Part shown: positions 1-64,000 of the stretch, piece by piece
Layout: every line of letters starts with the position of its first letter
How positions within the stretch are numbered: position 1 is the first letter of the stretch
Origin: an uncultured Poribacteria bacterium
GTDB taxonomy: Bacteria > Poribacteria > WGA-4E > WGA-3G
Length of the DNA stretch: 64,000 nucleotides
Reading direction: 5' to 3'
Assembly: GCA_951828515.1 (NCBI GenBank)
Contig: OX639992.1
Coordinates: forward strand, 1,826,008 to 1,890,007
Program-made: the position numbers and the translations under genes
The notes under the pieces: model-generated
Databases searched by the model: none
The model's input: the letters and a program-made list of their open reading frames with translations, nothing else
What the model was told of the DNA's origin: nothing

Positions 1-192
1 TTTAATTTTACCTTACGGACTTTTAATTTTACCTTGCGGGTAAGTAACGCACTTTGGAACTTTACGCTTTCCGTGTTTGAGTCGTTCTCTACTTCGTTAC
101 GAACTTGGGTCTTGAGGCGAGGCAAGACATATCGCCTTCGGCTATAGGCTGCCGTCTCTGGCTCAGTTTTTCAAGATCCCACATAGAGCGAA

Positions 193-762
193 CTACTCAA
201 ACAGGTGCGCGACTGGACAGGTAAAACCCGGTATGACATCCTCACCAGTGAGTATATCATCACGTGTGAGCATCTCAATATCCGTCTCAGAACGATATAC
301 CGTTACGGTTTGGGAAACAGGCTCAAGCACCCAGACGAGACGGGTTCCGGCGTTCAAATATGCGAGAGCCTTCTCGACAACACGAGATTGGACATCTGAG
401 GGAGAAACGACCTCAACCGCTAGATCAGGTGGTATAGGAAACCCTTTTGTTTTGTCGCCCGTCAACCGTGCAGTCGAAACAAATGCGACATCAGGTTTCA
501 TTACACGTTCCCCAACCCGAAATGTGATCTCTGCAGTGTACAGACGACCCAGTTTATTTTGATACACATACGCGTCCAAGTATCGAATAACATTGACACT
601 AATTTCACCATGCTCTCTCGACGGTGGTGGCATTGGTACTAATTCTCCCTTAACATATTCATACCCCTCCACATCATGCTCGAGAAATTCCTCCAACGTC
701 ATCTTGACACTTTCTGGCGGACGTATTCCCTGCTCAACTTCGTGGATTTCTTGTTGCTTCAT
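193..762 (-). CDS. Uma2 family endonuclease (DUF820, putative restriction endonuclease-like)
   Basis: 189 aa ORF with the C-terminal PDLAVEVVSPS motif and overall layout typical of Uma2/DUF820. A GGAGG RBS lies 8 nt upstream of the ATG at 762. Confidence 0.7.
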   Translation of the reverse strand: MKQQEIHEVEQGIRPPESVKMTLEEFLEHDVEGYEYVKGELVPMPPPSREHGEISVNVIRYLDAYVYQNKLGRLYTAEITFRVGERVMKPDVAFVSTARLTGDKTKGFPIPPDLAVEVVSPSDVQSRVVEKALAYLNAGTRLVWVLEPVSQTVTVYRSETDIEMLTRDDILTGEDVIPGFTCPVAHLFE

Positions 763-874
763 GCTTTTAATCCCTCCGTATAGAAAGTCACCAGTGTGTT
801 AAAGTCCAAGCACCTTTGAATAGGAAAGGCAAGAAGTCTAATGTCTGTTTTACCCGTCGATCTTCAACTGGATC

Positions 875-2107
875 CTAACCAATTTCCGTCATCAACTTCC
901 GAAAAGCGTTGAGTTGCGGGGCAATGATATGGGATGTATCTGTTTTGTTCTCAAGTGCTTCAACGGTTTTGAGTCCGTTGCCTGTGATGGCAAGAACCGT
1001 TGGTTCATCGGGTCGGATGTGCCCGCTCTCTATCAATTTTTTCGTGGCGGCGAGTGTTACACCGCCTGCGGTTTCGGTGAAGATACCTTCTGTGGAAGCA
1101 AGAAGTTTGATCGCATCCACGATTTCAATATCGGTGGCATGTTCGCCGACACCGCCGGAATTTCGGACAGTATCAACAGCATAGATGCCGTCTGCGGGGT
1201 TTCCAATAGCAAGCGATTTAGCGATTGTGTTCGGTCTAACAGGTTTCACAAAATCGCCATTCTCTTTGTATGTATTGACGATGGGTCCACAACCTTCGGC
1301 TTGGGCGACATGTATTTTAGTGTTCGGTTTATCTATTAATCCCAAAATGTGGAATTCCTTTAAAGCTTTGCCAATCTTTGTGATAAGAGAACCACCGGCG
1401 GCAGGTGCGACGATATGTGCGGGTGCCTTCCAACCGAGTTGTTCGATCAGTTCAAAACAGAGAGTTTTCGAGCCTTCAGCGTAGAAAGGGCGGATGTTGA
1501 TATTAACGAATGCCCAGGGATAGACCCCACCGATTTCACTGCAGAGTCGGTTGACCTCGTCATAAGTACCGGTGATACCGACAACTGTAGGACCATAAAC
1601 GAGGGATGCAACGACCTTACCAACTTCGAGATCTGCGGGGATGAAAATGAAGCAATTCAATTTCGCGATAGCAGCGTGTGCGGCTACAGCGTTGGCGAGG
1701 TTGCCAGTGGAGGCACAAGAAACAGTATCAAAATCGAATTCTTTTGCTTTGCTTAAGGCGACTGCTACAACTCGGTCCTTAAAAGAAAAGGTCGGATGGC
1801 AGACGGTATCATCTTTGATATAGAGTTCCTTGACTCCAAGGGCATCTCCGAGATTTTTAGCTCGAATGAGAGGTGTAAATCCGGTGTTCGTGCCATCTGT
1901 TGGTTCACCATCTACCGGCAGGAGATCTGCATAACGCCACATGCTTTGTGGACCGTTTTCTATTGAACACCTTGAAATAGATTTTTGTATCTCCTCATAG
2001 TTATAGTCTACTTCCAGGGGCCCGAAACAGAACTCGCAAACGTGAAGAGGTTCTTTGGGATACTTCTCACCACATTCGCGGCATTTGAGCCCTAATACTT
2101 TTTCCAT
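875..2107 (-). CDS. thrC: threonine synthase with N-terminal zinc-ribbon
   Basis: 410 aa. It has an N-terminal CxxC...CxxC segment, a PLP-lysine motif SFKDR, and the glycine-rich loop of the fold-type II PLP family. The start is preceded by the conserved leader CCGCAAGGAAAATTAAAAT-ATG. Confidence 0.85.
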   Translation of the reverse strand: MEKVLGLKCRECGEKYPKEPLHVCEFCFGPLEVDYNYEEIQKSISRCSIENGPQSMWRYADLLPVDGEPTDGTNTGFTPLIRAKNLGDALGVKELYIKDDTVCHPTFSFKDRVVAVALSKAKEFDFDTVSCASTGNLANAVAAHAAIAKLNCFIFIPADLEVGKVVASLVYGPTVVGITGTYDEVNRLCSEIGGVYPWAFVNINIRPFYAEGSKTLCFELIEQLGWKAPAHIVAPAAGGSLITKIGKALKEFHILGLIDKPNTKIHVAQAEGCGPIVNTYKENGDFVKPVRPNTIAKSLAIGNPADGIYAVDTVRNSGGVGEHATDIEIVDAIKLLASTEGIFTETAGGVTLAATKKLIESGHIRPDEPTVLAITGNGLKTVEALENKTDTSHIIAPQLNAFRKLMTEIG

Positions 2108-2130
2108 ATTTTAATTTTCCTTGCGGTTCG
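2108..2130 (-). promoter_or_regulatory. conserved translation-initiation leader CCGAACCGCAAGGAAAATTAAAAT immediately 5' of thrC ATG
   Basis: The same motif recurs at 1..46 (two copies), 2278..2303, 34029..34055 and 60341..60362, each abutting the ATG of a minus-strand gene. Confidence 0.5.
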
Positions 2131-2467
2131 GTCAGGCAAGTCTGAACCTTTGCGTGCCTTTGCGTGTATCTGGAGGAAACGCCCAAGCAAAACCCCTCCA
2201 TTTCACTACGGACTACAGGCTTCGCAAACGAGGTTTACAACCCTGTCCTCTGCTTACTGACTGCCGACCCCTATTCCTAATTTTCCTTGCGGTTCGGTCA
2301 GGCTGGTTAGGATTTTGACGATCCTCATCGTAATCCAGCCCGGCACGTTGTTTGGGCTTACGTTTTTGGTACTATTAAGATCGTGTGCCCTCGACACTTC
2401 CTTCACAACCCGAAAACGACGACTTCACGAATGAAAGAAGTCGTCGTGGCGTACCATCATCAGAAGA

Positions 2468-3799
2468 TTAAATTGTCAGTTTAACGCTAAATTCGTTCTT
2501 TCCGGATTGTAATGTGAGGCGTATAAAAAGCGAATGTTCACCTATCCATCTGACATCATCGACGTCAGACTCGGTTAATTGTAAACCTTCGTGGTCGCCC
2601 CACACTGCTATCCCATAAGGCATCGTCCTCATTGACTCTATCACAATAGCGATATGTAGCTGCGTTCGGTGTCGCGTCGGTAGAAAACCGGTTAGGACGG
2701 GTTTATTCACCTCGGATTGTAACACCCGTTCACCAGCATAGTTTTTGATTTCAATGGGATCCATAGCACCTTCAACAAAAGTGAACTCGCATGCCGCGTC
2801 GTAGTAAAACATTTTTAACGTAGACTTCGGCTTAGCAGTTTCCTCTTGGATCTCTGTACTCGTTTCTATAACAGCTGTCGGTTCGGTTTTCTGGCAACGT
2901 TTAATGTAATCGTCAACCATTTGAGAAAGAAGTAGCGGTTTTGTGTCTTGAATACCAACGATGTGTGCGAAGTAGGCATCGAGTCGTTCCAACCCCTCTT
3001 GCCCAAGGTGCGCAACGGTAAGTGGGTCGATATGTTCCACATAACCAAGCCATTGATTCCACGCTGTGCTTCCTACATAGATATCATAATGTTGTTGCGC
3101 TGTTCCGTTTAAGAGCGCCGCTCGGAGATTTTGTGTATCTTCGGCAAGATGACCAGCGGTATGGTAAGGTATACCCACAATCTTTTCAAATGATTGTGCG
3201 CTATCTACATCAGTGGTGCCTCGCGTGACAATAGCATCAAGAGACGCGGAAGCCTCAAGCGGGTAGAAACATCCAAAACCTCCGCGGTCGGAAACCTCAA
3301 CTTCGGGAACGTGCGGGTCTGTGTCATCAACATCCGACTGACTCCAGTGGTAACCCCAAAGTCCCTGGAATCCGGTCTGTTCAAGTACCCGTAGAAAAGT
3401 ATCATTCTTGAAGACTGCTCCTGCGATGTTGGGTTCTGCCCAAGACATTTCACGCGTGAGTCTTTCCCGTTCCCTTGTTATATATTCCGGCAACTTCTCT
3501 CGCATCGTGACGAGATGCGATGCCATGGCTTCTGTGCTGGCACCCGGATTTGCGTTCCTTGCCCTCTCCCAGTTTGTTTCCCAGATCTGTCTGATGTCGA
3601 GCATCAACAACGGCGCGTCGCCGTTCTCTGTATGCCATGCTGTGAGTAGTTTCGCGACGACTGGAGCAGATTTGGTATCGACCGCCCACGTTATGGGTAT
3701 ACCGTGTTTGTGCGCGACTTCTGCTAACAGTCGCATGCCCTCAAGCAGTCGTTCTCGGTCTTCCGCCATTGCTGTGCTTACCAATCCGTAACTCAGCAT
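2468..3799 (-). CDS. hypothetical protein (possible divergent polysaccharide-deacetylase/CE4-like fold)
   Basis: 443 aa ORF with good coding character and no recognisable catalytic motif. Its start at 3799 lies 2 nt from the stop of the upstream aldolase gene (3802), which suggests translational coupling. Confidence 0.35.
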   Translation of the reverse strand: MLSYGLVSTAMAEDRERLLEGMRLLAEVAHKHGIPITWAVDTKSAPVVAKLLTAWHTENGDAPLLMLDIRQIWETNWERARNANPGASTEAMASHLVTMREKLPEYITRERERLTREMSWAEPNIAGAVFKNDTFLRVLEQTGFQGLWGYHWSQSDVDDTDPHVPEVEVSDRGGFGCFYPLEASASLDAIVTRGTTDVDSAQSFEKIVGIPYHTAGHLAEDTQNLRAALLNGTAQQHYDIYVGSTAWNQWLGYVEHIDPLTVAHLGQEGLERLDAYFAHIVGIQDTKPLLLSQMVDDYIKRCQKTEPTAVIETSTEIQEETAKPKSTLKMFYYDAACEFTFVEGAMDPIEIKNYAGERVLQSEVNKPVLTGFLPTRHRTQLHIAIVIESMRTMPYGIAVWGDHEGLQLTESDVDDVRWIGEHSLFIRLTLQSGKNEFSVKLTI

Positions 3800-3801
3800 T
3801 A

Positions 3802-4515
3802 CTATTCCAAAAAGACGGTAACGCCCATGTCGGCGTACTTTTGGCGGGTGCTCGGATTACCATTCCTAAAGCAGACAGCGGTTGTAGTCCCCTCCAAAGC
3901 TCTTGCAACGTATTCAACACAGGCATCCACGGTTTGGAGTGCGTGATTTGGATGGCTCTCAATGCTGAACGTCAGATCAGCGGGACCGAAGGAGAGACAG
4001 TCAACCCCCGGCTTAGCGAGATATCGCGCATGTGTGACGGCTTCTATGGATTCAATTTGCATCCAGAGGATACCATTGGAGTTCCACCAATCGGCGTACT
4101 CAAGCCGTTCTCTACCTTCGGAATTTACCCGGGCGGCACCCCCCCAACTCCGAATTCCCTGTTGCGGGTAGTAGAAAGCAGCGACTGCTTCGTTTACGGT
4201 TTCGTCCAATTCCACCTGTGGCACCTCAATACCCGTAGGACCTAAGTCAAGGTAGTTGCCAATGAGATACGCGTTTTGGGTGTGCTTAATCCGAAAGTTG
4301 ACCAGAATCCCCAACTCATTCGCCATGTTACAGAAGGCGACGAGCCGATCCTCGTTGTATGGAGAGTGTTGGCTATCCACGGCGACAAAATCGTAGCCGT
4401 CCTCTTCGACTTTGGCAACGAGCACTTCGGCAGATGCTGCCATAGAGACGTTAGCGCCATAGACGAGTTCTCCGTTATGTATTCGCTGTTTCAAATTTGC
4501 TGCTGACATTGTCAT
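3802..4515 (-). CDS. HpcH/HpaI family aldolase (2-keto-3-deoxy-acid aldolase)
   Basis: This matches the HpcH/HpaI aldolase architecture (MTMSAANLKQRIHNGELVYG...DFVAVDSQHSPY...). The ATG at 4515 has a GAGGG RBS. The ORF extends 44 codons further upstream to 4647, but that extension lacks support. Confidence 0.7.
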   Translation of the reverse strand: MTMSAANLKQRIHNGELVYGANVSMAASAEVLVAKVEEDGYDFVAVDSQHSPYNEDRLVAFCNMANELGILVNFRIKHTQNAYLIGNYLDLGPTGIEVPQVELDETVNEAVAAFYYPQQGIRSWGGAARVNSEGRERLEYADWWNSNGILWMQIESIEAVTHARYLAKPGVDCLSFGPADLTFSIESHPNHALQTVDACVEYVARALEGTTTAVCFRNGNPSTRQKYADMGVTVFLE

Positions 4516-4905
4516 CCCTCGCTTTTTGTTGCAGCTTGCAGGTTTCCAAAACTTGCCGTTAAATAGTGTGTGTGGTGCGTGTAAGTTCAATTTCATAATG
4601 CAAACGCCATAGTAGGTGCTATTCCGAAAGCAAAGCAGGCGTTTCAATTCACGCTTGAACCTTTATAATTATACCCTAAAATCCGTTTCCTGTCAACGGA
4701 TTTGTGTTTTGTATAGAGCAATCAGCAATCAGCAGTCAGCAATCAGCAGTTGCCATTTCCTTTTGCTGTGTTTCAGAGTATTCAGAGTAAAACATGGAAA
4801 GTGATAGGTCTTAGAAAGGGTTGTAAACCTTCACTACAACTGGGTTCTGGGCGGTTTTCATAGCAGGTGTTTTGTAGATTTACTCTGAAAGTCTACAGTT
4901 AGCAG

Positions 4906-5060
4906 TCGGGAATCGGAGTTCCCTCCTACAAGAGTCAGTGTTTAGATAGGGCACGGGTTCTGGGAAAAGTCACGACCGGGAGGTCACTCCTACAGAAGAG
5001 GGAGTCAGGATTCAGAGGTTGCTCCTACAGGAAGGCTTTGGGAATTGACAGGATCGGATT
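4906..5060. repeat. cluster of small-hairpin repeats of the GGGAATCGGAGTTCCCTCCTACAGAAGAG family
   Basis: Units GGGAATCGGAGTTCCC and GGAGGTCACTCC, each followed by TCCTACAGAAGAG. Related copies lie at 9340..9412 and 52791..52830. Confidence 0.5.
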
Positions 5061-5111
5061 CTCAGGGTATGATGCTGGGAATGAGAAAAAATAGAGATGA
5101 TGGAGAATTGC

Positions 5112-5531
5112 ATGAAACCTTATGAATACGTCGAACACACGGCTGATATGGGACTACTGGTTAGAGGGAAAAGTCTGCCTAATCTTCTGAAAAACGCGGC
5201 ACAGGGACTCTTTGAAACGATAGCGGTCGTGGATACAATTGATGAGACAGACTCGGTCGAGATCCACCTTACGGCTGAATCTGTGGAAGATCTCTTCGTC
5301 GGATGGCTTGACGAACTCATCTTTCAGCACGAAACGAAGGAGATATTTTTTAAACGCGCCGACATCAAAGACTGTAGTGAAACAGAGGTATCAGCGACGG
5401 TCTACGGTGAACCGACAAATTTCGATAAACACGAGGTTTACACCGAAATTAAGAGTGTTACGTATCATCAGTTGCAAGTCGTGCGAAAGTGTGATGGTAG
5501 CTGGTTTGCTCAGGTTATTTTCGATCTCTGA
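5112..5531 (+). CDS. archease
   Basis: N-terminal YEYVEHTADMGL is the archease signature (HTAD) and the size is ~140 aa. GGAG sits 8 nt upstream of the ATG at 5112; the ORF track start at 5097 is the alternative. Confidence 0.8.
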   Translation: MKPYEYVEHTADMGLLVRGKSLPNLLKNAAQGLFETIAVVDTIDETDSVEIHLTAESVEDLFVGWLDELIFQHETKEIFFKRADIKDCSETEVSATVYGEPTNFDKHEVYTEIKSVTYHQLQVVRKCDGSWFAQVIFDL

Positions 5532-5541
5532 TACACTGTTC

Positions 5542-7464
5542 CTATGGATAGAACTGATACATTGTGGTGTTCAGAAGGATGTTTAGGAGGCTCCATGTGC
5601 TTCCCATGAGGTAATCACCGAGAACTAATCCTAAGAAGAAGGGGATGGCGCGCCGATAACTCTGGATACCACCGTGTCGAAGGATAAGCCATTTCAATGT
5701 CAAGGCAATTAGCAACGGAATCCAGAGGTCGGACATTTCTTGGTTGCTCGCCATCACATAACCGAGTGGATGCAGGGGTAGCCAAAAGAATTTGACACGA
5801 AGATATGTAAGCACCATCATGACAGAAAAGCCAATACCCATAAATATTACGCCGAGCCAGTCTGTGCTGAGCGGATACGTAATCCAGTTCGTCAACCGTC
5901 CGAAGTATTCTCTCCCGTAACCGAGTGCCCACGGTCCAAAGTAGCCGGAATCCGCACCGAATTGGTAGTAGAGATGCAGTTGGACCCAAAAGGCGACAAG
6001 CCCTCCGAAAATAGTGGCAATAACAACTGTCAAGAGCATCCGGCGTTGGTTAATATTAGCGAGTTCAGCGATTTTAAACGCCTCCAATTGATGCGGCATC
6101 TGCTGCGGACGGTAATCTCGGTTGAAAAAGCAGACGGAGAGTGCCGTTAAGTTCTGAGCCCCAAGACGATGCGTCCCCAAAATAGTGTTTAAGATGTATC
6201 GCGGTGCCTGCCAGTGGTAGGCGTGGACAAAAATGCCGGACTCCGCTCGGATACGTGTTGTCACCAGCGGCGTTATGAGGAACAGAACAGCGAAAGTAAG
6301 CGCAAGCCAGACCGACATGCCCGCCTTGTAGAGGAGAAACGCAAACAACAGAATACCGAGTCCAAAGCCCCATACCGCCACCCGATACGGCATCGGTTCA
6401 TCGTGCTGTTCGGCGGGTGGCTCTCGTCCACGAGAGGGCAGCACACTTTTCAGAACGGCTTTGAAATGCCGTTTGCCCGTCCAACCAAAGAAAAAACAGA
6501 GCCCCACGAATGCTCCGATCGTCTGTTCGTTAAGATAGGGGAAACGCGGGATACTACTCCACCCAACGGCTTTTGCTAAAGCGACTTCGTTCCGATAGAG
6601 AAAATAGAAGAGGGTTGTCGAAAAGAGGACATCCAACGGCATGAGGAACATAATGCCGATAGCAAACGGATAAAAAGCCGTGATGATGGTGCCGTAGAGA
6701 CTCAAGGGTGGCTCCTGAAACGAGAAAAAACGGCGCGTCACCGGAATATGTGGAATCACGGGATAGAGATGGCTCAATCCATTGAAAAGACTGATACCCG
6801 CAGCAATCGCAAAGCCGATCCACATCCGTTTATTTCTGAAGAACGCAGAAGTAGGATTCGTCATTGCCAGTGGGAGTTGAATAATCGGGAAGGTAAGGCG
6901 TTCACGCTGTGCCCACTGCCGACGGAGGATCGTATTGAGGCAGAGAAAGATGAACGCTATCACTGTAAAGAGCAACAACCACGCCGCTACTACTGGTGCC
7001 CAAACCTGTAGATGCATCGGACGGTATAGACTTGACTCTCCTTGGTAGTAGCCCCGAAGTGCGTCTCTATCTGAAACCGTGAGCCATTGCGGGAGGTGGT
7101 GCCAAAATAGGGTGCGCCATTCGTTTTCTTCCGTTGCGAACCAGAAACTGTGTCCAAGTACAGAAAGAATCGCTTGCAGGACATCGCATCCAGCGAGCGT
7201 TGTGGCGAAACTGAGTGTCACGTAGAGAAGTAGTAGTTCACCTTGTCCAAGGGCAAAATCACTGTTTAGGAGACGGATGACCGCGTTAATTAGCATCACT
7301 GCGGTGAGGATGAAAATCACGTTGGAGAGTGGGACGACCCATGTCGGAAAGGTATAGCGCACGACTTCCATCTGGATAAGGAAGTAGCAGTTAATCGGTG
7401 CGGTAATCGCGAAGATACACAAGACGCGCCAGGTCAAGGCACGTTGCTGGGGGAGAGAAGTCAA
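5542..7464 (-). CDS. polytopic integral membrane protein, unknown function
   Basis: 640 aa with at least 14 predicted hydrophobic helices and no recognisable catalytic motif. Confidence 0.5.
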   Translation of the reverse strand: MTSLPQQRALTWRVLCIFAITAPINCYFLIQMEVVRYTFPTWVVPLSNVIFILTAVMLINAVIRLLNSDFALGQGELLLLYVTLSFATTLAGCDVLQAILSVLGHSFWFATEENEWRTLFWHHLPQWLTVSDRDALRGYYQGESSLYRPMHLQVWAPVVAAWLLLFTVIAFIFLCLNTILRRQWAQRERLTFPIIQLPLAMTNPTSAFFRNKRMWIGFAIAAGISLFNGLSHLYPVIPHIPVTRRFFSFQEPPLSLYGTIITAFYPFAIGIMFLMPLDVLFSTTLFYFLYRNEVALAKAVGWSSIPRFPYLNEQTIGAFVGLCFFFGWTGKRHFKAVLKSVLPSRGREPPAEQHDEPMPYRVAVWGFGLGILLFAFLLYKAGMSVWLALTFAVLFLITPLVTTRIRAESGIFVHAYHWQAPRYILNTILGTHRLGAQNLTALSVCFFNRDYRPQQMPHQLEAFKIAELANINQRRMLLTVVIATIFGGLVAFWVQLHLYYQFGADSGYFGPWALGYGREYFGRLTNWITYPLSTDWLGVIFMGIGFSVMMVLTYLRVKFFWLPLHPLGYVMASNQEMSDLWIPLLIALTLKWLILRHGGIQSYRRAIPFFLGLVLGDYLMGSTWSLLNILLNTTMYQFYP

Positions 7465-7528
7465 TGTTAATCCGCCTTAGTGAAAAGCGTTAATCTTTTC
7501 TATCTGTCATGGAAACAGAGACGATTTG

Positions 7529-7795
7529 TTATAAGAAGGTTTTAACATCTTCAGGACTCGCTCCGACTGAGAGAGAAACGTGTCCCCATTCCTCGTTTGA
7601 AAGATGCTTTATTAATTCGTCCCAGATGAGGCTATGTCTCTCTTTCACCAACTTTCCATCAAACTTCCTGCTAACGATGACAATATGGATCAGGTCATCA
7701 AAACCATCGGAGACATCGACCAGATCATTTTCGTCACAGAAGTATCCACTTTTGAGTTTATCGTAAATTTTCTGCTTTAACATTTTGCATGCCAT
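7529..7795 (-). CDS. BolA family protein
   Basis: The region DGFDDLIHIVIVSRKFDGKLVKERHSLIWDEL matches the BolA core (H..vvVvS..F.G...v.RHrlvy..L). Start uncertain (ATG at 7837, 7795 or 7783). Confidence 0.5.
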   Translation of the reverse strand: MACKMLKQKIYDKLKSGYFCDENDLVDVSDGFDDLIHIVIVSRKFDGKLVKERHSLIWDELIKHLSNEEWGHVSLSVGASPEDVKTFL

Positions 7796-7954
7796 GTATA
7801 TATCCTTCGCTAAGATGTTATTGCTTATCCAGTGCATGACTTCTTCAACAGCTTCAATGAAAAAAGTTGCAGCATCACCAGTTGTTTGGCGGGTATAACG
7901 CCACTTTGGGGTCCAACGGTTGACTAAATTAAATTCGGTTGTCAGTCGTCAGTA

Positions 7955-7980
7955 GGCGGGGTTGCAAACCCCGCCAGCAG
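7955..7980. repeat. REP-like hairpin variant GGCGGGGTTGCAAACCCCGCCAGCAG
   Basis: Same family; located ~45 nt downstream of the enolase-family gene stop. Confidence 0.55.
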
Positions 7981-8021
7981 AGAAAAAGAAAACCGTACTG
8001 ACCTTTTGAAAGGATAAAGAC

Positions 8022-9293
8022 TTACCACTGACCATGCACAGGGGTCTCACGTGCTTTCTCGAAAAGATCTGCCCATTCGTCAGTGCCATCGTCAAAGTTT
8101 AATTCGAGACGCGCGCCATCCACCTGTGCCTCACCACCGCCTGCATTGAAATAACTCAAACCATCACCGGACATGTGGATGCAACTGCCATCAGGATAAA
8201 CAGCGGTTTTGATGATACGCGGGACAGGATGAATCGTATAACCGTCAGCGTCTAACTTATCAGCAGGTACACGGAAGCGTTCAACTGCGTCTTCATCGAC
8301 TTCAACGCCTAACCCAGGCGCATCGGCAATCTTGTGGCATCCATCCGAGACTTGTATGGGGTGCGTGAGCAGATGGTCGCTGTAGAGATTAATACAGGTG
8401 ATTGCGGGCCATGTCGCATGTGTGAGTACACTCCCGAGATGTCCTGCCCAGGTTGTCGTCAAGCCGTTTCCAACGATCTGGAGCCAAAACGGCATATCTG
8501 CTGCTGCGCTGAGTTGCCCCTCACGCATCACCTGCGATTTGCCACCACCGATGACAAACCCTGTGCATACGTCCTCACGCACACAAGTGGTATAGGGAGG
8601 TGACCCGAAATGCATGGCGACCTGACACCCAACGGCTTGACGAATCTGCTTGTTTCCGTCAACATCGCTCTGCGGGATGGGAGTCTCAAACATCGCCACG
8701 TTTGGATGTGCAGCGAGTTTTTTCAGGATCGGGATAGCCGTTTCTGCGTCGCGCCACGAACTGTTCGGATCGAGGTCGAGTTTGAAGTCGGCTGGTACGT
8801 TTTCTGAGACTGCCTCTACCTGTGCGGTGATATCCCACCACGGACGCGGTTTATTTTTGAAACTGGTATAGCCGTTTTCCACGGCGTTAGCGGCTTCTGC
8901 TGCCCAGTTTTCAGGGGAGGAGTCGATACACCACCACGAAATTGGAACAGCTTCGCGACACTGCATGCCAAGAAGTTGGTAGATTGGAATCTCTAAAATT
9001 TTTCCGACGACATCAAAGAGTGCCATCTGTAAACCGGCACCAAGCGAATCGTCGTTCATAAGTTCGGCGGGACTTTGTCCAAGCACACGTTCAGCACTGG
9101 TATCACTGACCCGGGAATAGGTATAGTGGATGACGGTCTCGCCCCAACCGATATGTCCAGTATCGGTTGTAACCTTGCACAATTCAAGAAGCGACCAGTT
9201 GTAAACTGTTGATACGCTCTGGGTGGTAATTTGTTGTTGGCGCGGGGTGAAGGGGACATCTACAATCACACGTTCTACGTTCGTGACTTTCAT
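8022..9293 (-). CDS. enolase-superfamily enzyme (mandelate racemase/muconate lactonizing enzyme-like dehydratase)
   Basis: N-terminal KVTNVERVIVDVPF capping-domain start typical of MR/MLE/galactonate dehydratases, followed by a TIM-barrel region. The ATG at 9293 has a TAAGGAG RBS; the 27 codons further upstream overlap a REP hairpin. Confidence 0.6.
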   Translation of the reverse strand: MKVTNVERVIVDVPFTPRQQQITTQSVSTVYNWSLLELCKVTTDTGHIGWGETVIHYTYSRVSDTSAERVLGQSPAELMNDDSLGAGLQMALFDVVGKILEIPIYQLLGMQCREAVPISWWCIDSSPENWAAEAANAVENGYTSFKNKPRPWWDITAQVEAVSENVPADFKLDLDPNSSWRDAETAIPILKKLAAHPNVAMFETPIPQSDVDGNKQIRQAVGCQVAMHFGSPPYTTCVREDVCTGFVIGGGKSQVMREGQLSAAADMPFWLQIVGNGLTTTWAGHLGSVLTHATWPAITCINLYSDHLLTHPIQVSDGCHKIADAPGLGVEVDEDAVERFRVPADKLDADGYTIHPVPRIIKTAVYPDGSCIHMSGDGLSYFNAGGGEAQVDGARLELNFDDGTDEWADLFEKARETPVHGQW

Positions 9294-9309
9294 GGGTAGA
9301 CTCCTTATC

Positions 9310-9336
9310 GGCGAGGTCAGGAAACCTCGCCAGCGG
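9310..9336. repeat. REP-like hairpin GGCGAGGTCAGGAAACCTCGCCAGCGG
   Basis: Member of a family of at least 10 copies sharing GGCGAGGTT-loop-AACCTCGCC-AGCGG. Confidence 0.65.
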
Positions 9337-9479
9337 CGGTGGATAAGCATCGTGATCGGGAGATCGTTCCTACACAAACAAGGGTCGCGATTCGGAGATC
9401 GCTCCTACAGAAGAGAAAAATAAAAAGGGCGAGGGATTCATAAAACCTTCTCCCCCGCCCTATTGTATACCAATACATA

Positions 9480-10307
9480 CTAATACGCAACTTTAATTTC
9501 GCCCCAGAGGGTCGTGAGCTTGTCTTTGACATCGACATCAAAACCGTTTTTGTTTGTAACGAGAATGCTGTCGATCCGTCCCATTCCCCAACTTTCGTGC
9601 CAAACACCGACAGAACCGGCACCCTTGGTAGTGGCTTTGTCGGATTCAAGTATTGGGTCTCCGAGGTCATCGGAGGGTGCGAACAGGTCTTTGATTTCAT
9701 CAAGTTTCTTATACCAGACTTTAACGTTGTTGCCTTGGACCTCAACGCGTCCGAAATAAGCGACAGCATTGGTTTGATCGAGTCCAGCCCCTAAGCCGTG
9801 CGGTACACTGTCTATTTCCTTACCACCATTTTCACAACCGCACTGATCAAGGCATTGTCCGCTCGGACAACACCCGTCTTCCAGACTCATGAAAAGGACG
9901 GCCGCTGTCTCATTATAGCCAAAGACAACGAGATAGCCTTTATCGTCCCCTTTTCTACGGAATTGCAGACCGAAACTATCATCATCACCAAAGGAAAAGA
10001 CGGCTTGGACGATGCCGTCGGTAAAGTTTTTCACACCAGGCAGTTCTGTGTTACCAGAGATACCGCATCCCTCAGCGGTTTGCTTCATGGATCTTTTTCC
10101 ACCGATTTTGCCGCCTTCAAAATCATCCTCACCCCAGATGGTGCCCGCGTTTTCCGGTTTATAGTTTTTGACATTGTTCACATCAGCATTCGGTTTTGCG
10201 TCCTTGGAGCCGGGCTCAAAATCGGCGTAAAACACAACTTGACCGCTGGCGTGAAACGAAACAAGTAGACTCAAAACGAGGCTGAAAAGAAAAAAACGTG
10301 TCTTCAT
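9480..10307 (-). CDS. secreted hypothetical protein, paralog A (Cys-rich core DGCCPSGQCLDQCGCENGG)
   Basis: Signal peptide MKTRFFLFSLVLSLLVSFHASGQ. A GGAGGAG RBS precedes the ATG at 10307. It aligns over its full length with the adjacent paralog at 10564..11388. Confidence 0.55.
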   Translation of the reverse strand: MKTRFFLFSLVLSLLVSFHASGQVVFYADFEPGSKDAKPNADVNNVKNYKPENAGTIWGEDDFEGGKIGGKRSMKQTAEGCGISGNTELPGVKNFTDGIVQAVFSFGDDDSFGLQFRRKGDDKGYLVVFGYNETAAVLFMSLEDGCCPSGQCLDQCGCENGGKEIDSVPHGLGAGLDQTNAVAYFGRVEVQGNNVKVWYKKLDEIKDLFAPSDDLGDPILESDKATTKGAGSVGVWHESWGMGRIDSILVTNKNGFDVDVKDKLTTLWGEIKVAY

Positions 10308-10563
10308 GAATGTCTCCTCCGATTTCATAAAGAGTTGTGTTGCCGTTTATTCACAAGCAACAGCATGATGACAAGGCTATAGGCATCGCTTAGATACCCG
10401 TATCATCAAAGATGCCTTGTCTAAAACTAAAGTGGTGTTGGGTGAGGTACGGAGACCTCACCCGACAAAGATGAGTAGTGCAATGCAGAAAGACTGAGGT
10501 ATGGTAACCTCGCCCTGCAACGCCAGTTGATTCTATGCTATTTGTCTATATTAAGGCAGGAGA

Positions 10564-11388
10564 CTAATAGCTGCTTTTAACGTCGCCCCACGTCGTAGAG
10601 AGTTTGGCGTGCGGGTCGACATCAGTGGTGCCACCAGGACCGGTAACAAGGACGCTATCGACTCTTCCGTTGCCCCAACTTTCGTGCCAGATACCGACAG
10701 TACCGGGTCCCAAATCATCTGCGCCGTCATATTCAGCGACTGGATCGCCGAGTTCACTGGAGGCGGCGAAGAGATCGGACACATCGTCAAGTTCCATATA
10801 CCAGACCTGGATGAGACTTCCGATGACTTCAACGCGCGCAAAATAGGCGACGCTGTTGTCTTGTGAGAGATCTGCACCTAAGCCGTGGTCAACCCCGACG
10901 AGTTCATTCCCCCCATTTTCGCAGCTGCACTGGTCGAGACACTGCCCGGAAGGACAGCATCCATCTGCGAGGCTACCGATGATAATTTGGGGTGTTTCGT
11001 TATAGCCGAATCCGACGAGATAACCGCTGTCGTCTCCGACGCGCCGGAATTGGAAACCAACGCCATCATCGTCTTGCCATGAAAAAACGGCTTGGATGAT
11101 ACCGTCAGAGAAGCCATCGACACCGGGCAGCGGTGTATTACCGGAGATGCCACACCCTTCGGCAGATTGATGCAAGGCACCGCTGCCATCAGGAAATTCA
11201 TCTGACTCCACCCAAACGGTTCCAGCGTTTTCCGGCACCCAATTTGCTGGGTCGTTAACGCTGACATCCGGGATCGCTTTAGAGCCGCTTATTTCAAAAT
11301 CAGCATAGAAAATTACCTGTGCGCTGGCGTGGCCAATCAGTATAACTGAAAAAAGTGTGATGAGCACCATAAGGTGGGTTCTTGTCAT
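10564..11388 (-). CDS. secreted hypothetical protein, paralog B (Cys-rich core DGCCPSGQCLDQCSCENGG)
   Basis: Signal peptide plus full-length similarity to 9480..10307 (shared segments QVIFYADFE, AEGCGISGNT, GCCPSGQCLDQC, VAYF.RVEV, WHESWG). An AAGGAG RBS lies upstream of the ATG at 11388. Confidence 0.55.
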   Translation of the reverse strand: MTRTHLMVLITLFSVILIGHASAQVIFYADFEISGSKAIPDVSVNDPANWVPENAGTVWVESDEFPDGSGALHQSAEGCGISGNTPLPGVDGFSDGIIQAVFSWQDDDGVGFQFRRVGDDSGYLVGFGYNETPQIIIGSLADGCCPSGQCLDQCSCENGGNELVGVDHGLGADLSQDNSVAYFARVEVIGSLIQVWYMELDDVSDLFAASSELGDPVAEYDGADDLGPGTVGIWHESWGNGRVDSVLVTGPGGTTDVDPHAKLSTTWGDVKSSY

Positions 11389-11588
11389 TTTGTCACTCCT
11401 TTATTGGTTGAATTTCCACAAGTTAAGTAGTCTGCCTCAAAGTCAGTTTTGCCTGCTAAGGGCAGATTCTTATCAATAGGATGGTTTCTCGTGAAACCGA
11501 TACCTAAAATATAGCAAAAAAGCAAATTTCTGTCAAGAAAAGATAGAATTTTTATTTTTTGGGAGGCTTTGCCGTTGAAAGGGGAGGT

Positions 11589-11615
11589 GGCGAGGTTAGG
11601 GAATCTCGCCAGGGG
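11589..11615. repeat. REP-like hairpin GGCGAGGTTAGGGAATCTCGCCAGGGG
   Basis: Same family. Confidence 0.6.
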
Positions 11616-11741
11616 TGTGTTAATCAGCAAACAGTTTATAAATTTTAGACGTTCCGATAGTTTTCAGGTGGAAAGAGAAAGAGTAGACAGGCGATTGCTA
11701 TAAGTGGAGCGGAAGTGAAGGGTCTCTAACGCCACGAAAAA

Positions 11742-12650
11742 CTAAAGACTGCTTGATTGCTTATAGTCTTTCAACCTATTTTGCAACGTCCGGACGCTAA
11801 TCTCCAATACTTCCGCGGTTTTCGTTCGATTTTCGTTCTGCCACGCCAAAGTGTCGAGGATAAAGGTTTCTTCCATAGTCTTAAGGCTTGCTCCGAGAGG
11901 AACAGACACAGTTTGTTGGTTTTCAGGTGTGTAATTTTCTTTTGGTATGTTAACTCGCGGTTGCCCAAATGCCAAAATTTCTTCAGGCAGATGCCCAGGT
12001 AACACAGCCTCTCCATCTGACAAGATAACTGCGTGGATTAAAGCGTTTTCTAACTCTCGTATATTCCCGGGCCAAGGGTAGTTTTGGAGACGTGCGAGCG
12101 TCTCTGGTACTATTTTACGCACTGGCTGCGCGTAGGTATTACAATGTTTCTCCACAAAGTATTCTGTCAACATGCGAATATCCTCTCGCCGCTCGCGTAA
12201 GGATGGTAAAGAAAGAGAAACAGCATTCAATCGATAGTAAAGGTCTTTGCGGAAAGTGCCATTATCAACAGCCTCCGAGAGGTTACAGTGCGTAGCCGCA
12301 ACGATTCGGACATCCACTGGAATCGGCTTTGTTCCGCCTAAGCGTTCAATCTCACCCGTCTCAACCGCCCGTAACAACTTCGCTTGTAGGGAAAGTGGCA
12401 TATCTCCAATTTCATCAAGGAAGAGTGTCCCGTTGTGTGCGCTTTCAAATTTGCCGATGTGTTGCGTTTTCGCGTCCGTAAATGCACCTCTTTCATGTCC
12501 AAACAATTGGCTCTCAAGCAGCATATCCGGAATTGCGGCACAGTTGACAGAAACCATTTTGTTCCCCGACCGATCACTGTTTTGGTGTAAGGCACGTGCT
12601 ATCAACGCGTTAGGATATTTATAAAGAGGTCTATTTACTCGTTGGGAAAC
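11742..12650 (-). pseudogene. sigma-54-dependent transcriptional activator fragment (AAA+ sigma-54 interaction domain C-terminal part plus Fis-type HTH); N-terminus missing
   Basis: It encodes ...ALIARALH...VNCAAIP...[10 protein letters not shown]...LLRAVE (ESFGHE-like GHERGAFT loop) plus a C-terminal HTH. The Walker A GESGTGKE and the receiver/sensor domain are absent. The frame opens only at a stop near 12654, inside the 3' end of the upstream gene, and the track start is a TTG. Confidence 0.55.
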
Positions 12651-14635
12651 CTCTTAGCGAGATACTTGGGGTTTGATCTGATGCTGGGTGGATAGCGGAT
12701 CTCCCATACCTTAACGAGTGCTTTCGCGAAATTGTTTGTGGGATAGATAGGTACAAATGCGCTGCTCGGCTCCCCACGCAGAAACGGAGCAGTAGTGGTT
12801 TCCTTTACGGTTAACATGAGATGGGTTGCCCTATGGGATCTCAGAAATTCTAATGCCTCGCGTTCGGTTTCAGCGAAGTTGATATGCTGTCGGTAGAGAG
12901 CTATCCAATGGGGTATGTAGTGGTCCTGATCAACAATGGTTTTGACCCCGGCGAGGACATTGAGTTGACTTCCATGATTCCAGTGCGCGGCAACAACAGC
13001 ATGCCCGGGTAGATTGCCTTTCATCCAATCAAACGCCTGCGCGAGGCTGCCTCTCCCCGGTATAGCCCTGCGAGATTTGATAGCGGCAGGTAGTGCCCGG
13101 TTTGCGTGCCCTCCGACAGGTGCATAGAACAGAATTAGGGTTAACATCAAGACAGGGATTGCTGTTCTTAATAGAAGCTGCGGGACACGGTGTTTCACTT
13201 TATTGGCATAGAAAGTGGCTAAGAACAAGAGGAGGTCTGCGGTAAAGAAGGCGATGGATATCCCGACAAAAAAATTGTAGCGTTTCGCATCCCGTGCCAG
13301 TGCTACCCAAAAGAGAAACCATAGGGTAAATGCAACATAGATGAATTCATTCTTAACAGCACTTCGTCGTCGCCAGGCAAGCACAAGGAATCCAATGACG
13401 CAGGTAGCAACCGCAATACCGAACTCAATATTAACAATGGATGTTCCCAAAAGCGGATCAAGCACACTGCGGTAAAAGGTTGTTCCCGTGAACAGGACCA
13501 GTGGTGCGGCGAACACCAGTCCTTGCCATTTCCAAAAGCGGAAGAGTGCCATAGCAATACCGAGACTCCCCAACACAAAAACACTACCGTAATGCGTCAT
13601 CCAATAGGCAAGAAAAGTGCTTTCCAGTTCCTCAATGCTTTGCATGAGTGCGCTTTGACTGAAAGGCACAGTGGTATCGGTAAGGGTTTTGGACTGCATG
13701 AGGATATAACCGAGTGCGAGCATGATGCTGGCAAGGGTTAATCCAAACGCAAGGGTGCGTGCGTGGAGACGAAGCCAATCAGCGAAAGGTCTCTTTGTGA
13801 TGAGAAGGTGGCGGAGGTAACGGATAACTAAAAGGGCGATCGGTGGGACAAGCATCAGGGCGGCGATGTGCGTTGAAAAGCCTTGCCCGCTTCGATACGC
13901 AGGAGATACAAGATACAGGGGTGGCACGAAGATGCAGACCCAGATGAGATATACCTCTAATCTGTCTTCTGTTTCGGAGGTGAGAAACCGCCATATCTCA
14001 ACCAATAGAATGATACTGAGAAAAACGCCGAAGCCTTCCCAACTGACACCCCCAAGGAACATAGCGAAACCACTCGCGAGTGTCCATAAAAGACACTTAC
14101 GTAGCTGTTGCGATTGCAATGAAGCGAGATAGGTTGTGACGGTGAGGATACCGAGCAGGAGGCACCAGCTGTCTCTATCTCCAAAACCGGCAGTGCTGCG
14201 GTTAATCGCGCCCGGGAGTGTTGCCAGAAGCACACCAACGATGCTTGAAAAGAGAATACCGAAAGTGCGATAAAAAAAGAGACAGAGCGCCCCAAGTCCA
14301 CTGCAGAACCAGACAACGGGTGTGTAGACAGTAACGTGATAGAGTGTAACCTTCGGGAATACCCACGCGATCCCTTTGTGAACGTAGGCGAGGACGTATC
14401 CGTAGAGATTGAGGGTTTGCGTTAAATCTCTACCGAGTGGCAGCCATCGGTTCATATCCCGTTCTGGCAACTTTCCGTTTTCGGAGATGAGCTGCGCCTG
14501 CCAGTAGTAGAAGTAACCATCTGATTCGGTTAGCTGTCCAGCGGGGACATTTGTGATTCCTTGCAGCCGAATGAAAGCGGCAAGGCATAGGATACCGACA
14601 ATCAGAAAGATCGCACTTAATTTTTGTATCTTCAT
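12635..14635 (-). CDS. STT3/AglB/PglB-type oligosaccharyltransferase-like GT-C membrane protein
   Basis: 666 aa polytopic protein. Its first external loop [12 protein letters not shown]....[14 protein letters not shown] parallels eukaryotic STT3 EFDPYFNYR...DDRAWYPLGR. A later [10 protein letters not shown] sits where WWDYG would be. Confidence 0.6.
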
Positions 14636-14776
14636 AACATTATTCTAAACTTTGGACAATTTTAAGCGATACGGCTGTCGTCCCTATGGGGCTGTCCATT
14701 TCGTTTTCATTTCTCTGATTCTTACAGAGGACGGGGTAGTTGCTCCGATGGTGAGCAACTACCGTGATAGGTTGAA

Positions 14777-15025
14777 TTAGTGGCAGGTATTTTCATATTC
14801 ACCACAAGCCTGCTCCGTGTTGTCTTTCGCACTTTCACACCGCTCTGCATTCCCACTGGCACACGCAATACTTTCATTCTCTTGTGCATCACTACACGCC
14901 TGTTGAAGGCTACTACAGTCACTAGCTTCTGCTTTCTGTAACATCCCGTGAAACGTCCCGAAACCAAATGTGAGTGCGAAGATGAGGACGAGGGCTGGAA
15001 TACTTGCAATCAATGTAGATTTCAT
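14777..15025 (-). CDS. small secreted Cys-rich protein
   Basis: 82 aa with a signal peptide (MKSTLIASIPALVLIFALTFG), 6 Cys in an acidic C-terminal half, and an AAGGAG RBS. Confidence 0.4.
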   Translation of the reverse strand: MKSTLIASIPALVLIFALTFGFGTFHGMLQKAEASDCSSLQQACSDAQENESIACASGNAERCESAKDNTEQACGEYENTCH

Positions 15026-15268
15026 GTTTTATTTTCTCCTTTTTCCGCCCCTTGATGGCGCGGAGATTTTACTAAAATATTCCGAACATGCTAAGGCACA
15101 TTCAATATATATCTATGAGCAATTTACATGCCAATAGCAAGAAGCCATACCGTTAGGGGATCTCGGCAAAATACAACTCTGCATATTTTGCGCACTCTGA
15201 AAATTTTACATACCTGACCCTGCATATTTTTCATAATTCCATAAGACGCATGCACCTAATGCAGAATA

Positions 15269-15414
15269 GGAGTTACGCAAAGCGCAATAATGCACGTCGC
15301 ATGAATCAACGGTATTCAGGTTCTCCATATGGCATGAGTCGGGGTGAGTACACCGCAGAATTGCGCTACTACGAACCAAAGCCCGCACAAAAACAGGTAA
15401 ACTATGTAAGTCCT
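15269..15414. repeat. MITE-family member with degenerate left TIR (AGGAGTTACGCAA) and intact right half shared with 29660/53575 copies
   Basis: The right half GAATTGCGCTACTACGAACCAAAGCCCGCAC...TATGTAAGTCCT matches the 29660 element. Confidence 0.5.
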
Positions 15415-15857
15415 ACCTAAGTTGCTACTTAACGTGAGATTGACATAAGCGTATCGTTGGAGCCCTGCCTCATTCTCGCAGGCAGCGGTGGATTGTCGGG
15501 TTTCGCTGTGTTTATTTTTCTGAATGTGTCATGAAAAAGGAGACGTTTGTGGGTAATTTGAAGGATTCTGGGTGTGTCATCGCTCTACCCGACCTACGGG
15601 TCTCTTTCAATTTTTATTATTAAACTCACGTTACTTACAAGATTTTCGCCGTGAAGTCCGCGTTTTTGTATCGTCTCCTGTGAACTTTCGGACGCACAAG
15701 AAACACGGACTAACAGTCTATGCTACAAAGGGGCTACTTGCGCTATTTGGGAAAACTTAATAACACAAAGGGGTGATGAGGCAGGCTTTCAAGTGCGTTT
15801 GCCTACCGAAATTGAAGGATGGAGATTGGAAAGTATGGAATAGGAATGGGAAATTTA

Positions 15858-18731
15858 TTAATTATCGCGCTGAAAACGGAATATCCCATTATGTTCTGTA
15901 CCGACGTAAAGTGTATTACGATCAACAGCAAGGGAGGTAACTGTGTATGGTATTTCTGGAGCAATTTGTTTCCAAGTGTTCGTTCGGCTATCTACTTGAT
16001 AAACCCCGCTGGCACATACACTGTAAAGGGTTGAGCCATCCGTCGCGATCTGATCCATAAGGAGTGGACACCCGTCAGTATCGGTGAGTGCATGCCAGGT
16101 TTCACCCTCGCGTGAACGCATCACTCCTGCGTCCGTTGAGATGTAGAGGGTTGAACCTACAAAGAGAATGTCTTTGTAGTAAGCAAACGGAAAGGCGAGG
16201 CTTTGGGTAATGTTCTTCCAAGTATTTCCACCATCCAGAGACCGGAAGAGGTCCCCCTCTCGTTTACCGGCATAGATGGTATCGTCCGAAGCGGCAAGAG
16301 CGAAACCTGTCTTAAGAGGTGAGATTTCTCCACCATCTTCCAAACCGGTGTGGTGCCACTCCGTCTCGCCGGGTCGCCACCTGAAAAGTTTCCGTCGGTG
16401 TTCCATAAAAACGGCTTCCCCGACGAGGGTAAAACTCCCGTTTGTTCTGTCTTCTGTCAGGAATAAGTTCTCGTCCCATAATTGTTCCGCTTCACGATCC
16501 CTGACGTTTGTTTCTCTGGCTTTTTGGAGCCTCTTCTGCAATTCAGTGTAGAGATCGTCTTCCTCGAAATCCGGCATACCTGGAACTGGTATCAGGGCAT
16601 CACTGCTAACGGGAAGGTAAAAAAGTTGCGTCCGATTACCGGGAACACTGCTGAGATGGAGAGTTGTATTGCTTGTCTGTATCTTTGGATAGACCAGAAG
16701 TTTACCTTCACTCTCCACGTTAAGGGTCTCCCAAGATTCACCACTGTTTTTTGATTTAATAATCTCTCCACCGGTGACTGCATAGAGAGCGTTTTCGACG
16801 GAACTTAGATTTTGAACATTGAAATTCGCGATCCCTGTTACAAAGGGATGCCATGTGTCCCCTCCATCCGTCGAGCGCGTTATTCCGCCGTAATAGGTTC
16901 TGTAAAAATTGTTTTCGTCCAACGCGATAGTAGGAGAAGCTCCAAATGCATGTCGGTCATTTCCAAGATACATCCACGTCTCACCGGCATCATAGGAGCA
17001 TAATATTCCACCAAAACTTATTAACAGAATCTTTTTCCCGATTGGGACGACTCTGACTGCGACTCCCATCTCAGGGGTATGCGGCGTAATATCGGTCCAT
17101 GAATCGCCGAGGTCGGTCGAATAGAAGACTTGGGCTTCAGGACCATGCCGTCGATTTATGCTCGTCCCGACGTAGAGCCTCTCCTCGGCAACTGCCAAGG
17201 ATTTAATACCGTGATCAGTCGGCACCGGCAATTTTTTCCAATTACCGGACAATCGGAAAAGCCCCCGACTCGTTCCGACAAAAAGCGTGTTATCAATGGC
17301 AAGCGCGTCCCGAATATGGAACTCGAAATCACCATCTTCCCGGACAATATCGGATCGCAAGACATGTCCTATGAATTCCCACTGCTTCCCAGCATCTTCG
17401 GAACGAAACACTTCGGTTCTGAGGACGAGGTACATCGTCATATCAGCATTCCCAGACTTGTGTTGCTGAGTGCCATCGGTAATCACCAATGCGACAGGAC
17501 GTCCCTCGGGGCGTGAGCCGAGAACACTCCAGGTTTTACCCCTATCCGTTGAGGCTAAAAGTTCATCGGATGTCAGGAGATAGAGGGTATCCCGGTATTC
17601 TGTCATGACCTTGCTGAATTCTCGCTTCGGACCGCTGGCACTGACAAGTGTCCACGCGTCTGTCTGTGGTGTGAATCGGTAGAAGCCGGGTTTCGCAACA
17701 GCATAGAGGGATTGGTCAGCGGCGAGAAAGAGTCCGGGATATGAAACCTCCCCTGTTCCGTTCGCTTGAATCCATTGCGGTTTCGCGGCGCGAGCGTCTG
17801 CCTCCTTGGGAGGCAAGGTAGCAAGCAAGTTGGGTCCCGGTTGTTGTCCGGCGCCTGTATTTTTGCCGAGCGTATCGGTGTTTCCGAATTGGTTTCTGAC
17901 ATCAGGCTTTAGTTTCAACGGAAGCACAACGGGTGCCTCAACGAATTCAATTGTCATCTCCGATGTTGCGTCTAAACTGTAAGGTTGCTGGAAACGATAC
18001 AGCGCACGTGTACCCACACCAATCATTAGAAGAATGAGAAACGTTGATGCGAAGGAAAACCCCCAGGGCACCCAAGGTTTACTTGCAGAAGGGGCAGTCG
18101 GCTGGAGACGAGCGATTTCTCGCATGACGTTCGCAGTCAGGGTCGACGGTGCTTGGAAAATACCGGAGACATCGTGGAGGAGGTGTTCTTGCGTTTTCAA
18201 TCGCTTGCGAGCCCGGTGGAGCCGACTTTTGATGGTGTTCGGGGATACACCCAAAAATTCACTAATCTTTTCACACGGCATCTCTGCGAGATAGTGCATC
18301 GTTACAACCGTGCGTTCGCTCTCTGGCAGTTTTTGGAGAAGACGCTTGACAAGGTCGCGCTGGTGCTCAACGTCTGCAGCTTCAGCACCTGTTGCCTCAT
18401 ACGCTGCATAGGAGAGTTCCGCCAGTTGGACCCCGGGCATCGCATCCAGAGATGTCGTTGGCTCCTGTTTCTTCCGCATCCACGCGATACACTGACGCGC
18501 CGCAATTACATAAAGCCACCCGAGAAAATGATACGGGGGTTTCAGGAGCGACAACTTTTTGTAAGCTTTCAGGAAAATATCTTGTGTGAGCTCCTGGGCT
18601 GTGTGAAAGTCGCCGATCTTCCGCCACACAAAGGTGTGGATCGGTTTCTGGTATCTGTTGACAAGCACGGTAAAAGCGTTGTCGTCTCCCTCTAAAACCC
18701 GCTGAATTAAGTCAAAATCATTGGTCTCCAT
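15858..18731 (-). CDS. ECF sigma factor fused to transmembrane anti-sigma-like segment and large BNR/Asp-box repeat (beta-propeller) extracytoplasmic domain
   Basis: N-terminal sigma-70 region 2 (DLIQRVLEGDDNAF...) and region 4 (ESERTVVTMHYLAEMPCEKISEFLGVSPNTIKSRLHRARKRL). One TM helix (WGFSFASTFLILLMIGVG). At least 8 Asp-box motifs S/TxDxGxTW (STDRGKTWS, SEDAGKQWE, STDLGDSWT, SYDAGETWM, STDGGDTWH, SKNSGESWE, SLDGGNTWK, SREGETWH). Confidence 0.75.
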   Translation of the reverse strand: METNDFDLIQRVLEGDDNAFTVLVNRYQKPIHTFVWRKIGDFHTAQELTQDIFLKAYKKLSLLKPPYHFLGWLYVIAARQCIAWMRKKQEPTTSLDAMPGVQLAELSYAAYEATGAEAADVEHQRDLVKRLLQKLPESERTVVTMHYLAEMPCEKISEFLGVSPNTIKSRLHRARKRLKTQEHLLHDVSGIFQAPSTLTANVMREIARLQPTAPSASKPWVPWGFSFASTFLILLMIGVGTRALYRFQQPYSLDATSEMTIEFVEAPVVLPLKLKPDVRNQFGNTDTLGKNTGAGQQPGPNLLATLPPKEADARAAKPQWIQANGTGEVSYPGLFLAADQSLYAVAKPGFYRFTPQTDAWTLVSASGPKREFSKVMTEYRDTLYLLTSDELLASTDRGKTWSVLGSRPEGRPVALVITDGTQQHKSGNADMTMYLVLRTEVFRSEDAGKQWEFIGHVLRSDIVREDGDFEFHIRDALAIDNTLFVGTSRGLFRLSGNWKKLPVPTDHGIKSLAVAEERLYVGTSINRRHGPEAQVFYSTDLGDSWTDITPHTPEMGVAVRVVPIGKKILLISFGGILCSYDAGETWMYLGNDRHAFGASPTIALDENNFYRTYYGGITRSTDGGDTWHPFVTGIANFNVQNLSSVENALYAVTGGEIIKSKNSGESWETLNVESEGKLLVYPKIQTSNTTLHLSSVPGNRTQLFYLPVSSDALIPVPGMPDFEEDDLYTELQKRLQKARETNVRDREAEQLWDENLFLTEDRTNGSFTLVGEAVFMEHRRKLFRWRPGETEWHHTGLEDGGEISPLKTGFALAASDDTIYAGKREGDLFRSLDGGNTWKNITQSLAFPFAYYKDILFVGSTLYISTDAGVMRSREGETWHALTDTDGCPLLMDQIATDGSTLYSVCASGVYQVDSRTNTWKQIAPEIPYTVTSLAVDRNTLYVGTEHNGIFRFQRDN

Positions 18732-18906
18732 CTATATCTTCTCCAAAAAATGAGCGTAAGGGCTTTATTATATAGTAACGCGTATAGAGGATCGAAAGGT
18801 TGCATAAAATGCAAGTTTCACGATAAATATTTTCGCCTTTTATAGCCTAAGTTGCTACGTACAAGATTTTATGGTAGATTTTAGAATTACTTTGACACTC
18901 TAAAGA

Positions 18907-18945
18907 GGCGAGAGAAACACCCAAGCAAAAACACCTCGCCAGCGG
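18907..18945. repeat. REP-family variant with enlarged loop (GGCGAGagaaacacccaagcaaaaacaCCTCGCCAGCGG)
   Basis: Its loop module AAACACCCAAGCAAAAAC recurs at 2172..2199 and 33246..33280. Confidence 0.5.
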
Positions 18946-19240
18946 AGAAGGGTCGTTGTTTTTTAGGATGTCTATGTATTTTTAGGATTTACCATAGTTA
19001 TGAAGGAAGAAGAGGCACAGACTAACAGTCTATGCTACGAATATCAAAATTTCTACACAGATATCGCCCCGCTGAGGCTTTAGCGTATTAGCGTTTTCTC
19101 ATTCGTAATTTACCAGAGATGTTCATTTTTTGCAAGGAATTTGGCTAAGAGCGGGTGTGTAAAATTTTGCCAGAAGATTGGGTTGGAAGGGTGGAAACTT
19201 GGAAGCGGAAAGTGTTGGTTGTCAGCGTCAGGTCAATTGT

Positions 19241-19267
19241 GTAAGTCCTAAGATCTTCAGGACTTAC
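19241..19267. repeat. perfect hairpin GTAAGTCCT-aagatcttc-AGGACTTAC built from the MITE TIR sequence
   Basis: 9-bp stem with a 9-nt loop; the arms are the TIR motif in inverted order. Confidence 0.5.
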
Positions 19268-19313
19268 GCAAAATGAAGATTAAGAATTTAATCGGGTAAT
19301 GCGGGTATTAATT

Positions 19314-19358
19314 GTCTGAATCAGGATTTTCAGGATTCAAGGATTTTCAGGATTATAG
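19314..19358 (+). repeat. CAGGATT-array repeat copy 1 (TGTCTGAATCAGGATTTTCAGGATTCAAGGATTTTCAGGATTA)
   Basis: A ~44-bp element holding four CAGGATT half-sites; also present at 48515 and 49552. Confidence 0.6.
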
Positions 19359-19420
19359 AACCTCTTTGATTGAGAACTTTCCTTTATAGAATTATCCAAA
19401 TATTTTATTAGGCTTCATAT

Positions 19421-19569
19421 TGCGTAAAGCAGCAATATATTTCACCCAAAAATGCCTCGCAGTGAGAGTATTTCAGTTATTTAACCCCCTAAAGAATCAA
19501 CGGTATGAATGCCTTATGGCATTCCCCGCCCCTTATCAGGGGGACTTCAAGAGGAAGTGTGTAAGTCCT
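19421..19569. repeat. MITE-family member (right TIR TGTGTAAGTCCT intact; internal module shared with 33112 copy)
   Basis: TTAACCCCCTAAAG...CCCCTTATCAGGGGGACTTCAAGAGGAAGTGTGTAAGTCCT parallels the 33112..33231 element. It overlaps the last codons of the nucleotidyltransferase gene. Confidence 0.45.
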
Positions 19570-19573
19570 AATC

Positions 19574-20251
19574 CTAAAAAAGTTGCTGGGCTGCCTGGAG
19601 GCGTTCGGGAGAGCCGATATCTATCCAATCGGGGTCGGTTTTAAGAACATGAAGGTTTTCTAATTTCGGAAGGACATCGTAGGAGAGAGAAAACACGTCG
19701 CTATCGGGAAACGATCGAGCAATTTTGCTGTTGAAGAGGTAGACACCGGCATTGATATACCCACTTTGGTATGTGGTAGGTTTTTCCAGGAATGCCGTAA
19801 TCTGCCCTGTATCCGAAGAGATGATTTCACCATAAGGACGGGTGTCATCCACCCAAACAGATAGCAGTAAACCTGCCATGTCCTCTCGAAATGTAGATAC
19901 CATTTCGTTGAGCGAGAAATCTCGCCACAGGACATCCCCGTTCAACACAAAGAACGGGGAACTCTGTATGTACCGCATTGCGTTTTTGATAGCACCCCCG
20001 GTGTCAAGTTTTTTATCTTCTTTACAATAGCGAATGGAAATGCCATTGTAAGACTCTCCGATGGTGTATTGGAGCACATCATGGAGGTGCCCAGTCGCGA
20101 GGATGAGTTCTTGGACTCCAACTTCCTTCAGGAATTCACACTGCCATTGTAGAATAGAACGGTTTTTGATTTTTAGGAGAAGTTTGGGGGTATGTTTGGC
20201 GGTGGCCCCCAGGCGAGTCGCATGTCCACCGCATAAAATGATTGCTTGCAT
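19574..20251 (-). CDS. sugar-phosphate nucleotidyltransferase (NDP-sugar pyrophosphorylase family)
   Basis: MQAIILCGGHATRLG N-terminal nucleotide-binding motif; 225 aa. Confidence 0.75.
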   Translation of the reverse strand: MQAIILCGGHATRLGATAKHTPKLLLKIKNRSILQWQCEFLKEVGVQELILATGHLHDVLQYTIGESYNGISIRYCKEDKKLDTGGAIKNAMRYIQSSPFFVLNGDVLWRDFSLNEMVSTFREDMAGLLLSVWVDDTRPYGEIISSDTGQITAFLEKPTTYQSGYINAGVYLFNSKIARSFPDSDVFSLSYDVLPKLENLHVLKTDPDWIDIGSPERLQAAQQLF

Positions 20252-20269
20252 AAATCTATCACCCTTGGT

Positions 20270-20296
20270 GGCGAGGTTAGGAAACCTCGCCAGCGG
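20270..20296. repeat. REP-like hairpin GGCGAGGTTAGGAAACCTCGCCAGCGG
   Basis: Same family; sits between the cytochrome-fusion gene and the nucleotidyltransferase gene. Confidence 0.65.
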
Positions 20297-20443
20297 TTGA
20301 ATGGTCCAGAATCTAAAGCGGTGTTGGCTTCGGGTTCTCTGAGGGTCCAGGCATCGGTTTGGGATCTGGAATGGGCTTCACGATTCCCATTTTCCAACTC
20401 ATAATTTTTCCTCCTTTCTAAAAAATGCATCTGTTTGCGGATT

Positions 20444-22294
20444 TTATTGACACGGTGTGCCGCTTGCCCGCAACAGCTGGTTTGCTCGAAATTGGTGGTT
20501 ATCAACTAAAATCGTAGGAGAGGCTCTAATGCCCAATTCCGCGGCACGTTTTATGTTCTCTCGGAAAAGTTGTTCTGCTTCCGGACTGTCAAATAGTGCT
20601 TGAATCTTCGCGACATCAATGCCGTATTTCTCAGCACAGTCCTCCCAACTCTTGTCCAGTTTTTTGCCGCGGCACAAAATATAGTCGAGATACTTATCAG
20701 GATACTCTCTCGCTATCAGTAACTGCCGAATGTTCTCTGCCACTTCGGGGTAGCCGTGTAGACTGGTGAACGGTGTTACCTCTTGGAGAGAAACAGTCTC
20801 TTTCTCTTGGGCGATAAAGCGGAGTTTAAAGTCAATTTTATCGCCAAACTCCTTCACGATCGGAATAATTTTCTCCTCCGCCTGAACACCGAATGGACAG
20901 TAACTCATTACAAAAAGTTCCAAGGTCGGTTTTCCCATTCGGGAAACCCGAGATGTCAATAATTCCTCAAGGTTCATCGGTTGGCGGCTGTGGTCCACAT
21001 CTTTGGTGTGGAGTGCTACCACTTCTGCAAACCCAGGCGAATGTTTTGTGTCGTGGCACGTAAGACAGAGCGATGTCTCAGCGGCGCGTCGGATATTCTC
21101 TTTCTTCGGATTGCCGACGTGTTGTTTGCCGGGACCGTGGCACGTTTCACATTGCACACCCTTAAAGGTCGATGTCTCATCACCAATCTGAAAACCTGTC
21201 TGGTAACCGAAGCCGGTCGTATGACAGGAAACACAATTCGGATTGAAGTATCGCTCTTTTTTCAACAGCGTTTCAAAAGCGAAAGCATGCCGTGTTGCAG
21301 ACCACTGGAGATATTCTTGCTCATGGCACCGCTGACAGGCAGTCGCTGATACATATCCGTTTTGCGGATCTTGTTCCAGTGGTTGTTCGGCAAAAAGGGG
21401 TTTGTGTTCAGACGATTGGGCAACCTCGCGGTAAAAATCGGTGAGCAACTGGCGCACGGATTCATCTTCTGGGACATCCCCGGTCAGTGCAAGTTGTGCG
21501 GCATGGTGTTGGGTTAGTTCACCGTCTGCATTCACCCAGAGTGCCAAAAAACCGAGTGTTTTCCCCTCAGATGTTGAACCTGCCCAAATCGGTGCGTTCA
21601 TCTGTTGAGTGGGTTCCACCTCTTCAGGACTGATGATGACATCGATATTAGGATGTTCCGTTGAGTTGGGTGTCCCTAAGGCAATCATCAGATTTGTATT
21701 TGGAAACTCTCGCTCAGTTGAAACGGGAACAACGGCAATTGAGAGTTCACCAGCAGTTTGAAGAATAGACGGTTGAGCGTAGGCGTGATTCTCATCAAGA
21801 AATGGGAATGATGCCGCAGCACGTCGCTCGATGAGATACGCATCTCCATAATTGAGGTCGTTTTGACTCAGCGCGATAGCGTCGTATCCCATTATGGACA
21901 TCGCTTTTAGATTTACCTGACACCTCTGTGTATCTATATCCTCGGTGCCATCGAAAATATCTCCAGCGTCAACCAAGAGCGTTGGAACGCCTTGTTGGCG
22001 GATTTGTGATATAAGGAAAGCACGCCTTGGCAAGCCACCGGCTTGTTCTTGATAGCATCCACACGGTTCCAGATGGCTTTTCGTGGCACCTGTATAGAGT
22101 ATCACGACAGAAGGTGGATCTTCACCTTCAAAGAGTGCGATAACGCTTTCAAAGGTTTCACCAATCGGTTGCCGTGCCTGTTGCTTGATTTCCTGAATCT
22201 GTTGCTGTCTGCGGGATTCCGCCCAATGTGTATATAGTGGTGGGACCCCGATAACAAGCGTTAGTAGAATTAAAGTGACGATAGCAAGCTTCAT
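20444..22294 (-). CDS. multidomain secreted/membrane-anchored protein: degenerate 5'-nucleotidase/metallophosphatase-like domain + tetraheme cytochrome c + C-terminal CPFG domain
   Basis: N-terminal hydrophobic anchor. VVILYTGATKSHLE...LLVDAGDIFDG...SQNDLN follows the 5'-nucleotidase pattern (ILHTNDHHS...LLDAGDQFQG...GNHEFD) with the His/Asp ligands replaced. Four CxxCH motifs (CQRCH, CVSCH, CETCH, CLTCH). C-terminal ~200 aa has SYCPFG. Its start is 2 nt from the upstream gene stop. Confidence 0.6.
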   Translation of the reverse strand: MKLAIVTLILLTLVIGVPPLYTHWAESRRQQQIQEIKQQARQPIGETFESVIALFEGEDPPSVVILYTGATKSHLEPCGCYQEQAGGLPRRAFLISQIRQQGVPTLLVDAGDIFDGTEDIDTQRCQVNLKAMSIMGYDAIALSQNDLNYGDAYLIERRAAASFPFLDENHAYAQPSILQTAGELSIAVVPVSTEREFPNTNLMIALGTPNSTEHPNIDVIISPEEVEPTQQMNAPIWAGSTSEGKTLGFLALWVNADGELTQHHAAQLALTGDVPEDESVRQLLTDFYREVAQSSEHKPLFAEQPLEQDPQNGYVSATACQRCHEQEYLQWSATRHAFAFETLLKKERYFNPNCVSCHTTGFGYQTGFQIGDETSTFKGVQCETCHGPGKQHVGNPKKENIRRAAETSLCLTCHDTKHSPGFAEVVALHTKDVDHSRQPMNLEELLTSRVSRMGKPTLELFVMSYCPFGVQAEEKIIPIVKEFGDKIDFKLRFIAQEKETVSLQEVTPFTSLHGYPEVAENIRQLLIAREYPDKYLDYILCRGKKLDKSWEDCAEKYGIDVAKIQALFDSPEAEQLFRENIKRAAELGIRASPTILVDNHQFRANQLLRASGTPCQ

Positions 22295-22296
22295 TG

Positions 22297-23445
22297 TTAA
22301 AAAAACCTATTTATAAGGGAGATTATCCCGAGGTGAAAGGGACCTTTACAGAGCACTGTTAACAATCCGCCGAATGTAATAACAGGTGCAAAACGAATCG
22401 CGGGTTGAATCCGAATCTTGTTATCAAAGTGTGCAAACGCGTTTTCTTTAACTAAACTCTGCAATTCACAGATTGTTTCGGCGGAAAGCCCGACTGGATC
22501 AGTTGTTATGAGCTCGGCACCTTGGCGTTCATTTCTATCCATCTGTTTCTCATAATGGGCACGACCATCCTCGCCTTCCTTTTTGACGATGTGTTCACTG
22601 AGGATCATCCCTACTTGGAGGTGTGACACTTCAATTATTCGATCAAATGCCACACTCGCTAACTGAAGCACGAGCTGCTTCGCTACCACAAAAATGAGTA
22701 GGTAGAAGCCTACAGAAAAGGCAATTCCTACCAGCAGCAGCCCGATGGAGGGGGCAGATTTCAGCATCAACCACCCGCTGAAAAATAAGATGACAACAAC
22801 AGCAGTTGGCGTTTTCAGCAAGGGACCCAAAACCTTTTGCATACCGGCAAAAACGAACAGGACTAATACGAGTCGCATCACTTGATCCAACTGCCAACCC
22901 AAACTATTGAAAAGGTAGGTAAGTCCTGCTCCAATAAGGATAAACTGAAGCAAACCATAGAGTTTCTCTAACAGGGAATCCCGATCAACGGAGGATTTGA
23001 TGAGTTGAATGAGCACTGCCCCTGTCCCCCGGACCCTGATTAACTTTACAATGAGGTAGCCTATTGCCACGATTGTGTAGGGAATGATGATATTGAGTGC
23101 CAATACTACCGGTGGAAACATTGATATCTCTTGTATAGGACCAAACCACCATGAAGGTAGTATTAAACAAAGCCCCCAGAATAACTTAGAGTCGCCGGGT
23201 GAAAAGACACCAAACGTATAGAGTCCGATGGCGATCGCACCACTAACCACAAATAGGATTGCAGCGTTCAAAGGAGTCGTAAGCCCCATAAAACAACCCG
23301 TTATTTGACCGAGGGTGCCTGCGTAAATGAGGCACATTGAACAGAGATTTGGTATTTTGTGGGTCTTTATGTCTGCATAACTTGCATAACCACAGAAGGT
23401 AAGAGCTATAGATAGAAGAACAGTCTCATAAATGAATGTGTTCAC
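22297..23445 (-). CDS. A24-family prepilin peptidase-like membrane protein with long C-terminal extension
   Basis: Both catalytic Asp motifs of A24/TadV/CpaA peptidases are present: ADIKTHKIPN (D-x5-IPN) and FSPGDSKLF (GxGD-KL). The ORF is 382 aa against ~170 aa for CpaA, with extra TM helices and a soluble C-terminal region. GTG start with a GGAAG RBS. Confidence 0.6.
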   Translation of the reverse strand: MNTFIYETVLLSIALTFCGYASYADIKTHKIPNLCSMCLIYAGTLGQITGCFMGLTTPLNAAILFVVSGAIAIGLYTFGVFSPGDSKLFWGLCLILPSWWFGPIQEISMFPPVVLALNIIIPYTIVAIGYLIVKLIRVRGTGAVLIQLIKSSVDRDSLLEKLYGLLQFILIGAGLTYLFNSLGWQLDQVMRLVLVLFVFAGMQKVLGPLLKTPTAVVVILFFSGWLMLKSAPSIGLLLVGIAFSVGFYLLIFVVAKQLVLQLASVAFDRIIEVSHLQVGMILSEHIVKKEGEDGRAHYEKQMDRNERQGAELITTDPVGLSAETICELQSLVKENAFAHFDNKIRIQPAIRFAPVITFGGLLTVLCKGPFHLGIISLINRFF

Positions 23446-23595
23446 AAAAACTTCCTATGATAATAGGAGGGTATTAGTAAACAATGATGGGTGCTTGTGT
23501 TTCCTTAATAAAATAAATTGTACCATCATTGATTTCAAAATACCCGCCATGTCTTTTACACCAAAAGATAGAACTTTAATGCTTACCTTTGATCA

Positions 23596-23892
23596 TCAAC
23601 TCGAGCGACACACATTTATCACTTCGCGGATAACCCTTGTGACAAAGTCGTTTTCAACTGGATCCCAAACCCAGTCTGTACCTACAGCGACTACCTTTTC
23701 TACATACTCATTCCCAGGCCCACAATCACCATCGTTATTGCACTCATCTGCATACGCTGATGAATTAAACACGATAGCTTGGACAAGCATGAGCCCTCCT
23801 GTAGCAATACTAAGAGTCAATGGTGTTTTTATACCTACACGGCCTTCCTCAGAATTGAGAAAGTCTTGAATTTTCGACTTGAGATTTTTCAT
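23596..23892 (-). CDS. small protein, paralog 1: conserved N-terminal leader (MKNLKSKIQDFLNSEEGRVGIKTPL), hydrophobic segment, Cys-rich C-terminus
   Basis: 98 aa. The first ~45 aa are ~80% identical to 25235..25522, and the shared C-terminal motif is C-[ND]-N-D-x-x-C-x-P-G-N. The upstream 60 bp is conserved between the two copies. Confidence 0.55.
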   Translation of the reverse strand: MKNLKSKIQDFLNSEEGRVGIKTPLTLSIATGGLMLVQAIVFNSSAYADECNNDGDCGPGNEYVEKVVAVGTDWVWDPVENDFVTRVIREVINVCRSS

Positions 23893-23986
23893 TCAGTTTT
23901 TCTTTTTTCTTTATACCGGCTCTCACACCCGGTCAGATTGACTCAACCTAGACTGTTTTGCAGGTTGATGCCTTCATAAAAGCACA

Positions 23987-24988
23987 CTATGGTTGTTTTA
24001 GATATCCCCACGACGTTGTCAGCAAATGAACTTGTGGGTGTACAGGCAACGCTCGTGGATCAAACCAACTCCCGAGGCTATTCACCCCTTGATGTGTCAG
24101 TTGCTTTGTCGATCGACGTGTGATATCAACTCTGAAGAGGTGTCTCTGCTCGTCAACCTTCTTTTCATAGAGGAGTTCAGTGCCATCAGGGCTCCACAGA
24201 GGGTGTCTCGCATATCCACCCGCTCTGGAGACGATCCGTTTCCTCTGTGTCCCATCGGGTCTCATAATATGAATCGTGGCCATATCGACTCGATCCAGAA
24301 GCCATGGAGCATCGGAAAAGGCGATCCATTCCGCGTCTGGAGACCATGAAGGGTACTTGTGACGTAAATCACCCAGAGACACTTTCCTCCGGTTCTGCCC
24401 TTCTGGCGAGATGAAAATGAGGGGGTAGCCTTCTCTTTCTTGTTGTGCGAAATTCGCTGCTGCAAAAGAGAAAACGATTCTCTCACCTTCTGGGGACCAC
24501 GCAGGTTGCCCGCCAAACTCCCCTGCGATAGCAAGCGGTTTTTCGTTTTTTCCATCAATGTCAGCTATGTAAATTGCCTCATCATGGTATCGGAAGTAAA
24601 CAATCCCTTTGCCATCAGGGCTCCATGCCGGTGCTGATCTGTCCGCTGCACTTCTAAAAACTCGTTTTACATTCTGACCATCCGCATCCATAAGGAACAC
24701 ATCTCGCTGACCGTCTCGATGAGACACAAAGAGAATATGTTCCCCTGTCGGTGAAAAGACGGGGGCATAATCGCGAGACAAGTGTTGTGTCAATTGGGTC
24801 ACTTCACTGCCATCGGGGTTCATGAGATAGATGTCCAGATTCCCTGTTATATCGGAGGCGAAGACAATCTTCGCTGTTTTCGGGGCTTTTGCCCAAGTCA
24901 GATCCAAAACACTGAAAAAAAACGATACGCAGAAAACGTAGAACATCAAAAGGGTAGGTTTCTTCATAAGTTTCTTTTCTGATAGCAA
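23987..24988 (-). CDS. TolB-like periplasmic beta-propeller protein
   Basis: Signal peptide, then repeated PxWSPDG blades (APVFSPTGEH, APAWSPDGKG, QPAWSPEGER, YPSWSPDAEW, HPLWSPDGTE). Start is either a TTG at 24988 with an AGGAG RBS or the ATG at 24967. Confidence 0.7.
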   Translation of the reverse strand: MLSEKKLMKKPTLLMFYVFCVSFFFSVLDLTWAKAPKTAKIVFASDITGNLDIYLMNPDGSEVTQLTQHLSRDYAPVFSPTGEHILFVSHRDGQRDVFLMDADGQNVKRVFRSAADRSAPAWSPDGKGIVYFRYHDEAIYIADIDGKNEKPLAIAGEFGGQPAWSPEGERIVFSFAAANFAQQEREGYPLIFISPEGQNRRKVSLGDLRHKYPSWSPDAEWIAFSDAPWLLDRVDMATIHIMRPDGTQRKRIVSRAGGYARHPLWSPDGTELLYEKKVDEQRHLFRVDITRRSTKQLTHQGVNSLGSWFDPRALPVHPQVHLLTTSWGYLKQP

Positions 24989-25234
24989 ACTATCACACTC
25001 CTAAAAATGGCATCGTCAGTGAGAGCCCGTGAAGTGAACACAGGGACCTTGCAGAGATACCACTGAGATCGTTTTTCCGTAAAAAAGACAAATAAAGTTA
25101 TCTTGACACAATACAACTTTATTTTTCAATCACCTGTAGGAACTTGGATAAAGTGGCTTGGCGAGATTTTTACAGCGGGCTTTCGCGCCACTTTTTGCCT
25201 CTCGCCAAGTCCGGGATGTTAGTTTCTAACATCG

Positions 25235-25522
25235 TTATTGGCAAAATGTATGTACTTCAACGATGTCTTCCACAACATGTCCTCGCATCGGACAAAAGAT
25301 CTCTTGAGTCCCAACAACAATTGTGACCGTTTGGCAGGTCTGGTTTCCAGGACATTGGGAGTCATTATCGCAAACTCTCCCAGCATCCGCATCGGGGGCG
25401 GTCATCGCTTGTGCAAGCAGAAGTCCACCTGTGGCGACACCGAGGGCTAGGGGTGTTTTCACGCCAACACGCCCTTCTTCGGAAGTCAGAAAGTCACTAA
25501 TACGCGACTTAAGATTTTTCAT
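25235..25522 (-). CDS. small protein, paralog 2: conserved N-terminal leader (MKNLKSRISDFLTSEEGRVGVKTPL), hydrophobic segment, Cys-rich C-terminus
   Basis: 95 aa, with an AAGGAG RBS and 5 Cys in the C-terminal half. Paralogous to 23596..23892. Confidence 0.55.
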   Translation of the reverse strand: MKNLKSRISDFLTSEEGRVGVKTPLALGVATGGLLLAQAMTAPDADAGRVCDNDSQCPGNQTCQTVTIVVGTQEIFCPMRGHVVEDIVEVHTFCQ

Positions 25523-25572
25523 TTGGTTTCTCCTTTCTTTTTACCGGGGATCTCAGACCCGGCAGGATTGAC

Positions 25573-27207
25573 TTAACCGGAACGGTTAAGCCCATTTCCA
25601 GCAAGAGGTACCTCGCGCTGGAAGTGCTTGAAAACAGATTCAACTTCGGCAGGGGTATGGTGTTTGGACAATACTTCTGCTAAAGCGTTTTCAAGGCGTT
25701 CAAATCGGTTTGTCTCCTGCCGATAGACACTCGGATAAGCCATTCCGGTTCTCGGGTCATAGTATCGGCAGAACAGGGGCTGACACAGGGATAGAGGTGT
25801 TGATGATTGGCAGCGTGTATTGGCACGCGCTGAACCTTGCTTAAACAGCCTCACAATCTCCTGAGCGGTGCGTTCCCACGTATATTTTGCTACGAATCCT
25901 TTTGCTACCTCCCTATACTTTTCGCATCTTTCCGTGTCACTTAGTAATTGGTTTATAGTTTCAGATAGATGCTGCATTGGAACCTCCAAATCGTTTCCTT
26001 TTCCAGCAGGACACTGGACAAGTACTCCCGCACCCTCAATTTCCGGCGGTAGTCCATATTTTGAAATCACAACTGCAGGGGTCCCGTATGCCATTGCTTC
26101 CAAAACCAATGAGGGGGAAGTCCCTGGTACAGCAGGGAAACAAACGACATCCAATGCTTGGAAGAATATGGGCAATACTGATCGCGTGCTTTCGTCACTT
26201 GCGTTGAAGATCACCAAGTTGCTCAGCGGATTCCGATATGCGTCAGCCAAAATTGAGTCGTAGACAAAGAAAACAAGGTGTGGGTTTGCAGTCGCGATAT
26301 CCAAGATATTCCGCATTCCAGCGTTTGGTTCAAATCCCGAAATAATACCCACCACGGGCCTCTGTGCAAACAATGGATTATCTGTAAGCACGGCAGCGTG
26401 TTGCTTGGCTAATTCTTTCCCGATAGGTTCAACGACATTGATGCCCTCTGAAATTGTGTGCACCCCTGCAGAGTCCACCCCGAATTCTGAGAGCCAGTCG
26501 GTAAGCCATGTAGCTTTGGACAGAATTAAATCTGTGGATTTCTGTGCCGTGTACGAATTCAAAGCAGATTCAAGGATTAAGGCTTGCATTCGTCTGTCAC
26601 TCTCTAAACAGCGAAGGACCGGCAGATTTTTAGAATAGTATAGGATATCGTGACTTGGAAATTGTCCAAGCAGTAAGATACCATCGTAGCCATCCATTGC
26701 ATACCAAGGGAACCAGAAATTTGAATGCTTCTCAATTATATCGCGATTTGATACGAACCCTCCAAAATCATGTCCCGGCTCCCCATTGATGTTGAAAGTT
26801 TCTAATTCCGCCAGTTTTGAGAGTGCTACCAATAGATGGAACCGGTTCTCGTTTGTTACAGGGTCCTGAACACTTTTTTCTGGAACAAACTGAAAGGGAA
26901 CAAGTAATTTGAGTCTCCTATCTGATTGAGAAGGTATGTAAGTGCTCCAAGTAGGACTTGACAACTGTCCCCGTTGACTGAGCCGTTGCAACCGTTCAAT
27001 GCCTTCAAAAATCTGCTCTATTTTGAATTTCGATCTTAACCTCTCAACAGTTGCATAAAGTGTTTCAGTGAGATTTTGATCAAGGAGTTCCCATTCCACA
27101 TCGTTAATTTCAACAATAGTATCAGATTCTAAGTCAGCGGCGTATTTTCGCCCCGACTGCTCAAATTTGCGGTGTTGATGCACTCGATATCTTGTTTCTA
27201 CCTTCAT
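25573..27207 (-). CDS. GT4-family (GT-B) glycosyltransferase with N-terminal PqqD/RRE-like domain
   Basis: C-terminal PAVPGTSPSLVLEAMAYGTPAVV is the GT4 E-x7-E region. The N-terminal ~90 aa (YAADLESDTIVEINDVEWELLD...IFEGIERLQRLSQRGQL) follows the PqqD pattern v.eLN..a..iw.l.dG..t..ei...l...y...eI..Dv..fl..L...GlL. Confidence 0.7.
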   Translation of the reverse strand: MKVETRYRVHQHRKFEQSGRKYAADLESDTIVEINDVEWELLDQNLTETLYATVERLRSKFKIEQIFEGIERLQRLSQRGQLSSPTWSTYIPSQSDRRLKLLVPFQFVPEKSVQDPVTNENRFHLLVALSKLAELETFNINGEPGHDFGGFVSNRDIIEKHSNFWFPWYAMDGYDGILLLGQFPSHDILYYSKNLPVLRCLESDRRMQALILESALNSYTAQKSTDLILSKATWLTDWLSEFGVDSAGVHTISEGINVVEPIGKELAKQHAAVLTDNPLFAQRPVVGIISGFEPNAGMRNILDIATANPHLVFFVYDSILADAYRNPLSNLVIFNASDESTRSVLPIFFQALDVVCFPAVPGTSPSLVLEAMAYGTPAVVISKYGLPPEIEGAGVLVQCPAGKGNDLEVPMQHLSETINQLLSDTERCEKYREVAKGFVAKYTWERTAQEIVRLFKQGSARANTRCQSSTPLSLCQPLFCRYYDPRTGMAYPSVYRQETNRFERLENALAEVLSKHHTPAEVESVFKHFQREVPLAGNGLNRSG

Positions 27208-27216
27208 TTTACAACC

Positions 27217-28926
27217 TCACGCTGTCGCTTGAATAAAGCCGTAGCATCTCGCAAGTATCGCCTTCGCGGTATCCTCATCTTCAATGAGTTCACTAAGTAT
27301 TGTTTCCACTTCCCTGACGGTATGTTCTTTGAGAAGGCTAATAACCAATCCGTCCTCAACTTTCTGGTTAAAAATTCCGTAGGGATTTACAAGCATTTCA
27401 TATCGCGAATTCATATTGAGTACTATGGACTTCTGTTCTAACCGTTTCTGATGGGTGTTCCAATAAGATGAAAAAAAAGTGTTGAGTCGATTTTCACAGA
27501 ACAATTTCTTTTTCCAATTGAGTTCCGAGAACAAGTCAAGGATACGTTGCGCTGTTTTCTTCCAAGTGAACGTTTGTGCGCGATTCAGTGCCTTTTGAGC
27601 GTAGGCTGCTCGTAGGGAATTGTCGTTTAGCAACAGATTTACCCCTTCCGAGAAGTCAAGTGGAGAAGCATAACTGGCAATGCTCGTGATGTCCTGTTCA
27701 AAGGGAACGGTAGGAACGATCAAACCCGCATCTCCCACGACAGAAGGAACACCATCAAAATCGGAGATGACCGGTGGTACACCGCACGCCATTGCTTCAA
27801 GCACTGTTAATCCGAATGTCTCCTCGCCAGACACGGAAGGGAAACAATATACATCAAAGGCGTTGTAAATCAGCGGTAATTTTTCACGATCATAGAATCC
27901 GATATAGATAAGGTTCTCGGGAATTTTTCGCTGTGCGTATCTACCCTCATTCTGACCCGCCTGCAAAAAGAGAAGATGTGGGTTGAGTTCTGCCAACTTC
28001 AGGTAGATAGATGCCCCCTTTTCAGGTTGGAAACGAGAGAGGTAACCCACGGTGGGCATTGTTTTAATTCGTTCATCTCCTACGCGTTTCGCGAGTTCAT
28101 TCTTTGCCTGTTGTTTATCCATTGGACGGAATAAGTTTAAATCTACACCATTTGCGACAGTATTGAAAACACCTTTATCCCAGACGAACTGGGAATAAAA
28201 TTCGCCAACAGAATCTGTAGGTGCCGTGAAGGCATCATAATCCCGTAGAGCAGTATAGTGTAACAATACAGAACGCACGTTTGTACCACCATGTCCACCC
28301 ACCGAATGCACTTGCATTAGAATCGGAGGGAGTTCGGGACATCGGAATAGTGGGATGAATCCTTCTTGGCTACGGTCAGAGTGGATTGTAAGGATACCTT
28401 CATATTGCGAAGCAATCTTTTCGGGTATACGCACCATGTCGAGCAGACTCAAATCCACTTCGTAGAAATTCTCGCCAAGTTTTCTGTTTTGTGTGCCAGC
28501 AAAGTGAAGTACTGCCTGGTCTTTCAGAGCCTGAATAGTATAAGCGAGAGCAACATGGGTCCCAGCACTGGTATTTTCTATGTCTGAAACAGCATCGGGA
28601 GCCAACCCCTGGACCACCAATAAAAAATGTGGACAATCTCCTTTTTTGAAAAATAATACGTCGGATTTCTCACCACGATTAAGGAGTAAACCCCGTCCCA
28701 CATATTCGATCAATGTCTCAAATGCTTCTTCAATATCACCATCACTGTAAGCGGTTTTTAATGTCTCTATAATTTCCTCTGTCGTCCGTGTCTCCGCGAG
28801 TTTCAGAACATCAGCAATCGCAGCAGAGATTTCGACGAGACTTGCTTTATCCAAGTCTGCGGCGTAAAGTCCACCATCTTTTTCAAAAATATGGAGTTGA
28901 TGAAGAGGTTTCGGAAAATCAAGCAT
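27217..28926 (-). CDS. GT4-family (GT-B) glycosyltransferase with N-terminal PqqD/RRE-like domain (paralog)
   Basis: PSVSGEETFGLTVLEAMACGVPPVISD is the GT4 motif. N-terminal LYAADLDKASLVEISAAIADVLKLAE.RTTEEIIETLKTAYSDGDIEEAFETLIEYVGRGLL is PqqD-like. Start uncertain (ATG at 28926 or TTG at 28950). Only 10 bp separate it from the downstream paralog. Confidence 0.7.
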   Translation of the reverse strand: MLDFPKPLHQLHIFEKDGGLYAADLDKASLVEISAAIADVLKLAETRTTEEIIETLKTAYSDGDIEEAFETLIEYVGRGLLLNRGEKSDVLFFKKGDCPHFLLVVQGLAPDAVSDIENTSAGTHVALAYTIQALKDQAVLHFAGTQNRKLGENFYEVDLSLLDMVRIPEKIASQYEGILTIHSDRSQEGFIPLFRCPELPPILMQVHSVGGHGGTNVRSVLLHYTALRDYDAFTAPTDSVGEFYSQFVWDKGVFNTVANGVDLNLFRPMDKQQAKNELAKRVGDERIKTMPTVGYLSRFQPEKGASIYLKLAELNPHLLFLQAGQNEGRYAQRKIPENLIYIGFYDREKLPLIYNAFDVYCFPSVSGEETFGLTVLEAMACGVPPVISDFDGVPSVVGDAGLIVPTVPFEQDITSIASYASPLDFSEGVNLLLNDNSLRAAYAQKALNRAQTFTWKKTAQRILDLFSELNWKKKLFCENRLNTFFSSYWNTHQKRLEQKSIVLNMNSRYEMLVNPYGIFNQKVEDGLVISLLKEHTVREVETILSELIEDEDTAKAILARCYGFIQATA

Positions 28927-29273
28927 ATTTTTTGTCTCTATATACAACAAACTGAATCAACACATTATTTTATTTCAACTCGAAGAATGCCAATTCTTGA
29001 AATAATGCTCTGTTACAACGACAGATATCTCTAACGAATTTTTTACGTATCACTCAGCATTCTCTATGTTGCAATTCCCGTGCCAATTGGAAGAACCCAC
29101 GCCGTTCGTGAATTTTAGGAAAATGGGACTACGCAAATTTTTCGCAGTCGGCAAATTTTGCATACCGAATCTCTGCAGATATTGCAGAGTTCCAAAAGGC
29201 AGTGGCACCGGCGCGCGATATATCGGGGACGAACACTATGGTAAACTTTAGAATTAACTGTACACTCTGCACC

Positions 29274-29294
29274 GGCGAGGTTAGAAACCTCGCC
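29274..29294. repeat. REP-like hairpin GGCGAGGTTAGAAACCTCGCC
   Basis: Same family. Confidence 0.6.
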
Positions 29295-29360
29295 TACCCG
29301 GGGAGGGGAGAATGTCTGCTTATTTTTTTGGTTTACCATAATAGCGACAAACTCCTTAAC

Positions 29361-29645
29361 CTACTCCCAATCCGCGTGTCCGCTATCAACCATCCTCCGA
29401 TTGACATACAAGTTATCCGAGTATCGCCAGACATGCGCGACTATGCGCCCATAAATATCGGTAGCTACCGACTTGATTGTGACGCGCTTCAGCTCTATGA
29501 GAAACTTTAGATAGGCAGTGGATATTTGTCCTTCGGGGGTGCTGTTTTCAGGGGCATTTATATTTGCCAAGCGAATGCGTTGAGTTGACGTGTTAAAGGT
29601 ATCACCATCAGTTACGGATGTGACGTAGGTTGAATATTCATGCAT
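29361..29645 (-). CDS. thermonuclease (staphylococcal nuclease-like) family protein
   Basis: VTDGDTF...IRLANINAPE...DIYGRIVAHV matches the SNase core (v.DGDT..irL.giDaPE....YGR.la.v). 94 aa with a GGAGG RBS. Confidence 0.6.
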   Translation of the reverse strand: MHEYSTYVTSVTDGDTFNTSTQRIRLANINAPENSTPEGQISTAYLKFLIELKRVTIKSVATDIYGRIVAHVWRYSDNLYVNRRMVDSGHADWE

Positions 29646-29659
29646 CTCTCTACCTCCTC

Positions 29660-29779
29660 AGGACTTACGCAAAATTGGCTTTCATGCCAAAATTGAAGGG
29701 ATATTCCCGAAGAAAGCGCAATGAATTGCGCTACTACGAACCAAAGACCGCATGAAAACGGGTCAACTGCGTAAGTCCT
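29660..29779. mobile_element. MITE-like element (~120 bp) with 12-bp terminal inverted repeats AGGACTTACGCA / TGCGTAAGTCCT
   Basis: It is bounded by perfect TIRs and is intergenic. A near-identical copy (~95% identity) lies at 53575..53694. Confidence 0.7.
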
Positions 29780-29947
29780 ACCTCCTTTTTGAAGGAGTAA
29801 CTTATAGGCGTATGTGGACGGAAACGGAATAGCCGCTATCCCTCACAAATTAGGGATTTATACTACAGTAACGCGGATAGGGTACAGGAAGGTTGCAGAA
29901 AGTGCAATTCTTTGGAAATGTTGTGTGGTTACAATAAATTTGTAATG

Positions 29948-29974
29948 TGGCGAGGTTAGGAAACCTCGCCAGCG
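29948..29974. repeat. REP-like hairpin GGCGAGGTTAGGAAACCTCGCCAGCGG
   Basis: Same family; identical to the 20270 copy. Confidence 0.65.
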
Positions 29975-30252
29975 GCGGTGGAGGTATCCGCTTCTCTTGA
30001 GATTGCCTCGCAGTAAGAGTTATTTGTAGGTTTTACCATAGATGAAGTCAACAATTTCTATTTTAGTGTTAGAGAAATTCGGTATACCGACGTGTGTAGA
30101 TTAAAATGTTTGTTCTATACGAAGCGGAGAATTTTTGAGGGAACTTAAGGAGCAGGAAGGTGGACGCGAAAGAAGGCGCGGTGTCGCGCCTTCCAACATA
30201 TCCATTTTTTTCGACTTGACAGAAGCGAGTAGAAATGCTACGTTACTGAATA

Positions 30253-30699
30253 TTAATTATTCTCGGCACCTTCGTCAATCCAGTCAATGAAAAGTTGGAC
30301 TTGGTCTCCATCCAACGGTGGGCCGCCAGGCGGCATGCCGCCGCCATCAATGCGTTTGACGACAAGGCTTCCTTTGCCATCGCCAGCGACAAAGGCAGGA
30401 CCGTTCGCGCCACCCTTTTTGAAGGTATCGTATTGGCTGAGGTTAAGCCCTGCGACACCGGGTGCGGCGTGGCATCCCGGAACGGCGCATCGTTCAGCGA
30501 GGATAGGCTGGACATCGTCCCCAAAAGAGACCCCTTCCACAACAGGTTCTTCGACAGGAGGAGGCTCAGGTGCTGGTGTCTGAGCAGGAGGAGGCGTTGT
30601 AGCGGGCTGGAGAACATCAGCCATACCGGTGGTATCCTCAGTGGTGTCACCTTCATCCCCGCAACTGGCAACGAAGATTGCAATGAGAAAGAGACTCAT
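30253..30699 (-). CDS. lipoprotein with planctomycete-type cytochrome c (PSCyt1-like) domain
   Basis: Signal peptide with an ASCG lipobox, then a Pro-rich linker. ERCAVPGCHAAPGVAGLNLSQYDTFKKGGANGPAFVAGDGKGSLVVKRIDGGGMPPGG...LFIDWIDEGA resembles the PSCyt1 pattern (C..CH ... GG.sG.a.vpG....S.L...i...MPp ... l..WI..GA). Start may instead be upstream at 30768. Confidence 0.5.
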   Translation of the reverse strand: MSLFLIAIFVASCGDEGDTTEDTTGMADVLQPATTPPPAQTPAPEPPPVEEPVVEGVSFGDDVQPILAERCAVPGCHAAPGVAGLNLSQYDTFKKGGANGPAFVAGDGKGSLVVKRIDGGGMPPGGPPLDGDQVQLFIDWIDEGAENN

Positions 30700-30897
30700 G
30701 GCGAAAATAGGAATAGAAACGGAATGAAGGTATCGTTTACGTGTATGTATCAAAGACGAAGCAATCACGACAGGATTCTCCTTTTTTCAGAAATGTATTT
30801 TTTGGCGTAGTTTGCAAGCCAAAACTTGCTGTTAAATGTGTAGGAATCTCGTTGTTTTGTATGTATATAGAATACCACGATGCAAAGGAGATGTCAA

Positions 30898-31842
30898 ATG
30901 AAAATTCTGATTAACACCGATACGACGGCAGAACAACAACAGCAGATCAAATCGGTTTCTGATGACCTTTCGCTTGTGCACCCACAGAATTCAGAAGAGG
31001 CGCTGCGCGAAATCGTAGATACTGATATTGTGTTGGGTGGATTCAACCGTTCGCTTTTTGAAAATGCGAAACAACTGAAATGGGTACAAGTACTTTCGGC
31101 TGGCGTTGATGGCTTGCTGTTTCCGGAATTTGTTAAAAGCGATGTTATCCTAACGAGCGCGAAAGGGTTTGTTGGTCCACATCTGGCAGATCAGACATGG
31201 GCTTTACTTCTTGGTCTCCTCCGCGGCGTCGGACGTTCGGTTCGCGAGCGGACGTGGGACAATCGAATGTCGATCCGTCTGGCGACGTGGGAACTCAGCG
31301 AACAAACGCTGGGGATTATCGGACTCGGTGGAACGGGGATTGACGTTGCGCGTCGGGCACAAGGGTTCGATATGCGCGTTATCGCTGTGGATCCAGAGGC
31401 AGTTGAAGCACCATCGTTTGTCCATGCGGTTTGGAAGATGGATCGGTTCCATGATCTTCTTGCGGCGTCAGACATCGTTGCTATCTGTGCCCCGCTGACC
31501 CCGGAGACGCACGGTATGTTCGACGATGCGGCGTTTGAACAGATGAAATCGCATGCGCTGCTTATCAACGTCACACGCGGCAAGATTGTCGACGGACCGG
31601 CACTGCTCCGTGCACTCACTTCAGAAAGTATCGGCGGTGCGGGGTTAGATGTCACGCCTGAAGAGCCGTTGCCTACTGACAGTCCGTTATGGGATCTACC
31701 GAACGTGATTGTTACACCACACGTTGCGGGTGGCTCACCGATCCGCTTGGACCGGAGTGTTGGGCTTTTCTGCGATAATTTAGAACGGCTCCTCGTTGGG
31801 AAACCGCTCCTGAGCGTGATTGACAAAGAGAAAGGGTACTAA
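30898..31842 (+). CDS. D-isomer-specific 2-hydroxyacid dehydrogenase family (glyoxylate/hydroxypyruvate reductase or PGDH-like)
   Basis: GIIGLGGTGIDVARRAQGFDMRVIAVD NAD-binding GxGxxG-17-D, with catalytic R/E/H region (VTRGKIVD...VTPHVAG). An AAGGAG RBS lies 7 nt upstream of the ATG at 30898. Confidence 0.8.
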   Translation: MKILINTDTTAEQQQQIKSVSDDLSLVHPQNSEEALREIVDTDIVLGGFNRSLFENAKQLKWVQVLSAGVDGLLFPEFVKSDVILTSAKGFVGPHLADQTWALLLGLLRGVGRSVRERTWDNRMSIRLATWELSEQTLGIIGLGGTGIDVARRAQGFDMRVIAVDPEAVEAPSFVHAVWKMDRFHDLLAASDIVAICAPLTPETHGMFDDAAFEQMKSHALLINVTRGKIVDGPALLRALTSESIGGAGLDVTPEEPLPTDSPLWDLPNVIVTPHVAGGSPIRLDRSVGLFCDNLERLLVGKPLLSVIDKEKGY

Positions 31843-32043
31843 GATGTCAGGTGCTTACGGTACAGGTGCGGTTGTATAGTAATATTAGAAAATCAATGTT
31901 AGATTTTCAGGAAGGGTGGAAGAGAAGGAAGACTGGAAGAAACACCCTATTTCCTATCTTCCAAACTTCCAACTTTCCGACCCAATTGGGATTCAAAACC
32001 TGTATGTTAAACTTGCTTACCGGTGAAGGGGCATAAGTCATAT

Positions 32044-33054
32044 TTAGTCCATATCAGCGATTTTAACGAGTTGCTTCCCGGTATTGCCGCCCTTTAGCAT
32101 GCTAATGAACGCTGCGGGCGCGCTTTCGATCCCACCTTCTTCAATTGTCTCATGATATTTCAACCTGCCCTGTCGCAACCATTCTGACATCTCAACGAGT
32201 GCCTCGGTATGCTGATCGGCGAACTCAGAGACGAGGAAGCCTTCAATCCTCGCGCGCTTAGTGATCATGTGCCAGAGGAAACGCGGTCCTGTCTCCGGTT
32301 TCTCTAAGTTATACTGCGAAATTTGCCCACAAATGACGACGCGCCCCTTGATTCTTAAATTAGTGAAAACGGCATCTGTGATAGCACCACCGACGTTGTC
32401 AAAATAGACATCAATACCATCAGGAAGAAGTCTCTGGAGTTCTTCGTGATAATCGCTAACCTCTTTATAATTAAAAGCGTCATCAAATCCGAGTTCATCA
32501 ACGATGTAAGCGACTTTTTCATCGGTTCCTGCAGAACCGACAACCCGACACCCCTTGATTTTCGCGATCTGTCCGACGACGGAACCGACTGCCCCAGCGG
32601 CACCAGAGACAAATACTGTCTCCCGCTCTTGGAGTTTCCCAATCTCAAGCAAGCCGAAATAGGCTGTTAGACCGGGCATACCGAGAATCCCGGCACCGGT
32701 TGAGATAGGAGCGATTGTCGGATCAATCTTCCTTAAGCCATCACCGGCAGCAACGCCATATTCTTGCCATCCGATACCCGCGTTGACGATATCACCTACT
32801 TGAAAATCCGGATGCTTTGACGCGACAACTTGTGCGATAACACTACCTATCATAATCTCGTCAATTTCCACGTTAGCGGCGTAAGATTTCGCTGCATTAA
32901 TCCGTCCTCGCATATATGGATCCACTGAGAGGTAGAGCGTCTTTACCAACACCTCTCCATCTTCAGGCGTTGGAATCGGCACTTCAACCAAGTTAAAATC
33001 CGACTCCTTTGGGTACCCTGCGGGTCGGGAAGCGAGGGTAATTTGACGATTCAT
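32044..33054 (-). CDS. NADP-dependent oxidoreductase, MDR superfamily (YncB/CurA/PTGR-like alkenal/enone reductase)
   Basis: MNRQITLASRPAGYPKESDFNLVEVPIP...LYLSVDPYMRGRI N-terminus is typical of this family. GAAGAVGSVVGQIAK nucleotide motif. AAGGAG RBS. Confidence 0.8.
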   Translation of the reverse strand: MNRQITLASRPAGYPKESDFNLVEVPIPTPEDGEVLVKTLYLSVDPYMRGRINAAKSYAANVEIDEIMIGSVIAQVVASKHPDFQVGDIVNAGIGWQEYGVAAGDGLRKIDPTIAPISTGAGILGMPGLTAYFGLLEIGKLQERETVFVSGAAGAVGSVVGQIAKIKGCRVVGSAGTDEKVAYIVDELGFDDAFNYKEVSDYHEELQRLLPDGIDVYFDNVGGAITDAVFTNLRIKGRVVICGQISQYNLEKPETGPRFLWHMITKRARIEGFLVSEFADQHTEALVEMSEWLRQGRLKYHETIEEGGIESAPAAFISMLKGGNTGKQLVKIADMD

Positions 33055-33111
33055 TTTAACGTTTCTCCTTTATTCATTTTCAGTTATCGGTTTTCAGTGG
33101 TTAACTGTCAT

Positions 33112-33231
33112 AGGACTTACGCAAAATTAGCAAATATCGGGCTTATGGACGCAAAAAGTGGTATTTTCCATATTTTTAACCCCCTAAATCCCCCTTATCA
33201 GGGGGACTTTAAGAGGGAGTGCGTAAGTCCT
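33112..33231. mobile_element. MITE-like element, same TIR family, different internal module (contains CCCCCTTATCAGGGGGA hairpin)
   Basis: AGGACTTACGCAAAATT ... GAGTGCGTAAGTCCT. It is intergenic between the MDR reductase and PhyH genes. Confidence 0.65.
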
Positions 33232-33281
33232 GTGTCAGTAAGATCGCGAGCGGGGGAAACACCCAGCAAAAACACTCGCTT

Positions 33282-34028
33282 CTACAACGATAGTTCGGGA
33301 TCAGATTTCCTGTGATTAAATTGCACGGGATCTTCACCGTGAACGACGATAAGTTTGTGTTCGGGCGCATCCCAATCGAACACTTTGACAATCGGCAGGA
33401 TGACCCGAACCGCTAAACCGATGCGTCGTTTGTCAGAACGATTTGCCTCCGAGTGATGCAAGGTGCGCTCATTAAAAAGGACAAATTCGCCGGGTTGCAT
33501 TTCAAGGTTGACAATAGTGGTGGTATCAATGAACCCGAGATCGCCCATTTGATTGAACGCCATGTCCGAGGTCGCTTTCACGTGTGGGACCACTTTTCGG
33601 TGTGAGCCGGGAACGATCTGGAGACAACTATTTTCTAATGTTGCGGAATCGACAGCAATCCACGCAGAAATAATAATCGGAGGTTCAAGGGGCCAGTAAT
33701 TAAAGTCTTGATGCCACGGAATCTCTTTCGCGCCCGGTTCTTTGATGAAAAAATTCGTCCGCCAGAGCAGAAGATCGGGTCCGTAGAGAGATGCCATCCG
33801 TTTGACGATCGCTGGATGTGTGGCGAGATTATGAATCAATGTAGAGTCAAGATGGCGGTTGTGCGCCAATTGGTTGTGATCCGGCGGTGCAGTCTCAAGG
33901 ACTGTCTCTATTTCCGAATGCATGTTGAACATATCTTCAGAACTACAAAGTTTGTAAGGACCGAGGTAACCCTGCCGCCAAAACTGTTCCCTTTCTTCGG
34001 CACTCAATGCATGATTTCCGTTCTGCAT
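33282..34028 (-). CDS. phytanoyl-CoA dioxygenase (PhyH) family Fe(II)/2OG oxygenase
   Basis: WHQDFNYWP (HxD) ... later His. 248 aa. Preceded by the conserved leader GCAAGGAAAAATTAAAAA-ATG. Confidence 0.75.
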   Translation of the reverse strand: MQNGNHALSAEEREQFWRQGYLGPYKLCSSEDMFNMHSEIETVLETAPPDHNQLAHNRHLDSTLIHNLATHPAIVKRMASLYGPDLLLWRTNFFIKEPGAKEIPWHQDFNYWPLEPPIIISAWIAVDSATLENSCLQIVPGSHRKVVPHVKATSDMAFNQMGDLGFIDTTTIVNLEMQPGEFVLFNERTLHHSEANRSDKRRIGLAVRVILPIVKVFDWDAPEHKLIVVHGEDPVQFNHRKSDPELSL

Positions 34029-34202
34029 TTTTTAATTTTTCCTTGCGGTTAGATAACGTACGTTTCAAATTTGATGTCCGTTCCATAAATCCGCCTGCGC
34101 CGTTGTTGCAGGCTATAGGTTCCGTACAAATTCTGAGAATCATTATGGTCTTGGTCGGAACGTCGTGGAAAGCAGACAGAGGACATACATTTATAGTAAA
34201 GC

Positions 34203-34384
34203 CCATAATTACTTGGACATTACGGATAGGCGAGGATACAATCCTCGCCAGCGATGGTGTGGGCATAATTACTTGGACATTACGGATAGGCGAGGATACA
34301 ATCCTCGCCAGCGATGGTGTGGGCTTCCTTCACTGAACATAGGCGAGGATACAACCCTCGCCAGCGATGGTGTGGGCTTCTTTC
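34203..34384. repeat. tandem repeat, ~60 bp x3, each unit carrying a REP-like hairpin GGCGAGGATACAATCCTCGCCAGCGATGGTGTGGG
   Basis: The first two units are identical: CATAATTACTTGGACATTACGGATAGGCGAGGATACAATCCTCGCCAGCGATGGTGTGGG. The third has a different left half. Confidence 0.7.
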
Positions 34385-34434
34385 ACTGAACAACTGTCCA
34401 CATATTTTCTGACTTTACTATAAAATCCGCGATA

Positions 34435-35472
34435 CTATTCCTGACAGACATGCACTTTAACTGCGCCGGAGGTCTTATCGGCAGACACTCGAAACGCTTC
34501 AACGATCTCTTCAAGCGGATAGTAGTGTGTCACCAATTTTGTAGCATCGACCTTGCCGGAGTCAATTAATTCAATCGCTGCCTCAAAGTCGGTCTCCATC
34601 CCGCTATACCCGTAGCAGTTAGACCCTGTAACGAATGCCTCTGACCAGACGATCTTGGAAAGATCCACTTCAAGCGGTTTGTAGTATCCCGCGACGAGGA
34701 CAACAGCCCCCTGTTTCCGAACGATATTCATAGCGATGTCAAAGTTTTCCCCACCGCCTACGGTTTCAATCACGGCATCAAAACCGATACCGTCTGTGAC
34801 ATCCTCGACGTATTCTTGCACGTCGGTGTCGCTGACGTTCACAACATGATTTGCACCGAGTGCTCTTGCGAGTTCTGCCTGTTGTTCGTATTTAACAGTA
34901 ATCAGCGTCTCTTTGACACCCGCGGCGACTGCATCCGCTAAAGCGAATTGTCCGATAGTCCCGCCACCGATAATTGCGATGGTATCTCTGGAATTGGCAC
35001 CTGTCCGCGCGATGGCACGATGTGAAACAGCGAGCGGTTCAACGAGTGCTCCTTGCTCAAATGTCATGTCTTTCGGTAATTTAAACAACCCGGAATAGTG
35101 CGTCGAGGTGTATTCAGCGAACCCGCCGTGCATACTCGGAGAGACTCCGGTTCTATTGAAGCAGAGATTATACTGTCCGGTCTCACAATACTTGCAGGTG
35201 CCACAGTGCGCAAAGCATTCCACAGCGACCCTGTCACCAATGTCAAATTTTGTTACACCATCGCCGAGTGCCACGACCACGCCACATGTCTCATGCCCTG
35301 CGGCGTATTCGTGGGATTGCCCCCAATGCCCGAAATAACTGTGCAGATCACTTCCGCAGATACCGGTCTGTTTTGTATCAACGAGTACAAAGCCTGGAGG
35401 CGGTTCGTTCCGTTCGACCTCACGAATTTCAATTTCTTCAATGCCTGTGTAGATAGCGGCTTTCATTCTCAT
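34435..35472 (-). CDS. zinc-dependent alcohol dehydrogenase, MDR family (threonine/sorbitol dehydrogenase-like)
   Basis: GICGSDLH ... GHE ... structural zinc Cys cluster (CAHCGTCKYCETG); GGGTIG nucleotide motif. Confidence 0.8.
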   Translation of the reverse strand: MRMKAAIYTGIEEIEIREVERNEPPPGFVLVDTKQTGICGSDLHSYFGHWGQSHEYAAGHETCGVVVALGDGVTKFDIGDRVAVECFAHCGTCKYCETGQYNLCFNRTGVSPSMHGGFAEYTSTHYSGLFKLPKDMTFEQGALVEPLAVSHRAIARTGANSRDTIAIIGGGTIGQFALADAVAAGVKETLITVKYEQQAELARALGANHVVNVSDTDVQEYVEDVTDGIGFDAVIETVGGGENFDIAMNIVRKQGAVVLVAGYYKPLEVDLSKIVWSEAFVTGSNCYGYSGMETDFEAAIELIDSGKVDATKLVTHYYPLEEIVEAFRVSADKTSGAVKVHVCQE

Positions 35473-37094
35473 GACAGTTTCTCCTTTGTTTCTGGCGTTA
35501 GCAGTTGTTTACGGAGTGCTTGCTTATCAAATTTTCCGACGCTCGTTTTCGGGATTTCATCAACAACGACAAACCGGTCAGGAATCCAAAATTTAGGAAA
35601 CTCAACAGAGAGGTGTTGCCGAAAGTCATCCGAGATGCTTTCATCCGTCCATTGTGTGAGTACAACAACAGCGAGTGGACGTTCACCCCACTTTTCATCT
35701 GGCACGCCGATGACAGCCGCCTCACGTACGGACGGGTGCTTTAGGAGTGAAGTTTCTAAGGCAACACTTGAAATCGACTCTCCACCACTTCGGATAAGTG
35801 CTTTCGCGCGGTCCACAATCTGCACGTAACCGTCTACGTCAATAGTAGCAACATCTCCGGTGCGTAACCACCCATCGGCAGTGAAATATTCCGTAGTAGG
35901 CTGAATATTATAGTAACAACTTGCTGTCCATGGACTCCGCACTTGTAGTTCCCCGACTACCTCTCCATTCCAAGGAAGTTTCGTGAAACCATTAGACGTT
36001 TCAGCTGCGAGACGGAGTTCAACACCCGGTATGGGTTGTCCTTGCTTCGCCTTAATTCGCCATTTTTCAGCATCCGACAAATTTTGATGCACCCCGCGCA
36101 GTTTCGAGAACGTACCCGTCGGTGACATCTCCGTCATCCCCCAAGCGTGGCACACCTCAACACCGAGATTTTTTTCATAAGCTTCAATGAGAGTCGGTGG
36201 CATCGCCTCACCGCCGACTATCAATCTTCGCAACGTGGAGAGGTCCCGCTTCCTTTTCGATAATTCGGGATAAGCCTTTGCCCAGATTGTCGGGACTCCT
36301 GCAGCAACGGTGACACCTGTCTCGGCGATGAGATCAGCGAGGCACACGGGCTTGGCACTCGGAAGCACTATATCCGCACCAGCGAACATAGCCGCGTAGG
36401 GCAGTCCCCACGCCATCGCATGGAACATCGGAACAAGGGGCATCACGACATCTGCCTCTGTTAATCCGAAGACATCGGCTTGATTCACGGCAAGCGTGTG
36501 GAGAAACATGGAGCGATGGGTATAGAGAACGCCTCTCGGTTCCCCTTGCGTCCCACTGGTATAGCAAAGCCCCATTGCCCAGCTTTCGTCAGGAATATTC
36601 CATGAATAGACCGGCTCGGCTTCAGAGAGCAACTGTTCATAAGCAACACTCGGAGGCACGGAAATCGGATTAAAGTGGACAATTTGCTTACATTCTATTC
36701 TCTCTCGTAGTTCCTCAAATGGCTCGGCAAATGCGTCACCCACAAAAATAATCTTGTCTTCTGCCTCGTGGACAATCCGCGCCAGTTGAACGGGAGTGAG
36801 ACGAACATTGAGCGGGTGTAGCACAGCCCCCATGCACGGAATCGCATAGTAGAGTTCCAGATGCTGATAGGTATTGGAAGCGTACGTCCCAACTCTGTCC
36901 CCTGACTGTATAACACCCAATTGCGTGATAGCATCCGCTAACCGTTTCACACGCTCGTATAACGCAGTATAGGTGTAACTATGGAACGTCTGATCGGGCA
37001 GAAGTGTAGTAACTCGCTTACTGCCGTGTATATGGTGAGCATGTTCCAAAATCTGCGCAAGCGTCAAGGGATAGTTCATCATCAAGCCGTGCAT
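35469..37094 (-). CDS. AMP-dependent synthetase/ligase (fatty-acyl-CoA synthetase family)
   Basis: YTSGTQGEPRGV AMP-binding motif I, GWLRTGD motif, C-terminal Lys region. It overlaps the downstream ADH by 4 nt (ATGA). Start uncertain between 37094, 37082 and 37148. Confidence 0.8.
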   Translation of the reverse strand: MHGLMMNYPLTLAQILEHAHHIHGSKRVTTLLPDQTFHSYTYTALYERVKRLADAITQLGVIQSGDRVGTYASNTYQHLELYYAIPCMGAVLHPLNVRLTPVQLARIVHEAEDKIIFVGDAFAEPFEELRERIECKQIVHFNPISVPPSVAYEQLLSEAEPVYSWNIPDESWAMGLCYTSGTQGEPRGVLYTHRSMFLHTLAVNQADVFGLTEADVVMPLVPMFHAMAWGLPYAAMFAGADIVLPSAKPVCLADLIAETGVTVAAGVPTIWAKAYPELSKRKRDLSTLRRLIVGGEAMPPTLIEAYEKNLGVEVCHAWGMTEMSPTGTFSKLRGVHQNLSDAEKWRIKAKQGQPIPGVELRLAAETSNGFTKLPWNGEVVGELQVRSPWTASCYYNIQPTTEYFTADGWLRTGDVATIDVDGYVQIVDRAKALIRSGGESISSVALETSLLKHPSVREAAVIGVPDEKWGERPLAVVVLTQWTDESISDDFRQHLSVEFPKFWIPDRFVVVDEIPKTSVGKFDKQALRKQLLTPETKEKLS

Positions 37095-37240
37095 GTTCTC
37101 CCGGTCCCTCACACAAACAATTGTCCAAGTTTCCCATGATTTTAGCATAAAAGCAGACTTTGTGGTTAAAAAAACTAATACTCTACATCTTTACAACTTT
37201 AATTTGCATTTTACGAAAAAAGAAGACATAATTAACTGTT

Positions 37241-37375
37241 AGGGCTTACGCATAAAGCAGATATTAGAGGATGCAAGAGTAAATATAGTGGATTCTGTAA
37301 TTAATTTTACACCAAACTCGGTGCGGTTAGAAACCGCACCTACCGGCGGTGTGCAGATATTAGAGGATGAAAGAA
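37241..37375. repeat. degenerate MITE-like copy (AGGGCTTACGCATAAAGCAG ... CGGTGCGGTTAGAAACCGCACCTACCGGCGG)
   Basis: It shares its internal module with 37515..37604. The TIRs are mutated. Confidence 0.4.
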
Positions 37376-37514
37376 CAAACGGATAGGGATTTTCCTATGC
37401 CTCCAATCTTTCACGGTTCCAATCCTGCCAGCAGACGAAGGAATCTCGCGTAAGTGTATTAGAATCGGAAACATGTTTGGATGTTTTATACTTTTATATC
37501 CATTTTTTACGATC

Positions 37515-37604
37515 AGGACTTACGCAAAATCACTAAATTTCATCTATTCGGATGCATTCGGTACGGTTGGGAAACCGCACCTACCGGGGAAGTGCGTAAG
37601 TCCT
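37515..37604. mobile_element. MITE-like element (~90 bp), same TIR family, internal module CGGTACGGTTGGGAAACCGCACCTACCGGGG
   Basis: It has perfect TIRs. Its internal module also occurs in a degenerate copy at ~37241..37375. Confidence 0.65.
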
Positions 37605-37637
37605 AACTATTATCAACCTATAAACAAGGAAAACTAA

Positions 37638-40430
37638 ATGTCAATTTCAAATAGTAAACAGTATTTCTGGTACATTGCCGCCATTTTATTTAGCATTGCA
37701 TCAGTGATACCAACGGCTGTCAGTGCAGACACACTCTCAGTCGTTGTTCAAGATCAGAATGGAAATGCTATATCAGAAGCAAAAGTACAAATTGGAAACC
37801 AAGAACAAACAACTGACGAATCAGGAACTGCCACGTTTAGCGATGTCACAGACGCACAGTCAGTGACTGTAATAGCAATCGGATTTTCGAGTAAACGCAT
37901 TAATACCACTGCCGGACAAACTGAAGCAATAGTCAATCTTGCTCCGATTCAAACGATTGAATCCGTTGTAGTCGTCGGGACCCGGAGTATAGGTAGGCGA
38001 GCTTTACAAGCCTCCGTTCCAATAGAAGTCGTTAACAGGGAACAACTCAGCCTTACCGGTCAATCTGAGACAGGGCGTGTGCTTCAGATGTTAGTCCCCT
38101 CCTTCAATTTCTCAAGTTCAAGCATTAGCGATGGCACAGATGCCCTGCGTCCAGCAACACTGCGTGGCTTGGGACCTGACCAGACGCTTGTGCTTGTCAA
38201 TGGTAAGCGTCGTCACAAAAGTGCGTTGTTGCACGTTAACACGTCGGTAGGACGTGGGACCGCTGGAACGGACTTCAATGCGATTCCATCCGCGGCGATA
38301 GAGCGTATTGAGGTACTTCGGGATGGCGCGGCGGCACAGTACGGCTCCGATGCTATCGCTGGTGTTATCAACATCGTGCTAAAAGATGACGTTGACACAG
38401 GCGATGCCGACATCTATTGGGGACAAACATACGAAGGCGATGGCGACACATGGAACGGTAACGCCAACTACGGCATGAAAGTCGGCGAATCCGGTTTCCT
38501 CAATCTCACCGCTGAATGGCGCGATAGAAAACGGACGAACCAGGCAGGTCTTACGGGCGAACGGCAGTATGACTGGATAGATGTCGACCAAGGCAGACCT
38601 CCGGATAAAATGCTTGAAATTGAAAATGATGATGGAACTGTAACCGAAAAACCGGTATGGTTTGACCCGCGCGAATACACTTTTGAACGGCAGAACTTCC
38701 GCATTGGAGATGCCGACTCTTCACAAAAAATTGGATTTTATAATTTTGGACTTCCACTCGCCGCGGGTTTAGAACTCTATTCTTTTGGTGGGCACTCTTC
38801 ACGCCAAAACAACAGTGCCGGTTTTTACCGCCGAGCCAACCAAGCATCACGGACTGTCACCGAAATCTATCCCGACGGGTTCCTACCGGAAATCAATACC
38901 GACGTTGGGGACACATCCATTGCCTTAGGTATAGCATGGACGCATGAAGCGACCGACCTGAATGTCGATGCCAGTATCAATCACGGCTTGAATACATTCG
39001 ACTTTTTGATTTCTAACTCACTGAATGCCTCCTATGGTGCGAGCAGTCCGACCTCCGCGGATGCGGGTGGATTTGAGCTTTCGCAAACGGTGTTTAACTT
39101 AGATGTCACCTATCCACTGGACTACCAATCCTCACTGATGAACCTCGCAGGCGGTGTCGAGTTCCGTCGAGAAGGTTACGGCATCCACGCTGGCGAACCG
39201 CTTTCATGGATTAACGCTGGACTTGGGGCACCGGGTGCCACTGGCGGTATCCAAGTATTCCCCGGTTTCCGACCCGATAACGAATTGGACGAAAGTCGAA
39301 CCAATATTGCAGGTTATGCTGATTTTGAATCCTATCTCAGTGGACAACCCGGAGCAGGTCTTCTTGTCGGGGCAGCGGTGCGCGGTGAGCAGTATAGCGA
39401 CTTCGGTACCACCGTCACAGGAAAAGCGACGGCTCGCTATGACTTGACGAAACAGATTGCGGTTCGTGCGGCGGGCAGCACAGGTTTCCGGGCACCTTCA
39501 CTGCATCAACTCTACTTCAATAACATCAGTACGCAATTCTTGGTAGATGCGACGGATCTTGATGGTGACGGCGATACAACCGAAGTGTTACCACGCGAAC
39601 TCGGCACGTTCCGTAACGACAGCGATGCTGCACGTGCACTCGGGATACCTGAACTCAAAGAGGAAACCGCATTTAACGTCTCCGGTGGTTTCGTGTTGAA
39701 ACCGCTTGAGAAGATGTGGCTCACAGTAGACGGTTTTCTCATCCAAATTGATGATCGCATCGTTCTGAGTGGTAGTTTCAGTGCCGATAAAATTCCAAGC
39801 CTCATCGCGGCAGGGGCAAGCAGCGCACAGGTGTTCACAAACGTCGCACAGACACGCACCCAAGGCGTGGATGTCGCAGCGGGTTATCTCCACGCTTTCG
39901 ACGATGAATCGCTTCTTAATCTGAAGGTTGCGTTCACATGGGCAGATACCGAAGTTATCGGTGCCGTGGATGCGCCAGAAATCCTCATCGGGCTTGAGGA
40001 GACCCTCTTCCCTTCACAGGATCGCTCCATGATTGAGGAGTGGCAGCCGAACACCCGAATCAACTTCAGTGCAGATTACATCATCGGCGATCTCACCATC
40101 GGTGGTGCTTTGCGCTACTTCGGGAGTTACACCGTCCAAGAGGGAAGTGGTGCCGATCCGGCACGGCAGACTTACGGCGGGAAATGGCTTACCGATGTCC
40201 AGAGCAACTATCAACTCAATGAAGGGCTTTCATTGACTATCGGCGTGAACAACTTATTTGACCAACTGCCCGATCTCAATGAAATCGGTCAGTCGCGGGC
40301 TGGAACATTAGAGGATAGCACAGGACATGTCATTGTGGACTCGCCTGGCGTTTTCACGTATTCCAGAAGGTCGGCACCTTTCGGTTTCAATGGCGGACTT
40401 TACTACGCGAAACTATCCTATAGTTTCTAA
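37638..40430 (+). CDS. TonB-dependent outer-membrane receptor with N-terminal carboxypeptidase-regulatory-like domain
   Basis: Signal peptide, then a CarbopepD_reg-like stretch (VVVQDQNGNAISEAKVQIGNQEQTTDESGTATF). Plug region with TonB box. C-terminal barrel ends YYAKLSYSF (terminal Phe). Confidence 0.85.
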   Translation: MSISNSKQYFWYIAAILFSIASVIPTAVSADTLSVVVQDQNGNAISEAKVQIGNQEQTTDESGTATFSDVTDAQSVTVIAIGFSSKRINTTAGQTEAIVNLAPIQTIESVVVVGTRSIGRRALQASVPIEVVNREQLSLTGQSETGRVLQMLVPSFNFSSSSISDGTDALRPATLRGLGPDQTLVLVNGKRRHKSALLHVNTSVGRGTAGTDFNAIPSAAIERIEVLRDGAAAQYGSDAIAGVINIVLKDDVDTGDADIYWGQTYEGDGDTWNGNANYGMKVGESGFLNLTAEWRDRKRTNQAGLTGERQYDWIDVDQGRPPDKMLEIENDDGTVTEKPVWFDPREYTFERQNFRIGDADSSQKIGFYNFGLPLAAGLELYSFGGHSSRQNNSAGFYRRANQASRTVTEIYPDGFLPEINTDVGDTSIALGIAWTHEATDLNVDASINHGLNTFDFLISNSLNASYGASSPTSADAGGFELSQTVFNLDVTYPLDYQSSLMNLAGGVEFRREGYGIHAGEPLSWINAGLGAPGATGGIQVFPGFRPDNELDESRTNIAGYADFESYLSGQPGAGLLVGAAVRGEQYSDFGTTVTGKATARYDLTKQIAVRAAGSTGFRAPSLHQLYFNNISTQFLVDATDLDGDGDTTEVLPRELGTFRNDSDAARALGIPELKEETAFNVSGGFVLKPLEKMWLTVDGFLIQIDDRIVLSGSFSADKIPSLIAAGASSAQVFTNVAQTRTQGVDVAAGYLHAFDDESLLNLKVAFTWADTEVIGAVDAPEILIGLEETLFPSQDRSMIEEWQPNTRINFSADYIIGDLTIGGALRYFGSYTVQEGSGADPARQTYGGKWLTDVQSNYQLNEGLSLTIGVNNLFDQLPDLNEIGQSRAGTLEDSTGHVIVDSPGVFTYSRRSAPFGFNGGLYYAKLSYSF

Positions 40431-40453
40431 GACATCTGTATAAAAATGTTTAC

Positions 40454-40511
40454 AGAGGACTCCTTTTAGTAAAAGTCTCTTACTTTAGGACTACAAGGAG
40501 TCCTCTTTTTA
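40454..40511 (+). terminator. rho-independent terminator (12-bp stem AGAGGACTCCTT/AAGGAGTCCTCT, long loop, T5)
   Basis: The inverted repeat lies 24 nt after the stop of the first TonB receptor gene and is followed by TTTTT. Confidence 0.6.
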
Positions 40512-40569
40512 ATCGCATTATTGTTCAATTTCGCATATTGGACTTATCTATACTAAAAGAATCCTCATA

Positions 40570-43368
40570 ATGTTAATTTTAAGCAATATACGTTACTTCT
40601 GGCACATCGCCATCATTTTATTCGGCATCACATTGATGATACCGATGGCAGCCAATGCCGATATACTTAAAGTAGTCGTTCAAGATCAAAATCGGAAGGC
40701 TGTTCCAGAAGCAAAAATTCAGGTTGGCAATCAAGAACAAACAACAGATGACTTTGGGACCGCCACTTTTAGCGATATAGCAGATGCAGAATCGCTAACT
40801 GTAACAGCAATTGGATTTCTGAAAAAACGAATTAATATCATTTCGGGGCAAACCGAGACCACAGTAATACTGGCTCCCATCCAAACGATTGAATCTGTTG
40901 TAGTCGTTGGAACTCGGAGTATGAGCAGACGAGCTCTGCAGGCTCCTGTCCCGATAGAAGTCGTTAACAGGGAACAACTCAACCTTACGGGTCAATCTGA
41001 AACGGGTCGTGTGCTTCAGATGTTAGTACCCTCCTTCAACTTCCCAAGTTCAACCATTAGTGATGGCACTGACGCGTTGAGACCCGCGACTTTGCGGGGT
41101 TTGGGACCTGATCAGGTGTTGGTACTGATCAATGGTAAACGTCGCCACAAAAGTGCGTTACTTCACGTAAACAGTTCGGTCGGTCGTGGCACTGCCGGCA
41201 CAGACTTCAACGCGATTCCTGCCGCGGCGATAGAACGTATTGAAGTACTCCGAGATGGTGCAGCGGCACAGTACGGCTCCGATGCCATCGCTGGTGTTAT
41301 CAACATTGTGCTGAAGAACGATGTCGATAAAGGCGATGCTAACATTTATTGGGGACAAACTTATGAAGGTGACGGAGATACGTGGAGTGGAAATGTGAGC
41401 TACGGAACGAAAGTAGGAGATTCCGGCTTTCTCAACTTAACAGCGGAATGGCGTGAACGTTATCGGGCAAATCGCGCTGGACTCACCGGGACGCGACAAT
41501 ACGATTGGGTAGAAGCGAATCAAGGCAGAGCACCTGATGCTATACTTGAGGTAAAGGATACAAATGGTAATGTGACAGGTGAAAAACGGGTCTGGTTTGC
41601 CCCACGCGAATATCATTTCAATCGGAAAAATCTCCGGGTCGGGGATTCTGACGCCTCACAAAAGGTTGGGGTTTACAATTTTGGCTTGCCGCTGACGGAA
41701 GGATTAGAGTTATATTCATTCGGTGGTTATTCCACGCGCCAAAACAACAGCTCAGGTTTTTATCGCAATGCCAAAGATGTTAGCCGTAACGTGAAAGCGA
41801 TCTATCCAGATGGTTTTCTCCCCGAAATTAACACAATGATTGAAGATGTATCCATTGCTTTGGGAATGGCTTGGAACCACACCTCAACAGATTTGAATGT
41901 TGATGTCAGTATCAATCACGGTCTGAATACGTTTGACTTTTTCGTTTCTAACTCTCTGAATGCATCCTATGGGGCTGCGAGTCCAACTGTCGCTGATTCC
42001 GGTGGCTTTCGACTCGATCAAACCGCTTTTAATGTAGATGCCACCTATCCGCTTATGTATCAGTCTTCACTGGTGAACCTCGCAGGGGGTGTCGAACTCC
42101 GTAGGGAAGGCTACGGTATTCGAGCGGGTGAACCTGTTTCTTGGCTCAACGCAGGTCTCGGTGCAGAAGGTGCCGCTGGCGGTATTCAGGTATTTCCCGG
42201 CTTCCGACCGGACAATGAAGTCGACGAAAGCCGAACCAATATTGCAGGCTATGCGGACTTCGAATCCTACTTAAGTGGCCAACCCGGAACAGGTCTTCTC
42301 GTCGGTGCTGCAGTGCGTGGGGAACAGTATAGCGATTTCGGTGCAACTGTCACAGGCAAAGCGACAACCCGCTACGAGCTGACAGAACAGGTTGCGGTCC
42401 GCGCTGCAGGTAGCACAGGTTTCCGAGCCCCTCTACTCCAACAACTCTATTTTAACAACATTAGCACACAATTCAAGGCGGACAATAACGATGCTGACGG
42501 CGATGGGGACACAACAGAACTACTGCCTTTCGAGATAGGGACATTTCGGAATGATAGTGCCACGGCGCGCACGCTCAACATTCCAGAGCTCAAAGAGGAA
42601 ACCTCCGTCAATGTTTCAGGCGGCATTGTGGTCAAACCCATTCAAAATCTATGGCTGACGCTTGATGCCTTTCAGATTCATATTGATGATCGGATTGTGC
42701 TGAGTGGAAGTTTCAAGGCTGATGCTGTCCCTGTCTTAGCACAAGCGGGTGTTAACCAAGCACAAGTCTTTACAAATGTCGGACAAACACGCACCCGTGG
42801 TATCGACATAGCTGCAGGTTACCTACATGCTTTCGACAACGAATCCATCCTGAATTTCAAGTTCGCGGCAACGTGGACGGACACTGAAGTTATTGGCGAT
42901 GTGGAAGTTCCCGGTCCTATTCTGATTGGCTTTGAGGAAATCCTTTTTCCGGAACGAGAACGCTCCATCATTGAGGAATGGCAACCGAACACGCGCATAA
43001 ATTTCACAGCAGATTATATTATTGGTCCCCTCAAGCTTGGATCTGCTTTACGCTACTTCGGAAGTTACACCGTTCAAGAAGGAAGCGGAGAGAGTGCGCA
43101 GCGACAAACCTATAGTGGAAAATGGCTCACTGATATCCAAGGGATATATCAACTCAGCAACTCTTTAGCACTGACGTTAGGGATAAACAATTTTCTTAGT
43201 CAACTACCTGACCTGAATGAGGTGGGACAAGCGCGTGGTGGCACCCTCATAGATAGTACTGGAACAGTTATTGCGGATTCACCAGGCGTTTTCACGTATG
43301 ACCGTAGGGCTGTCCCTTTCGGTTTTAACGGTGGATTTTACTACGCGAAGGTATCCTACAGTTTTTAA
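40570..43368 (+). CDS. TonB-dependent outer-membrane receptor (tandem paralog of 37638..40430)
   Basis: About 70% identical along its length to the upstream receptor, with the same domain order. It ends YYAKVSYSF. Confidence 0.85.
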   Translation: MLILSNIRYFWHIAIILFGITLMIPMAANADILKVVVQDQNRKAVPEAKIQVGNQEQTTDDFGTATFSDIADAESLTVTAIGFLKKRINIISGQTETTVILAPIQTIESVVVVGTRSMSRRALQAPVPIEVVNREQLNLTGQSETGRVLQMLVPSFNFPSSTISDGTDALRPATLRGLGPDQVLVLINGKRRHKSALLHVNSSVGRGTAGTDFNAIPAAAIERIEVLRDGAAAQYGSDAIAGVINIVLKNDVDKGDANIYWGQTYEGDGDTWSGNVSYGTKVGDSGFLNLTAEWRERYRANRAGLTGTRQYDWVEANQGRAPDAILEVKDTNGNVTGEKRVWFAPREYHFNRKNLRVGDSDASQKVGVYNFGLPLTEGLELYSFGGYSTRQNNSSGFYRNAKDVSRNVKAIYPDGFLPEINTMIEDVSIALGMAWNHTSTDLNVDVSINHGLNTFDFFVSNSLNASYGAASPTVADSGGFRLDQTAFNVDATYPLMYQSSLVNLAGGVELRREGYGIRAGEPVSWLNAGLGAEGAAGGIQVFPGFRPDNEVDESRTNIAGYADFESYLSGQPGTGLLVGAAVRGEQYSDFGATVTGKATTRYELTEQVAVRAAGSTGFRAPLLQQLYFNNISTQFKADNNDADGDGDTTELLPFEIGTFRNDSATARTLNIPELKEETSVNVSGGIVVKPIQNLWLTLDAFQIHIDDRIVLSGSFKADAVPVLAQAGVNQAQVFTNVGQTRTRGIDIAAGYLHAFDNESILNFKFAATWTDTEVIGDVEVPGPILIGFEEILFPERERSIIEEWQPNTRINFTADYIIGPLKLGSALRYFGSYTVQEGSGESAQRQTYSGKWLTDIQGIYQLSNSLALTLGINNFLSQLPDLNEVGQARGGTLIDSTGTVIADSPGVFTYDRRAVPFGFNGGFYYAKVSYSF

Positions 43369-43520
43369 CGGTTGCTAAAATCCAAAAGAGGCAGGCATGG
43401 TTGAAAACCGCGTCTTTTTGCATATTAAAATTATTAAGTTTTCCCGTAGGAGCAATCCTCGAATCGCAACTTCTTTAATAGAAGCGACAGAAAACTGAAA
43501 ACAGAACGATCCCCGTGAAG

Positions 43521-45422
43521 TTATGTGATGTTTTCAGCAAAACTCTCAGCAGATGGCCATATTGAGCAAAAATAGGAGAATAAGTTTTCCGTGCGCTGAC
43601 TAATTTGCGGTGAATCCCAGATACTATGTTGACAAATTTCCTTATTCATCACCAAAAGGGAATTTTGAAATAAAGATGTTTTCTTCTCAGGAAACGGATC
43701 GTTTGACATACTGGAATTGTGCCTACCTGTGACAAGCGTCAGGTTTCCTATGCTTTGTAGGAAATTACTTCTTAGATTTGCCAATGCAAATGATAGTTTA
43801 TACGATTCATTAATTAACCCATTTTCAGACGGTTCGGTTTCCCATTCTGGGTTATTCGCGCGGTATTCACTCCGAAACAGGTCTTTATAATAAATCCTGT
43901 CTTTGGACTCAAAAACAAGTTTATCATCCCCTTTTATACCCAGTGGTAAAGACCAAGTTCTCTGCCATTTCTCAGGCATTATATGCTCAAGGCTAAGCTT
44001 ATTGTCAAAAACCAACGTACCAGTCTCAAGAAACCGGTTCTCTTCCCGCTTCATTAGTTCAATTCGATACAAAATGTAACGAATGACGTTTTTGTTTACA
44101 CCATAGGGAACAGGTCCTAACGTCAAAAAAGTTTTAACTTCAGAATCAGTCGGCCACTTAGTCGCGTTTGCCGTTTCATCAGATAATAGGCTTATGAAGT
44201 TTCCTAAGTTGAAGTTTCGTCCCTTCAGCCTCCGAATTAAGCGAGAAAAGAATTGGGTATAACTCTGAGTACCTCGTTTGATACACAGCAAACGACGCAT
44301 TGTATAAGACTCCAAAATATGTAGGACTTTGGAAAATTCTGGGCCGGATACCTTCAATTCATTTATTATAAATAGTATAAATGGGTGTACGGTTGCAATA
44401 TCAAATATTTCGTAAAACAACATCGCTCTTCCAATTTCTGAATCGAGGCTACAATTTGTCATTTCTTGATAAACTTCTGAATATCTTTTCAGTTCGGAGA
44501 GCTCATATTCAATTCTATTGTTTACCGCAAGATTTCTCTGATATACATTAAACAGAGGCGTAACATTCTCCGCGCCTAGCTTTGCCATGACAAAGTGTTG
44601 GAAAAAGAGTTCAGATAACGCTATTTTCGTTCGCGCGACCGTTCTTTCTGTTTCCCAATAAGGAGTCTCAAAATGATTCCAATAATCTCTATATAACCTA
44701 TCTCTATCCTCTTCAATCCGAGCCCTCAGAAATAGATTGTTCCTGAGCAAATCAAATTGGAGTAGAGGTTTACCCCTTGCATTGAGCGACTCAAAAATTT
44801 TTTCAGGCTCGTCATTTGAACCAAGCAATATCTGGACGAACCCAAAGTCACGTTGGATAGAACGAAATAGCCTTCGAGTTTTTTGCTCATCACGGTCAAC
44901 ATAATTTTCAATTTTATTCTTGAAATAACCATAGGCTTCGTGCATAGTCTGGGGACCACTATCTGCACTTTTATCAATTAATGAAATGAATGCATCCTTG
45001 TCAAAATCTGTTGGGATAAGTTTGTACTGTTGTTCATCGTTTGAGTCGTAACCTTCATTCCGTAGGTACCGTTCGGTTTGAATCTTAATCTTTTTAAACC
45101 CATACGATTTACAAATATCTCTAAGGGCACAGAGGATGATTTGAAAGGTCGTTAAGCGTTGCTGTCCATCGATAATTTCATACTGTTTTACTTCATCCAC
45201 GTTGCTCGTTTTTTGCTGTATGACGATAGCACCCGTAAAGTGAGGAGAATGCTGCCCTTGGTGTTCATCTGAGAGTTTCTGACGAATTTTCCCCATTATA
45301 TCATCCCATAAAGGTTCCCATTGATCATCCAGAGTCCAGACGTAATGGCGTTGAAAGAGAGGAATTATGAACTGAGTTTCGCCACTAAATAAAGCATCTA
45401 CATCCACACTCGTTGTATCCAT
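43521..45422 (-). CDS. GmrSD-like DUF262/DUF1524 protein (type IV modification-dependent restriction endonuclease family)
   Basis: N-terminal IPLFQRHYVW and IIDGQQRLTT (the DGQQR ParB-like NTPase motif of DUF262). C-terminal LEHIMPEKW His-Me/HNH-like DUF1524 motif. 633 aa with an AAGGAG RBS. Confidence 0.75.
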   Translation of the reverse strand: MDTTSVDVDALFSGETQFIIPLFQRHYVWTLDDQWEPLWDDIMGKIRQKLSDEHQGQHSPHFTGAIVIQQKTSNVDEVKQYEIIDGQQRLTTFQIILCALRDICKSYGFKKIKIQTERYLRNEGYDSNDEQQYKLIPTDFDKDAFISLIDKSADSGPQTMHEAYGYFKNKIENYVDRDEQKTRRLFRSIQRDFGFVQILLGSNDEPEKIFESLNARGKPLLQFDLLRNNLFLRARIEEDRDRLYRDYWNHFETPYWETERTVARTKIALSELFFQHFVMAKLGAENVTPLFNVYQRNLAVNNRIEYELSELKRYSEVYQEMTNCSLDSEIGRAMLFYEIFDIATVHPFILFIINELKVSGPEFSKVLHILESYTMRRLLCIKRGTQSYTQFFSRLIRRLKGRNFNLGNFISLLSDETANATKWPTDSEVKTFLTLGPVPYGVNKNVIRYILYRIELMKREENRFLETGTLVFDNKLSLEHIMPEKWQRTWSLPLGIKGDDKLVFESKDRIYYKDLFRSEYRANNPEWETEPSENGLINESYKLSFALANLRSNFLQSIGNLTLVTGRHNSSMSNDPFPEKKTSLFQNSLLVMNKEICQHSIWDSPQISQRTENLFSYFCSIWPSAESFAENIT

Positions 45423-45766
45423 ATCTAAACTCTCCTTACATGTTATGACCTATCTAAAGATTGCCGAAATGCCACAAAATCCACTTTCTTATGGGAGCGA
45501 ACAAGGCCACAAGAATAGTTAAATTATTAATATTACATTGTGTCAGATTCCAAAAATGTTGTCAAATGAAATCCCATAGTCATCCAGTTCACCTATAAAA
45601 ACAACACCCGTATCTTGCCATACCCATAGTAGGAATGATTCCTCAATAGCACCTTTTTCATAGAAAGGGCGGAAAATCGAATGATTTCGTTTGGATATTT
45701 CTATTGCACCTATTTGGACAATATGCTAAATTGGAACGAGATTTGAATCTAAAGGAGAGTTATTGA

Positions 45767-46330
45767 ATGCATCGACATCTCTTAATCGTTTGTGCGACGT
45801 TACTTTTTATAGGTGCCATTATTGCGCTGAGCATCAACTCTGTTGAAAGCCAGAGTGATATGGTGCAGCGCGGGAAATACCTCGTGGACACGGTGGGTGC
45901 GTGCGGACATTGTCACACACCACGCGCCGGTGCTGAATATAATATGGACATGTATCTCGCCGGACATCCAGCGAACGCGCCTTACCCACGCTACAATTTC
46001 AGCATGATGCAACAGGGCATCTTCATCCTGACATCAACACAAATGACAGCATTCTCCGGTCCGTTCGGAACGAGTTTCTCATCAAACTTGACCCCGGACA
46101 AAGAAACCGGATTGGGCGAATGGACAGAGAAAATGTTCATCCAAGCGATGCGTACTGGACTCCATCAAGGCATAGAAGGCAATCGGAAGATATTTCCACC
46201 GATGCCGACGAAACACTACGCCCAAATGAACGATGAAGACTTAAAAGCAATCTGGGCGTATCTCAGGACAACTAAGCCTGTTAAAAACGAAGTGAGTTCG
46301 CCGTTGAATTCACGGGGACGACCGTATTAG
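45767..46330 (+). CDS. c-type cytochrome (single CxxCH), membrane-anchored
   Basis: N-terminal hydrophobic anchor; GACGHCHTPR heme-binding motif; distal Met candidates. AAGGAG RBS. Confidence 0.6.
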   Translation: MHRHLLIVCATLLFIGAIIALSINSVESQSDMVQRGKYLVDTVGACGHCHTPRAGAEYNMDMYLAGHPANAPYPRYNFSMMQQGIFILTSTQMTAFSGPFGTSFSSNLTPDKETGLGEWTEKMFIQAMRTGLHQGIEGNRKIFPPMPTKHYAQMNDEDLKAIWAYLRTTKPVKNEVSSPLNSRGRPY

Positions 46331-46478
46331 TTAGCCGTCAGCCATCAGGGCGTTCCGCTGCGCTCCACTCTCGGGTGTCAGCAATCCATTTATGGTATTT
46401 TAAGATTCTGACTGCCACACGTCCCGCTGAACGCTAACACCTACGTCGGGGCAACTCAAAAATTCGGAGACACACTTT

Positions 46479-47714
46479 ATGGTATTAGAAAAAAAATCAG
46501 TACGAATCGCCGTTGTCGGTATGGGTATAGGCAAACCCAATGGGACGGCACTCGCCAGCAATCCACGAGGCAATGTTGTCGCACTCTGCGATTTGCTTGA
46601 AGATCGGATGAAAGACTTCGCCAAAGATTTACCGGGCGAGGTCAAATTCTATACAGATTATAAAGAGATGTGCAAAGCCAGCGACATCGACGCAGTATTT
46701 GTTGGCACACCGAACCAGTGGCATGTGCCGATAGCATTAGAAGCGGTGCGGAACGGCAAACACGTCATGGTAACGAAACCACTCGCCGATTCTGAGGAAG
46801 CGGCGCAAAAACTTGTCGCGGAAGCGGAAGACGCAGGCGTTGTCAATATGATGTCGCTCTCTACGCGCTTCGGAGATACTTGCCAACACCTCGGCACCCT
46901 CGCACGCGATAATTATTTTGGTGAACTCTACTATGCCCGTGCGCGGAGTGTGCGTCGCAACGGTATCCCGGCATGGAATCTCGGCTTTATCAAGAAGGGA
47001 GGCGGTGCGTTTCGTGATATGGGTGTCCACGTTCTCGATTCAGCGTGGTGGATTCTCGGATTGCCGAAACCGGTCGCAGTGCTCGGTGCCGCCGGTGCGA
47101 AATTTGGGCCGCGGGGACGCGGCTACTGGAATCGCAGTCAACCGCCACAGGAGACCTACGAGCAGTACGAGTCAGATGACTACGCAGGTGGTTTCATTAC
47201 CTTTGAAAACGGGCTCGGTTTACAGGTGGAAAGTTTCTGGGCATCACACCAACCTGATGAATTCCAGATAGAACTCTTTGGCACAGAAGCCGGCGCGACG
47301 ATGAGTCCCTTACGACTCTACCGCACGGACGAATCGGGCACGTCTGAGGATATAAACGTCAATCTACCACCGGGTAAATACAGTAACTCATGGGATGCGA
47401 TCGCCGATCACTTCATCGCATGCATCTTAGACGACGTAAAGTGCCAGGCACCGCTCCGCCACGGATTGATTGTTCAACAGATGATGGAAGGGTTGCTCAA
47501 AAGTGCTGAGACGGGACGTGAAGTCCAGATTGAAGAAATTGGAGACCAACCAAAGCGTGGAAATACAAAAATGTCCGTGCCGAAAGTCAAAGAACTGCGC
47601 CGATTGCGCGACGAAGAAAATTGGACCTACGACGAGCTTGCTCAGAAGTTCGGCATAAGTGATACCTGTGCATGGAATATCTACCAGCGAAATACATGGA
47701 AACACGTGAAGTAG
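46479..47714 (+). CDS. Gfo/Idh/MocA family oxidoreductase with C-terminal HTH-like extension
   Basis: RIAVVGMGIG Rossmann start with the family-typical core. An extra ~50 aa C-terminal tail reads VKELRRLRDEENWTYDELAQKFGISDTCAWNI, which resembles a sigma-r4/resolvase-type helix-turn-helix. Confidence 0.7.
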   Translation: MVLEKKSVRIAVVGMGIGKPNGTALASNPRGNVVALCDLLEDRMKDFAKDLPGEVKFYTDYKEMCKASDIDAVFVGTPNQWHVPIALEAVRNGKHVMVTKPLADSEEAAQKLVAEAEDAGVVNMMSLSTRFGDTCQHLGTLARDNYFGELYYARARSVRRNGIPAWNLGFIKKGGGAFRDMGVHVLDSAWWILGLPKPVAVLGAAGAKFGPRGRGYWNRSQPPQETYEQYESDDYAGGFITFENGLGLQVESFWASHQPDEFQIELFGTEAGATMSPLRLYRTDESGTSEDINVNLPPGKYSNSWDAIADHFIACILDDVKCQAPLRHGLIVQQMMEGLLKSAETGREVQIEEIGDQPKRGNTKMSVPKVKELRRLRDEENWTYDELAQKFGISDTCAWNIYQRNTWKHVK

Positions 47715-47752
47715 TAGAATCCTATATTGAAGACGCTGGAGAGGTTTAAAAA

Positions 47753-48475
47753 ATGACCTTCGACCTAACAACGCTTCGCGACGATTTTGCAAGAAACGGT
47801 TTCGCTATTACACCGAATCTGTTTACGCGGAGTGAAGTTCAACATCTCAAATTAGAGTGTATTGACCTTCTCGAAGCCGTTAAGGCAGAAACAGGTGCAG
47901 CCGCTGGACACGGTGTGTATGTCGGTTTAGCTGCGCGAAGCCCCGTTTTCCAAGCGGCAGTCGGTGATGCGCGGATACTCGATATTTTAGAAGGCATCCT
48001 CGCACCGGATATTGAGTTCCTGAGCGATAAGATGGTTTTCAAAAGTGAGACGACGACTTTCGCCAGCCCTTGGCACCAAGACTGGTCGTATTGGTATGGC
48101 GCACACAAGCTCTCGATCTGGGTCGCCCTCGACGATGCGACTGTCGAAAACGGGTGTCTCAAACTCTTTCCGGGTTCCCATAAATCCGCTATTGTCCACG
48201 ATGGTGATGCCAGTGATGGCAATGGGTTCGGGAATCGACTCCGTCCGGGGGCAGTTGATGAAAGTCGCGCTGTTACCGCGGAGGTCGAAGCAGGGGGTGC
48301 CGTCTTTTTTCACGATTTGACGCTTCACTCCAGCCATCCCAACATATCCGGCGAAGAACGCTGGGTTTGGATCCCCACATATCGCGACGCGAACGCGGAG
48401 GACACCGATTATCCGTGGGCTGTTGCTGCGAAAGTTTTAAGGGGCGAAAAATTAAGGGAACGGATGGAAGGATAG
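47753..48475 (+). CDS. phytanoyl-CoA dioxygenase (PhyH) family Fe(II)/2OG oxygenase
   Basis: WHQDWSYW (HxD) ... LHSSHPN distal His; 240 aa. Confidence 0.75.
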   Translation: MTFDLTTLRDDFARNGFAITPNLFTRSEVQHLKLECIDLLEAVKAETGAAAGHGVYVGLAARSPVFQAAVGDARILDILEGILAPDIEFLSDKMVFKSETTTFASPWHQDWSYWYGAHKLSIWVALDDATVENGCLKLFPGSHKSAIVHDGDASDGNGFGNRLRPGAVDESRAVTAEVEAGGAVFFHDLTLHSSHPNISGEERWVWIPTYRDANAEDTDYPWAVAAKVLRGEKLRERMEG

Positions 48476-48514
48476 AAGAATGGAAGGCTGGGAAGAGTGG
48501 AAGGGGAAGAGATC

Positions 48515-48557
48515 GTCTGAATCAGGATTTTCAGGATTCAAGGATGTTCAGGATTAG
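48515..48557 (+). promoter_or_regulatory. CAGGATT-array repeat copy 2, intergenic upstream of sugar-phosphate isomerase gene
   Basis: Same 44-bp element, in the same orientation as the flanking genes. Confidence 0.4.
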
Positions 48558-48628
48558 GAAGTGCCAGCGCGATTCTTGGGACAACCAAGAATTTTCGCTT
48601 ATTCCGACTCACAACTATAGGAGAAGTT

Positions 48629-49483
48629 ATGTTTAAAAATTTGAGTACCGGTGCGATCAGCATCCGGGCAAATATGACAGAAGGTTTAGCGTTAGCAAAA
48701 AATTCCGGTTTTGAAGGTCTCGACCTGAACATTGACGAAGCCAACCAACTCGCCCAGGAACACTCCGTCCAACACGTCAAAGACCTCTGGTCAGAAGCAG
48801 GTATCGCTATGGGCGGATGGGGGTTCGGTGTGAACTGGCGTGGTCCTGATGCTGATTACGATGCTGGTTTAGCACAATTGCCCGAACGCGCAGCACTTGC
48901 CGCAGAGTTGGGTTGCTATCGGACAACCACTGTTGTCGGACCTGCCTCCAATGACATGACCTTTCAGGAGAATTGGGATTTCTCTGTGAAACGGCTGCGT
49001 CCTATTGCCGAGATTCTTAAAGAACACGGGCATTCAATCGGGCTTGAATTCATCGGACCGGCAACGAGTCGCAAAGGTTCTAAGTACCTCTTCGCCTATT
49101 CGATGGATGCGATGTTAGGGCTTGCCGCCGCTGTCGGTACAGGAAACGTTGGACTGCTGTTCGATACATGGCACTGGTACACCTGTCGTTCCACGACCGA
49201 CGATGTTCGCAAACTCTCTGTATCGGATGTTGTTTACGTCCACATTAACGACGCGCCTGCTGGTATTGACCCGTATGACCAGATTGACAATATCAGGTGT
49301 CTTCCCGCCGAAACCGGGGTCATCCCGCTCACTGAGCTGATGCACATCCTGACGGAGATCGGCTATGAAGGACCTGTGACACCGGAACCGTTCAGTCAAA
49401 AGGTGGCAAGCATGGAACCCGCAGACGCAGCGAAAGCCACTGCGGAATCGTTGGATCAGGTGTGGGAAAACGCGGGGCTATAA
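48629..49483 (+). CDS. sugar phosphate isomerase/epimerase (xylose isomerase-like TIM barrel)
   Basis: GFEGLDL ... GLEFIGP ... FDTWHW ... VHINDA pattern of AP-endonuclease-2/xylose-isomerase-like TIM barrels. AGGAGA RBS. Confidence 0.7.
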   Translation: MFKNLSTGAISIRANMTEGLALAKNSGFEGLDLNIDEANQLAQEHSVQHVKDLWSEAGIAMGGWGFGVNWRGPDADYDAGLAQLPERAALAAELGCYRTTTVVGPASNDMTFQENWDFSVKRLRPIAEILKEHGHSIGLEFIGPATSRKGSKYLFAYSMDAMLGLAAAVGTGNVGLLFDTWHWYTCRSTTDDVRKLSVSDVVYVHINDAPAGIDPYDQIDNIRCLPAETGVIPLTELMHILTEIGYEGPVTPEPFSQKVASMEPADAAKATAESLDQVWENAGL

Positions 49484-49551
49484 GTGTTCTGTCTACCATA
49501 GGCGCGCTGCATGAAGATTCAGAATTTAATTCGATTATGTGGTGCGTCCAT

Positions 49552-49595
49552 TGTCTGAATCAGGATTTGCAGGATTCAAGGATTTACAGGATTAT
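49552..49595 (+). promoter_or_regulatory. CAGGATT-array repeat copy 3, intergenic upstream of RraA-like gene
   Basis: Same element, in the same orientation. Confidence 0.4.
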
Positions 49596-49674
49596 GGGTG
49601 CCTCTCATTTGAAAATCATCCTTCGATGGTTACCAATGGAGCAGATTTTACTAAGTACAGGAGTGTGACTTAAC

Positions 49675-50481
49675 GTGCAACTTATCCACAAAGAGAGCAT
49701 CCTCGCGATGACCCACTTATGGGAAGGCGACCGATTCCCTGATGGGCGCCCGCGCGTCTCGGACGATATTATTCAGCGGATGAAGGCTATCAGTATCGAG
49801 CAGGCGTGGGGTGTCCTGCACGGCAACGACTATAAGTTTCAATTTGCTGGCGACTGGATGAATCTTCATCCGGATCGGATTCTTGTCGGTAGAGCGGTGA
49901 CGTGCGCTTTTGTGCCGATCCGTCCTGACTTCAACGATGCGATTTCTGCCCAAGGCGAAAAAGAAGGATGTGTCGGCGGTCAAAACTCATGGGTAATCGA
50001 TACGCTCGTCCGCGATGATGTCATCGTTGTTGATCTCTTCGGCAAAGTGAAAGATGGGACTTTCGCCGGGGACAATCTCGGCAACTCCATCTATGCGAAA
50101 ACACGGACAGGAATGGTAATCGACGGTGGTATCCGGGATCTGGATGGTATCTACGAATTGCCAGATTTTGCTACGTTCGTGCGCGGTGTAGATCCGACAG
50201 GTATTGCGAACGTCACACTCACGGGCATCAACATTCCCATCCGCATTGCGGAAGCGACAGTTTTACCGGGAGACGTGGTTTTAGGGAGACGTGGTGGAGT
50301 CATCTTTATTCCACCACACTTCGCACAACAGGTCGTTGAACAAGGCGAGGAGGTGGCTCTCCGAGATCGGTTCGGGCATCAACGGCTACGCGAAGGTGTG
50401 TACACGCCAGGCGAAATAGATAGGAAATGGTCTGAGGAAATCGAGGCAGACTTTGCGAAATGGCGTGAGGATCAGAAATAA
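49675..50481 (+). CDS. RraA-like protein (RraA/4-hydroxy-4-methyl-2-oxoglutarate aldolase family)
   Basis: VVDLFG...AGDNLGNS...GMVIDGGIRD matches the RraA/DlpA signature (D..G....a..G......A...G..G.ViDG.iRD). GTG start with a GGAG RBS; an alternative ATG is at 49708. Confidence 0.55.
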   Translation: MQLIHKESILAMTHLWEGDRFPDGRPRVSDDIIQRMKAISIEQAWGVLHGNDYKFQFAGDWMNLHPDRILVGRAVTCAFVPIRPDFNDAISAQGEKEGCVGGQNSWVIDTLVRDDVIVVDLFGKVKDGTFAGDNLGNSIYAKTRTGMVIDGGIRDLDGIYELPDFATFVRGVDPTGIANVTLTGINIPIRIAEATVLPGDVVLGRRGGVIFIPPHFAQQVVEQGEEVALRDRFGHQRLREGVYTPGEIDRKWSEEIEADFAKWREDQK

Positions 50482-50565
50482 AAGCTCCGCACGCCGCAAT
50501 TCAGATTGACGACAACGCAGACTCCTGCTAAAATTAAGAGAAACCCACAGACACGGAGGGGACGC

Positions 50566-51393
50566 ATGAAACCTCTTAACGACTTCGCTCTCAAACAACG
50601 AAAATATCTGCCGACCTTCACAAAAGCCACCGGAAAACCTACCGTTTACATACCAGGCTACCCGTATGAGGACGAGCACCCTATACCCGCAACCGGATTC
50701 CACGGAGAACAGATCAACATCTTGTATGAACAACTCTCCAGTTATTTCGCAACGCACACCCATATCTATATCGGCGTTGACAACTTCATCTATTACCGTG
50801 AAGGCGATACCACGAAGAGCGTCGCACCCGATATTTATGTCGTCTTAGGCGCAGCAAAATTTCCACTCCGCAGGAGTTTCTACACTTGGGCAGAAGGTGC
50901 GGTGCCAACGGTGCTTTTTGAGTTTTTGTCGGATTCGACAGCCGATGAGGATCGAGAAGAAAAGGTACAGATATATCTACGGGATATAGGGGCACAAGAG
51001 TATTTCATCCATCAACCCGAGATGGAGAAACCTGCAGAGTTTCGCGGGTGGCGGCGGGACCCCTCAGGCGCGATTGTTGAGATGCCCGCGGATGCACAGG
51101 GAGATTTATTTAGCGAGTCCTTAAATTTGTCGTTCCGGTGGACAGATCAACATCATAGCCATGTCCGGTTGTTACGTCCTTATCTGCCGGATGGCACTCC
51201 GATCACGACTGCTATAGAAGAGCGGAACCTTCGCGCAGCAGCGAAACTGCGTGCGGAAGAAGCAGAAGTCCGTGCGGAAGAAGCAGAAGTCCGTGCGGAA
51301 GAAGCAGAAGTCCGTGCGGCAGCAGAAGCGCGCCGACGGCAGGCATTAGAACTTGAGTTGGAACACCTTCGCCGCCGACTCACAGACCGATAA
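50566..51393 (+). CDS. Uma2 family endonuclease (DUF820) with C-terminal heptad tandem repeat (RAEEAEV x3)
   Basis: PDIYVVLG...PTVLFEFLSDST is the Uma2 core. A GGAGG RBS lies 7 nt upstream of the ATG at 50566. The C-terminus is coiled-coil-like and encoded by a 21-bp x3 tandem repeat. Confidence 0.7.
   Translation: MKPLNDFALKQRKYLPTFTKATGKPTVYIPGYPYEDEHPIPATGFHGEQINILYEQLSSYFATHTHIYIGVDNFIYYREGDTTKSVAPDIYVVLGAAKFPLRRSFYTWAEGAVPTVLFEFLSDSTADEDREEKVQIYLRDIGAQEYFIHQPEMEKPAEFRGWRRDPSGAIVEMPADAQGDLFSESLNLSFRWTDQHHSHVRLLRPYLPDGTPITTAIEERNLRAAAKLRAEEAEVRAEEAEVRAEEAEVRAAAEARRRQALELELEHLRRRLTDR
51250..51330 (+). repeat. in-frame 21-bp tandem repeat (CGTGCGGAAGAAGCAGAAGTC x3 + partial) inside Uma2 gene
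   Basis: Encodes RAEEAEV x3. Confidence 0.7.
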
Positions 51394-51711
51394 CAGAGAA
51401 AACACGTCACTGGCCAAGCGATCAACCTCGCCCACTGCTGCGCTTTGACCGATATTCTGTTTTATGCGTCCATCCTAACAAAAACTTTACAGACCCTTTG
51501 AAAATATTTGACATTTAAACGGAAAATGTAGTATGATTGGGCTTTGGTTCCTGTAAAAAGCATGTGCGATTGTTTTTAATGAAAGTAATGACCATGCGGG
51601 TTTTACTTTTTCATTAGCACTCAATTTTTACATGAGCTAATTCGGTATTTTGTTATTTTTGATTATAGATCGGCAAACTACACTATAGACTCAGAATCCA
51701 CAGGAAGCCCT

Positions 51712-52302
51712 ATGACACCTGAAGGGATAGTCGTTGCGGCGGTTGAGCAATATTTTTCGCAGCCCAAATTCCAAAAATTCTCTACAAAACAAGAATATCA
51801 AATTAAGATGGGCTCTGATAAACGCAGAGCAGACGTTGTGCTTATGAATAGCAAAGGCGATCTTGCGGCTATTGCAGAATGCAAGCGTCAGGGGGTAGAG
51901 GGAGATGGAATCGATCAATTGAAGTCTTATCTCAGTGCAACGGACACATCTTTAGGGATATTCGCGAATAGTACGGAACCCGATTCATGGAATTTCTACG
52001 AAAATCTAGGGAGAAACCGATTTAGAGAGATAACGACACATTCTGAGTTTGAAAAACAGGTTGTAAAAGGTGGAGATAACTTTGTAACTCGCGCATTAGA
52101 TTTTTTTAGACAGTTTCTGCGACCTAAACCTGGCAACATCAAGAGTGATGACAGGAAACCTACCGGCATAGAAATAGATGAAGAGTCCGCGGAACCAATT
52201 CCCCCGGTAATATCCCCAAAACGACACATTGACTCTATAATTCCCAAGGACAGACCTTTGCAAAAACGTGAGTTTGATAAAGGAGACGGATTTTATTATT
52301 AA
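51712..52302 (+). CDS. PD-(D/E)xK nuclease-fold protein (type I restriction enzyme R N-terminal domain-like)
   Basis: RADVVLMNSKGDLAAIAECK gives D...E.K spacing typical of HsdR_N/Mrr-like PD-(D/E)xK nucleases; 196 aa with an AGGAAG RBS. Confidence 0.5.
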   Translation: MTPEGIVVAAVEQYFSQPKFQKFSTKQEYQIKMGSDKRRADVVLMNSKGDLAAIAECKRQGVEGDGIDQLKSYLSATDTSLGIFANSTEPDSWNFYENLGRNRFREITTHSEFEKQVVKGGDNFVTRALDFFRQFLRPKPGNIKSDDRKPTGIEIDEESAEPIPPVISPKRHIDSIIPKDRPLQKREFDKGDGFYY

Positions 52303-52958
52303 ACTCACGTTGATTTAGGGATTTGTATATGTACCGCGATCCATCAGCGAAAGGCATGGATGAGGTAAATAATCGACTCAGTGAGGACATAATAACACTA
52401 CGCACAATGGACAGACAACGGAAACAGACAATCGCGTAGCAACAGCAAAACAGAGATGATGGTTGCCGCGATAAAATCATCGGGTACGCAATTATTGGTA
52501 TTATTGGTATTATTTTCGCACTGATAGGTGCCTTGTCGGAAGGGTGTTAAAAAAATAATCCCTGTCCTATCGTCGCAAAACTACAGCCTGCTATCCTGAT
52601 TCCAGCAACAAATGCTGACGAACAAAAAATCCGAGAAACCCGTGGCATCCGCGTCAATCCGCGATTCAGACGGATACCTCTCGCCGTAAAGCAAAATAAT
52701 TACACACCCAGAACTCCACAAACTAACACGTTTATGCTACAAAGAGGCCCTGTGAATTCTAACATTCACTAAAAAAATTGCCTCGTAGAGCAACAGGTCG
52801 GGAATCGGAGTTCCCTCCTACAGACGAACTAATCGCTCTGGGCATTTTCAACGGCTTGTGGAAGGATTATCAAGGGGTACCTGAAGGGTTGATTTAGAAA
52901 AGTATTTTGAAAATGTGATTCCAGTAGAAACGAGTAGCGGAAAAAGATGTTGCAACTT

Positions 52959-53366
52959 TTAGAAGAGTTTTGCTTTTTTATTTCCCCATTTTGGATCAAC
53001 TGAAGGTGCACAAAGACAGTCGCGATTGTGTTCCAAAGCCGCTGCCTCACGGTAATGACCACCATTTTCCAATTCGCGTATTTTCTGATTATAGTGCTCA
53101 AGCACGCGTTGGTATACTTCCTCTGCAGTCAAACCATCAGCAAACGCCCGATCTATTTCAGAATCGCAGTCAAAAAAAGCGTCGGAAATACGCATCAAAA
53201 CGATGAAGTCCTCATTGTATCCAAAGTAGGCAAGGCACCCATGGGTCCCAAAGTCAGGTCCGAGTTTAGCAGCAGTTTGACAAGCAAAAAAATGAACAAC
53301 CTTGCTATCTGATTCCTCAGATTGATAACTCCCTATATCAAAAATAGAGTTGCAATGTTCTCCCAT
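52959..53366 (-). CDS. hypothetical protein
   Basis: 135 aa ORF with no RBS and no recognisable motif. Coding status uncertain. Confidence 0.25.
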   Translation of the reverse strand: MGEHCNSIFDIGSYQSEESDSKVVHFFACQTAAKLGPDFGTHGCLAYFGYNEDFIVLMRISDAFFDCDSEIDRAFADGLTAEEVYQRVLEHYNQKIRELENGGHYREAAALEHNRDCLCAPSVDPKWGNKKAKLF

Positions 53367-53574
53367 ATAGAAGGGACAAGCAGTGAAATGGAACTTGTGT
53401 TGGTTCTCCTTCTACCACTTCTCGTAAAGAAATCCATTGACCATCGGAAGTTATAGCCACTGGACGACTCCAATGGTCTTCGTGAGGCATTGGTGCGTTA
53501 TTCGCCATGAGTGTCTCCTTAAGGAATCAGAACCCAAACTATTTTTTTTAAACTGGTTGATATTTCTAAGTATC

Positions 53575-53694
53575 AGGACTTACGCAAAATTGGCTTTCAT
53601 GCCAAAATTGAGGGGATATTCCCGAAGAGAGCGCAATGAATTGCGCTACTACGAACCAAAGACCGCACGAAAACGGGTCAACTGCGTAAGTCCT
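53575..53694. mobile_element. MITE-like element, second near-identical copy (TIR AGGACTTACGCA)
   Basis: It shares ~95% identity over 120 bp with 29660..29779 and has the same TIRs. Confidence 0.7.
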
Positions 53695-53867
53695 AAAGTA
53701 TTATACGATAAAACGAAATAAAAGTCGAAAATAGGACTGGGTGCCACTATGTGAAAAATTTGACTTTTCGTAGTGTATATGTTATACTTTAAAATGAAAT
53801 TTTTCAGGCAGCTACACTTAAGATAGGGTTGTAGAAGCGGTATTGTGCGTTGTTATCTGGATGAAAA

Positions 53868-54818
53868 ATGAGAATCGCCAAAAATCTGACAGACCTCATC
53901 GGGAATACGCCAACGATCCGCCTGAACGCCTTGCCCAGCAAGGACGATGCGACTATTTTCGCGAAACTGGAAGCCTACAACCCGGGTGGCAGTATCAAGG
54001 ACAGGATTAGTTATGCGATGGTCGTTGATGCCGAAGAACGCGGTATCCTTAGAAAAGGGGATACCATCGTTGAACCTACAGCGGGTAACACAGGCTTAGG
54101 GCTTTCTATCGTCGGTATCGCGAGAGGTTATCCTGTCACTTTGACGATGCCAGAAAACGTCAGTCGTGAGAAATACGAACTCCTTTCCGCCTTCGGTGCG
54201 AAAATTGTGCTAACACCAGAACACGGTGGTATGGCAAGTGCCATTTGGGAGGCAGAAGAGATTGTCAGACGACACTCGCGGCATTATATGCCGAACCAGT
54301 TCACAAACTCTGCGAATCCAGAAATCCACCGGCGCACGACTGCAGTCGAAATTCTTAAAGCAATCGGTAGCGACATCGATTTTTTCGTTACTGGGGTTGG
54401 AACAGGTGGTACATTGACAGGCGTTGGGGAAGTGTTGAAAACAGAATGCCCCGATGTGAAAGTTGTCGCAGTGGAACCGCGGGTTTCAGCCGTGCTTTCC
54501 GGGGGTCCCCCGAATCCGACGCGAATTGATGGTCTCGGTGCGGGAATGATCCCCGAAGTGCTCAATGTAGATGTGATTGATGAAGTCATCACGGTCTCCG
54601 AAGAAAAAGCCTATCAAATGATGAAATCAATTTCAACAAGCGAAGGTTTGTTAGTCGGTATGTCGTCGGGTGCGAATGTGTACGCTGCCTTAGAGGTTGC
54701 AAAAGACCAAGGACCGGATAAAACTGTCGTTACAATTCTCCCCGACACAGGGGAACGTTATTTCAGTTTGAGTCGTTACTTTGAAATCGAATCGGACATC
54801 ATGGAGGCACTCCCTTAA
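53868..54818 (+). CDS. cysM: cysteine synthase (O-acetylserine/O-phosphoserine sulfhydrylase, CysK/CysM family)
   Basis: PLP-lysine motif SIKDRISYAM and glycine loop GVGTGGTLTG. 316 aa. Sits next to cysH, cysO-like and mec-like genes. Confidence 0.85.
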   Translation: MRIAKNLTDLIGNTPTIRLNALPSKDDATIFAKLEAYNPGGSIKDRISYAMVVDAEERGILRKGDTIVEPTAGNTGLGLSIVGIARGYPVTLTMPENVSREKYELLSAFGAKIVLTPEHGGMASAIWEAEEIVRRHSRHYMPNQFTNSANPEIHRRTTAVEILKAIGSDIDFFVTGVGTGGTLTGVGEVLKTECPDVKVVAVEPRVSAVLSGGPPNPTRIDGLGAGMIPEVLNVDVIDEVITVSEEKAYQMMKSISTSEGLLVGMSSGANVYAALEVAKDQGPDKTVVTILPDTGERYFSLSRYFEIESDIMEALP

Positions 54819-54842
54819 AGTGTCCTGTATGGGAAACCAAGT

Positions 54843-55011
54843 GGAGTCTGCCTACTCTATGCTGTGGACGGCAGAGCGGAGTCTGCCTACTACTATGCTG
54901 TGGACGGAAACCGAACGGAGTCTGCCTACTACTATGCTGTGAACGGAAACCGAACGGAGTCTGCCTACTACTATGCTGTGAACGGCAGAACGGAGTCTGC
55001 CTACTACTATG
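54843..55011 (+). repeat. tandem repeat, 5 units of GGAGTCTGCCTACTACTATG(CTGTGGACGG + 6-9 nt); last unit provides the RBS and ATG of cysH
   Basis: Five copies of a ~28-bp core with 6-9-bp variable joints, read directly from the sequence. Confidence 0.7.
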
Positions 55012-55776
55012 AAGCCAATTGACGAAGAATTGACGTATTCAGTAGATCATGCTCTCTGTCAAGAAATTGTCTTGACGGAGGCTCCTCAAGAAATTCTTTT
55101 CTCTCTGTTTAAGCGGTTCAAAGCGCGCGCCGCAATTGTCACAAGCGGGCAACTATCGGGCATGGTACTGCTCCACCTGGCTGCCGAAAACCAATTGCCG
55201 TTTCGGGTCTGTACGCTTGATACACTTCGACTTTTTCCTGAGACCTATACCTTCCTTGAACAGGTGGAATCGCGCTACGGTATCCAGATCGAACAGATTC
55301 AGCCTGACCCACAAGAAGTACAGCAGATGGTGACAGAGCACGGCGAACACCTGTTTTTTGACAGCAAAGCGAAACAGGAATACTGTTGTAACATCCGAAA
55401 AGTTCGTCCGATGCAACGGCTCCTGGAAACGTTGGATGTTTGGATAACGGGTTTACGACACGACCAATCGGATGCGAGACAACAACTCCGAAAGGCAGAA
55501 ATCATATCTTCAACGACACATCCTGTGCTCAAGGTCAGTCCGCTTCTTCAGTGGACAACTGACGAGGTGTGGCAATTTGTTCGTGAAAACGAAATTCCTG
55601 TGAATCCGTTGCTTGAAGCAGATGACCGTGGTCATTATTATGAATCGCTTGGGTGCATCATCTGCACAACATCCATAAAACCCGGAGAACCGAAACGAGC
55701 AGGACGGTGGCGTTGGCAGAACGCCCCCTCTTCAGAAGAAAATACCAAAGAGTGTGGATTACACTACTCGATTTAA
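55009..55776 (+). CDS. cysH: phosphoadenosine/adenosine phosphosulfate reductase (CysH family)
   Basis: PAPS-reductase fold with C-terminal redox motif KECGLH (ECGLH signature). Its start codon lies inside the last unit of a 5x tandem repeat. Confidence 0.8.
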   Translation: MKPIDEELTYSVDHALCQEIVLTEAPQEILFSLFKRFKARAAIVTSGQLSGMVLLHLAAENQLPFRVCTLDTLRLFPETYTFLEQVESRYGIQIEQIQPDPQEVQQMVTEHGEHLFFDSKAKQEYCCNIRKVRPMQRLLETLDVWITGLRHDQSDARQQLRKAEIISSTTHPVLKVSPLLQWTTDEVWQFVRENEIPVNPLLEADDRGHYYESLGCIICTTSIKPGEPKRAGRWRWQNAPSSEENTKECGLHYSI

Positions 55777-55921
55777 TGGCTGTCAGCAAGATGGCTGTCG
55801 GCTGTCAGCCGTCGGAAACCTTTAGTAAAGAGGTTTCCTGATAAAGTAGAGTCTTCTTTCTGACTACTGACCGCTGATGACCGACTGCTAATGGCTAATA
55901 AAAAAGGAGAAAATCTATTTC

Positions 55922-56209
55922 ATGTCTGTAACAGTCCGTATCCCAACCCCGCTGAGACGTTTGACACAAAACTTGGCTGAGGTTGAAGCAGAAGGTGCCA
56001 ATATTGAAGGTATCATCGACAATCTTGAAGTAAACTATCCAGGGATGAAAGAACGTCTCTGTGATGACGGCGGAAATATCCGTCGGTTTGTAAATATCTA
56101 TCTCAACGACGAAGACATCCGCTTCCTCGATGGAAAAGCGACCGCTGTCGAAGATGACGCTGAAATCTCAATTATTCCCGCGATCGCTGGCGGATGCAGT
56201 CTATCTTAA
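55922..56209 (+). CDS. cysO: ThiS/MoaD/CysO-family sulfur carrier protein with C-terminal GG-CSLS extension
   Basis: 95 aa beta-grasp. It ends ...IIPAIAGG followed by 4 extra residues CSLS. AGGAGA RBS. Adjacent to a JAMM protease gene. Confidence 0.7.
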   Translation: MSVTVRIPTPLRRLTQNLAEVEAEGANIEGIIDNLEVNYPGMKERLCDDGGNIRRFVNIYLNDEDIRFLDGKATAVEDDAEISIIPAIAGGCSLS

Positions 56210-56315
56210 TGACTATTGCTTGCCAATGCCAGTAACGGTCAGAGACTCCGATGTATTGGCTGTCAGAGAGATTTTCAGCGTTTCTTTCTGACAGCTGACG
56301 GTTAATTGCTATTCG

Positions 56316-56780
56316 ATGACAACTTTGAAACCAGAAATCCTCAGCGAGATTTGTGACCACGCGAAATTGGAGTTTCCCAATGAATGTTGCGGTATCATTC
56401 TGGGGACTGAAACACAAGTATTTGTTCGGAAATGCCGGAACATACAGAATGAATTGCATCAGGAAGATCCAGACACATATCCGCGCGATGCCCGCACAGC
56501 GTACGTCATACACCCTGACGATTTAATCGCCATTCACAAAGAGTCTGACACACAGCAACGGCAGATTAAGGCGTTCTACCACTCACACCCAAACCACGAG
56601 GCGTACTTCTCCGAAAAAGACAAGGCAGATGCAACCGTATGGGGTGAACCTGCTTATCCGGATGCTACATATTTGGTTATCTCAATTTACGACACCGAAA
56701 TACGCGCGGTGAAGGCTTTCGCATGGGATGAAACAGGGAAAGATTTTATTGAGATCAAGGCACCGTTTGGAGAAACCTAA
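56316..56780 (+). CDS. mec: JAMM/MPN+ metalloprotease (Mec+/QbsD-like, sulfur-carrier C-terminal processing)
   Basis: EFPNECCGIILG (Glu) ... FYHSHPNHEAYFSEKD gives the HxHx7Sx2D JAMM zinc motif; 154 aa. Confidence 0.75.
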   Translation: MTTLKPEILSEICDHAKLEFPNECCGIILGTETQVFVRKCRNIQNELHQEDPDTYPRDARTAYVIHPDDLIAIHKESDTQQRQIKAFYHSHPNHEAYFSEKDKADATVWGEPAYPDATYLVISIYDTEIRAVKAFAWDETGKDFIEIKAPFGET

Positions 56781-56828
56781 TACAGTAGAAGCGATTTCCC
56801 GAACACGACCCTCATTGAGGCGAGAACC

Positions 56829-59177
56829 ATGCAACGCTTGCGAGTCCTTTTGGTGAAGCTTGCGAACCAAAACTTGCGCTACAAATGTCAGCAATTGATG
56901 TCGGACCTGCGCGTTGTCAAAACCTCTGGATTCAGGTCCTACGTTGGACTTCTCACCTTTTCCGCCGCTTCCCTCGCCATTGCCTTAGGAATCACCCTCC
57001 AAAAATACATTGTTTTTGAATACCACTCAAATTCGGGTATCGTCGGCTGGCTCAGTGTTCATGCGTATCCGAAACAGCAGGAATACTTCTTCTATCTGCT
57101 GGCACTGCTTGGTATCCCCACAACAATATATCTGTACTGGCTCGCGTGGTGTGTCTATTCGCGCTGGTGCGCCCAACGAACCGCCCAACCGATACAGCGT
57201 GTGCTGAAAGCAAACGCCTTGGCATCCATTCCGTTGTGGCTTTGCTGGCTACAGGTCTACTCTATCGGTCAGGGTATACTAACAGGCTTATTCGTACCGA
57301 TGAGTCTATCCATTTTGCTAAAATTGGTACTGTTGTATAAGCGGTACTTCCCTACACTGTGGACTCCAGATATTTCTGATGACAGAGACACCCACAACGC
57401 AGCCTGCAACAACGGCGCAGGCGGATTAATAGAAAAGCAGCCTAATCCTGAACCTCACTTTATAACTCCGCAAGGTACAATTAAAAAACGTGGTGGACTT
57501 GAATACCTTATCCTTCCCATTTTCATCTATCTCCTTATCTACTCTGGAAACATCCACGGCAAAATAGATTTATTTCATGAGGGTGAACGCCTCGCACCTC
57601 TCAATGAAATGCTGCACGGCGCGGTGCCGTTTCGGGACATCTATATCCAGCATGGACTCTTCCAAAACGCTTATCTGGCATGGTTGGGTAGCCAATTCTT
57701 TGAACCAACCCTATTCGGTATGCGTTCAATGGAGGACATATTGGACCCACTGGGTTATATCGCTCTCTACGTGCTCGGTTTGCAAGTATTCCGAGGTAGA
57801 TTTTTGACCGCTTTTATCTGTGTGATTATTGCCTCTGGGACAGAGTTTTGGGTAACTGCAAGACACAGCCTGGGCTTAATTAGTTTCGCCTTCGTAGCGA
57901 ATTCCCTTACGCACTTCCAAAAGACTCGCCCGAACCAGGTCCCTACATTTGTATGGAAATTGCTCCTCGCTGGGATCTCCACGAGTTTGGCGTTTTGGTA
58001 TAGCACTGAAATCGGGCTCTACACGCTGGGTGCCATCGGATTATTCCTGGTTATATATGTGTTCCAAGGCGGCTTTGGAACAGAGAATGGAAGAGGGCGA
58101 GGTTGGAAACCTCGCCAGCGGGAGGGAAGGGGAAGAGAATACCTGATCCCCTTAATCAGTTATGGCTGCGGGGTGCTGTTAGGTTTTCTCTCGGTAGGTA
58201 TCTATTTTTTATCGCACGGTGCCTTGGATGATGTAATCTGGAATTCCTATATCCAGTGTCGCTATCAACTCGCAACGTGGGGACTTGCTTTTCCATCTCT
58301 ATCGGAAACACTTGCCCTCTTGTCAACAGAGGGTTGGAACGCTTTCGTTTTCAGCGAAGGATTTCGATGGTACCTGCCCGTTTGCATCTTTTTGATCGTC
58401 GCGGCGTATCTGACATATCGGTGCTTATGTGGAACTGCATCAGAACCCAACGCGATGAAACTACTGCTGTTATTGCTCGGTGGCATTGCATTCTTCCGAA
58501 CTGCATTGGGACGTTCAGATGGTGGACATCTGATTTACGGCGCAACCTTTTTATGGCTGCTCTGTCTATTCCCATTAGAGAGAGGCATTTCCAAAATGTT
58601 CCGTGCGTGTCTATCGTTTTTAAGAGGGAACGGACGTTGGCAGTCCGCATTGAAGGCAGTGTGGGTGCTAATTCCGATGGCAATATTCTGTTGGTATGTA
58701 GGGCAAGCGCATCAGCCGTTGGCAGGTTTCCGAGAGAAATGGCAAAGATTGCGTCAGAACCCGTTCAAACAACGCGTTGTAACGCAGGAATTAGTGCGCG
58801 CAGGAAAGGTGGACATCCCAGACGATCAAGTTCAACAGGTTCAAAAGGTGGTCGCTTATATCCAAGAAAATACAGCACAGAACGAAAAGATTTTCGATTT
58901 TACGAGCCAGGGTGCCTACTACTTCTTCGCAGACCGACTGAGCGTTACCCGATTCCATCAAGTCTCGTACGCATCAACACCTGAGATGCAGCAAGAAGTT
59001 ATCTCAGCCCTTGAAAAGGACAAAACGCGTTTAGTGATCTTTAAAACCGGAGGTTGGTTCGATGCTGTTGACGATATTCCTGTCGAGGAGCGGCACCCCC
59101 TGATCGCGGAATACCTGCAGGCGAACTATGAACTCGCGGTGAACATTAACGAAACGGAGATTTTGCTTCGGAGATAA
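56829..59177 (+). CDS. large polytopic membrane protein, unknown function (contains an in-frame REP-element insertion)
   Basis: 782 aa with many TM helices and a GAGG RBS. Residues ENGRGRGWKPRQREGRGRE are encoded by a REP-like hairpin at 58096..58121. Confidence 0.5.
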   Translation: MQRLRVLLVKLANQNLRYKCQQLMSDLRVVKTSGFRSYVGLLTFSAASLAIALGITLQKYIVFEYHSNSGIVGWLSVHAYPKQQEYFFYLLALLGIPTTIYLYWLAWCVYSRWCAQRTAQPIQRVLKANALASIPLWLCWLQVYSIGQGILTGLFVPMSLSILLKLVLLYKRYFPTLWTPDISDDRDTHNAACNNGAGGLIEKQPNPEPHFITPQGTIKKRGGLEYLILPIFIYLLIYSGNIHGKIDLFHEGERLAPLNEMLHGAVPFRDIYIQHGLFQNAYLAWLGSQFFEPTLFGMRSMEDILDPLGYIALYVLGLQVFRGRFLTAFICVIIASGTEFWVTARHSLGLISFAFVANSLTHFQKTRPNQVPTFVWKLLLAGISTSLAFWYSTEIGLYTLGAIGLFLVIYVFQGGFGTENGRGRGWKPRQREGRGREYLIPLISYGCGVLLGFLSVGIYFLSHGALDDVIWNSYIQCRYQLATWGLAFPSLSETLALLSTEGWNAFVFSEGFRWYLPVCIFLIVAAYLTYRCLCGTASEPNAMKLLLLLLGGIAFFRTALGRSDGGHLIYGATFLWLLCLFPLERGISKMFRACLSFLRGNGRWQSALKAVWVLIPMAIFCWYVGQAHQPLAGFREKWQRLRQNPFKQRVVTQELVRAGKVDIPDDQVQQVQKVVAYIQENTAQNEKIFDFTSQGAYYFFADRLSVTRFHQVSYASTPEMQQEVISALEKDKTRLVIFKTGGWFDAVDDIPVEERHPLIAEYLQANYELAVNINETEILLRR
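58096..58121. repeat. REP-like hairpin GGCGAGGTTGGAAACCTCGCCAGCGG located inside a CDS
   Basis: Same family; inserted in-frame within the 56829..59177 membrane protein gene. Confidence 0.6.
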
Positions 59178-59275
59178 TATTATTAGTTATCAGTCGTCAG
59201 TCATCAATTTTCAGTTAAGAGATGATTTCCAAACGAAAACGGTTGTCGTTTAACCGAAACCGCTTTAATCAATAA

Positions 59276-60340
59276 CTACTTTTGTTGTTCAATGAAGATT
59301 CGGTAGATGTCCTCAAAGAGTCTGACATCTGTGAGTGTATCTTCGGCTGAAGATCGGAAGGGTTCATTGTTGCGGACATTCGCCACAAAGTATTCCGCTT
59401 CCCTGTGGTATGCCCAGGTCCAACTCGGTCTCGGAATCGGACGTGTGATTTCCTGTTCTTCTCCGGCTCGATAGACTTCAACCTCTGCAGGCGTATTTTT
59501 CAAAAGCAACGGTGGTGCCCACGTATGAACCCATCCGTTCTCAAAGTAGATTTGACTATGCTCATCCCACCGGTAGTGAGAGACATGTCCGGTCTCTAAC
59601 GTCACACGGATGCCATCCATATCGAAGATAACAACACCAGAATATCCGTTAGGGTCTAAATCGACGACTCTGATGCTAACGTTGTCGCCGGCATCAAGAA
59701 ACCAGCGCATCAGATTAATATTGTGCGTGTACTGTTGTAAATATCCTAAATAAGAACCGCGCCACTGTTCGGGTATCCACTCTGGGGTTTTGACAGGTGC
59801 GCTCGGCTTTGTTTCTGTTGTCCCATCCATGTGGGTATCGAGATTACACACCCAGTCGCCACCGAATCCGTGATTCCTTGCATACGTCAAGCGTCCGAGT
59901 TCATCTGTTTCTCGGAATTGTGAGACCTTTGCCTTGACGATCTCGTTTCCGGCATCGTACCGTTTCATATAACCGACCATCAACTTTTTGCCAGACGCCT
60001 GCGATGCTGATACAATAGCTTCGGCTTGTTCAACGGAAACAGCCATCGGTTTCTCCATGAAGACGTGCTTACCTGCTAAAAGGAGATCCTTCGCGATTTC
60101 ACCTTGTAATGCAAAGTCGGCAGATACGGCGACTGCTTCAATATCGGCATTTTGTGCGAGTTCACCGTGGTCCCGGTAAAGTTGAGGAATACCAAAACGG
60201 CTTTGGACTTTCTTTCCCAACTCCGTACGGACCTCTGCGAGTCCAATGAGTTCACAGTCTGGAATGCTTGCAAAATTTGGGATGTGGACCTTCTGTGCCA
60301 TGAACCCACAGCCGATATAACCGAGTCGAATGTTTTCCAT
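59276..60340 (-). CDS. Gfo/Idh/MocA family oxidoreductase
   Basis: IRLGYIGCGFMAQKVHIPNF Rossmann start, EKPMAVSVEQAE motif. Preceded by the conserved leader variant GGGCAAAATTAAAAT-ATG. Confidence 0.8.
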   Translation of the reverse strand: MENIRLGYIGCGFMAQKVHIPNFASIPDCELIGLAEVRTELGKKVQSRFGIPQLYRDHGELAQNADIEAVAVSADFALQGEIAKDLLLAGKHVFMEKPMAVSVEQAEAIVSASQASGKKLMVGYMKRYDAGNEIVKAKVSQFRETDELGRLTYARNHGFGGDWVCNLDTHMDGTTETKPSAPVKTPEWIPEQWRGSYLGYLQQYTHNINLMRWFLDAGDNVSIRVVDLDPNGYSGVVIFDMDGIRVTLETGHVSHYRWDEHSQIYFENGWVHTWAPPLLLKNTPAEVEVYRAGEEQEITRPIPRPSWTWAYHREAEYFVANVRNNEPFRSSAEDTLTDVRLFEDIYRIFIEQQK

Positions 60341-60497
60341 ATTTTAATTTTGCCCTAACGGGAGGTATCAGGTGTTGTGTGGCAACGTCCCCGAAATCCA
60401 AAGATCCGCTTTTCGCCTTCGGCTACAAGCTGCCACCGTCCGCTAAGTTTTAAACTTACCCGTACGGGATGGTCCTCCAGATAATTCAAAAAGATGT

Positions 60498-60944
60498 CTA
60501 ACGAAGATAGCGCGCCTCTATCTGCTCAACCGCGGTTTGAGCCCCTTCCCTTACAAGTGCGGAGGCATCGTCTCGGGCAAGTTGCTTCAGTTTACCGAGA
60601 CTGAGGCTCGCTTCCAGTTTACCGAGGGCGACTGCGACGAAATAGCGTACATCGGCATCTTCGTCGTCCAGTGCCTCTAAGAGTACGTTTGTATCCATTA
60701 CGGTGGCAAGATGTCGGTCAGCATCACCGATATTAATCAACGCCTGCGCGGCGAGCCGCCGCGAATGAATGTCTCCGTGAAGGAGGGAGGAGAGCAAGTC
60801 GTCGTTTCCTTTGGAAATGACACCTAAGTTATCCCAATCACAATCCAAACAGAACCATGAATTACCATCCAACCGACGGAGGTTCGCATTTTCGCACGAG
60901 GGACATTCCTCAAATTCCTGTTGTTGACTTATGATTTTGTCCAT
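60498..60944 (-). CDS. HEAT/PBS-lyase-like repeat protein with N-terminal zinc ribbon
   Basis: CPSC...CLDC zinc ribbon, then HEAT-like repeats (RRLAAQALINIGD ... DADVRYFVAVALGKL). AAGGA RBS. Confidence 0.55.
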   Translation of the reverse strand: MDKIISQQQEFEECPSCENANLRRLDGNSWFCLDCDWDNLGVISKGNDDLLSSLLHGDIHSRRLAAQALINIGDADRHLATVMDTNVLLEALDDEDADVRYFVAVALGKLEASLSLGKLKQLARDDASALVREGAQTAVEQIEARYLR

Positions 60945-61004
60945 TGTCCTTGATTACGGCACACGCTATGTGCCTCCTACTTTTCGCGCCGTATTCGGCG
61001 TATA

Positions 61005-61412
61005 TCAGTTCCCATTTTTGGTAGTCGTCATAGCTTCGTCAATCGTAGGGTTTCCTTCTAACTCAGGTAACTCGCGCCAGATTTCAGGACCCTCTGGTTT
61101 GAAATTAATTGTCGCGATGAACTGCATACCGTGATAGAAGTTAATTTTGAATTTGCCGCCGCCGAAATTTTTCCTGAGATACTGCAATGGGGCTTCAATC
61201 AACGGACCCATTTCGTCTGCGTGATAGAAAGCAAGCGGTTTAAACCGTACTGTATTGCCGACAGGTTCTTGCACGAGTAACTGTGCCGACGTAGCAGGAA
61301 AAAGCACCTGAAACGCTTGCCAAAGGTCGGAAACAGTGGGATCCAGTTTCCCAATGCGTTTTTTAAAGTCGTTCTCAAGATATTCTGAGAAGGTATTGAA
61401 AACCCAGTCCAT
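61005..61412 (-). CDS. hypothetical protein
   Basis: 135 aa ORF with no motif recognised. Confidence 0.35.
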   Translation of the reverse strand: MDWVFNTFSEYLENDFKKRIGKLDPTVSDLWQAFQVLFPATSAQLLVQEPVGNTVRFKPLAFYHADEMGPLIEAPLQYLRKNFGGGKFKINFYHGMQFIATINFKPEGPEIWRELPELEGNPTIDEAMTTTKNGN

Positions 61413-61604
61413 GATTTAGCCATCGGTTATCGGTTGTCGGTAGGGTATGCAGCAGTTGCAATAATAGTTTCGTACACCACAAACTGCTCTTAACCGATAA
61501 CTGACAACTGACAACCACTCCTCTGATAACTATTACAGCGGTGCCTTTAAGAAGTCCTTCCAATCAAAATTGGGCAGAGGAAACTCCTCCGTGGCTTTGC
61601 ATTG

Positions 61605-62018
61605 TCAAAATGTCGCCGCTTTCTCGAAAAACTCAATATCTACACGTTCAACACCGGCTTGTCGTGCATTTTCAGCGACACGCTGGACAACCATCTCACG
61701 GACAAACGGAATTGGTATCCGCTTGACTCGGTGCTCGACTTCCTCTGTACAAGGTACTGCAGTGTTATCAAGGAAGGGACCGTCCTGAAGTGCGGCTTCA
61801 GCAGGGTGGTCGCAAGTCTCAGGCACGAGTTGTTGCAGTCGCATCGAGACATAACCCGTCACCCACTGCTTGAACTCCTCAGTTTTCTCGGTACCAACTT
61901 CACCGACATCGGAACGCTGTTCCAACTTTTCGTTGATACTGACGAGCAGACTTTCCAGACGTGTCAAGCGTTCTTCTACACTCGTAAGCCGCTCGTGCGC
62001 ATTTGTTTGCTCACTCAT
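61605..62018 (-). CDS. hypothetical protein with PCP_red-like (protochlorophyllide-reductase C-terminal-type) domain
   Basis: C-terminal KRIPIPFVREMVVQRVAENARQAGVERVDIEFFEKA parallels [37 protein letters not shown] in the ORF at 63583..63975. N-terminal coiled coil. AAGGAG RBS. Confidence 0.4.
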   Translation of the reverse strand: MSEQTNAHERLTSVEERLTRLESLLVSINEKLEQRSDVGEVGTEKTEEFKQWVTGYVSMRLQQLVPETCDHPAEAALQDGPFLDNTAVPCTEEVEHRVKRIPIPFVREMVVQRVAENARQAGVERVDIEFFEKAATF

Positions 62019-62028
62019 GTTCTTCTCC

Positions 62029-62748
62029 TTAAATTACCCAATACTTCCAGAGGTCTTCTGGAATTTCGTATTTAATCTCCTCCCGTTTTTTATGGGAGTA
62101 ACGTGCGAAGATCCCAAAACGGGGGACATCTTTGACATTCGCTGAACCGGTATGGCAGAGAAACGCGTGCCACAACACAACATCGCCAGGGGCACCGATA
62201 AACTCACAAGGTCCCTCTGGTGATAAATCCGAAAGCACATGCCATCCCCACTCCTCAATATCATAGAAACTGCCATCAATCTGCTCTGGATATTGAAGGA
62301 AGTACTTGTGCGTTGAAGAGTGACTCTGGGGCCAAAAGACGAAAGCCCCGCCACCGGGTTCGACATCATAGAGGTAGGTCGTTGCACCGAGCATAAAAGG
62401 GCTCCAACCACCGGGACCGTATGCGTCAATATGTCCACTACCGGGCATCGACCACTCTTCTTCAGGGTTGGGCCACTTGACAAGCGGTGAACCACCACCC
62501 CCAGCAAATTGACCGCCACCGAGTTGTTCGGTAATCTCCTGCATCACAGGCAACTGCCCAAACAATGGCGAAAAACTGAAGTTTTGCACCACGTAATCGC
62601 CGGGCCATGTTTCTGGCGTTTCCATGCTGGAATTAAAATGCTCCCAGACCTGGGTCCGCCATCCCTCAATTATCTCAGGATTAATCAAATTCTTAAGGAT
62701 TAAGTATCCATGTTCCTGAAAAAATGCTATCTGATCTGCTGTAAGCAT
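62029..62748 (-). CDS. phytanoyl-CoA dioxygenase (PhyH) family Fe(II)/2OG oxygenase
   Basis: GSGHIDAYG (HxD) ... LCHTGSAN distal His. The ATG at 62748 is the likely start; the track ORF extends to 62814. Tandem paralog of the next gene. Confidence 0.7.
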   Translation of the reverse strand: MLTADQIAFFQEHGYLILKNLINPEIIEGWRTQVWEHFNSSMETPETWPGDYVVQNFSFSPLFGQLPVMQEITEQLGGGQFAGGGGSPLVKWPNPEEEWSMPGSGHIDAYGPGGWSPFMLGATTYLYDVEPGGGAFVFWPQSHSSTHKYFLQYPEQIDGSFYDIEEWGWHVLSDLSPEGPCEFIGAPGDVVLWHAFLCHTGSANVKDVPRFGIFARYSHKKREEIKYEIPEDLWKYWVI

Positions 62749-62801
62749 CTGGGTTCCCTCTATCGGTAAAGGACTGATGGCTGATAACTGACAACCACCT
62801 C

Positions 62802-63527
62802 TTAAATTGCCCAATATTTCCAGAGATTCTCTGGGATCTCATATTTAATCTCATCCTGTTTTTTATGGGCATATCGCGCAAAGAGACCAAAACGCGGGAC
62901 GCTTCTCACATTTTCCGATCCGGTATGACAGAGAAACGCGTGCCATAGCACAACATCACCCGCAGCACCAATAAATTCATGGGGTCCCTCTGGGGACAAA
63001 TCCGAGAGGACGTGCCACCCCCAACCCTCAATATCATAGAAACTGCCATCGATCTGTTCAGGGTACTGAAGGAAGTACTTGTGCGTTGAAGAGTGGCTCC
63101 GGGGCCAAAAGATGAAAGCACCCGCCTTGGGTTCAGCATCATAAAGATAGGTTGTCGCCCCTATCATAAAGGGGCTCCAGCCAGCAACAGCCCCATACGC
63201 GTCGATGTGTCCATCCTTGGGCAGTGCCCACTTTTCTTCAGGATTGGGCCACTTGATAATCGGTGACCCGCCACCGCCTGTAAAGAACTGTCCGCCACCA
63301 AGCTGATCGGTGATCTCTTGCATCACAGATAGATGCCCAAACAACGGTGAGAAACTGAAGCCTGGAATCTCATAATCGTTGGGCCACGTCTCCGGTGTTT
63401 CCAAGCTGGAATTAAAATGCTTCCATATCTGGGTCCGCCATCCCTCAATTATCTCAGGATCAATCAAATTCTTAAGGATAAGGTATCCGTGTTCCCGAAA
63501 AAATGCTATCTGCTTTGTCGTCAGCAT
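62802..63527 (-). CDS. phytanoyl-CoA dioxygenase (PhyH) family Fe(II)/2OG oxygenase (tandem paralog)
   Basis: About 75% identical to 62029..62748 (MLTTKQIAFFREHGYLILKNLIDPEIIEGWRTQIW...). The ATG at 63527 has an AAGGA RBS. Confidence 0.7.
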   Translation of the reverse strand: MLTTKQIAFFREHGYLILKNLIDPEIIEGWRTQIWKHFNSSLETPETWPNDYEIPGFSFSPLFGHLSVMQEITDQLGGGQFFTGGGGSPIIKWPNPEEKWALPKDGHIDAYGAVAGWSPFMIGATTYLYDAEPKAGAFIFWPRSHSSTHKYFLQYPEQIDGSFYDIEGWGWHVLSDLSPEGPHEFIGAAGDVVLWHAFLCHTGSENVRSVPRFGLFARYAHKKQDEIKYEIPENLWKYWAI

Positions 63528-63582
63528 ACGAATTCCTTCTGTGGTTGTTTGACGCACAGCGGCGTGCGCCTACTATCTTGCA

Positions 63583-64000
63583 TTAGCGTTTTGGTCTGAA
63601 GGATGGAATACCAGTTTTATCAAATCTTTTCTTGACAGCCTGCATCAACTCAGGGGTAACCTCGCGATAACCGTGTTCGCGTGCGTATTTTTCAACGCTT
63701 TTGACGACCATGCCACGCGCAAACGATGGCACACGCTTCAACCGCTTTTCTGCCGCCGGTGTCCACTGCAAATCATAATCGGTTTCTGTCGCAAAAGCAA
63801 TCTTTTTCTCAATTTGAACGGGGGGTGTGTTGTGTTGTCCAGGCTGATATTCACACGATGCGTCTTCGGCAAGATAGTTGCCTGTAGTGGCATAGGCACG
63901 CGCCCTGCAACCGCCGCAAACTTCCCTGAATTCACACGCACCGCACTTTCCTTCAAGCAGATTCCGGTTCCGCAAATCCTGAAAAGTCTTTGATTCATTC
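63583..64000 (-). CDS. partial CDS (N-terminus outside window): Cys-rich SPASM/twitch-like segment followed by PCP_red-like domain
   Basis: The frame stays open to the window edge. [18 protein letters not shown] resembles the terminal Cys cluster of radical-SAM auxiliary domains. The C-terminus shares the RVP.FARGMVV..VE..ARE.G domain with 61605..62018. Confidence 0.4.

Follow-up and report, generated by a model that had tools for sequence, protein, structure and literature searches.

Correia elements of Neisseria and MITEs of the ERIC/YPAL type are about 100–150 nt long, are co-transcribed with their neighbours and can alter their expression. Their terminal inverted repeats pair to give a long hairpin, and they are accompanied by TA or similar target duplications. 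REP/BIME sequences (RAYT, Y1 transposases) are abundant in intergenic regions, are co-transcribed with genes and show a conserved (G)TAG just 5′ of an imperfect palindrome; they are typically 20–40 nt long, near-identical within a genome, arranged as inverted pairs (REPINs) and in no fixed relation to start codons. Rickettsia palindromic elements (RPEs) are mainly intragenic, and their in-frame copies can be translated as an extra loop. Outside the repeats, A/U-rich translational enhancers and standardised 5′ UTR insulators (S1-dependent leaders, the T7 gene 10 leader, the intercistronic hairpin-plus-RBS units of T7) place a hairpin and then an unstructured A/U-rich RBS region before the AUG, and are used between genes of phage late operons. 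To our knowledge, few bacterial repeats other than MIRUs lie flush against start codons. MIRUs have been described as apparently mobile and as inserting at start codons (PMC12548453). These units of tens of nt to about 100 nt are intergenic, often head-to-tail and gene-oriented, end at the downstream start codon, and act by translational coupling of a small internal ORF to the downstream gene (−4 overlap).

The initial annotation of our 64-kb window (the whole stretch of poribacterial DNA that was analysed) had described a near-identical leader of ~25 nt in front of unrelated minus-strand genes. All of the copies it cited were present, and a 19-mer with up to 3 mismatches gave 3 matches in the window against 0.02 expected. 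The tail is therefore real; its extent was not as described, since the recurring motif is the 3′ end of a repeat element of ~97 nt. From 5′ to 3′, this element consists of an (A)ACCGTAG end, a covarying hairpin (P1), a poorly conserved middle of ~40 nt and a conserved, almost invariant tail with the consensus CCGCAAGG(N)AAAATTAAAA. The covariance model R1 found six copies in the window, five on the minus strand and one on the plus strand. Three adjoin the ATG of thrC, PhyH and Gfo/Idh/MocA genes, and the remainder are a second thrC copy, a copy at an off-window gene and an in-frame intragenic copy. The features are as follows.

1–21, minus strand: additional 3′ tail in tandem (CCGTAAGGTAAAATTAAA...), truncated at the window edge; its putative gene lies off the window
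15–111, minus strand: full element copy A, P1 AAGTTCGTAACGAAGTAGAGAACG, tail CCGCAAGGTAAAATTAAAA (model R1 68.5 bits, E 1.4e-12)
112–175, minus strand: partial 5′ module that precedes copy A; similarity to the 5′ part of the Gfo copy ~75%
875–2107, minus strand: thrC-like PLP enzyme gene, downstream of the proximal element (Pfam PALP, 2e-62)
2105–2216, minus strand: proximal thrC element (model R1 43.4 bits over 2103–2203; BLAST similarity to other copies from about 2216)
2217–2273, minus strand: unique spacer of ~60 nt between the thrC elements, without similarity to any other locus, within a 166-nt segment absent in ortholog L089
2268–2365, minus strand: distal thrC element with a decayed tail (AAAATTAGGAAT; model R1 61.6 bits)
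33282–34028, minus strand: PhyH dioxygenase gene, downstream of copy C (Pfam PhyH, 1.3e-31)
34024–34120, minus strand: canonical element copy C, P1 variant GCCTGC-AACAACGGC-GCAGGC (model R1 90.8 bits, E 2e-17)
57395–57492, plus strand: element copy E, in frame within a 782-aa membrane-protein ORF at 56829–59177 (model R1 71.7 bits)
59276–60340, minus strand: Gfo/Idh/MocA oxidoreductase gene, downstream of copy D (Pfam GFO_IDH_MocA, 7e-22)
60336–60437, minus strand: divergent element copy D, short P1 variant with a shared block at 60414–60434 (model R1 33.2 bits, E 6e-5)

On the minus strand, the thrC tail (CCGCAAGGAAAATTAAAAT, 2108–2126) is flush against the ATG at 2107, the PhyH tail (CCGCAAGGAAAAATTAAAAA, 34029–34048) belongs to copy C, which adjoins the ATG at 34028, and the Gfo/Idh/MocA tail is a variant (CCCGTTAGGGCAAAATTAAAAT, 60341–60362) in copy D, which adjoins the ATG at 60340. 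The second thrC tail copy reported previously was found at 2274–2303 with 26 identical nt (GCCTGACCGAACCGCAAGGAAAATTA), at a distance of 166 nt rather than 170. The proximal thrC element represents a subfamily with a ~21-nt GGGGTTTTGCTTGGGCGTTTCC insertion in P1. At the window start, two tail copies lie 21 nt apart within 1–46 (minus strand), and this 21-nt tail duplication recurs at four other loci (L021, L026, L094 and L104). The further block CGCCTTCGGCTAYARGCTGCC, noted earlier as shared between the window start and the 60341 copy, has exactly two occurrences (133–153, within the partial 5′ module, and 60414–60434; 0 expected) and is a short-hairpin variant (GCAGCCTATAGCCGAAGGCG in the module) of the 5′ hairpin region of the element. 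The supposedly related sequence of the first TonB receptor (AAGGAAAACTAAATG, 37626–37640) does not belong to the family: it is an ordinary RBS, without a model match even at E≤10. Copy E encodes about HNAACNNGAGGLIEKQPNPEPHFITPQGTIKKR, a segment present in the closest homologs only, in a hypervariable loop. A second repeat family was observed at 58095–58133 in the same membrane-protein gene.

In an alignment of 66 sequences, the P1 stem was 98% paired with 74 double-sided changes, compared with 20 in shuffles, and pairing fell to 31–51% in shifted registers. The ~97-nt similarity with a covarying hairpin indicates common descent of the copies rather than convergence. The 5′ end has the model consensus AaccguAG, with conservation of 99% for the A and 89% for the G of ...TAG, and P1 follows directly. 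In the non-ascertained set, CCGCAAGG was exact in 44 of 50 copies, whereas the middle carried 0.67 bits per position only. A GCAA tetraloop on a stem of two base pairs can form in CCGCAAGG, and a GNRA loop (GTAA, GAAA) persists in three of the six variants. The supported structure comprises P1 (5 pairs) and this 2-bp mini-hairpin only: the middle was without consensus structure, a conserved multi-helix fold of the riboswitch type was not found, and folding energy z-scores were ~0, so that as a whole the element folds no more stably than shuffled sequence. The tail is predicted to be unpaired. Repeat periods ranged from about 86 to 190 nt owing to spacers, P1 insertions and arrays.

Features of known mobile elements were also sought. 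Between the first 30 nt and the last 35 nt of the consensus, inverted matches reached 4 nt at most, hence there were no terminal inverted repeats. No conserved small internal ORF was present: the longest upstream ORF to the nearest stop had a median of 0 codons, 18% reached 25 codons, and the variable middle shifts the reading frame between copies. The search for target-site duplications returned no fixed duplication and a mild enrichment of TTAAA 1–20 nt 5′ of copies; at thrC the insertion junction is ambiguous because 26 nt are repeated there. No transposase is known to be associated with the element. Searches of Rfam 15, a library that may not hold 'Poribacteria-1', gave no match at the gathering score, whether in the window or across loci that total 144 kb and hold at least 25 copies, and nothing relevant at E≤10 on stretches containing copies. 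A motif called 'Poribacteria-1' was reportedly named by Weinberg and colleagues. The name had no match in the text and supplements of Weinberg et al. 2017.

Position relative to genes was analysed in 171 copies from 110 loci, obtained by profile search at loci seeded by the exact motif, with ORFs called by a simple rule on MAG sequence. Among 141 exact matches, 70 were followed after 0–3 nt by the ATG of an ORF of 60 codons or more. Placement was not random with respect to gene starts, the outcome that the initial annotation held would speak against its leader: in these motif-seeded loci, 87 of 171 copies adjoined the ATG and 10 the GTG/TTG of a long ORF, compared with 6.8% and 10.3% of 20,000 random positions. 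For copies outside the exact-pattern selection, the ATG figure was 20 of 52. Altogether 97 of 171 copies adjoined a start codon, the tail ending 0–3 nt short of it in more than half, those away from one being put at about a third, and 139 of 165 (84%) were co-oriented with the downstream ORF. In RuvC-like and other genes, the tail is followed by ATA or ATT, which are odd start codons. Twenty of the 171 copies adjoined a convergent gene at its stop codon, and in 13 cases the TTT-TAA of that gene comes from the element itself. Selection for translation initiation cannot explain copies at convergent stops, which point to an effect of placement or target and hint at a target preference.

The element occurs singly or in head-to-tail arrays, with 17 same-orientation and 4 inverted neighbours closer than 300 nt. 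Copies often start 6–40 nt past the stop codon of the gene upstream, or immediately behind another copy. The median gap for the 106 copies behind a co-directional gene was 82 nt, with a tenth at ≤6 nt, and 35 copies lay in divergent intergenic regions. The genes downstream did not form a functionally coherent set (110 Pfam families among 97 proteins, in addition to phage structural genes). They were rich in catabolic enzymes and transporters (PhyH, xylose-isomerase-like TIM barrels, ADH, Gfo/Idh/MocA, ABC permeases, CstA), and also included ECF sigma factors and phage head and neck-module genes.

When the exact tail pattern was scanned against 185,579 species genomes, more than 113 8-kb blocks matched, 105 of which were labelled Poribacteria. 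Four were labelled only 'uncultured bacterium', and three of these carried full elements; the remaining four (Vagococcus, Bdellovibrionales, Deltaproteobacteria and one unlabelled MAG) were without a full element. The element thus appears specific to the sponge-symbiont phylum Candidatus Poribacteria and some of its phages. Extrapolation from 6 copies in 64 kb suggests that a genome of ~5.8 Mb probably carries several hundred. The tailed-phage contig IMGVR_UViG_3300012932_000188, which encodes terminase, portal, major head and neck proteins, had 7 full copies that were 65–86% alike, all at start codons between genes of the structural modules. Full copies were found on four further IMG/VR contigs, and the phages that bear the element presumably infect Poribacteria.

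Comparison of orthologs revealed gain and loss. Within a conserved synteny block (AMP-ligase / ADH / PhyH / ADH_N_2), the PhyH element was present in the window and in a 91% ortholog (L118) and missing from four syntenic orthologs at 70–79% identity, which have ordinary Shine-Dalgarno sites (ggaaggagg, aaagga or gagtgagga) at the same position. What separates the thrC leaders of the window and of L089 is a segment of exactly 166 nt with the 26-nt tail repeat on either side, the window having two copies and L089 one. The distal thrC element is orthologous to the single element of L089, the two being about 90% identical up to ...AAAATTA. Another pair, L014 and L024, also differs in copy number (2 vs 1). 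The element was also retained at orthologous genes of different species. P1 pairing and the tail were kept at such sites and in old, diverged copies, a pattern that indicates selection on each resident copy.

The closest analogue of the poribacterial element is the MIRU, with which it shares unit size, location at or overlapping the downstream start in gene orientation, and head-to-tail arrays that vary in copy number, as at thrC. It differs in lacking a conserved ORF, in its covarying 5′ hairpin and invariant CCGCAAGG–A/U-rich tail, in belonging to another phylum and in its phage copies. The REP-like GTAG 5′ of an imperfect palindrome was present; however, the copies are about 97 nt long and directly repeated rather than paired as REPINs, with diverse covarying stems and a conserved 3′ tail. 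As a ~100-nt repeat beside genes, the element is similar to the Correia and ERIC/YPAL group, from which its lack of terminal inverted repeats and its polar architecture tied to the start codon set it apart. Copy E and the 58095–58133 repeat recall RPEs, although an intragenic copy is the exception here. The T7- and S1-type leaders are single-locus sequences, in contrast to a family of hundreds of homologous copies.

We consider it probable, at roughly 60%, that the element is a lineage-specific interspersed repeat of Poribacteria and their phages, working as a portable 5′ leader and as the region where translation is initiated. We infer this leader function from position. The tail, transcribed with the downstream gene, would act as the translation-initiation region of that gene, a role suggested initially and supported by its position, since no other Shine-Dalgarno (SD) sequence fits between the tail and the ATG. 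AAGG(A) would provide a short SD pairing, predicted at 4–5 bp and thus weak. Its aligned spacing would be native: AAGGAA aligns at 9–11 nt, matching that of the GGAG/GAGG sites used by 15 of the 37 ATG-start ORFs in the window (median 9 nt). The unpaired A/U-rich run up to the AUG could be a landing site for the ribosome (S1-type), and P1 may act at the RNA level, for example by insulating or stabilising the leader or marking a processing point in it. New copies may be made by transposition, through a putative enzyme, or by recombination between conserved tails. Some copies are trailed by a separate canonical SD, such as AAAATTAAAAAGGAGA in L005 and L112, and copy E, inside a coding sequence, speaks against the leader reading. 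SD pairing would not demand so strict a conservation of CCGCAAGG, which can also fold into a mini-hairpin, so something else may recognise it. In a bolder version, which we regard as improbable, CCGCAAGG and the A/U-rich run would form a portable ribosome-recruitment module, recognised directly by the 30S subunit or a dedicated factor. Such a module would give a second, largely SD-independent mode of initiation on roughly a tenth of genes in Poribacteria and in the phages copying it, and would spread by targeting gene boundaries. In sequence, CCGCAAGG with the run resembles the helix-27 '900 loop' region of 16S rRNA (CCGCAAGGTTAAAACTCAAATG).

The strictness of CCGCAAGG, far greater than that of the A/T tail or than SD function needs, could also mean that the mini-hairpin and A-rich run bind a global trans-acting regulator (a CsrA-, Hfq/Crc- or ProQ-like protein or a small RNA), the repeat being a vehicle that wires hundreds of mostly catabolic genes for joint switching of their translation. 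GNRA loops in half of the variants, overlap of the site with the ribosome-binding region, the catabolic bias and retention at orthologs across species are in accord with such a regulon, but it seems unlikely to us: a candidate factor for CCGCAAGG is yet to be named, the downstream genes are very heterogeneous, and for copies at convergent stops or within an ORF there is nothing to regulate. The most expanded families of these genomes are presumably PhyH and sugar-isomerase-like ones, and the catabolic bias may just mirror that expansion. Another alternative is a selfish or neutral MIRU-like repeat, mobile now or formerly, that lands at A/T-rich gene boundaries (TTAAAA-like before starts, TAA at stops) and whose RBS tail makes insertion tolerable without host benefit. 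Such a repeat fits the copies flush with both sense start codons and antisense stop codons, the common tandem arrays, the presence/absence variation between syntenic orthologs, the in-frame copy in a hypervariable loop, the TTAAAA frequent in native RBS spacers of the window together with the TTAAA enrichment 5′ of copies, and the reported insertion of MIRUs at start codons. We nevertheless hold it doubtful, since the element has no terminal inverted repeats, clear target-site duplication, known associated transposase or conserved internal ORF for coupling, its tail and P1 pairing persist in old copies and at orthologous sites, and a compact phage genome keeps seven diverged copies, all at start codons. 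Of the readings first proposed, a small mobile leader comes closest to the evidence (dispersed, tandem, gained and lost, once in frame inside a gene, in phages), mobility itself and its mechanism being putative.

The two other initial readings fared worse. In one, each copy would bring its own promoter, with transcripts starting at or in the element. In its favour, some copies have −10-like boxes (TAAGAT, TATAAT, TAAAAT) 8–14 nt upstream of the element start, one subgroup has a longer upstream block in common (TTCGTCTAACA-N-CTCTTAAGATA), and the copies in divergent intergenic regions are also compatible with it. Yet the 103 solitary copies showed no −10 or −35 enrichment at a fixed offset, judged by a sigma-70-type consensus that may not be that of the host. 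A −10-like box at −22 to −9 occurred in 24 of them, about background, and 3 also had a −35-like box. Furthermore, most copies follow a co-directional gene, and a separate promoter for every copy cannot be needed within arrays or between phage genes, so that a promoter-leader cassette is very improbable as a general feature. Convergent selection for a lineage-typical optimal initiation context, without common descent of copies, would account for a tail that looks like native leaders, with a purine-rich SD-like core and then an A/T-rich spacer that is often TTAAAA. This reading was already contradicted by the alignment of copies, in which the similar region spans about 97 nt before the ATG and takes in a compensatorily changing hairpin as well as shared subfamily-specific insertions; many ORFs of the window use GGAG/GAGG instead, and copies are also found away from start codons. 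We give it practically no credence.

If the portable-leader reading holds, one repeat family would provide the ribosome-binding region for a considerable share of the genes in this uncultivated phylum of sponge symbionts, as a naturally occurring 'standard 5′ UTR part' in place of native Shine-Dalgarno leaders. For annotation, the tail marks true start codons and exposes odd ones, and the phylum-specific signature assigns at least five IMG/VR contigs to poribacterial hosts. In terms of repeat biology, the element abuts start codons by a design unlike that of MIRUs and also adjoins convergent stop codons, and it raises the question of why CCGCAAGG is conserved more strictly than ribosome pairing needs.

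All of the leader sequences cited in the initial annotation, which had described a recurrent leader of about 25 nt in front of unrelated minus-strand genes, were found on the minus strand when the sequence was read. In the window, the 19-mer with up to three mismatches gave 3 matches against 0.02 expected, and the block CGCCTTCGGCTAYARGCTGCC gave exactly two matches against 0 expected. By aligning the 110 nt upstream of each exact match, we defined a unit of about 97 nt, and the recurrent leader motif is the tail of this longer element. R1, a covariance model of the element, located six copies in the window, one of which (57395-57492) had previously been missed.

Tail sequences (sequence read) and element copies (covariance model R1) in the window
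1-46, minus strand: two tail copies, 21 nt apart, at the window start (sequence read)
2108-2126, minus strand: thrC tail CCGCAAGGAAAATTAAAAT-ATG (sequence read)
2274-2303, minus strand: second thrC copy, 166 nt upstream, with 26 identical bases in common (sequence read)
34029-34048, minus strand: PhyH tail CCGCAAGGAAAAATTAAAAA-ATG (sequence read)
60341-60362, minus strand: Gfo/Idh/MocA variant tail CCCGTTAGGGCAAAATTAAAAT-ATG (sequence read)
15-111, minus strand: element copy (R1)
2103-2203, minus strand: element copy (R1)
2268-2365, minus strand: element copy (R1)
34024-34120, minus strand: element copy (R1)
60336-60437, minus strand: element copy (R1)
57395-57492, plus strand: element copy, in frame within the 782-aa membrane-protein ORF 56829-59177 (R1)

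The second thrC copy was present, but its distance is 166 nt and not 170 nt. The TonB-receptor sequence AAGGAAAACTAAATG at 37626, which had been taken as related, is real but is only an ordinary ribosome-binding site. The further block said to be shared by two of the copies is also real; the Gfo copy carries it, as does a partial 5' module lying upstream of the copy at the window start, and it corresponds to the short variant of their 5' hairpin (P1).

In the alignment, the element opened with an A-rich junction, after which came (A)ACCGTAG and then P1, which took the forms GCCC-GTAAC-GAA-GTGGA-GGGC and GCCTGC-AACAACGGC-GCAGGC as well as shorter variants; one P1 subfamily carried an insertion of about 21 nt. 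P1 was followed by CGGATATACGG, CGGATTTAAG or CGACTCGAA, about 35 variable bases, and the 3' end (ACCGAA/TTTCT/CTTAT)CCGCAAGG(N)AAAATTAAAA. The P1 hairpin was well supported, with 98% of its pairs formed, 74 double-sided changes where shuffles gave 20 ± 3.5, and pairing that fell to 31-51% in shifted registers. No consensus structure was found for the middle, and a whole-element consensus fold was rejected because RNAalifold, applied to all copies and to three subfamilies, supported only P1 and a mini-hairpin. Some subfamilies alone had an outer helix (CGTA/TACG or CGAG/CTCG), the folding stability of whole copies was no better than that of shuffled sequence, and the tail was unpaired in predicted folds. 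Outside the exact-pattern selection, CCGCAAGG was exact in 44 of 50 copies, with the mismatches in the A/T run, and the middle held only 0.67 bits per position. CCGCAAGG is conserved beyond the need of SD pairing.

A scan of the genome collection with the pattern TTTTAATTTTN{0,1}CCTTGCGG matched at least 113 8-kb blocks. Among the matches listed, 105 blocks were labelled Candidatus Poribacteria and four only 'uncultured bacterium', three of these four carrying full elements; the one remaining block without a label, like those from Vagococcus, Bdellovibrionales and Deltaproteobacteria, was an isolated chance match. In 70 of the 141 exact matches listed, an ATG 0-3 nt past the tail opened an ORF 60 or more codons long. 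In 110 poribacterial loci, a profile search identified 171 copies. Random placement of the motif relative to gene starts elsewhere, which the initial annotation had named as an outcome contrary to its reading, was clearly not observed: the tail adjoined ATG in 87 of the 171 copies and GTG/TTG in 10, against 6.8% and 10.3%, respectively, at random positions. Of the 52 copies that fell outside the seeding pattern, 20 adjoined ATG. The orientation was that of the next long ORF in 139 of 165 copies, and among adjacent copies head-to-tail arrangements (17) outnumbered inverted ones (4). The upstream neighbour was co-directional in 106 cases (median gap, 82 nt; no more than 6 nt in one tenth) and divergent in 35. 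At four sampled loci (L017, RuvC-like, ...AAAATTAAAAAAATAATTCTTGGCATCGATCCGGGC; L107; L059; L099), an ORF that clearly began directly after the tail had no ATG, GTG or TTG there and would start at ATA or ATT. Such near-cognate starts may be genuine, or the MAG consensus may be wrong within the A run. At another locus (L074, oriented minus strand, ~5195-5263), a copy ended directly against the 3' end of an opposite-strand tRNA gene (ATGGAGCAGACGGGATTTGAACCCG...).

In 20 of the 171 copies, a long convergent ORF terminated next to the tail, with its stop end at -6 to +7 nt, and in 13 of these 20 the element supplied the final TTT-TAA (reverse complement of TTAAAA); examples are L095 6629-6634 (oriented), L085 5812-5817, L073 3945-3950, L036 and L113. 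No convergent ORF extended far into the element. The convergent-stop copies cannot be accounted for by selection for initiation, and suggest that placement favours A/T-rich gene boundaries. TTAAAA was frequent in native ribosome-binding-site spacers, and TTAAA was mildly enriched 5' of copies.

Several other explanations were weighed. The proposal that the leader is the general ribosome-binding context of the genome did not hold, as GGAG/GAGG stood 5-13 nt upstream (median 9) in 15 of the window's 37 ORFs that start with ATG. The promoter-leader cassette, also put forward initially, was not borne out, since no sigma-70 -10/-35 signal was found at a fixed offset. An orphaned native SD just 5' of the element, the expected trace of insertion between SD and ATG, was not found (9% against a background of 11-16%), nor was a conserved internal ORF for translational coupling. 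Terminal inverted repeats were not found. The downstream genes were too heterogeneous for a functional regulon, with 97 proteins matching 110 Pfam families; PhyH (8) and xylose-isomerase-like TIM barrels (7) headed the list, and these are just the families most expanded in these genomes.

Rfam gave nothing relevant at gathering thresholds (window and 18 loci) or at E≤10 (copy-bearing stretches), and there was no tRNA or tmRNA relation within the window. CCGCAAGG is identical to the hairpin of the E. coli 16S helix-27 900-loop, and a similar A-rich run follows it. In E. coli rrsH (L124), positions 967-990 and 1571-1605, the tail resembles the helix-27 900-loop (CCGCAAGGTTAAAACTCAAATG), and the 5' end together with P1 is similar to helix 45 plus flanks (AACCGTAGGGGAACCTGCGGTTGGATC). 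Origin from 16S rRNA was rejected, because R1 matched rrsH only at E values of 1.8-2.6 (helix 45 with P1, helix 27 with the octamer), which are not significant; the likeness to helices 27 and 45 may be a coincidence.

The history of individual copies was followed at orthologous genes. The PhyH cluster (AMP-ligase / ADH / PhyH / ADH_N_2) was syntenic in six genomes, and the PhyH element was also present, adjoining ATG, in a 91% ortholog (L118, 84 bits). PhyH orthologs at 70-79% identity had no element with the model filters off, and read ggaaggaggaaatgcaacATG, aaaggatgtcagtATG or gagtgaggataacacgctATG instead; therefore, genomes that carry the element have no candidate ribosome-binding region here other than the tail. 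The thrC leaders of the window and of a second locus (L089) were about 90% identical up to ...CCGCAAGGAAAATTA and then differed by exactly 166 nt. This segment comprised 60 nt of unique spacer and an element, with the 26-nt tail repeat at its flanks. A clean insertion was rejected as the reading, because the spacer and flanking repeat fit insertion or repeat-mediated deletion alike, and the difference could be either. The in-ORF copy encoded a 33-residue segment, present only in the closest homologs, within a loop so hypervariable that the boundary of a clean empty site could not be drawn. Many copies were kept at orthologous genes across species (e.g. L019/L045, L014/L024, L006/L040/L087, L083/L103 and L005/L112).

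The window also held other repeats, and the genome is unusually rich in short ones. A second family, with the hairpin GGCGAGGTTGGAAACCTCGCC, lay in frame at 58095-58133 within ORF 56829-59177, where it encodes about GRGRGWKPRQREGRGRE, a segment found in only some homologs. A REP-like intergenic hairpin family, GGCGAGGTTAGGAAACCTCGCC(AGCGG...), occurred at 9310, 11589, 20270, 29273, 29949, 34228/34288/34341, 37319 and 58095; three of its units, each 53-60 nt long, stand in tandem between the PhyH element and the ADH gene. Besides these, at least four further small dispersed families were present (AGGACTTACGCAAAAT..., GTCGGGAATCGGAGTTCCCTCCTACA, ATTGTCTGAATCAGGATTTTCAGGATTCAAGGATTTTCAGGATTAT and a 123-nt pair 98% identical), at 19259, 29660, 33112, 37515, 53575; 4905, 4969, 5004, 9384, 52797; 19311, 48512, 49550; and 29658-29780 and 53573-53695. 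Tandem arrangements comprised two TonB-dependent receptor genes (37638-40430 and 40570-43368, ~73% identical in DNA), two ORFs of ~255 aa (62029-62814 and 62802-63557, ~80% identical), a 21-nt repeat (51237-51341) inside ORF 50506-51393, and four 36-39-nt units (54857-55011) immediately upstream of the ATG at 55009. Recurrent intergenic words, among them TTATCGGTTTTCAGTTA / CCGATAACCGAT, and the block GGT(G/T)TTCGTCTAACA-N9-10-CTCTTAAGATA preceded some genes and elements (upstream of elements in L027, L041, L046, L091 and L051, L059; window 33060-33100, 56280-56315 and 61413-61445), and may be promoter or regulator sites of the phylum.

The native AAAGGAG consensus in the window implies a standard anti-SD, with whose CCUU the tail AAGG(A) could pair. 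When AAGGAA was aligned on AAGGAG, its distance to ATG was 9-11 nt, equal to that of native sites. A/U-rich stretches favour 30S and S1 binding, and AAAAUUAAAA after AAGG(A), unpaired in predicted folds, would be a stretch of this kind. P1 covaried and kept G-U pairs in the sense strand, which, together with the polarity of the element relative to genes, indicates an RNA-level role; this might be, for example, insulation, stabilisation or processing.

Copies were also found in phages. A 33.9-kb IMG/VR contig (3300012932_000188) encoding terminase large subunit, portal, major head, head-maturation protease and neck proteins carried seven full copies (71-93 bits, mutually 65-86% identical) with covarying P1 stems, each adjoined by a start codon (six ATG, one GTG). 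These lie in L115 (1291-9779) and L117 (1268-4177; IMGVR_UViG_3300012932_000188). Full copies were present on four further viral contigs, the other tailed-phage loci being L129, L131, L134 (IMGVR_UViG_2740892559_000001), L135 and L142 (3300012947_000033), L130 and L138; the viral matches L114 and L116 were chance coding matches. An upstream block, TTGTCCG(C/T)TGTCCAAATCGGG(G/T)TTCTGATGA, was common to three phage copies. That a compact phage genome has kept diverged copies at its gene starts is an argument for the element being read by the expression machinery of the host.

No published description of the element was found in the searchable literature (Poribacteria RNA motifs, repeats, SD). 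Weinberg et al. reportedly described a 'Poribacteria-1' motif in 2017. The mycobacterial MIRU is reported to be mobile and to insert at start codons, with an internal ORF coupled to the downstream gene (PMC12548453). It is the closest analogue, resembling the element in position, orientation and arrays, whereas the element has no such coupling ORF and differs in architecture. REP/RAYT shares GTAG plus a palindrome in a different arrangement, co-transcription is also a feature of Correia and ERIC-type MITEs, whose ends differ, and RPEs share only the in-frame oddity. The element is best classed as an interspersed bacterial repeat; its unusual link to start codons and to phages is well supported, and its putative function is plausible. 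It could serve as a host-assignment marker for poribacterial phages.

Follow-up and report, generated by a model that had tools for sequence, protein, structure and literature searches.

REP hairpins of Candidatus Poribacteria and their association with RAYT transposases

The repeated GC-rich hairpin described here is a genuine REP family, a family of short selfish palindromes, of Poribacteria, a phylum of sponge symbionts. The window, that is, the whole stretch of DNA analysed (64,000 nucleotides of an uncultured Poribacteria bacterium), carries 13 copies of the main family, REP-A, at ten sites (Table 1). The hairpins are very probably REPs of Candidatus Poribacteria that are non-autonomous and that a dedicated RAYT transposase of the HUH/Y1 type recognises in single-stranded hairpin form.

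Description of the hairpin family

Hairpin with a 9-bp stem, GGCGAGGTT / AACCTCGCC, a loop of 3–4 nt and a 3′ tail AGCGG that is unpaired and conserved. Under the REP convention, reading goes along the - strand of the window: unpaired tag (CC)GCT/G, stem GGCGAGGTT, free loop of 3–4 nt, AACCTCGCC. The number of REP-A matches expected by chance is 0.00 (dinucleotide-preserving shuffles). Folding energies as single-stranded DNA are −8.6 to −13.9 kcal/mol, and the hairpins are stable against shuffled sequences (z-scores −5 to −7; exceptions 37320, −3.5, and 18907, weak fold, −1.9). A first-pass annotation had counted at least ten copies; a hairpin is present at every coordinate that it named (29948 is corrected to 29949), and the copy at 37320 had been overlooked. 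Two hairpins listed there as loop-expanded variants (2172 and 33246) are excluded from the family: their stems differ, they fold no better than shuffles, and a 19-nt loop module is all they have in common with it. The 33246 hairpin is followed by TTCTACAAC, a REP-B-like tail (compare CGCGAGC..CTCGCTCCTACAAG in L092). The supposed subfamily with an 18-nt loop insert is not a subfamily of REP-A; the insert is a separate module that recurs within the loops of several hairpin families.

Table 1. Hairpins and mosaic elements in the window
Feature	Position	Strand	Structure and remarks
REP-A copy	7955..7980	-	GGCGGGGTT-GCA-AACCCCGCC-AGCAG; A-T to G-C compensated pair
REP-A copy	9310..9336	-	GGCGAGGTC-AGGA-AACCTCGCC-AGCGG; one stem mismatch
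REP-A copy, degenerate	11589..11615	-	One stem mismatch; tail AGGGG
REP-A copy	18907..18945	-	Stem shortened to GGCGAG/CTCGCC; 22-nt loop with GAAACACCCAAGCAAAAAC module; tail AGCGG
REP-A consensus copy	20270..20296	-	19 nt 5′ of NTP_transferase ATG (20251)
REP-A stem, GTAG-type tag	29274..29301	-	Tail TACCCGG, not AGCGG; - strand GGTA/G...
REP-A consensus copy	29949..29975	-	Followed by right half of mosaic element ending ..TTTTACCATA
Three tandem REP-A copies	34229-34254, 34289-34314, 34342-34367	-	GGCGAGGAT-ACA-ATCCTCGCC-AGCGA; T-A to A-T compensated pair
REP copy absent from the earlier annotation	37320..37346	-	GGTGCGGTT-AGA-AACCGCACC-TACCGG; two compensated pairs; GTAG-type tag
REP-A copy, consensus, loop GGA	58096..58121	-	In frame within 782-aa membrane-protein ORF 56829-59177
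Mosaic element, 127 nt	18870..18996		Left arm TATGGTAGATTTTAGAATTACTTTGACA, REP core (18907), right arm TGTCTATGTATTTTTAGGATTTACCATA
Mosaic element, 104 nt	29237..29340		Inverted ends TATGGTAAAC.../...GGTTTACCATA around the 29274 REP
Mosaic element, 231 nt	34192..34422		Left-arm + REP segment triplicated internally; ends TATAGTAAAGCC.../...GACTTTACTATA
Not REP-A: weak hairpin GGAGG/CCTCC	2172..2199		19-nt module in loop, 2 mismatches; z about −1.25 to −1.3
Not REP-A: hairpin GCGAG/CTCGC	33246..33279		Loop module with 1-nt deletion; z −1.4

Distribution and conservation of pairing

A search of 185,579 species genomes found the exact motif in at least 114 stretches; it is very abundant in genomes of Poribacteria. 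The phylum is named in 108 of the record titles, and the other six records come from a single MAG, whose contigs bear the title 'uncultured bacterium'. The stem is kept through compensatory change. When copies were detected through the right arm and tail only and the left arm was then checked, it was perfectly complementary in 167/180 copies with the TCG stem, 33/38 with GCA, 13/18 with GAA, 11/13 with GTG and 9/9 with the TCG stem and a TACC tail. Four stem variants retain pairing. Loop free to vary; tail AGCGG conserved at 80–100%; flanks not conserved. Conservation is higher in the unpaired tag than in the loop. The canonical GT[AG]G tag is missing from the main family, which counts against its reading as a REP.

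Association with RAYT transposases

A RAYT gene, which the first-pass annotation proposed to look for, is absent from the window (tblastn, 120 Poribacteria RAYTs as queries), a point against the REP reading. At four independent Poribacteria loci (L116, L121/L122, L123 and L129), however, a RAYT gene of one subfamily is flanked by the exact hairpin. In these other Poribacteria genomes a 154-aa Y1 transposase lies between inverted copies of REP-A. At L116, CGCT-GGCGAGGTTTCCTAACCTCGCC precedes the RAYT by 140 nt, and GGCGAGGTTAGGAAACCTCGCC-AGCG is found 5 nt past its stop codon. The same inverted bracket is present at L121/L122 and L129; at L123 the gene lies within a cluster of hairpins of the same family, and the nearest upstream and downstream copies point in the same direction. 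The bracket consists of the bare hairpin, without mosaic arms. The paralog P0234, from the genome of L116, is bracketed by REP-B, a second family that also occurs in the window.

In the protein database the Poribacteria RAYT family counts 190 members; those with a source name, and all contigs retrieved for members, are from Poribacteria. The E. coli RayT query matches L111:4260-4733 (Pfam Y1_Tnp, 3e-17), and the HUH motif and catalytic Tyr align with those of E. coli RayT. Four representatives score 114–129 bits on NF047646, 'REP-associated tyrosine transposase' (NCBIfam cut-off 80), and under the IS200 cut-off. Among solved structures, 2fyx and 2xm3 come nearest to P0205 (E 4e-8 to 4e-7), followed by E. 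coli TnpA-REP, 4er8 (2e-4); 2fyx is deposited only as 'transposase, putative', and the Pfam/NCBIfam context places it and 2xm3 among the IS200/IS605 Y1 transposases. The GCTG tag, in place of GTAG, tracks residues of that part of the RAYT with which the E. coli enzyme reads its tag.

Turnover and in-frame insertions

Copies come and go among close relatives, including by in-frame insertion into genes. L116 and L117 are a near-identical pair, but in L116 an AhpC/Redoxin gene holds an extra 48 nt, inserted in frame and including CGAGGTTGGAAACCTCGCCAGCG (624+ residues in L116 vs 608 in L117). The 58096 copy encodes ..GRGWKPRQR... in a membrane-protein loop; L128 has the insertion at the identical position, and P0002/L127, 90% identical, lacks it.

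Mosaic elements

Many copies form the core of a mosaic element of about 116 nt with 13-bp covarying inverted ends. The conserved left arm occurs at 76 of 195 oriented hairpins (about 40%), and a strict search gave 31 complete elements, typically 116–119 nt. The outer 13-bp arms pair, with both-sided changes at 7 pairs; the ends begin and finish with TA (consensus TATRGTRRA.../...TYYACYATA), and whole units are duplicated in tandem. The mosaic at 34192..34422 is the array previously annotated as 60 bp x3: the period of 60 and 3.0 copies are returned by TRF, but the actual spacing is 60 + 53 bp. A left mosaic arm, TATAGTGGATTC..., precedes the 37320 copy.

Terminal inverted repeats are a hallmark of MITEs moved by DDE transposases. 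With about 40% of copies inside such mosaics, another mechanism may have contributed to the copy number. The true mobile unit could be a MITE, with a DDE transposase, possibly IS630-like and TA-targeting, acting in trans on the element of about 116 nt, and with the hairpin as a passenger or captured; the left arm, the complete elements, the paired arms, the TA ends and the tandem duplication of whole units all speak for this. It is nevertheless rather unlikely. Most copies consist of the hairpin and tail alone with unrelated flanks, and at least two other conserved contexts exist besides the mosaic. It is the bare hairpin that brackets the RAYT genes, and the 48-nt insertion of L116 looks like hairpin and tail inserted without arms. 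DDE transposases are not enriched beside copies, no full-length IS with matching ends was seen, and a target-site duplication is indistinguishable from the conserved TA ends. A MITE would be compatible with the REP reading and would cover the mosaic subset only.

Gene context and orientation

Eight of the ten window sites lie between co-directional genes, one (37320) in a divergent spacer and one (58096) in frame within an ORF. The 7955 copy, read on the - strand with tag CTGCT first and hairpin next, is located 42 nt 3′ of the stop codon of an MR_MLE gene (ORF 8022-9377, - strand; likely start ATG ~9293). The 9310 copy is located directly 5′ of the Shine-Dalgarno sequence and ATG of the same gene and is followed by two REP-B copies (9348-9414). 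The earlier description of the copies as mostly at gene ends holds as far as intergenic location goes; the copies at 9310 and 20270 stand directly 5′ of a ribosome-binding site, not 3′ of a gene.

RNA-level signals under site-by-site selection (terminators, attenuators or mRNA-stabilising stem-loops at gene ends) would account for the stable GC-rich stems, the sites between co-directional genes and the two copies that abut a ribosome-binding site, and E. coli REPs are known to stabilise upstream mRNA. As a primary explanation they are improbable. The stem is without a following T/U tract on either strand at any copy, no copy is called terminator-like, and divergent promoter regions and ORFs hold copies as well. 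Orientation relative to neighbouring genes is near random among 123 intergenic copies across genomes (49 -E-, 34 +E+, 21 convergent, 19 divergent). The tag is conserved more than the loop, and a transposase gene has this very sequence on either side.

An operator that a dimeric DNA-binding protein would read as a duplex (the 9-bp half sites make a perfect inverted repeat, and some copies adjoin -10-like boxes), or, for the tandem region with its regularly spaced repeats, a CRISPR-like array, has next to no probability and is effectively refuted by covariation and by tandem 'spacers' that are identical to one another, since half sites that change compensatorily around a spacer of 3 to 30 nt, variable also in sequence, preserve pairing and not a protein-readable sequence, and no cas genes are present.

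Chromosomal strand and proposed mechanism

All REP-A (13/13) and REP-B (6/6) copies of the window are on one strand, and 30 of 38 REP-B copies agree in orientation with REP-A. Adjacent copies outside the window are concordant 28:14, and the canonical strand tends toward the gene-rich strand (p = 0.017). Outside the window the statistics on strand bias are modest and inflated by tandem copies. For GC skew the association falls short of significance (p = 0.11). Strand bias is the expected product of single-strand, replication-coupled chemistry.

For the hairpins as REPs, the RAYT, putatively encoded elsewhere in the genome, would bind the hairpin as it folds from single-stranded DNA, with the lagging-strand template as the likeliest substrate. 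By analogy with E. coli TnpA-REP and the TnpA of IS608 and ISDra2, it would read the tag beside the stem and cleave and rejoin the strand, by which copies would be dispersed and homogenised. Host use, e.g. as mRNA 5′ or 3′ stem-loops, would be secondary.

Comparison with known systems

Element of an ordinary kind, in a lineage without a published description found: full-text literature searches gave no paper describing REPs or RAYTs of Poribacteria. REPtrons (REP/RAYT, TnpA-REP) are described from Proteobacteria, including E. coli (rayT/yafM), Pseudomonas and Stenotrophomonas (PMC2817692, PMC3333891, PMC3479197, PMC3733652). The Poribacteria system shares with them a GC-rich hairpin of 21–22 nt, one foot of which carries a conserved, unpaired tag, high abundance in the sampled sequence with mostly extragenic location, several REP families in one genome and a separate RAYT paralog for each, and a RAYT gene bracketed by inverted REPs, with HUH and catalytic Tyr and a score that passes the NCBIfam RAYT model. 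It differs in host phylum and in the tag of the main family (GCTG instead of GT[AG]G; one relative has GCAG), although sister copies in the same genomes do carry GTAG. Copies are mainly singlets, head-to-tail arrays or cores of mosaic elements, not inverted doublets. The in-frame copy within a gene is a further departure from textbook REPs.

Inverted doublets (REPINs/BIMEs) are held by some authors to be the mobile unit, and that the copies mostly take other forms weighs against the REP reading. Of the earlier label 'REP/BIME-like', the first half stands, on bracketed RAYT genes and compensated stems, and the second does not, there being no alternating inverted pairs. Like BIMEs and REPINs, the mosaics are larger conserved units that contain REPs, can fold as a long hairpin and are tandemly repeated. 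A BIME or REPIN has two opposed REPs, whereas the mosaic has one (rarely two, in the same orientation), and its inverted arms are AT-rich, 13–28 nt long and not REPs.

The subterminal hairpins of IS200/IS605 elements (IS608, ISDra2) belong with the same Y1 TnpA superfamily, whose DNA would likewise be recognised as a hairpin, and the chromosomal orientation bias is as expected from lagging-strand chemistry. The Poribacteria hairpins, in contrast, are dispersed without a transposase between them, and the proteins score under the IS200 cut-off and over the RAYT cut-off. Correia/NEMIS MITEs of Neisseria may resemble the mosaic in size (~100–130 nt), terminal inverted repeats starting from TATAG, TA ends and arms with promoter-like boxes. 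The Poribacteria element differs in its RAYT-type REP core.

To our knowledge, Rickettsia palindromic elements (RPEs) have no dedicated transposase. REPs within genes have been reported in several species (PMC3733652). With both, the Poribacteria hairpins share in-frame insertion into genes with the reading frame left open (58096; AhpC/Redoxin of L116). RPEs are 100–150 nt long, whereas the Poribacteria insert, at 26–48 nt, is the REP itself.

REP-A hairpins of the window

The hairpin family REP-A very probably constitutes a REP/RAYT system. The first-pass annotation, which read it as REP-like, was essentially right: hairpins of the family bracket genes of REP-associated tyrosine transposases (RAYTs, Y1/HUH enzymes) in Poribacteria loci. 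The + strand consensus is GGCGAGGTT, a 3–4 nt loop, AACCTCGCC and the tail AGCGG. Like REPs, REP-A is a GC-rich palindrome of 20–40 nt that forms a stable stem-loop (9-bp stem, 3–4 nt loop). Pattern searches recover a hairpin at every position where one had been annotated and an additional copy at 37320. In the 64 kb of the window there are 13 copies, 12 of them intergenic; the expected number is 0, and dinucleotide-preserving shuffles yield no match. Folded as ssDNA, the copies reach −8.6 to −13.9 kcal/mol, with z of −5 to −7 (−3.5 for the copy at 37320). At 18907, the copy with the long loop retains its tail and outer stem and folds weakly. The elements at 2172 and 33246, taken at first for loop-expanded variants, do not belong here: they have other stems, fold at the level of shuffles and have only a 19-nt loop module in common. 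The tandem array has its three copies, spaced by 60 and 53 bp and not by a uniform 60 bp. Gene content of the window is bacterial and chromosomal, and for one of its proteins the homologs with a name are from Poribacteria. Scans of the window for tRNA genes and Rfam matches returned none.

Positions of repeats and associated features in the window (nt)
Feature	Position	Remarks
REP-A, tandem copies	34229, 34289, 34342	
REP-A, coding copy	58096	in frame in 782-aa membrane protein; translated as GRGWKPRQ
REP-B, exact copies	4905–4929, 9384–9408, 52797–52821	
REP-B, diverged copies	4968–4999, 5003–5034, 9348–9379	
Mosaic unit	18870–18996	
Mosaic unit	29237–29340	
Mosaic unit	34192–34422	holds tandem array
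Module GAAACACCCAAGCAAAAAC	2176–2194, 18914–18932, 33254–33272	~40 sites in Poribacteria loci
Sigma-70-like element	34214–34242, 34274–34302	TGGACA-17-TACAAT
39-bp tandem unit	54832–55011	4.8 copies
123-nt repeat	29658–29780, 53573–53695	98% identical; partial third copy 15358–15418
Motif CAGGACTTACGCAAAAT	19246, 29647, 33112, 37228, 37502, 53562	intergenic
Leader motif TTTTAATTTTCCTTGCGGT	21, 2108, 2274, 34030	
Tandem runs of TCAGGATTT	19321–19354, 48522–48555, 49561–49593	short
GmrSD restriction gene	43521–45422	GC 0.40
Block with Uma2-family gene	50506–53721	

Distribution, structure conservation and tags

The pattern GGCGAGGTTN{3,4}AACCTCGCCAGCGG, run over one genome per species (185,579 species), matches at least 114 stretches. 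Poribacteria are named in the titles of 108 records; the remaining six are all contigs from a single MAG with the title 'uncultured bacterium'. The 114 loci and the window (~1 Mb of Poribacteria sequence) yield 172 oriented copies, in which the tail AGCGG is 80–100% conserved, the loop is free in sequence (AGGA, ACA, AGA, TGA, TCA, CGGA and others) and the farther flanks are overall without conservation.

For covariation, only the right arm and tail served to detect copies, and the left arm was checked afterwards. A perfectly complementary left arm is present in 167/180 copies with the TCG core, 33/38 with GCA, 13/18 with GAA and 11/13 with GTG. Since the left arm is complementary across four stem variants, pairing and not sequence is what is kept. 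The compensatory substitutions that characterize REPs are thus found in four stem variants, each with its matching left arm.

Two main tail forms occur: AGCG, nearly always with the GGCGAGG stem, and TACC, which accompanies other stems and 9 GGCGAGG copies. Read on the opposite strand, AGCG is a 5' tag GCT/G and TACC a 5' tag GTA/G. REPs are defined by an unpaired 5' GT[AG]G tag (GTAG super-family) or a CGTC tag (PMC3733652, PMC6006769). The main family carries neither; its conserved tag is (C)CGCT/G, i.e. GCTG. GGTA/G, a GTAG tag, is restricted to the 29274 and 37320 copies of the window and to sister families.

RAYT genes and their flanking hairpins

E. coli RayT, taken from the MG1655 record and compared with the fetched Poribacteria loci, matches one ORF, a Y1_Tnp protein (locus L111:4260–4733). 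Hairpins of the form GGTTCGGTT-AGGA-AACCGAACC-TACCGGG flank the ORF and occur there in both orientations. The protein family has 190 members of 52–87% identity, with several paralogs per genome; all members with a source name, and every contig fetched for them, are from Poribacteria. Four representatives score 114–129 bits with NF047646 (NCBIfam REP-associated tyrosine transposase, cut-off 80) and 36–52 bits with NF033573 (IS200), under its cut-off of 55. Their HUH motif and catalytic tyrosine align with those of E. coli RayT. Judged by sequence, the Poribacteria protein is a RAYT rather than an IS200 TnpA.

DNA was fetched around ten RAYT genes. The gene that the first-pass annotation had suggested looking for exists beside the hairpins: in locus L116, RAYT P0205 is bracketed by CGCT-GGCGAGGTTTCCTAACCTCGCC 140 nt upstream and by GGCGAGGTTAGGAAACCTCGCC-AGCG 5 nt after the stop codon, which are inverted copies of the REP-A hairpin. 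P0204 (L121/L122) and P0196 (L129) have an inverted REP-A bracket too, and P0197 (L123) lies within a cluster of hairpins of the same family, the nearest copy on each side being in the same orientation. The genome of P0205 also encodes P0234, whose bracket consists of GTAGGAGGGAACTCCGATTCCCGAC, a second REP family that occurs in the window too. The flanking hairpins of P0173, P0123 and P0149 are GTAG-tagged stem variants, and those of P0191 are GCAG-tagged. No RAYT gene was found within the window, and no transposases are enriched among the proteins beside the copies; neighbour protein clusters are ordinary expanded Poribacteria families (GFO_IDH_MocA, WD40, ECF sigma, PhyH, ABC).

Locus L119 (711–2465) has RAYT P0146 directly downstream of a TnpB (OrfB_IS605) gene. 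AACCTCGCCAGTGG immediately precedes the start of P0146 and GGCGAGGTT immediately follows its stop, as though a hairpin had been split around the gene; beyond it come mosaic units in long tandem arrays. A CAGGATTTACAGGATT run, similar to the TCAGGATTT runs of the window, lies upstream of the RAYT gene in L116.

Residues around W94–R104 of E. coli TnpA-REP contact GTAG (PMC6006769, PMC3479197). In Poribacteria, the motif xGY[T/S]DW accompanies GTAG-tagged REPs at 5 RAYT loci, xEYRDW accompanies GCTG at 4 and SQYRDW accompanies GCAG at 1. P0173 shares 80% identity with P0205, yet both its motif and its REPs are of the GTAG type. With a small sample of related sequences, the apparent motif–tag pairing is a lead, not a result.

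REP-B, mosaic elements and other repeats

REP-B reads GTAGGAG[GC]GA[AT]CTCCGA[AT]TC[GC]CGAC on the − strand and has the canonical GTAG tag. Inverted REP-B copies bracket the RAYT paralog P0234 in L118.

A conserved left arm, TATRGTRRA..AATTA..GACA, precedes 76 of 195 oriented hairpins; in those 76, the tail and ~30 variable bases are followed by a matching right arm ending TYYACYATA. Complete mosaic units are typically 116–119 nt long. The outer arms, 13 bp long, pair with each other, and at 7 positions both partners have changed. Terminal inverted repeats, as in MITEs, are thus confined to the mosaic subset. TA occurs at both mosaic ends and, as regards target-site duplication, is indistinguishable from conserved termini. 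The whole mosaic may be moved by the RAYT or by some other enzyme. Other recurrent hairpin contexts are an AT-rich arm pair around two hairpins and a symmetric form beside AGGACTTACGCA; the distance between AGGACTTACGCA and this form (CCGCT-hairpin-AGCGG) is ~12 nt in other genomes.

The fixed 18-nt loop insert of the first-pass annotation is indeed a recurring piece, of 19 nt (GAAACACCCAAGCAAAAAC), and it sits in loops of different hairpin families with different stems, not in a REP-A subfamily. It may be an insert that targets loops, or else a large loop that is itself conserved. Some mosaic elements carry it in reverse orientation, immediately 3' of their REP.

TTGGACA in the mosaic left arm combines with the loop of the GGCGAGGATACAATCCTCGCC variant into a sigma-70-like element, so that the −10 box would lie inside the hairpin loop. 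The 39-bp tandem unit contains a small hairpin, GGCAGA..TCTGCC, followed by TACTAC, and is possibly another tagged palindrome family. The 123-nt repeat and motif CAGGACTTACGCAAAAT recur in intergenic DNA. The leader motif TTTTAATTTTCCTTGCGGT directly adjoins ATGs at 2107 and 34028 (− strand genes); its copy at 2274 is ~170 nt from the nearest gene start, and that at 21 is next to no identified gene start.

Insertion polymorphism

L116 and L117 are nearly identical; L116 has a 48-nt in-frame insertion (hairpin and tail) in an AhpC/Redoxin gene, which encodes 624+ residues in L116 vs 608 in L117. The coding insert at 58096 is present in 6 of 26 aligned orthologs, its loop variants encoding W or Y. 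In closer orthologs the loop is shorter and unrelated; in distant ones 17 residues are missing. At the DNA level the insertion occupies the same site in the window and in locus L128 and is absent from L127; the 21-nt hairpins of the window and L128 are identical and the flanking codons different. The ThiS–JAB spacer is too diverged between the window and L127/L128 to define insertion boundaries. Insertion polymorphism of this sort is indirect support for the predicted binding and cleavage, by a RAYT, of its REP as ssDNA.

The GmrSD gene and the Uma2 block are both absent from L127 and L128, which are otherwise syntenic, and look like strain-specific insertions. A REP-B copy and the 123-nt repeat lie close to the end of the Uma2 block.

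Orientation and excluded roles

All 13 REP-A and all 6 REP-B copies of the window are on one strand, despite a switch of gene direction at 37 kb. For neighbouring copies elsewhere that are not in tandem and lie within 60 kb, the ratio of like to unlike orientation is 28:14, and REP-B has the orientation of the nearest REP-A in 30 of 38 copies. The strand on which the tag comes first tends to coincide with the gene-rich one (p = 0.017), and its AT skew is different (p = 0.014). GC skew, by which the replication strand was sought in 8-kb loci, shows no significant difference. IS608/ISDra2 use single-strand chemistry at the replication fork (PMC6006769). The strand bias would fit such fork-coupled chemistry; the fit is only suggestive.

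A tentative and rather doubtful reading joins two parts: a radiation of RAYT paralogs with tag specificity rewired stepwise alongside the REP, and one-strand orientation as a footprint of replication-coupled insertion. If true, the motif–tag pairs would be a natural series for deciphering the code by which a domesticated HUH enzyme recognises DNA, and the 19/19 one-strand copies of two families across 50 kb would record replication-coupled single-strand insertion in an uncultured phylum.

A BIME-like role had been proposed. BIMEs and REPINs consist of two inverted REPs with a short conserved linker; unlike these, the REP-A copies of the window are all in one orientation, tandem arrays are head-to-tail and adjacent copies elsewhere are mostly concordant, which argues against that role. 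Orientation relative to transcription, a check proposed with it, proved near random over 123 intergenic copies (49, 34, 21 and 19 in four classes). A 5'-UTR element is rejected on the same near-random orientation across genomes and on the start codon being adjoined by only 2 of 13 copies. The proposed termination role fails: no REP-A copy has a T tract after the hairpin or is among the terminator-like sites, whose counts equal the shuffle background, and a GC stem without a T/U tract is no intrinsic terminator. A CRISPR array at 34204–34392 is rejected, the 'spacers' being mutually identical and the ORFs scanned having no cas domains. A sigma-54 promoter (TGGCAC-N5-TTGC) misfits by eye in spacing and −12 box, and phage-type hairpin promoters or RNase III sites are rejected because gene content is chromosomal.

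Comparison with known REP/RAYT systems

The REP/RAYT reading explains much of the repetitive DNA between genes in an uncultured sponge-symbiont phylum. Such repeats can break up metagenome assemblies and confuse gene callers. The natural tag variants GTAG, GCTG and GCAG, paired with RAYT variants, could help to show how domesticated transposases read DNA.

Good descriptions of REPs, RAYTs and REPtrons (a RAYT gene with its REPs) exist for Proteobacteria, and REPs with a tag have been reported from eight phyla. There are also reports of REPs within genes and of several REP families that have RAYTs of their own (PMC2817692, PMC3733652, PMC3333891). Full-text literature searches turned up no account of Poribacteria REPs or RAYTs; the hits on palindromes that were examined deal with CRISPR or other symbionts, and the RAYT hit examined is the author name Raytselis. 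The Poribacteria system has the defining features of REP/RAYT systems with the exception of two, the literal GT[AG]G tag and inverted doublets. It extends REP/RAYT systems to Poribacteria and is not a new kind of system.

Follow-up and report, generated by a model that had tools for sequence, protein, structure and literature searches.

Exported, acidic beta-sandwich proteins encoded in tandem by Poribacteria carry a putative clade-specific disulfide loop and a portable C-terminal tail

Poribacteria are abundant symbionts of sponges; they are uncultured and known mainly through their genomes, and surface display and export are central to their use of host and seawater glycans. The window analysed here, a stretch of 64,000 nucleotides from an uncultured Poribacteria bacterium (contig OX639992.1; positions below are counted from its first letter), encodes two adjacent secreted paralogues in which a first-pass annotation had noted a cysteine-rich core, CCPSGQCLDQC(G/S)CENGG, described as invariant. 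The locus raises the question of what kind of proteins these are, what their cysteines do and which role the pair could play outside the cytoplasm. The original observation is real, and its interpretation is supported as essentially right, with the amendments given below. The two genes and their export signals are located as follows:

10564..11388, minus strand: paralogue A, 274 aa; exported, ConA-like and putatively DUF1080-related; mature net charge about -33
9480..10307, minus strand: paralogue B, 275 aa, start moved from 10328; mature net charge about -15
11320..11388, minus strand: signal peptide of A, residues 1-23, cleavage site predicted by eye between HASA and QVIF
10242..10307, minus strand: signal peptide of B, residues 1-22, cleavage site read from the sequence between HASG and QVVF

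Paralogue B had been listed as 9480-10328. The ATG at 10307 (MKTRFF...) is preceded by GGAGGAG, a ribosome-binding site, and is almost certainly the true start, since it also agrees with all orthologues, and the gene call made independently at ENA likewise has 275 aa. The two minus-strand genes are co-directional and their products, of 274 and 275 aa, correspond to the adjacent signal-peptide proteins of about 275 aa described before. Their paralogy holds, with the identity, previously put at about 50%, amounting to 57% over the full length by BLASTP (E 5e-116). Both signal peptides are of the Sec type; that of A has a hydrophobic h-region and an AxA-type site that are kept in all homologues. 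With dN/dS values of 0.06-0.19 across orthologues, A and B are both real, functional genes under purifying selection. Mean identity among orthologues within a clade is 83% for A and 80% for B; 99 alignment columns are fixed in each of the two clades, which are separated by only 9 fixed differences.

Of the 49 core-clade loci whose length allows a judgement, 48 have A followed by B in tandem. More divergent genomes carry two to three tandem copies, or up to four within 20 kb. This retention, together with the low copy numbers, points to an old and stable duplication and answers the earlier question of whether copies are expanded in the genome: expansion per genome is modest. The net charge is about -33 for mature A, with a pI of about 4.05, and about -15 for mature B, with a pI of about 4.5 (49 genomes). 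A is the most acidic protein of the window (-12 per 100 aa, compared with a mean of -2.8 and a standard deviation of 3.3). The acidity had been ascribed to variable acidic stretches; it is genuine, and extends throughout the proteins instead of being confined to such stretches. Divergent tandems show the same asymmetry, with values of -12 to -28 for the first copy and of +2 to -11 for the less acidic last copy, which may reflect specialisation or pairing of the copies.

Neither A nor B matches any Pfam or NCBIfam model, even at E<=10, and neither has a meaningful match among PDB sequences. A search of 5.8 billion proteins returned 196 clusters at E<=0.001, all of them unnamed or 'hypothetical', and an exhaustive HMM search of 1.84 billion representatives at 50% identity returned only 70 clusters. 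Every family member with a taxonomic name belongs to Candidatus Poribacteria, as do all of the 64 loci found among 185,579 species genomes; the nearest public genome locus, 98% identical, is also labelled Candidatus Poribacteria. Longer proteins combine the family domain with Big_5, dockerin, F5/8-C and LRR/cohesin/LamG domains.

Divergent members share with the core clade an N-terminal F.ADF motif, the EGC and QC cysteines and the C-terminal tail, and the alignments of the core clade (A1) and of the most divergent clade (A4) match over their full length in hhalign (99.9%, E 2e-36). P0178, a member of the divergent clade, reaches 27.1 bits on PF06439 (3-keto-disaccharide hydrolase, DUF1080; cutoff 26.8 bits) across profile positions 12-186 of 187. 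P0170 and P0162 score 23.5 and 17.2 bits, so that three of 24 diverse homologues match the model and only P0178 does so above threshold. A and B themselves stay below the 26.8-bit gathering threshold and give no match to PF06439 at E<=10. Furthermore, the best PDB sequence match of the broad family profile (A2) is the DUF1080 protein BT3469 (4jqt), a weak match at E 0.009. From the A1-A4 comparison, the P0178 score and the 4jqt match we conclude that the A/B family probably represents a divergent, Pfam-unrecognised branch beside PF06439, a borderline link rather than demonstrated membership. The earlier statement that no family assignment is obvious stands for A and B, with a remote connection to PF06439 now running through their divergent homologues; a confident assignment to DUF1080 or to a glycoside hydrolase family was not obtained, A and B falling below the PF06439 threshold and lacking a GH16 motif.

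Compared with characterised or solved DUF1080 proteins (BT2157, AL2 and BT3469), A and B differ in being unrecognised by the Pfam model, in carrying a putative triple-disulfide loop, an N-terminal FYADFE motif and a TTWGxIK tail, in having a DDD motif where NSG stands, and in being extremely acidic and without Gfo/Idh/MocA or isomerase partners. P0170 used as a bridging query returned only itself, and a search with the A4 profile returned 31 proteins, all inside the family. The sole match of A4 and P0178 among PDB sequences, a TCR, was spurious, and the lone DUF1080-motif candidate in the fetched Poribacteria DNA is a DNA methylase. These formerly 'hypothetical proteins' now make up a defined family, to which a fold, an export signal and a remote link to DUF1080 can be assigned along with a predicted disulfide map.

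The AlphaFold2 model of A, built from a 32-sequence alignment, is an all-beta sandwich (mean pLDDT 76, pTM 0.79), with weak parts in the cysteine loop (pLDDT about 61-62) and in the last ~20 residues (below 50). In Foldseek comparisons with the PDB it matches sandwiches of the lectin/glucanase class at TM 0.3-0.5, values at which no solved structure is close, and its best structural neighbours are lectins and carbohydrate-binding modules (CBMs). The model forms a jelly-roll sandwich of two sheets that can be superposed on lectins and glucanases, and bears out the jelly-roll (ConA/LamG-like) scaffold suspected at first reading. The GH16 catalytic motif E-[ILV]-D-[IVAF]-[VILMF](0,1)-E is absent, and none of 24 family members matches Laminin_G_3 (PF13385) at E<=1. 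Identity to L-type and galectin-like lectins and to CBM66 proteins (ERGIC-53, VIP36, YesU/DUF1961) is only 9-14%, sequence homology to them is undetectable, and A and B differ from these proteins in their loops and disulfide pattern.

Each paralogue carries five clustered cysteines and a sixth closer to the N-terminus:

10909..10959, minus strand: cysteine cluster of A, CCPSGQCLDQCSCENGG, residues 144-160 (C144, C145, C150, C154, C156), from the sequence
9822..9872, minus strand: cysteine cluster of B, CCPSGQCLDQCGCENGG, residues 146-162 (C146, C147, C152, C156, C158), from the sequence
11152..11154, minus strand: C79 of A in the EGCG motif, putative disulfide partner of C150, from joint retention and loss in 277 sequences
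10065..10067, minus strand: C81 of B, counterpart of C79 of A, from the sequence

The sixth cysteine (C79 in A, C81 in B; motif EGCG), which is also invariant among orthologues, was overlooked in the first-pass annotation, as was the conserved C-terminal tail. The core described there is indeed identical in both proteins except for one residue (S/G); its invariance is clade-specific and does not extend to the family. Among 277 unique, near-full-length family sequences aligned to the family HMM, 214 contain all six cysteines (C79, C144, C145, C150, C154 and C156; numbering of A). Another 25 have C79, C144, C150 and C156 (pattern CC.C.C), 19 have only C79 and C150 (C..C..), and 15 have none. Four sequences are exceptions, three of which reflect local alignment shifts; the fourth, P0152, retains only C144 and C156. 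Across the family, the cysteines are thus gained or lost jointly as C79+C150, C144+C156 and C145+C154, in a nested 6/4/2/0 pattern.

Because the cysteines come and go in pairs and are even in number in an exported protein, A and B most likely contain three disulfides, C79-C150, C144-C156 and C145-C154. The predicted C79-C150 bond appears to be ancestral and would tether the loop to the sandwich, and C144-C156 and C145-C154 would form a ladder closing the loop, with C145-C154 specific to the six-cysteine clade. The cluster can accordingly be described as a putative accessory stabilising device gained stepwise (from 0 to 2, 4 and 6 cysteines), and the nested loss marks the 'invariant' motif as a likely clade-specific structural staple rather than the functional core of the family. 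Stepwise gain of this kind would be a clean natural case of disulfide accretion in an extracytoplasmic domain.

The first reading had left the choice between a disulfide knot and a metal site, and the nested pairwise pattern speaks for the disulfides. It is very improbable that the CCxxxxCxxxCxC cluster binds Zn, Cu or an Fe-S centre instead. Its dense spacing with a vicinal CC does resemble some metal-binding motifs, and the low model confidence of the loop could come from an absent cofactor. However, the cysteine ligands of a metal site are expected to be conserved as one set, and in the 277 sequences the cysteines are even in number and are lost in defined pairs, with the 25 four-cysteine, 19 two-cysteine and 15 cysteine-free homologues all keeping the remainder of the domain and the tail. 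Furthermore, the proteins are exported, as indicated by their signal peptides, and C79, one member of the two-cysteine pair, lies 65-71 residues from the cluster.

Only six positions are invariant family-wide (P88, D108, R115, G229, W267 and K271), and two of these, W267 and K271, fall within the last eight residues, in a C-terminal tail that also occurs on an unrelated protein of the window:

10567..10623, minus strand: tail of A, DVDPHAKLSTTWGDVKSSY, candidate sorting tag; W267 and K271 invariant, AlphaFold2 pLDDT below 50
9483..9539, minus strand: tail of B, DVDVKDKLTTLWGEIKVAY, from the sequence
23987..24988, minus strand: exported PD40/TolB-like beta-propeller, identified by sequence, Pfam and NCBIfam and unrelated to A and B, ending in ...PVHPQVHLLTTSWGYLKQP (tail at nucleotides 23990-24046)

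The tail comprises ~20 aa with the pattern AV.P..KL.TTWG.[ILV]K followed by two to three residues, and is more conserved than the domains that precede it. Shuffling predicts 0.027 chance matches among the window's 125 ORFs. In 1.2 Mb of fetched Poribacteria DNA, a sample biased to the flanks of family genes, the tail is found on 31 non-family ORFs, compared with about 0.4 expected by chance; the same DNA contains a further 126 family ORFs by the family HMM. The non-family carriers, with the consensus [AV]V.P.[GA]KL[TA]TTWG.[LI]K, include PD40 and Kelch propellers, F5/8-type-C (discoidin) proteins and Laminin_G_3 proteins, and 30 of the 31 have an N-terminal hydrophobic export segment, the exception being truncated at the edge of its locus. 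At the conserved tail positions, Leu is encoded by six different codons, and Thr and Gly by four each. This synonymous diversity indicates selection on the peptide, and on this ground a MITE or DNA-repeat origin of the tail was rejected. P0125 and P0138 have an additional dockerin behind the domain, and their tail is found at the new C-terminus. Long multidomain proteins with the domain at their N-terminus lack the tail.

Judged by this distribution, the tail is a portable module on exported binding-type domains in Poribacteria, and we regard it as a candidate sorting or attachment tag that is apparently undescribed. In combining an N-terminal Sec signal with a C-terminal module common to unrelated exported proteins of one lineage, it resembles the type IX secretion system C-terminal domain (T9SS CTD), PEP-CTERM, LPXTG and GlyGly-CTERM systems; in contrast to these, it has no TM helix, basic cluster, beta-sandwich domain or identified sorting enzyme. 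It matches no NCBIfam sorting domain. It stops two to four residues past the conserved Lys without the hydrophobic stretch of PEP-CTERM, LPXTG or GlyGly-CTERM signatures, and, unlike the 70-100 aa beta-sandwich of the T9SS CTD (TIGR04183/TIGR04131), it measures ~20 aa, is unstructured in the model and has no NCBIfam match.

A candidate for associated machinery is encoded beside the tandem, in a conserved neighbourhood:

8022..9293, minus strand: enolase-superfamily (MR/MLE) gene, always directly downstream of B; from Pfam and NCBIfam, collinear in 47 loci
5542..7464, minus strand: DUF6785/DUF6784 polytopic membrane protein with at least 10 TM segments; E 1e-151, collinear in 49 loci

The order A, B, enolase superfamily and DUF6785/6784 is collinear in all core-clade genomes, and the upstream genes vary. 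DUF6785 paralogues (about 36% identity) also occur near family genes in two more, differently arranged lineages, and none was identified near the family genes at loci L053, L054 and L063. The single-sequence AlphaFold2 model of the DUF6785/6784 protein (pLDDT 45) is unusable. We tentatively propose, as a possibility rather than a probability, that the tail is a new TM-less sorting or attachment signal of a Poribacteria-specific surface pathway with this family, PD40, Kelch, discoidin and LamG proteins as cargo, in which the DUF6785/6784 protein would take part in recognition, processing or transport and A and B would be the most conserved cargo.

It is unlikely that the tail is instead a terminal structural strand, a protease or quality-control tag, a peptide for oligomerisation or a motif that recombination has spread and that serves no common function. 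Such a role would suit a tail that lacks a TM segment, a basic cluster and a domain-sized fold and varies in its last two to three residues, and for which the analysis identified no machinery. However, at least five folds unrelated to one another carry it; it invariably stands at the very C-terminus and almost always accompanies an N-terminal export signal; its conservation above that of the preceding domains, the selection at the peptide level and its shift to the new C-terminus past the added dockerin in P0125 and P0138 likewise argue against these roles. If the tail is a sorting signal, the surface proteome of the lineage would become readable from sequence, and the tail would point to an unknown secretion or anchoring machinery. 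It is the element most worth follow-up.

As to the role of the pair, A and B may be best described as an ancient, stable tandem of Sec-exported, strongly acidic beta-sandwich proteins with a ConA-like lectin/glucanase fold. The three predicted disulfides would tie a long loop to the domain body and stabilise the domain outside the cytoplasm, with the loop probably lying where sandwiches of the DUF1080/GH16 type have a 'finger' loop next to their ligand channel. The tail most likely directs exported binding-type proteins to a shared destination, for example by surface attachment or by passage of the outer membrane. There, A and B would recognise carbohydrates in a Ca2+-dependent, lectin-like manner and might do so as an A/B pair, in a lineage specialised in complex glycan use. 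We consider this explanation as a whole, with Ca2+-dependent carbohydrate recognition displayed or released at the cell surface, to have about an even chance of being correct, its structural parts being much firmer than its functional parts. In the literature, nothing was found on the cysteine motif, the tail, DUF6785/6784 or lectin-like proteins of Poribacteria. No major paradigm is changed by these results, as the fold and the general logic are already known.

The main rival is an enzymatic role, which we consider unlikely. A and B would then be periplasmic DUF1080-type 3-keto-glycoside 1,2-lyases/hydratases like BT2157 and AL2, the cysteine loop would shape the catalytic channel, and the products would feed a pathway of the adjacent enolase-superfamily dehydratase and HpcH aldolase. 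Characterised DUF1080 members are accompanied by a Gfo/Idh/MocA oxidoreductase and a sugar-phosphate-isomerase-like lyase, and neither partner is found among the identified neighbours of A and B, which are the enolase-superfamily enzyme, a BolA-like protein, DUF6785/6784, an HpcH aldolase, a sigma-54 activator and an STT3-like protein. Further neighbours include a sulfatase, PhyH, SDRs and a second MR_MLE enzyme; together with the HpcH-type aldolase, these are typical of a glycan/sugar-acid catabolic region. Sugar-acid enzymes adjoin A and B in all core genomes, and the divergent tandem in L053 has another MR_MLE enzyme nearby, which favours the enzymatic role. The sugar-acid and glycan catabolic genes of these neighbourhoods also count in favour of carbohydrate recognition, although synteny with cytoplasmic enzymes specifies no ligand.

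BT2157 and AL2 are jelly-roll proteins that are exported, depend on Ca2+ and have finger loops (10.1101/2024.03.25.586180; PMC8121099), a further point in favour of an enzyme, and the conserved channel residues of BT2157 are E103, N134, E164, Q166, Y190, K245, Q273 and H275 (10.1101/2024.03.25.586180). The core clade of the A/B family has a block of many invariant polar residues (DDD, NET, H168 and WHESW), which would fit an enzyme active site and a sugar/Ca2+ site equally. WHESW, NET and H168 are, however, unconserved in the divergent clades. The remote PF06439 link and the choice of 4jqt as best PDB sequence match also favour a DUF1080 enzyme, but A and B themselves score nothing on PF06439, and the weak, partial 4jqt alignment (E 0.009) places Ser/Gly at the Asn of NSG and the cysteine loop over the active-site segment (E-x-Q...Y). 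That the best structural neighbours are lectins and CBMs argues further for carbohydrate recognition. N-glycosylation via the invariant NET, a candidate considered in view of the STT3-like neighbour, was rejected, as the Asn is unconserved outside the core clade.

The sigma-54 activator is a variable upstream neighbour, and control of A and B by it was discarded, as no -24/-12 site lies upstream of A/B and two apparent matches are WHESW codons. No Rfam family match was found anywhere in the window. The 256-nt spacer between A and B contains an inverted repeat with a 9-bp stem, and a putative near-consensus promoter of the sigma-70 type lies upstream of A:

11508..11536, minus strand: TTGACA-17-TATATT, 11 of 12 matches with a TG extension, about 120 nt upstream of A

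The C-terminal TTxWGxLK tail that ends A and B, the paralogous exported acidic ConA-like proteins, also terminates an exported propeller protein encoded in the window, which revealed that this module is not confined to one domain family.

23987-24988 (-), exported PD40/TolB-like beta-propeller, with the tail at 23990-24046

The tail is portable in Poribacteria, where it occurs on at least five domain families. In the L059-L064 lineage, the family genes have as neighbours LamG genes that bear the tail and a family member with a dockerin. The more divergent Poribacteria loci L052-L055 carry tandem arrangements in which the upstream copies have four of the cysteines and are acidic, whereas the downstream copy has six and is less acidic, with a charge near neutral in L052-L054 and of -11 in L055.

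L053 9011-9826 and 9980-10789, example of a divergent tandem

In core-clade genomes, a gene for a DUF6785/DUF6784 protein is always located two genes downstream of the A-B pair, and paralogues with approximately 36% identity recur near family genes of divergent lineages.

5542-7464 (-), DUF6785/DUF6784 polytopic membrane protein with at least 10 TM segments
L052 1478-3415 and L059 6989-8974, DUF6785/DUF6784 genes near family genes at divergent loci

This protein, for which a literature search returned no publication, may act as a transporter or as a machinery component.

An STT3-like membrane protein of the window weakly resembles TIGR04154, the model for STT3/archaeosortase-associated oligosaccharyltransferases (52.8 bits, cutoff 450), and is encoded upstream of the pair in approximately 12 genomes.

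12635-14635 (-), STT3-like membrane protein, 666 aa

The NET motif invariant in A and B constitutes a formal N-x-T sequon; its Asn is not conserved family-wide.

In the window, the intergenic spacer between A and B contains an inverted repeat lacking a T-run, which may function as a terminator, attenuator or processing site. Across genomes the spacer measures between 83 and 1570 nt.

10440-10463 (-), inverted repeat with a 9-bp stem, GGGTGAGGT-ctccgt-ACCTCACCC

The window also encodes a sigma-54 activator and contains a single zero-mismatch -24/-12 site, located approximately 120 nt upstream of a 577-aa ORF (27217-28950).

29070-29085 (-), sigma-54 -24/-12 site, perfect consensus TGGCACGGGAATTGCA
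11742-12605 (-), sigma-54 activator ORF as listed

The listed activator ORF begins at position 37 of the AAA+ domain profile, and ENA calls a longer gene of 377 aa, which places the true start before the first start codon of the ORF as listed.

Elsewhere, two adjacent ORFs, both acidic and devoid of cysteine, may represent a further putative tandem paralogue pair.

37638-40430 (+), ORF of 930 aa
40570-43368 (+), ORF of 932 aa

Follow-up and report, generated by a model that had tools for sequence, protein, structure and literature searches.

A membrane glycosyltransferase family of the STT3 superfamily in Candidatus Poribacteria with conserved catalytic motifs and a degenerate Ser/Thr-pocket motif

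The window analysed here, a 64,000-nucleotide stretch of DNA from an uncultured Poribacteria bacterium, carries on its minus strand a gene (12635..14635) for a short-form membrane glycosyltransferase of the STT3 superfamily (GT-C). The 666-amino acid product is probably an STT3-derived, single-subunit glycosyltransferase that is catalytically competent and takes its glycan from a lipid-linked donor; with the Ser/Thr(+2) pocket lost, it would not read the canonical sequon. Its descent from a canonical WWDYG oligosaccharyltransferase (OST) is suggested by a tree without support values.

The open reading frame runs from ATG to stop at exactly the bounds given in an earlier note on this DNA, and all motif strings quoted there were found in the 666-residue translation. 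No second copy of the gene was detected within the 64-kb window by tblastn. For placement of the protein, the feature list of PMC8342417 was used to define membership among OST catalytic subunits of family GT66 (Stt3/AglB/PglB). The claim that the gene encodes an STT3/AglB-type homologue held, as above-chance similarity was found with sequence profiles and with two fold searches. TIGR04154 (archaeo_STT3, NCBIfam) matched the protein with E = 2.2e-14 and 52.8 bits, which falls short of the curated cutoff of 450 bits. A search with PF02516 (STT3, Pfam), proposed as a check in the earlier note, gave a divided answer: with E values allowed up to 10, the 666-residue protein had no match, and 11 of 25 family members matched at E ≤ 0.01 (best 6e-19). 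By phmmer, an 11-residue segment of the protein aligned to VAAWWDYGYQI in the C-terminal domain of yeast Stt3 (2lgz). A profile of 25 family members matched mammalian STT3A (E ~4e-7), the two being in register at the EL1 block, at AG-x-x-D-x-[DE] and at the WWDYG position. A broad profile gave E values of 3e-51 for STT3A, 5e-25 for AfAglB and 3e-10 for PglB; on these scores the EL1 signature is closer to eukaryotic and archaeal STT3 than to Campylobacter PglB, in line with the eukaryotic/archaeal signature block read there in the earlier note. A GT-C fold with an STT3-type transmembrane core and a C-terminal globular domain was found, and the AF2 model of the protein was of moderate quality (pLDDT 71, pTM 0.72).

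Conservation was followed on a family alignment of 78 members (77 sequences at some positions) and a broad alignment of 50 sequences; the catalytic motifs given here all lie on the minus strand. The EL1 block ESDGYFYY (residues 37–44; 14504..14527) aligned to HEFDPYFNY of STT3A, whereby E37-S-D39, the first DXD with catalytic Asp39, fell on E-F-D. D39, Y41 and Y44 were invariant in 77 of 77 family sequences, and D39 was also invariant across the broad alignment. For the EL1 block RWLPLGRD (residues 63–70; 14426..14449), which aligned to AWYPLGR of STT3A, R63, W64, P66, G68, R69 and D70 were identical in all 78 members. The second DXD, D153-R-D155 in EL2 (14171..14179), aligned to D-N-E of STT3A within the AG-x-x-D-x-[DE] block and was likewise invariant (78/78). 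In EL5, the TIXE/SVSE-type motif reads SIEE (S333-I-E-E336; 13628..13639), the profile string vaElq falling on SVSEHQ of STT3A; the family pattern is [TAS][VMI]xE, with E336 and L337 kept in 78 of 78 sequences. Arg452 (13280..13282), a putative lipid-phosphate site before the "LAPV" helix, was located by alignment of AkRfdFflaPv with VMVRLMLVLAPV of STT3A. Its counterpart in STT3A is the Arg of VRLMLVLAPV, and it is invariant both in the 78 family members and in the broad alignment; by way of STT3A rather than a direct AfAglB alignment, it would be the equivalent of AfAglB Arg426. The D-x-D motifs and the catalytic Glu, an alignment of which had been called for, are therefore both present and invariant in the family, and the catalytic set of Asp39, D153/D155, Glu336 and Arg452 is intact in the window protein and unchanged across family members.

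On the acceptor side, HWNHG (12971..12985, minus strand) occupies the WWDYG position as a degenerate Ser/Thr-pocket motif, within a 10-residue string spanning residues 549–558 (window 12962–12991). This replacement, read from the sequence in the earlier note, was confirmed by alignment to yeast Stt3 and STT3A. The only conserved WWDYG positions in the family are W552 (77/78) and G555 (78/78). Position 551, the first Trp of WWDYG, is never Trp (entropy 2.36 bits), and position 553, the Asp, is occupied by Gly, Ser, Asn, Arg, Ile, Thr, Pro or Val and rarely by Asp (2.70 bits). Both positions vary even inside close paralogue groups, and drift inside groups of at least 60% identity spoke against paralogue-specific fixed WWD variants, which would have pointed to new defined specificities. 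At the DGGK or DNXTZNX[T/S] position, a 10-residue segment was aligned with RTTLVDNNTW of yeast Stt3; it contains DQDH (D569-Q-D-H; 12920..12931, minus strand), of which the first Asp alone is common to those motifs. K565, T566, D569 and D571 are invariant or nearly so in the family. After the strand ATHLMLT, a segment of 150–250 amino acids starting [ST]x[IL]GSDxxxDR is found in the long family members and in WWDYG relatives. By its spacing relative to D583/K586 of yeast (PMC8342417), GSDxxxDR would correspond to the DK motif. In the columns of the family alignment, the window protein has in place of this segment a non-conserved, variable linker of 16 residues (12761..12808, minus strand), and such short forms make up 67 of the 78 members. 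The suggested comparison with WWDYG and DK/MI thus recovered the second Trp and the Gly, with the first Trp, the Asp, the DK/MI segment and DGGK gone.

To our knowledge, characterised OSTs of all three domains keep W-W-D together with a DK/MI-type motif; the bacterial examples that we know of are few and come mainly from Campylobacter and Desulfovibrio relatives. WWDXG has been described as essential (PMC12229607), and the WWDYG-type motif forms one half of the Ser/Thr pocket, of which DK/MI is the second half (PMC8342417). The W-W-D of this pocket is absent from the HWNHG protein. An ordinary N-oligosaccharyltransferase, still modifying N-x-S/T sequons and with the WWDYG changes as tolerated variation, would fit the retention of all catalytic motifs, of the TIXE/SVSE-like motif and of the second Trp and Gly. 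His and Asn of HWNHG are also capable of hydrogen bonding (His551 and Asn553 could bond a hydroxyl), and active Desulfovibrio PglBs show natural variation at the fourth position (WWDWG), in DGGK and in DK/MI (PMC12229607). However, the known active variants keep W-W-D, whereas the first Trp is never present in the poribacterial family, the Asp position is of high entropy even among close paralogues and the DK/MI-type block is deleted; we consider this explanation unlikely. The pointer to N-glycosylation in the earlier note, taken as a classical N-x-S/T reading from the gene alone, was not upheld. With the first Trp and the Asp of WWD unconstrained across the family, the DK/MI segment absent and DGGK not kept, the evidence favours the options it had also named, a different acceptor-binding chemistry or a paralogue with a different function.

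Conserved donor-side and metal-site residues next to a degenerate acceptor-side pocket would also suit an enzyme acting mainly as a lipid-linked oligosaccharide (LLO) hydrolase, which frees glycans into the periplasm and glycosylates no acceptor. LLO hydrolytic activity occurs in eukaryotic, bacterial and archaeal OSTs (PMC8342417). Mutations of the yeast DK motif suppressed hydrolysis while transfer was kept (PMC8342417), and therefore loss of the DK block is not obviously pro-hydrolysis. Furthermore, simple hydrolysis would hardly account for the several diverged paralogues in each genome and their distinct conserved surroundings, and conservation still extends to the TIXE-like strand of EL5 and to the periplasmic core domain, which makes this reading quite improbable.

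Among known systems, the best sequence and fold matches were the eukaryotic STT3A and STT3B (OST catalytic subunit, GT66). Shared with these are the nearly identical EL1 signature E-x-D-x-YF-x-Y ... W-x-PLGR, the AG-x-x-D-x-[DE] block, S-[VI]-x-E in EL5, the Arg before the "LAPV" helix, the transmembrane core and the luminal/periplasmic core domain. Unlike STT3A/STT3B, the window gene is solitary: no genes for OST subunits were seen in its vicinity. Its product has x-W-x for WWD and DQDH for the double-sequon DNXTZNX[T/S], lacks the segment with the DK motif and has a C-terminal domain of only ~140 amino acids. Archaeal AglB, including the short AglB-S1 and AglB-S2 of Archaeoglobus fulgidus, keeps WWDYG and DK/MI, whereas the poribacterial family does not. 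AglB-like relatives have FAHWWDYGYW and a GSDxxxDR block, neither of which is present in the window protein. The organism name obtained for this AglB-like group was of Nanoarchaeia. Bacterial PglB (Campylobacter; Desulfovibrio) retains W-W-D and DGGK/DGGR and is encoded in pgl glycan-assembly clusters; the window gene has neither the PglB motifs nor an adjoining glycan-assembly cluster, and such a cluster surrounds the WWDYG relative P0167.

That the protein functionally belongs to another GT-C family (ArnT, PMT, YfhO or DPY19-like), with a monophosphate sugar donor, a lipid, O- or C-acceptor and an STT3 likeness due to the shared GT-C core, is very improbable. The sequence profiles and both fold searches led to the Stt3/AglB/PglB superfamily and ruled out assignment to ArnT, PMT or YfhO, an outcome that the earlier note had named as counting against its proposal; none of ArnT, PMT, YfhO and AftA/Emb was the best profile or fold match. 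When 25 family members were searched against Pfam, a single weak Dpy19 match was the only one to other GT-C families. No significant sequence relationship to the DPY19 C-mannosyltransferases (PF10034) was found, and unlike DPY19 the window protein has an OST-type C-terminal domain and the OST motif register.

The distribution of the family was narrow, with Candidatus Poribacteria accounting for 80 of its 80 best genomic loci; among the loci recovered, the gene family is restricted to this phylum, in which genomes hold 2–5 or more paralogues. In the searchable literature on Poribacteria with OST, N-glycosylation or GT66, no description of the family was found. The genome of P0167 is probably poribacterial, judging from a flanking housekeeping protein and shared genes. 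The window gene is of full length and shares 95% identity with the nearest orthologue; dN/dS is 0.12–0.18 against orthologues (0.17 against the closest relative), which indicates an active enzyme under purifying selection.

Orthologous loci were compared over 6 kb only, and the conserved neighbours of the window orthologue group were a small secreted protein and a sigma54 activator. The former is encoded upstream and in the same orientation (14777..15025, minus strand) and has 82 amino acids, six conserved Cys and weak similarity to DUF6520 (Pfam E = 4e-4, below cutoff); 22 loci of the group show this order of the two genes. The Cys pattern was conserved in an alignment of the 82–85-amino acid Cys-rich proteins, in which no N-x-S/T was kept; nor was one conserved in a 103-amino acid membrane protein, another conserved neighbour, and these results ruled out a dedicated canonical acceptor among these proteins. 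A sigma54-type −24/−12 promoter element, TGGCATGTAAATTGCT (15118..15133, minus strand), with one mismatch to TGGCAC-N5-TTGCW, lies ~92 nt upstream of the ATG of the small gene at 15025. In 15 of 22 orthologous loci the small gene is preceded by this element, which is essentially absent ahead of the other paralogue groups. In the interval that separates the small gene from the STT3-like gene, RNA folding identified an 11-bp stem-loop (14735..14763, minus strand) with no T-run after it; the fold of 14700–14790 on this strand had −24.3 kcal/mol and z = −4.2, with equally stable shuffles in 0 of 200. Downstream lies a sigma54-dependent activator (AAA+/Fis HTH; 11742..12605, minus strand) that is N-terminally truncated: the Pfam Sigma54_activat match begins at profile position 37, the Walker A region is missing, and in comparison with L003 a stretch of ~432 bp is deleted, with the junction at ~12605–12612 of the window. 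In orthologous loci the activator has 431–437 amino acids. Two operon genes of other orthologous loci (355 and 103 amino acids) are missing in the window and in its two closest relatives, and from these losses the window locus could be in the course of being shut down. No lipid-linked-glycan assembly genes adjoin the STT3-like gene. A nucleotidyltransferase (19574–20251) and two GT4 genes (25573–28950) are 5–14 kb away behind unrelated genes, and the link to a nearby glycosylation cluster proposed earlier was not supported on that ground.

The truncated activator and the missing operon genes would accord with a decaying remnant or pseudoenzyme in the window genome, but this is the least credible of the explanations and was ruled out, since the open reading frame and all catalytic residues are intact, dN/dS indicates constraint and the sigma54 promoter element persists with a single mismatch.

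For the preferred explanation, an STT3-derived transferase released from the sequon, the catalytic and acceptor roles are deduced by motif logic. On the periplasmic side of the inner membrane, the metal site and Arg452 would bind a glycan linked to polyprenyl phosphate or diphosphate. Asp39 of EL1 and Glu336 of EL5 would then activate the acceptor nucleophile, and the glycan would be transferred. With no pocket for the +2 hydroxyl, the enzyme would choose its acceptor independently of the canonical N-x-S/T sequon, and the acceptor would be either a peptide recognised in another way or a non-protein molecule. The TIXE motif of AglB pairs with the sequon backbone; by analogy, the TIXE-like strand kept in this family might likewise pair with the backbone of a peptide, and the acceptor may be an Asn-peptide.

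More broadly, and only tentatively, it is possible that Poribacteria have multiplied an STT3-derived enzyme and abandoned sequon reading for a new class of acceptors, be it proteins that need no N-x-S/T or an envelope molecule other than protein, with one paralogue under sigma54 control and paired with the small secreted Cys-rich protein. A bacterial phylum would then hold several STT3-type copies per genome in which the catalytic centre is under selection and the Ser/Thr pocket has decayed; canonical WWDYG relatives, encoded within a classical cluster for glycan assembly, probably occur in this phylum as well. This would constitute a natural experiment on the STT3 scaffold once it is released from the sequon. 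The family members are candidates for sequon-independent glycosylation tools, and the presence of a eukaryote- and archaea-like STT3 lineage in bacteria may inform the discussion of OST evolution.

The open reading frame that the earlier note placed at 12635..14635 was confirmed by translation as an exact ATG-to-stop match of 666 amino acids on the minus strand, and the strings quoted from it were found at residues 37–44 (ESDGYFYY), 63–70 (RWLPLGRD) and 549–558 (the WWDYG-position string, reading HWNHG at 551–555). The window has a G+C content of ~47.5%, and public assemblies hold one identical protein and hundreds of relatives, those named being Candidatus Poribacteria. A Pfam search with the window protein gave zero matches; the sole NCBIfam match was TIGR04154 (archaeo_STT3; E = 2.2e-14, 52.8 bits versus a cutoff of 450). 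The sole phmmer match among PDB sequences was the C-terminal domain of yeast Stt3 (2lgz), in which an 11-residue stretch of the window protein was aligned opposite VAAWWDYGYQI. A profile built from 25 family members matched mammalian STT3A (E ~4e-7), and the alignment kept register at the EL1 (external loop 1) block, at AG-x-x-D-x-[DE] and at the WWDYG position. A broader 50-sequence profile, distant relatives included, matched oligosaccharyltransferase (OST) catalytic subunits only: STT3A (3e-51), STT3B, yeast Stt3, AfAglB (5e-25) and PglB (3e-10). In its alignment with STT3A, the family-invariant Glu336 corresponded to the SVSE Glu and Arg452 to the Arg preceding the LAPV helix. Pfam STT3 was matched by 11 of the 25 members (best 6e-19). 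The homology to STT3 is solid and, judged from sequence, the window protein belongs by descent to the Stt3/AglB/PglB superfamily.

For conservation counts, 78 full-length family members drawn from 83 loci were aligned. Invariant residues comprised D39, Y41, Y44, D60, R63, W64, P66, G68, R69, D70, D153, R154, D155, M331, E336, L337, R452, G555, N559, V560, T566, D569 and D571; W552 was kept in 77/78. In the window protein the expected fold was found, as were the first and second DXD motifs, TIXE/SVSE and the conserved Arg. An STT3-type fold and an OST-type periplasmic core are established, and the metal, catalytic and lipid-phosphate residues are intact.

The first Trp of WWD falls at position 551, where none of the 78 members has a Trp (His 34, Asn 18, Asp 8, Arg 7, others; 2.36 bits), and position 553, its Asp, was occupied by Gly (22), Ser (20), Asn (15), then Arg, Ile, Thr, Pro and Val (2.70 bits). 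Both positions varied even within paralogue groups at least 60% identical, one of which contained HWAYG, HWTYG, HWGHG, DWIHG, HWVYG, NWNYG and HWGYG; this drift points to relaxed constraint and argues against new fixed specificities. In the window protein, DQDH occupies the DGGK/DNXTZNX[T/S] position. After the strand ATHLMLT, a segment of 150–250 amino acids starting [ST]x[IL]GSDxxxDR is present in the long family members and in every WWDYG-bearing relative; the whole segment is missing from the short forms (67/78 members, the window protein among them). From its spacing, we infer that the GSDxxxDR block is the counterpart of the DK motif of yeast, D583/K586/M590 (PMC8342417). The Ser/Thr-binding pocket is built jointly by WWDYG and DK/MI (PMC8342417), and WWDXG is essential for function (PMC12229607); with WWD variable and the DK-type segment absent, the +2 pocket is thus not conserved, whereas the catalytic and donor side is. 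This loss of elements of the Ser/Thr pocket is established, and a canonical N-x-S/T OST in which the WWDYG changes are tolerated variation is unlikely. With WWDYG, DGGK/DNXT and DK/MI not found and its scores below the curated thresholds of the family models, the window protein should not be classed as an N-oligosaccharyltransferase.

We propose that a polyprenyl-(di)phosphate-linked glycan would be bound at the periplasmic face by the STT3-like enzyme and passed to an acceptor that Asp39 and Glu336 would activate, the +2 hydroxyl not being needed for acceptor choice; the donor of AfAglB is a monophosphate (PMC8342417). The retained TIXE-like strand makes a peptide acceptor possible. DPY19, with an STT3-like fold and a different acceptor, provides a precedent. 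Action instead as a hydrolase of lipid-linked oligosaccharide has only a slight chance of being correct. A functional member of another GT-C family is very improbable: a refuting assignment to PMT, ArnT or YfhO was looked for by Pfam, and 0/25 members matched any of these. A decaying gene is barely credible, since dN/dS values of 0.12–0.18 against nine orthologues establish purifying selection and the gene is therefore maintained.

When 1.84 billion representatives were searched exhaustively with a profile, 1,424 relatives were found at E ≤ 1e-3 and 265 at ≤ 1e-30. Close relatives (~665–830 amino acids) had a degenerate WWDYG motif; distant relatives (~840–1030 amino acids) mostly read AAWWDYGS, with an AglB-like group reading FAHWWDYGYW, one cluster of which carries the name Nanoarchaeia. 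In a rough neighbor-joining tree without support values, the degenerate family formed a single derived clade among WWDYG-bearing relatives, and the same tree suggests independent loss of WWD in further branches. Outside the poribacterial family, degraded forms (SWEYG, DWSYG, SWDYG, TWDHG and NWTLG) were seen in relatives of ~850–950 amino acids (search hits P0176, P0182, P0220, P0228, P0154, P0157, P0233 and P0246), and the motif may therefore have been lost repeatedly. A scan across genomes, one for each GTDB species, confirmed 205 loci; those ranked in the top 80 were all Candidatus Poribacteria, and a single genome supplied up to five of them.

Clustering of neighbors at 83 loci showed that neighborhoods differ by paralogue group. 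The usual order in the window's orthologue group is an ECF-sigma/beta-propeller fusion, an SNase-like protein (97 amino acids), a secreted Cys-rich protein (85 amino acids), a 355-amino acid protein, a 103-amino acid membrane protein, the STT3-like gene and a sigma54 activator (431–437 amino acids, intact in orthologous loci). In the window, the 957-amino acid fusion of an ECF sigma70 factor and a BNR/Sortilin-type beta-propeller lies at 15858-18731 (minus; also in L001 and L013-L019); such fusions, often in several copies, occur near STT3-like genes at 48/83 loci. The Cys-rich protein (14777-15025, minus; 82 amino acids, weak DUF6520 similarity), always encoded ahead of the STT3-like gene in this group, has six conserved Cys (C-x6-C ... 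C-x7-9-C ... C-x6-C); no conserved N-x-S/T was found in it, and it might serve the STT3-like enzyme as partner or substrate. The 355- and 103-amino acid genes (L001 6280-7661, with equivalents in L005-L023, L035 and L072), placed between the Cys-rich and STT3-like genes at most orthologous loci, are missing from the window and its closest relatives, L003 and L004; the larger product is membrane-anchored, and the smaller has a C-x-C-C motif and a basic tail. Between the Cys-rich and STT3-like genes in the window is a stable 11-bp stem-loop without a T-run (14735-14763, minus; z = -4.2 versus shuffles), which could act as an attenuator or in mRNA processing or stabilization.

Upstream of the Cys-rich gene lies a sigma54-type -24/-12 element, TGGCATGTAAATTGCT (15133..15118, minus); TGGCAC-N5-TTGCT was present there at 15/22 loci of the orthologue group and essentially absent upstream in other paralogue groups, and this conserved, group-specific element suggests a sigma54-dependent operon. 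Downstream of the STT3-like gene, the activator (11742-12612, minus) is 5′-deleted: relative to L003, the closest relative, ~432 bp comprising the intergenic region and the 5′ part of the activator gene, Walker A included, are gone, suggesting that the cognate activator is broken in the window genome. Tandem paralogous genes (9480-10328 and 10564-11388, minus; 282 and 274 amino acids, ~66% DNA identity) with signal-peptide-like N termini are kept downstream in the closest orthologous loci, and no Pfam family was found for them. The suggested link to a nearby glycosylation cluster is not supported, the nucleotidyltransferase and GT4 genes being 5–14 kb off with unrelated genes between.

In a second paralogue group (L033 8036-8587, L026, L025 and others), a 183-amino acid CDP-alcohol phosphatidyltransferase consistently follows the STT3-like gene and a MacB/FtsX-type permease precedes it, which hints at a lipid-related role. 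In a further group, genes for an SDR and a small GT2 lie downstream of the STT3-like gene.

P0167, a canonical WWDYG STT3 homologue of 903 amino acids, lies in a glycan-assembly cluster (contigs L083 10001-16790 and L084 10001-19036) ordered STT3, GT2, GT2 and Wzx-type flippase; L084 adds a third GT2 and a pyruvyl transferase, and L083 has a Bac_transf gene further downstream of the flippase. The cluster is a candidate for a true N-glycosylation locus in Poribacteria. Named relatives of the flanking 2-oxoacid oxidoreductase are exclusively Poribacteria (69–76% identity), and the adjoining GT2 shares 65–73% identity with genes from named Poribacteria contigs; from these similarities the P0167 genome is probably poribacterial. 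Only a few bacterial Stt3/AglB homologues were reported by Lombard 2016, and no description of the degenerate poribacterial family was found in the searchable literature. With this cluster alongside the degenerate family, the phylum probably combines a canonical OST and the glycan pathway belonging to it with a multiplied set of pocket-less derivatives. Such motif loss together with paralogue expansion is unusual, in a family whose enzymatic function we infer from its sequences.
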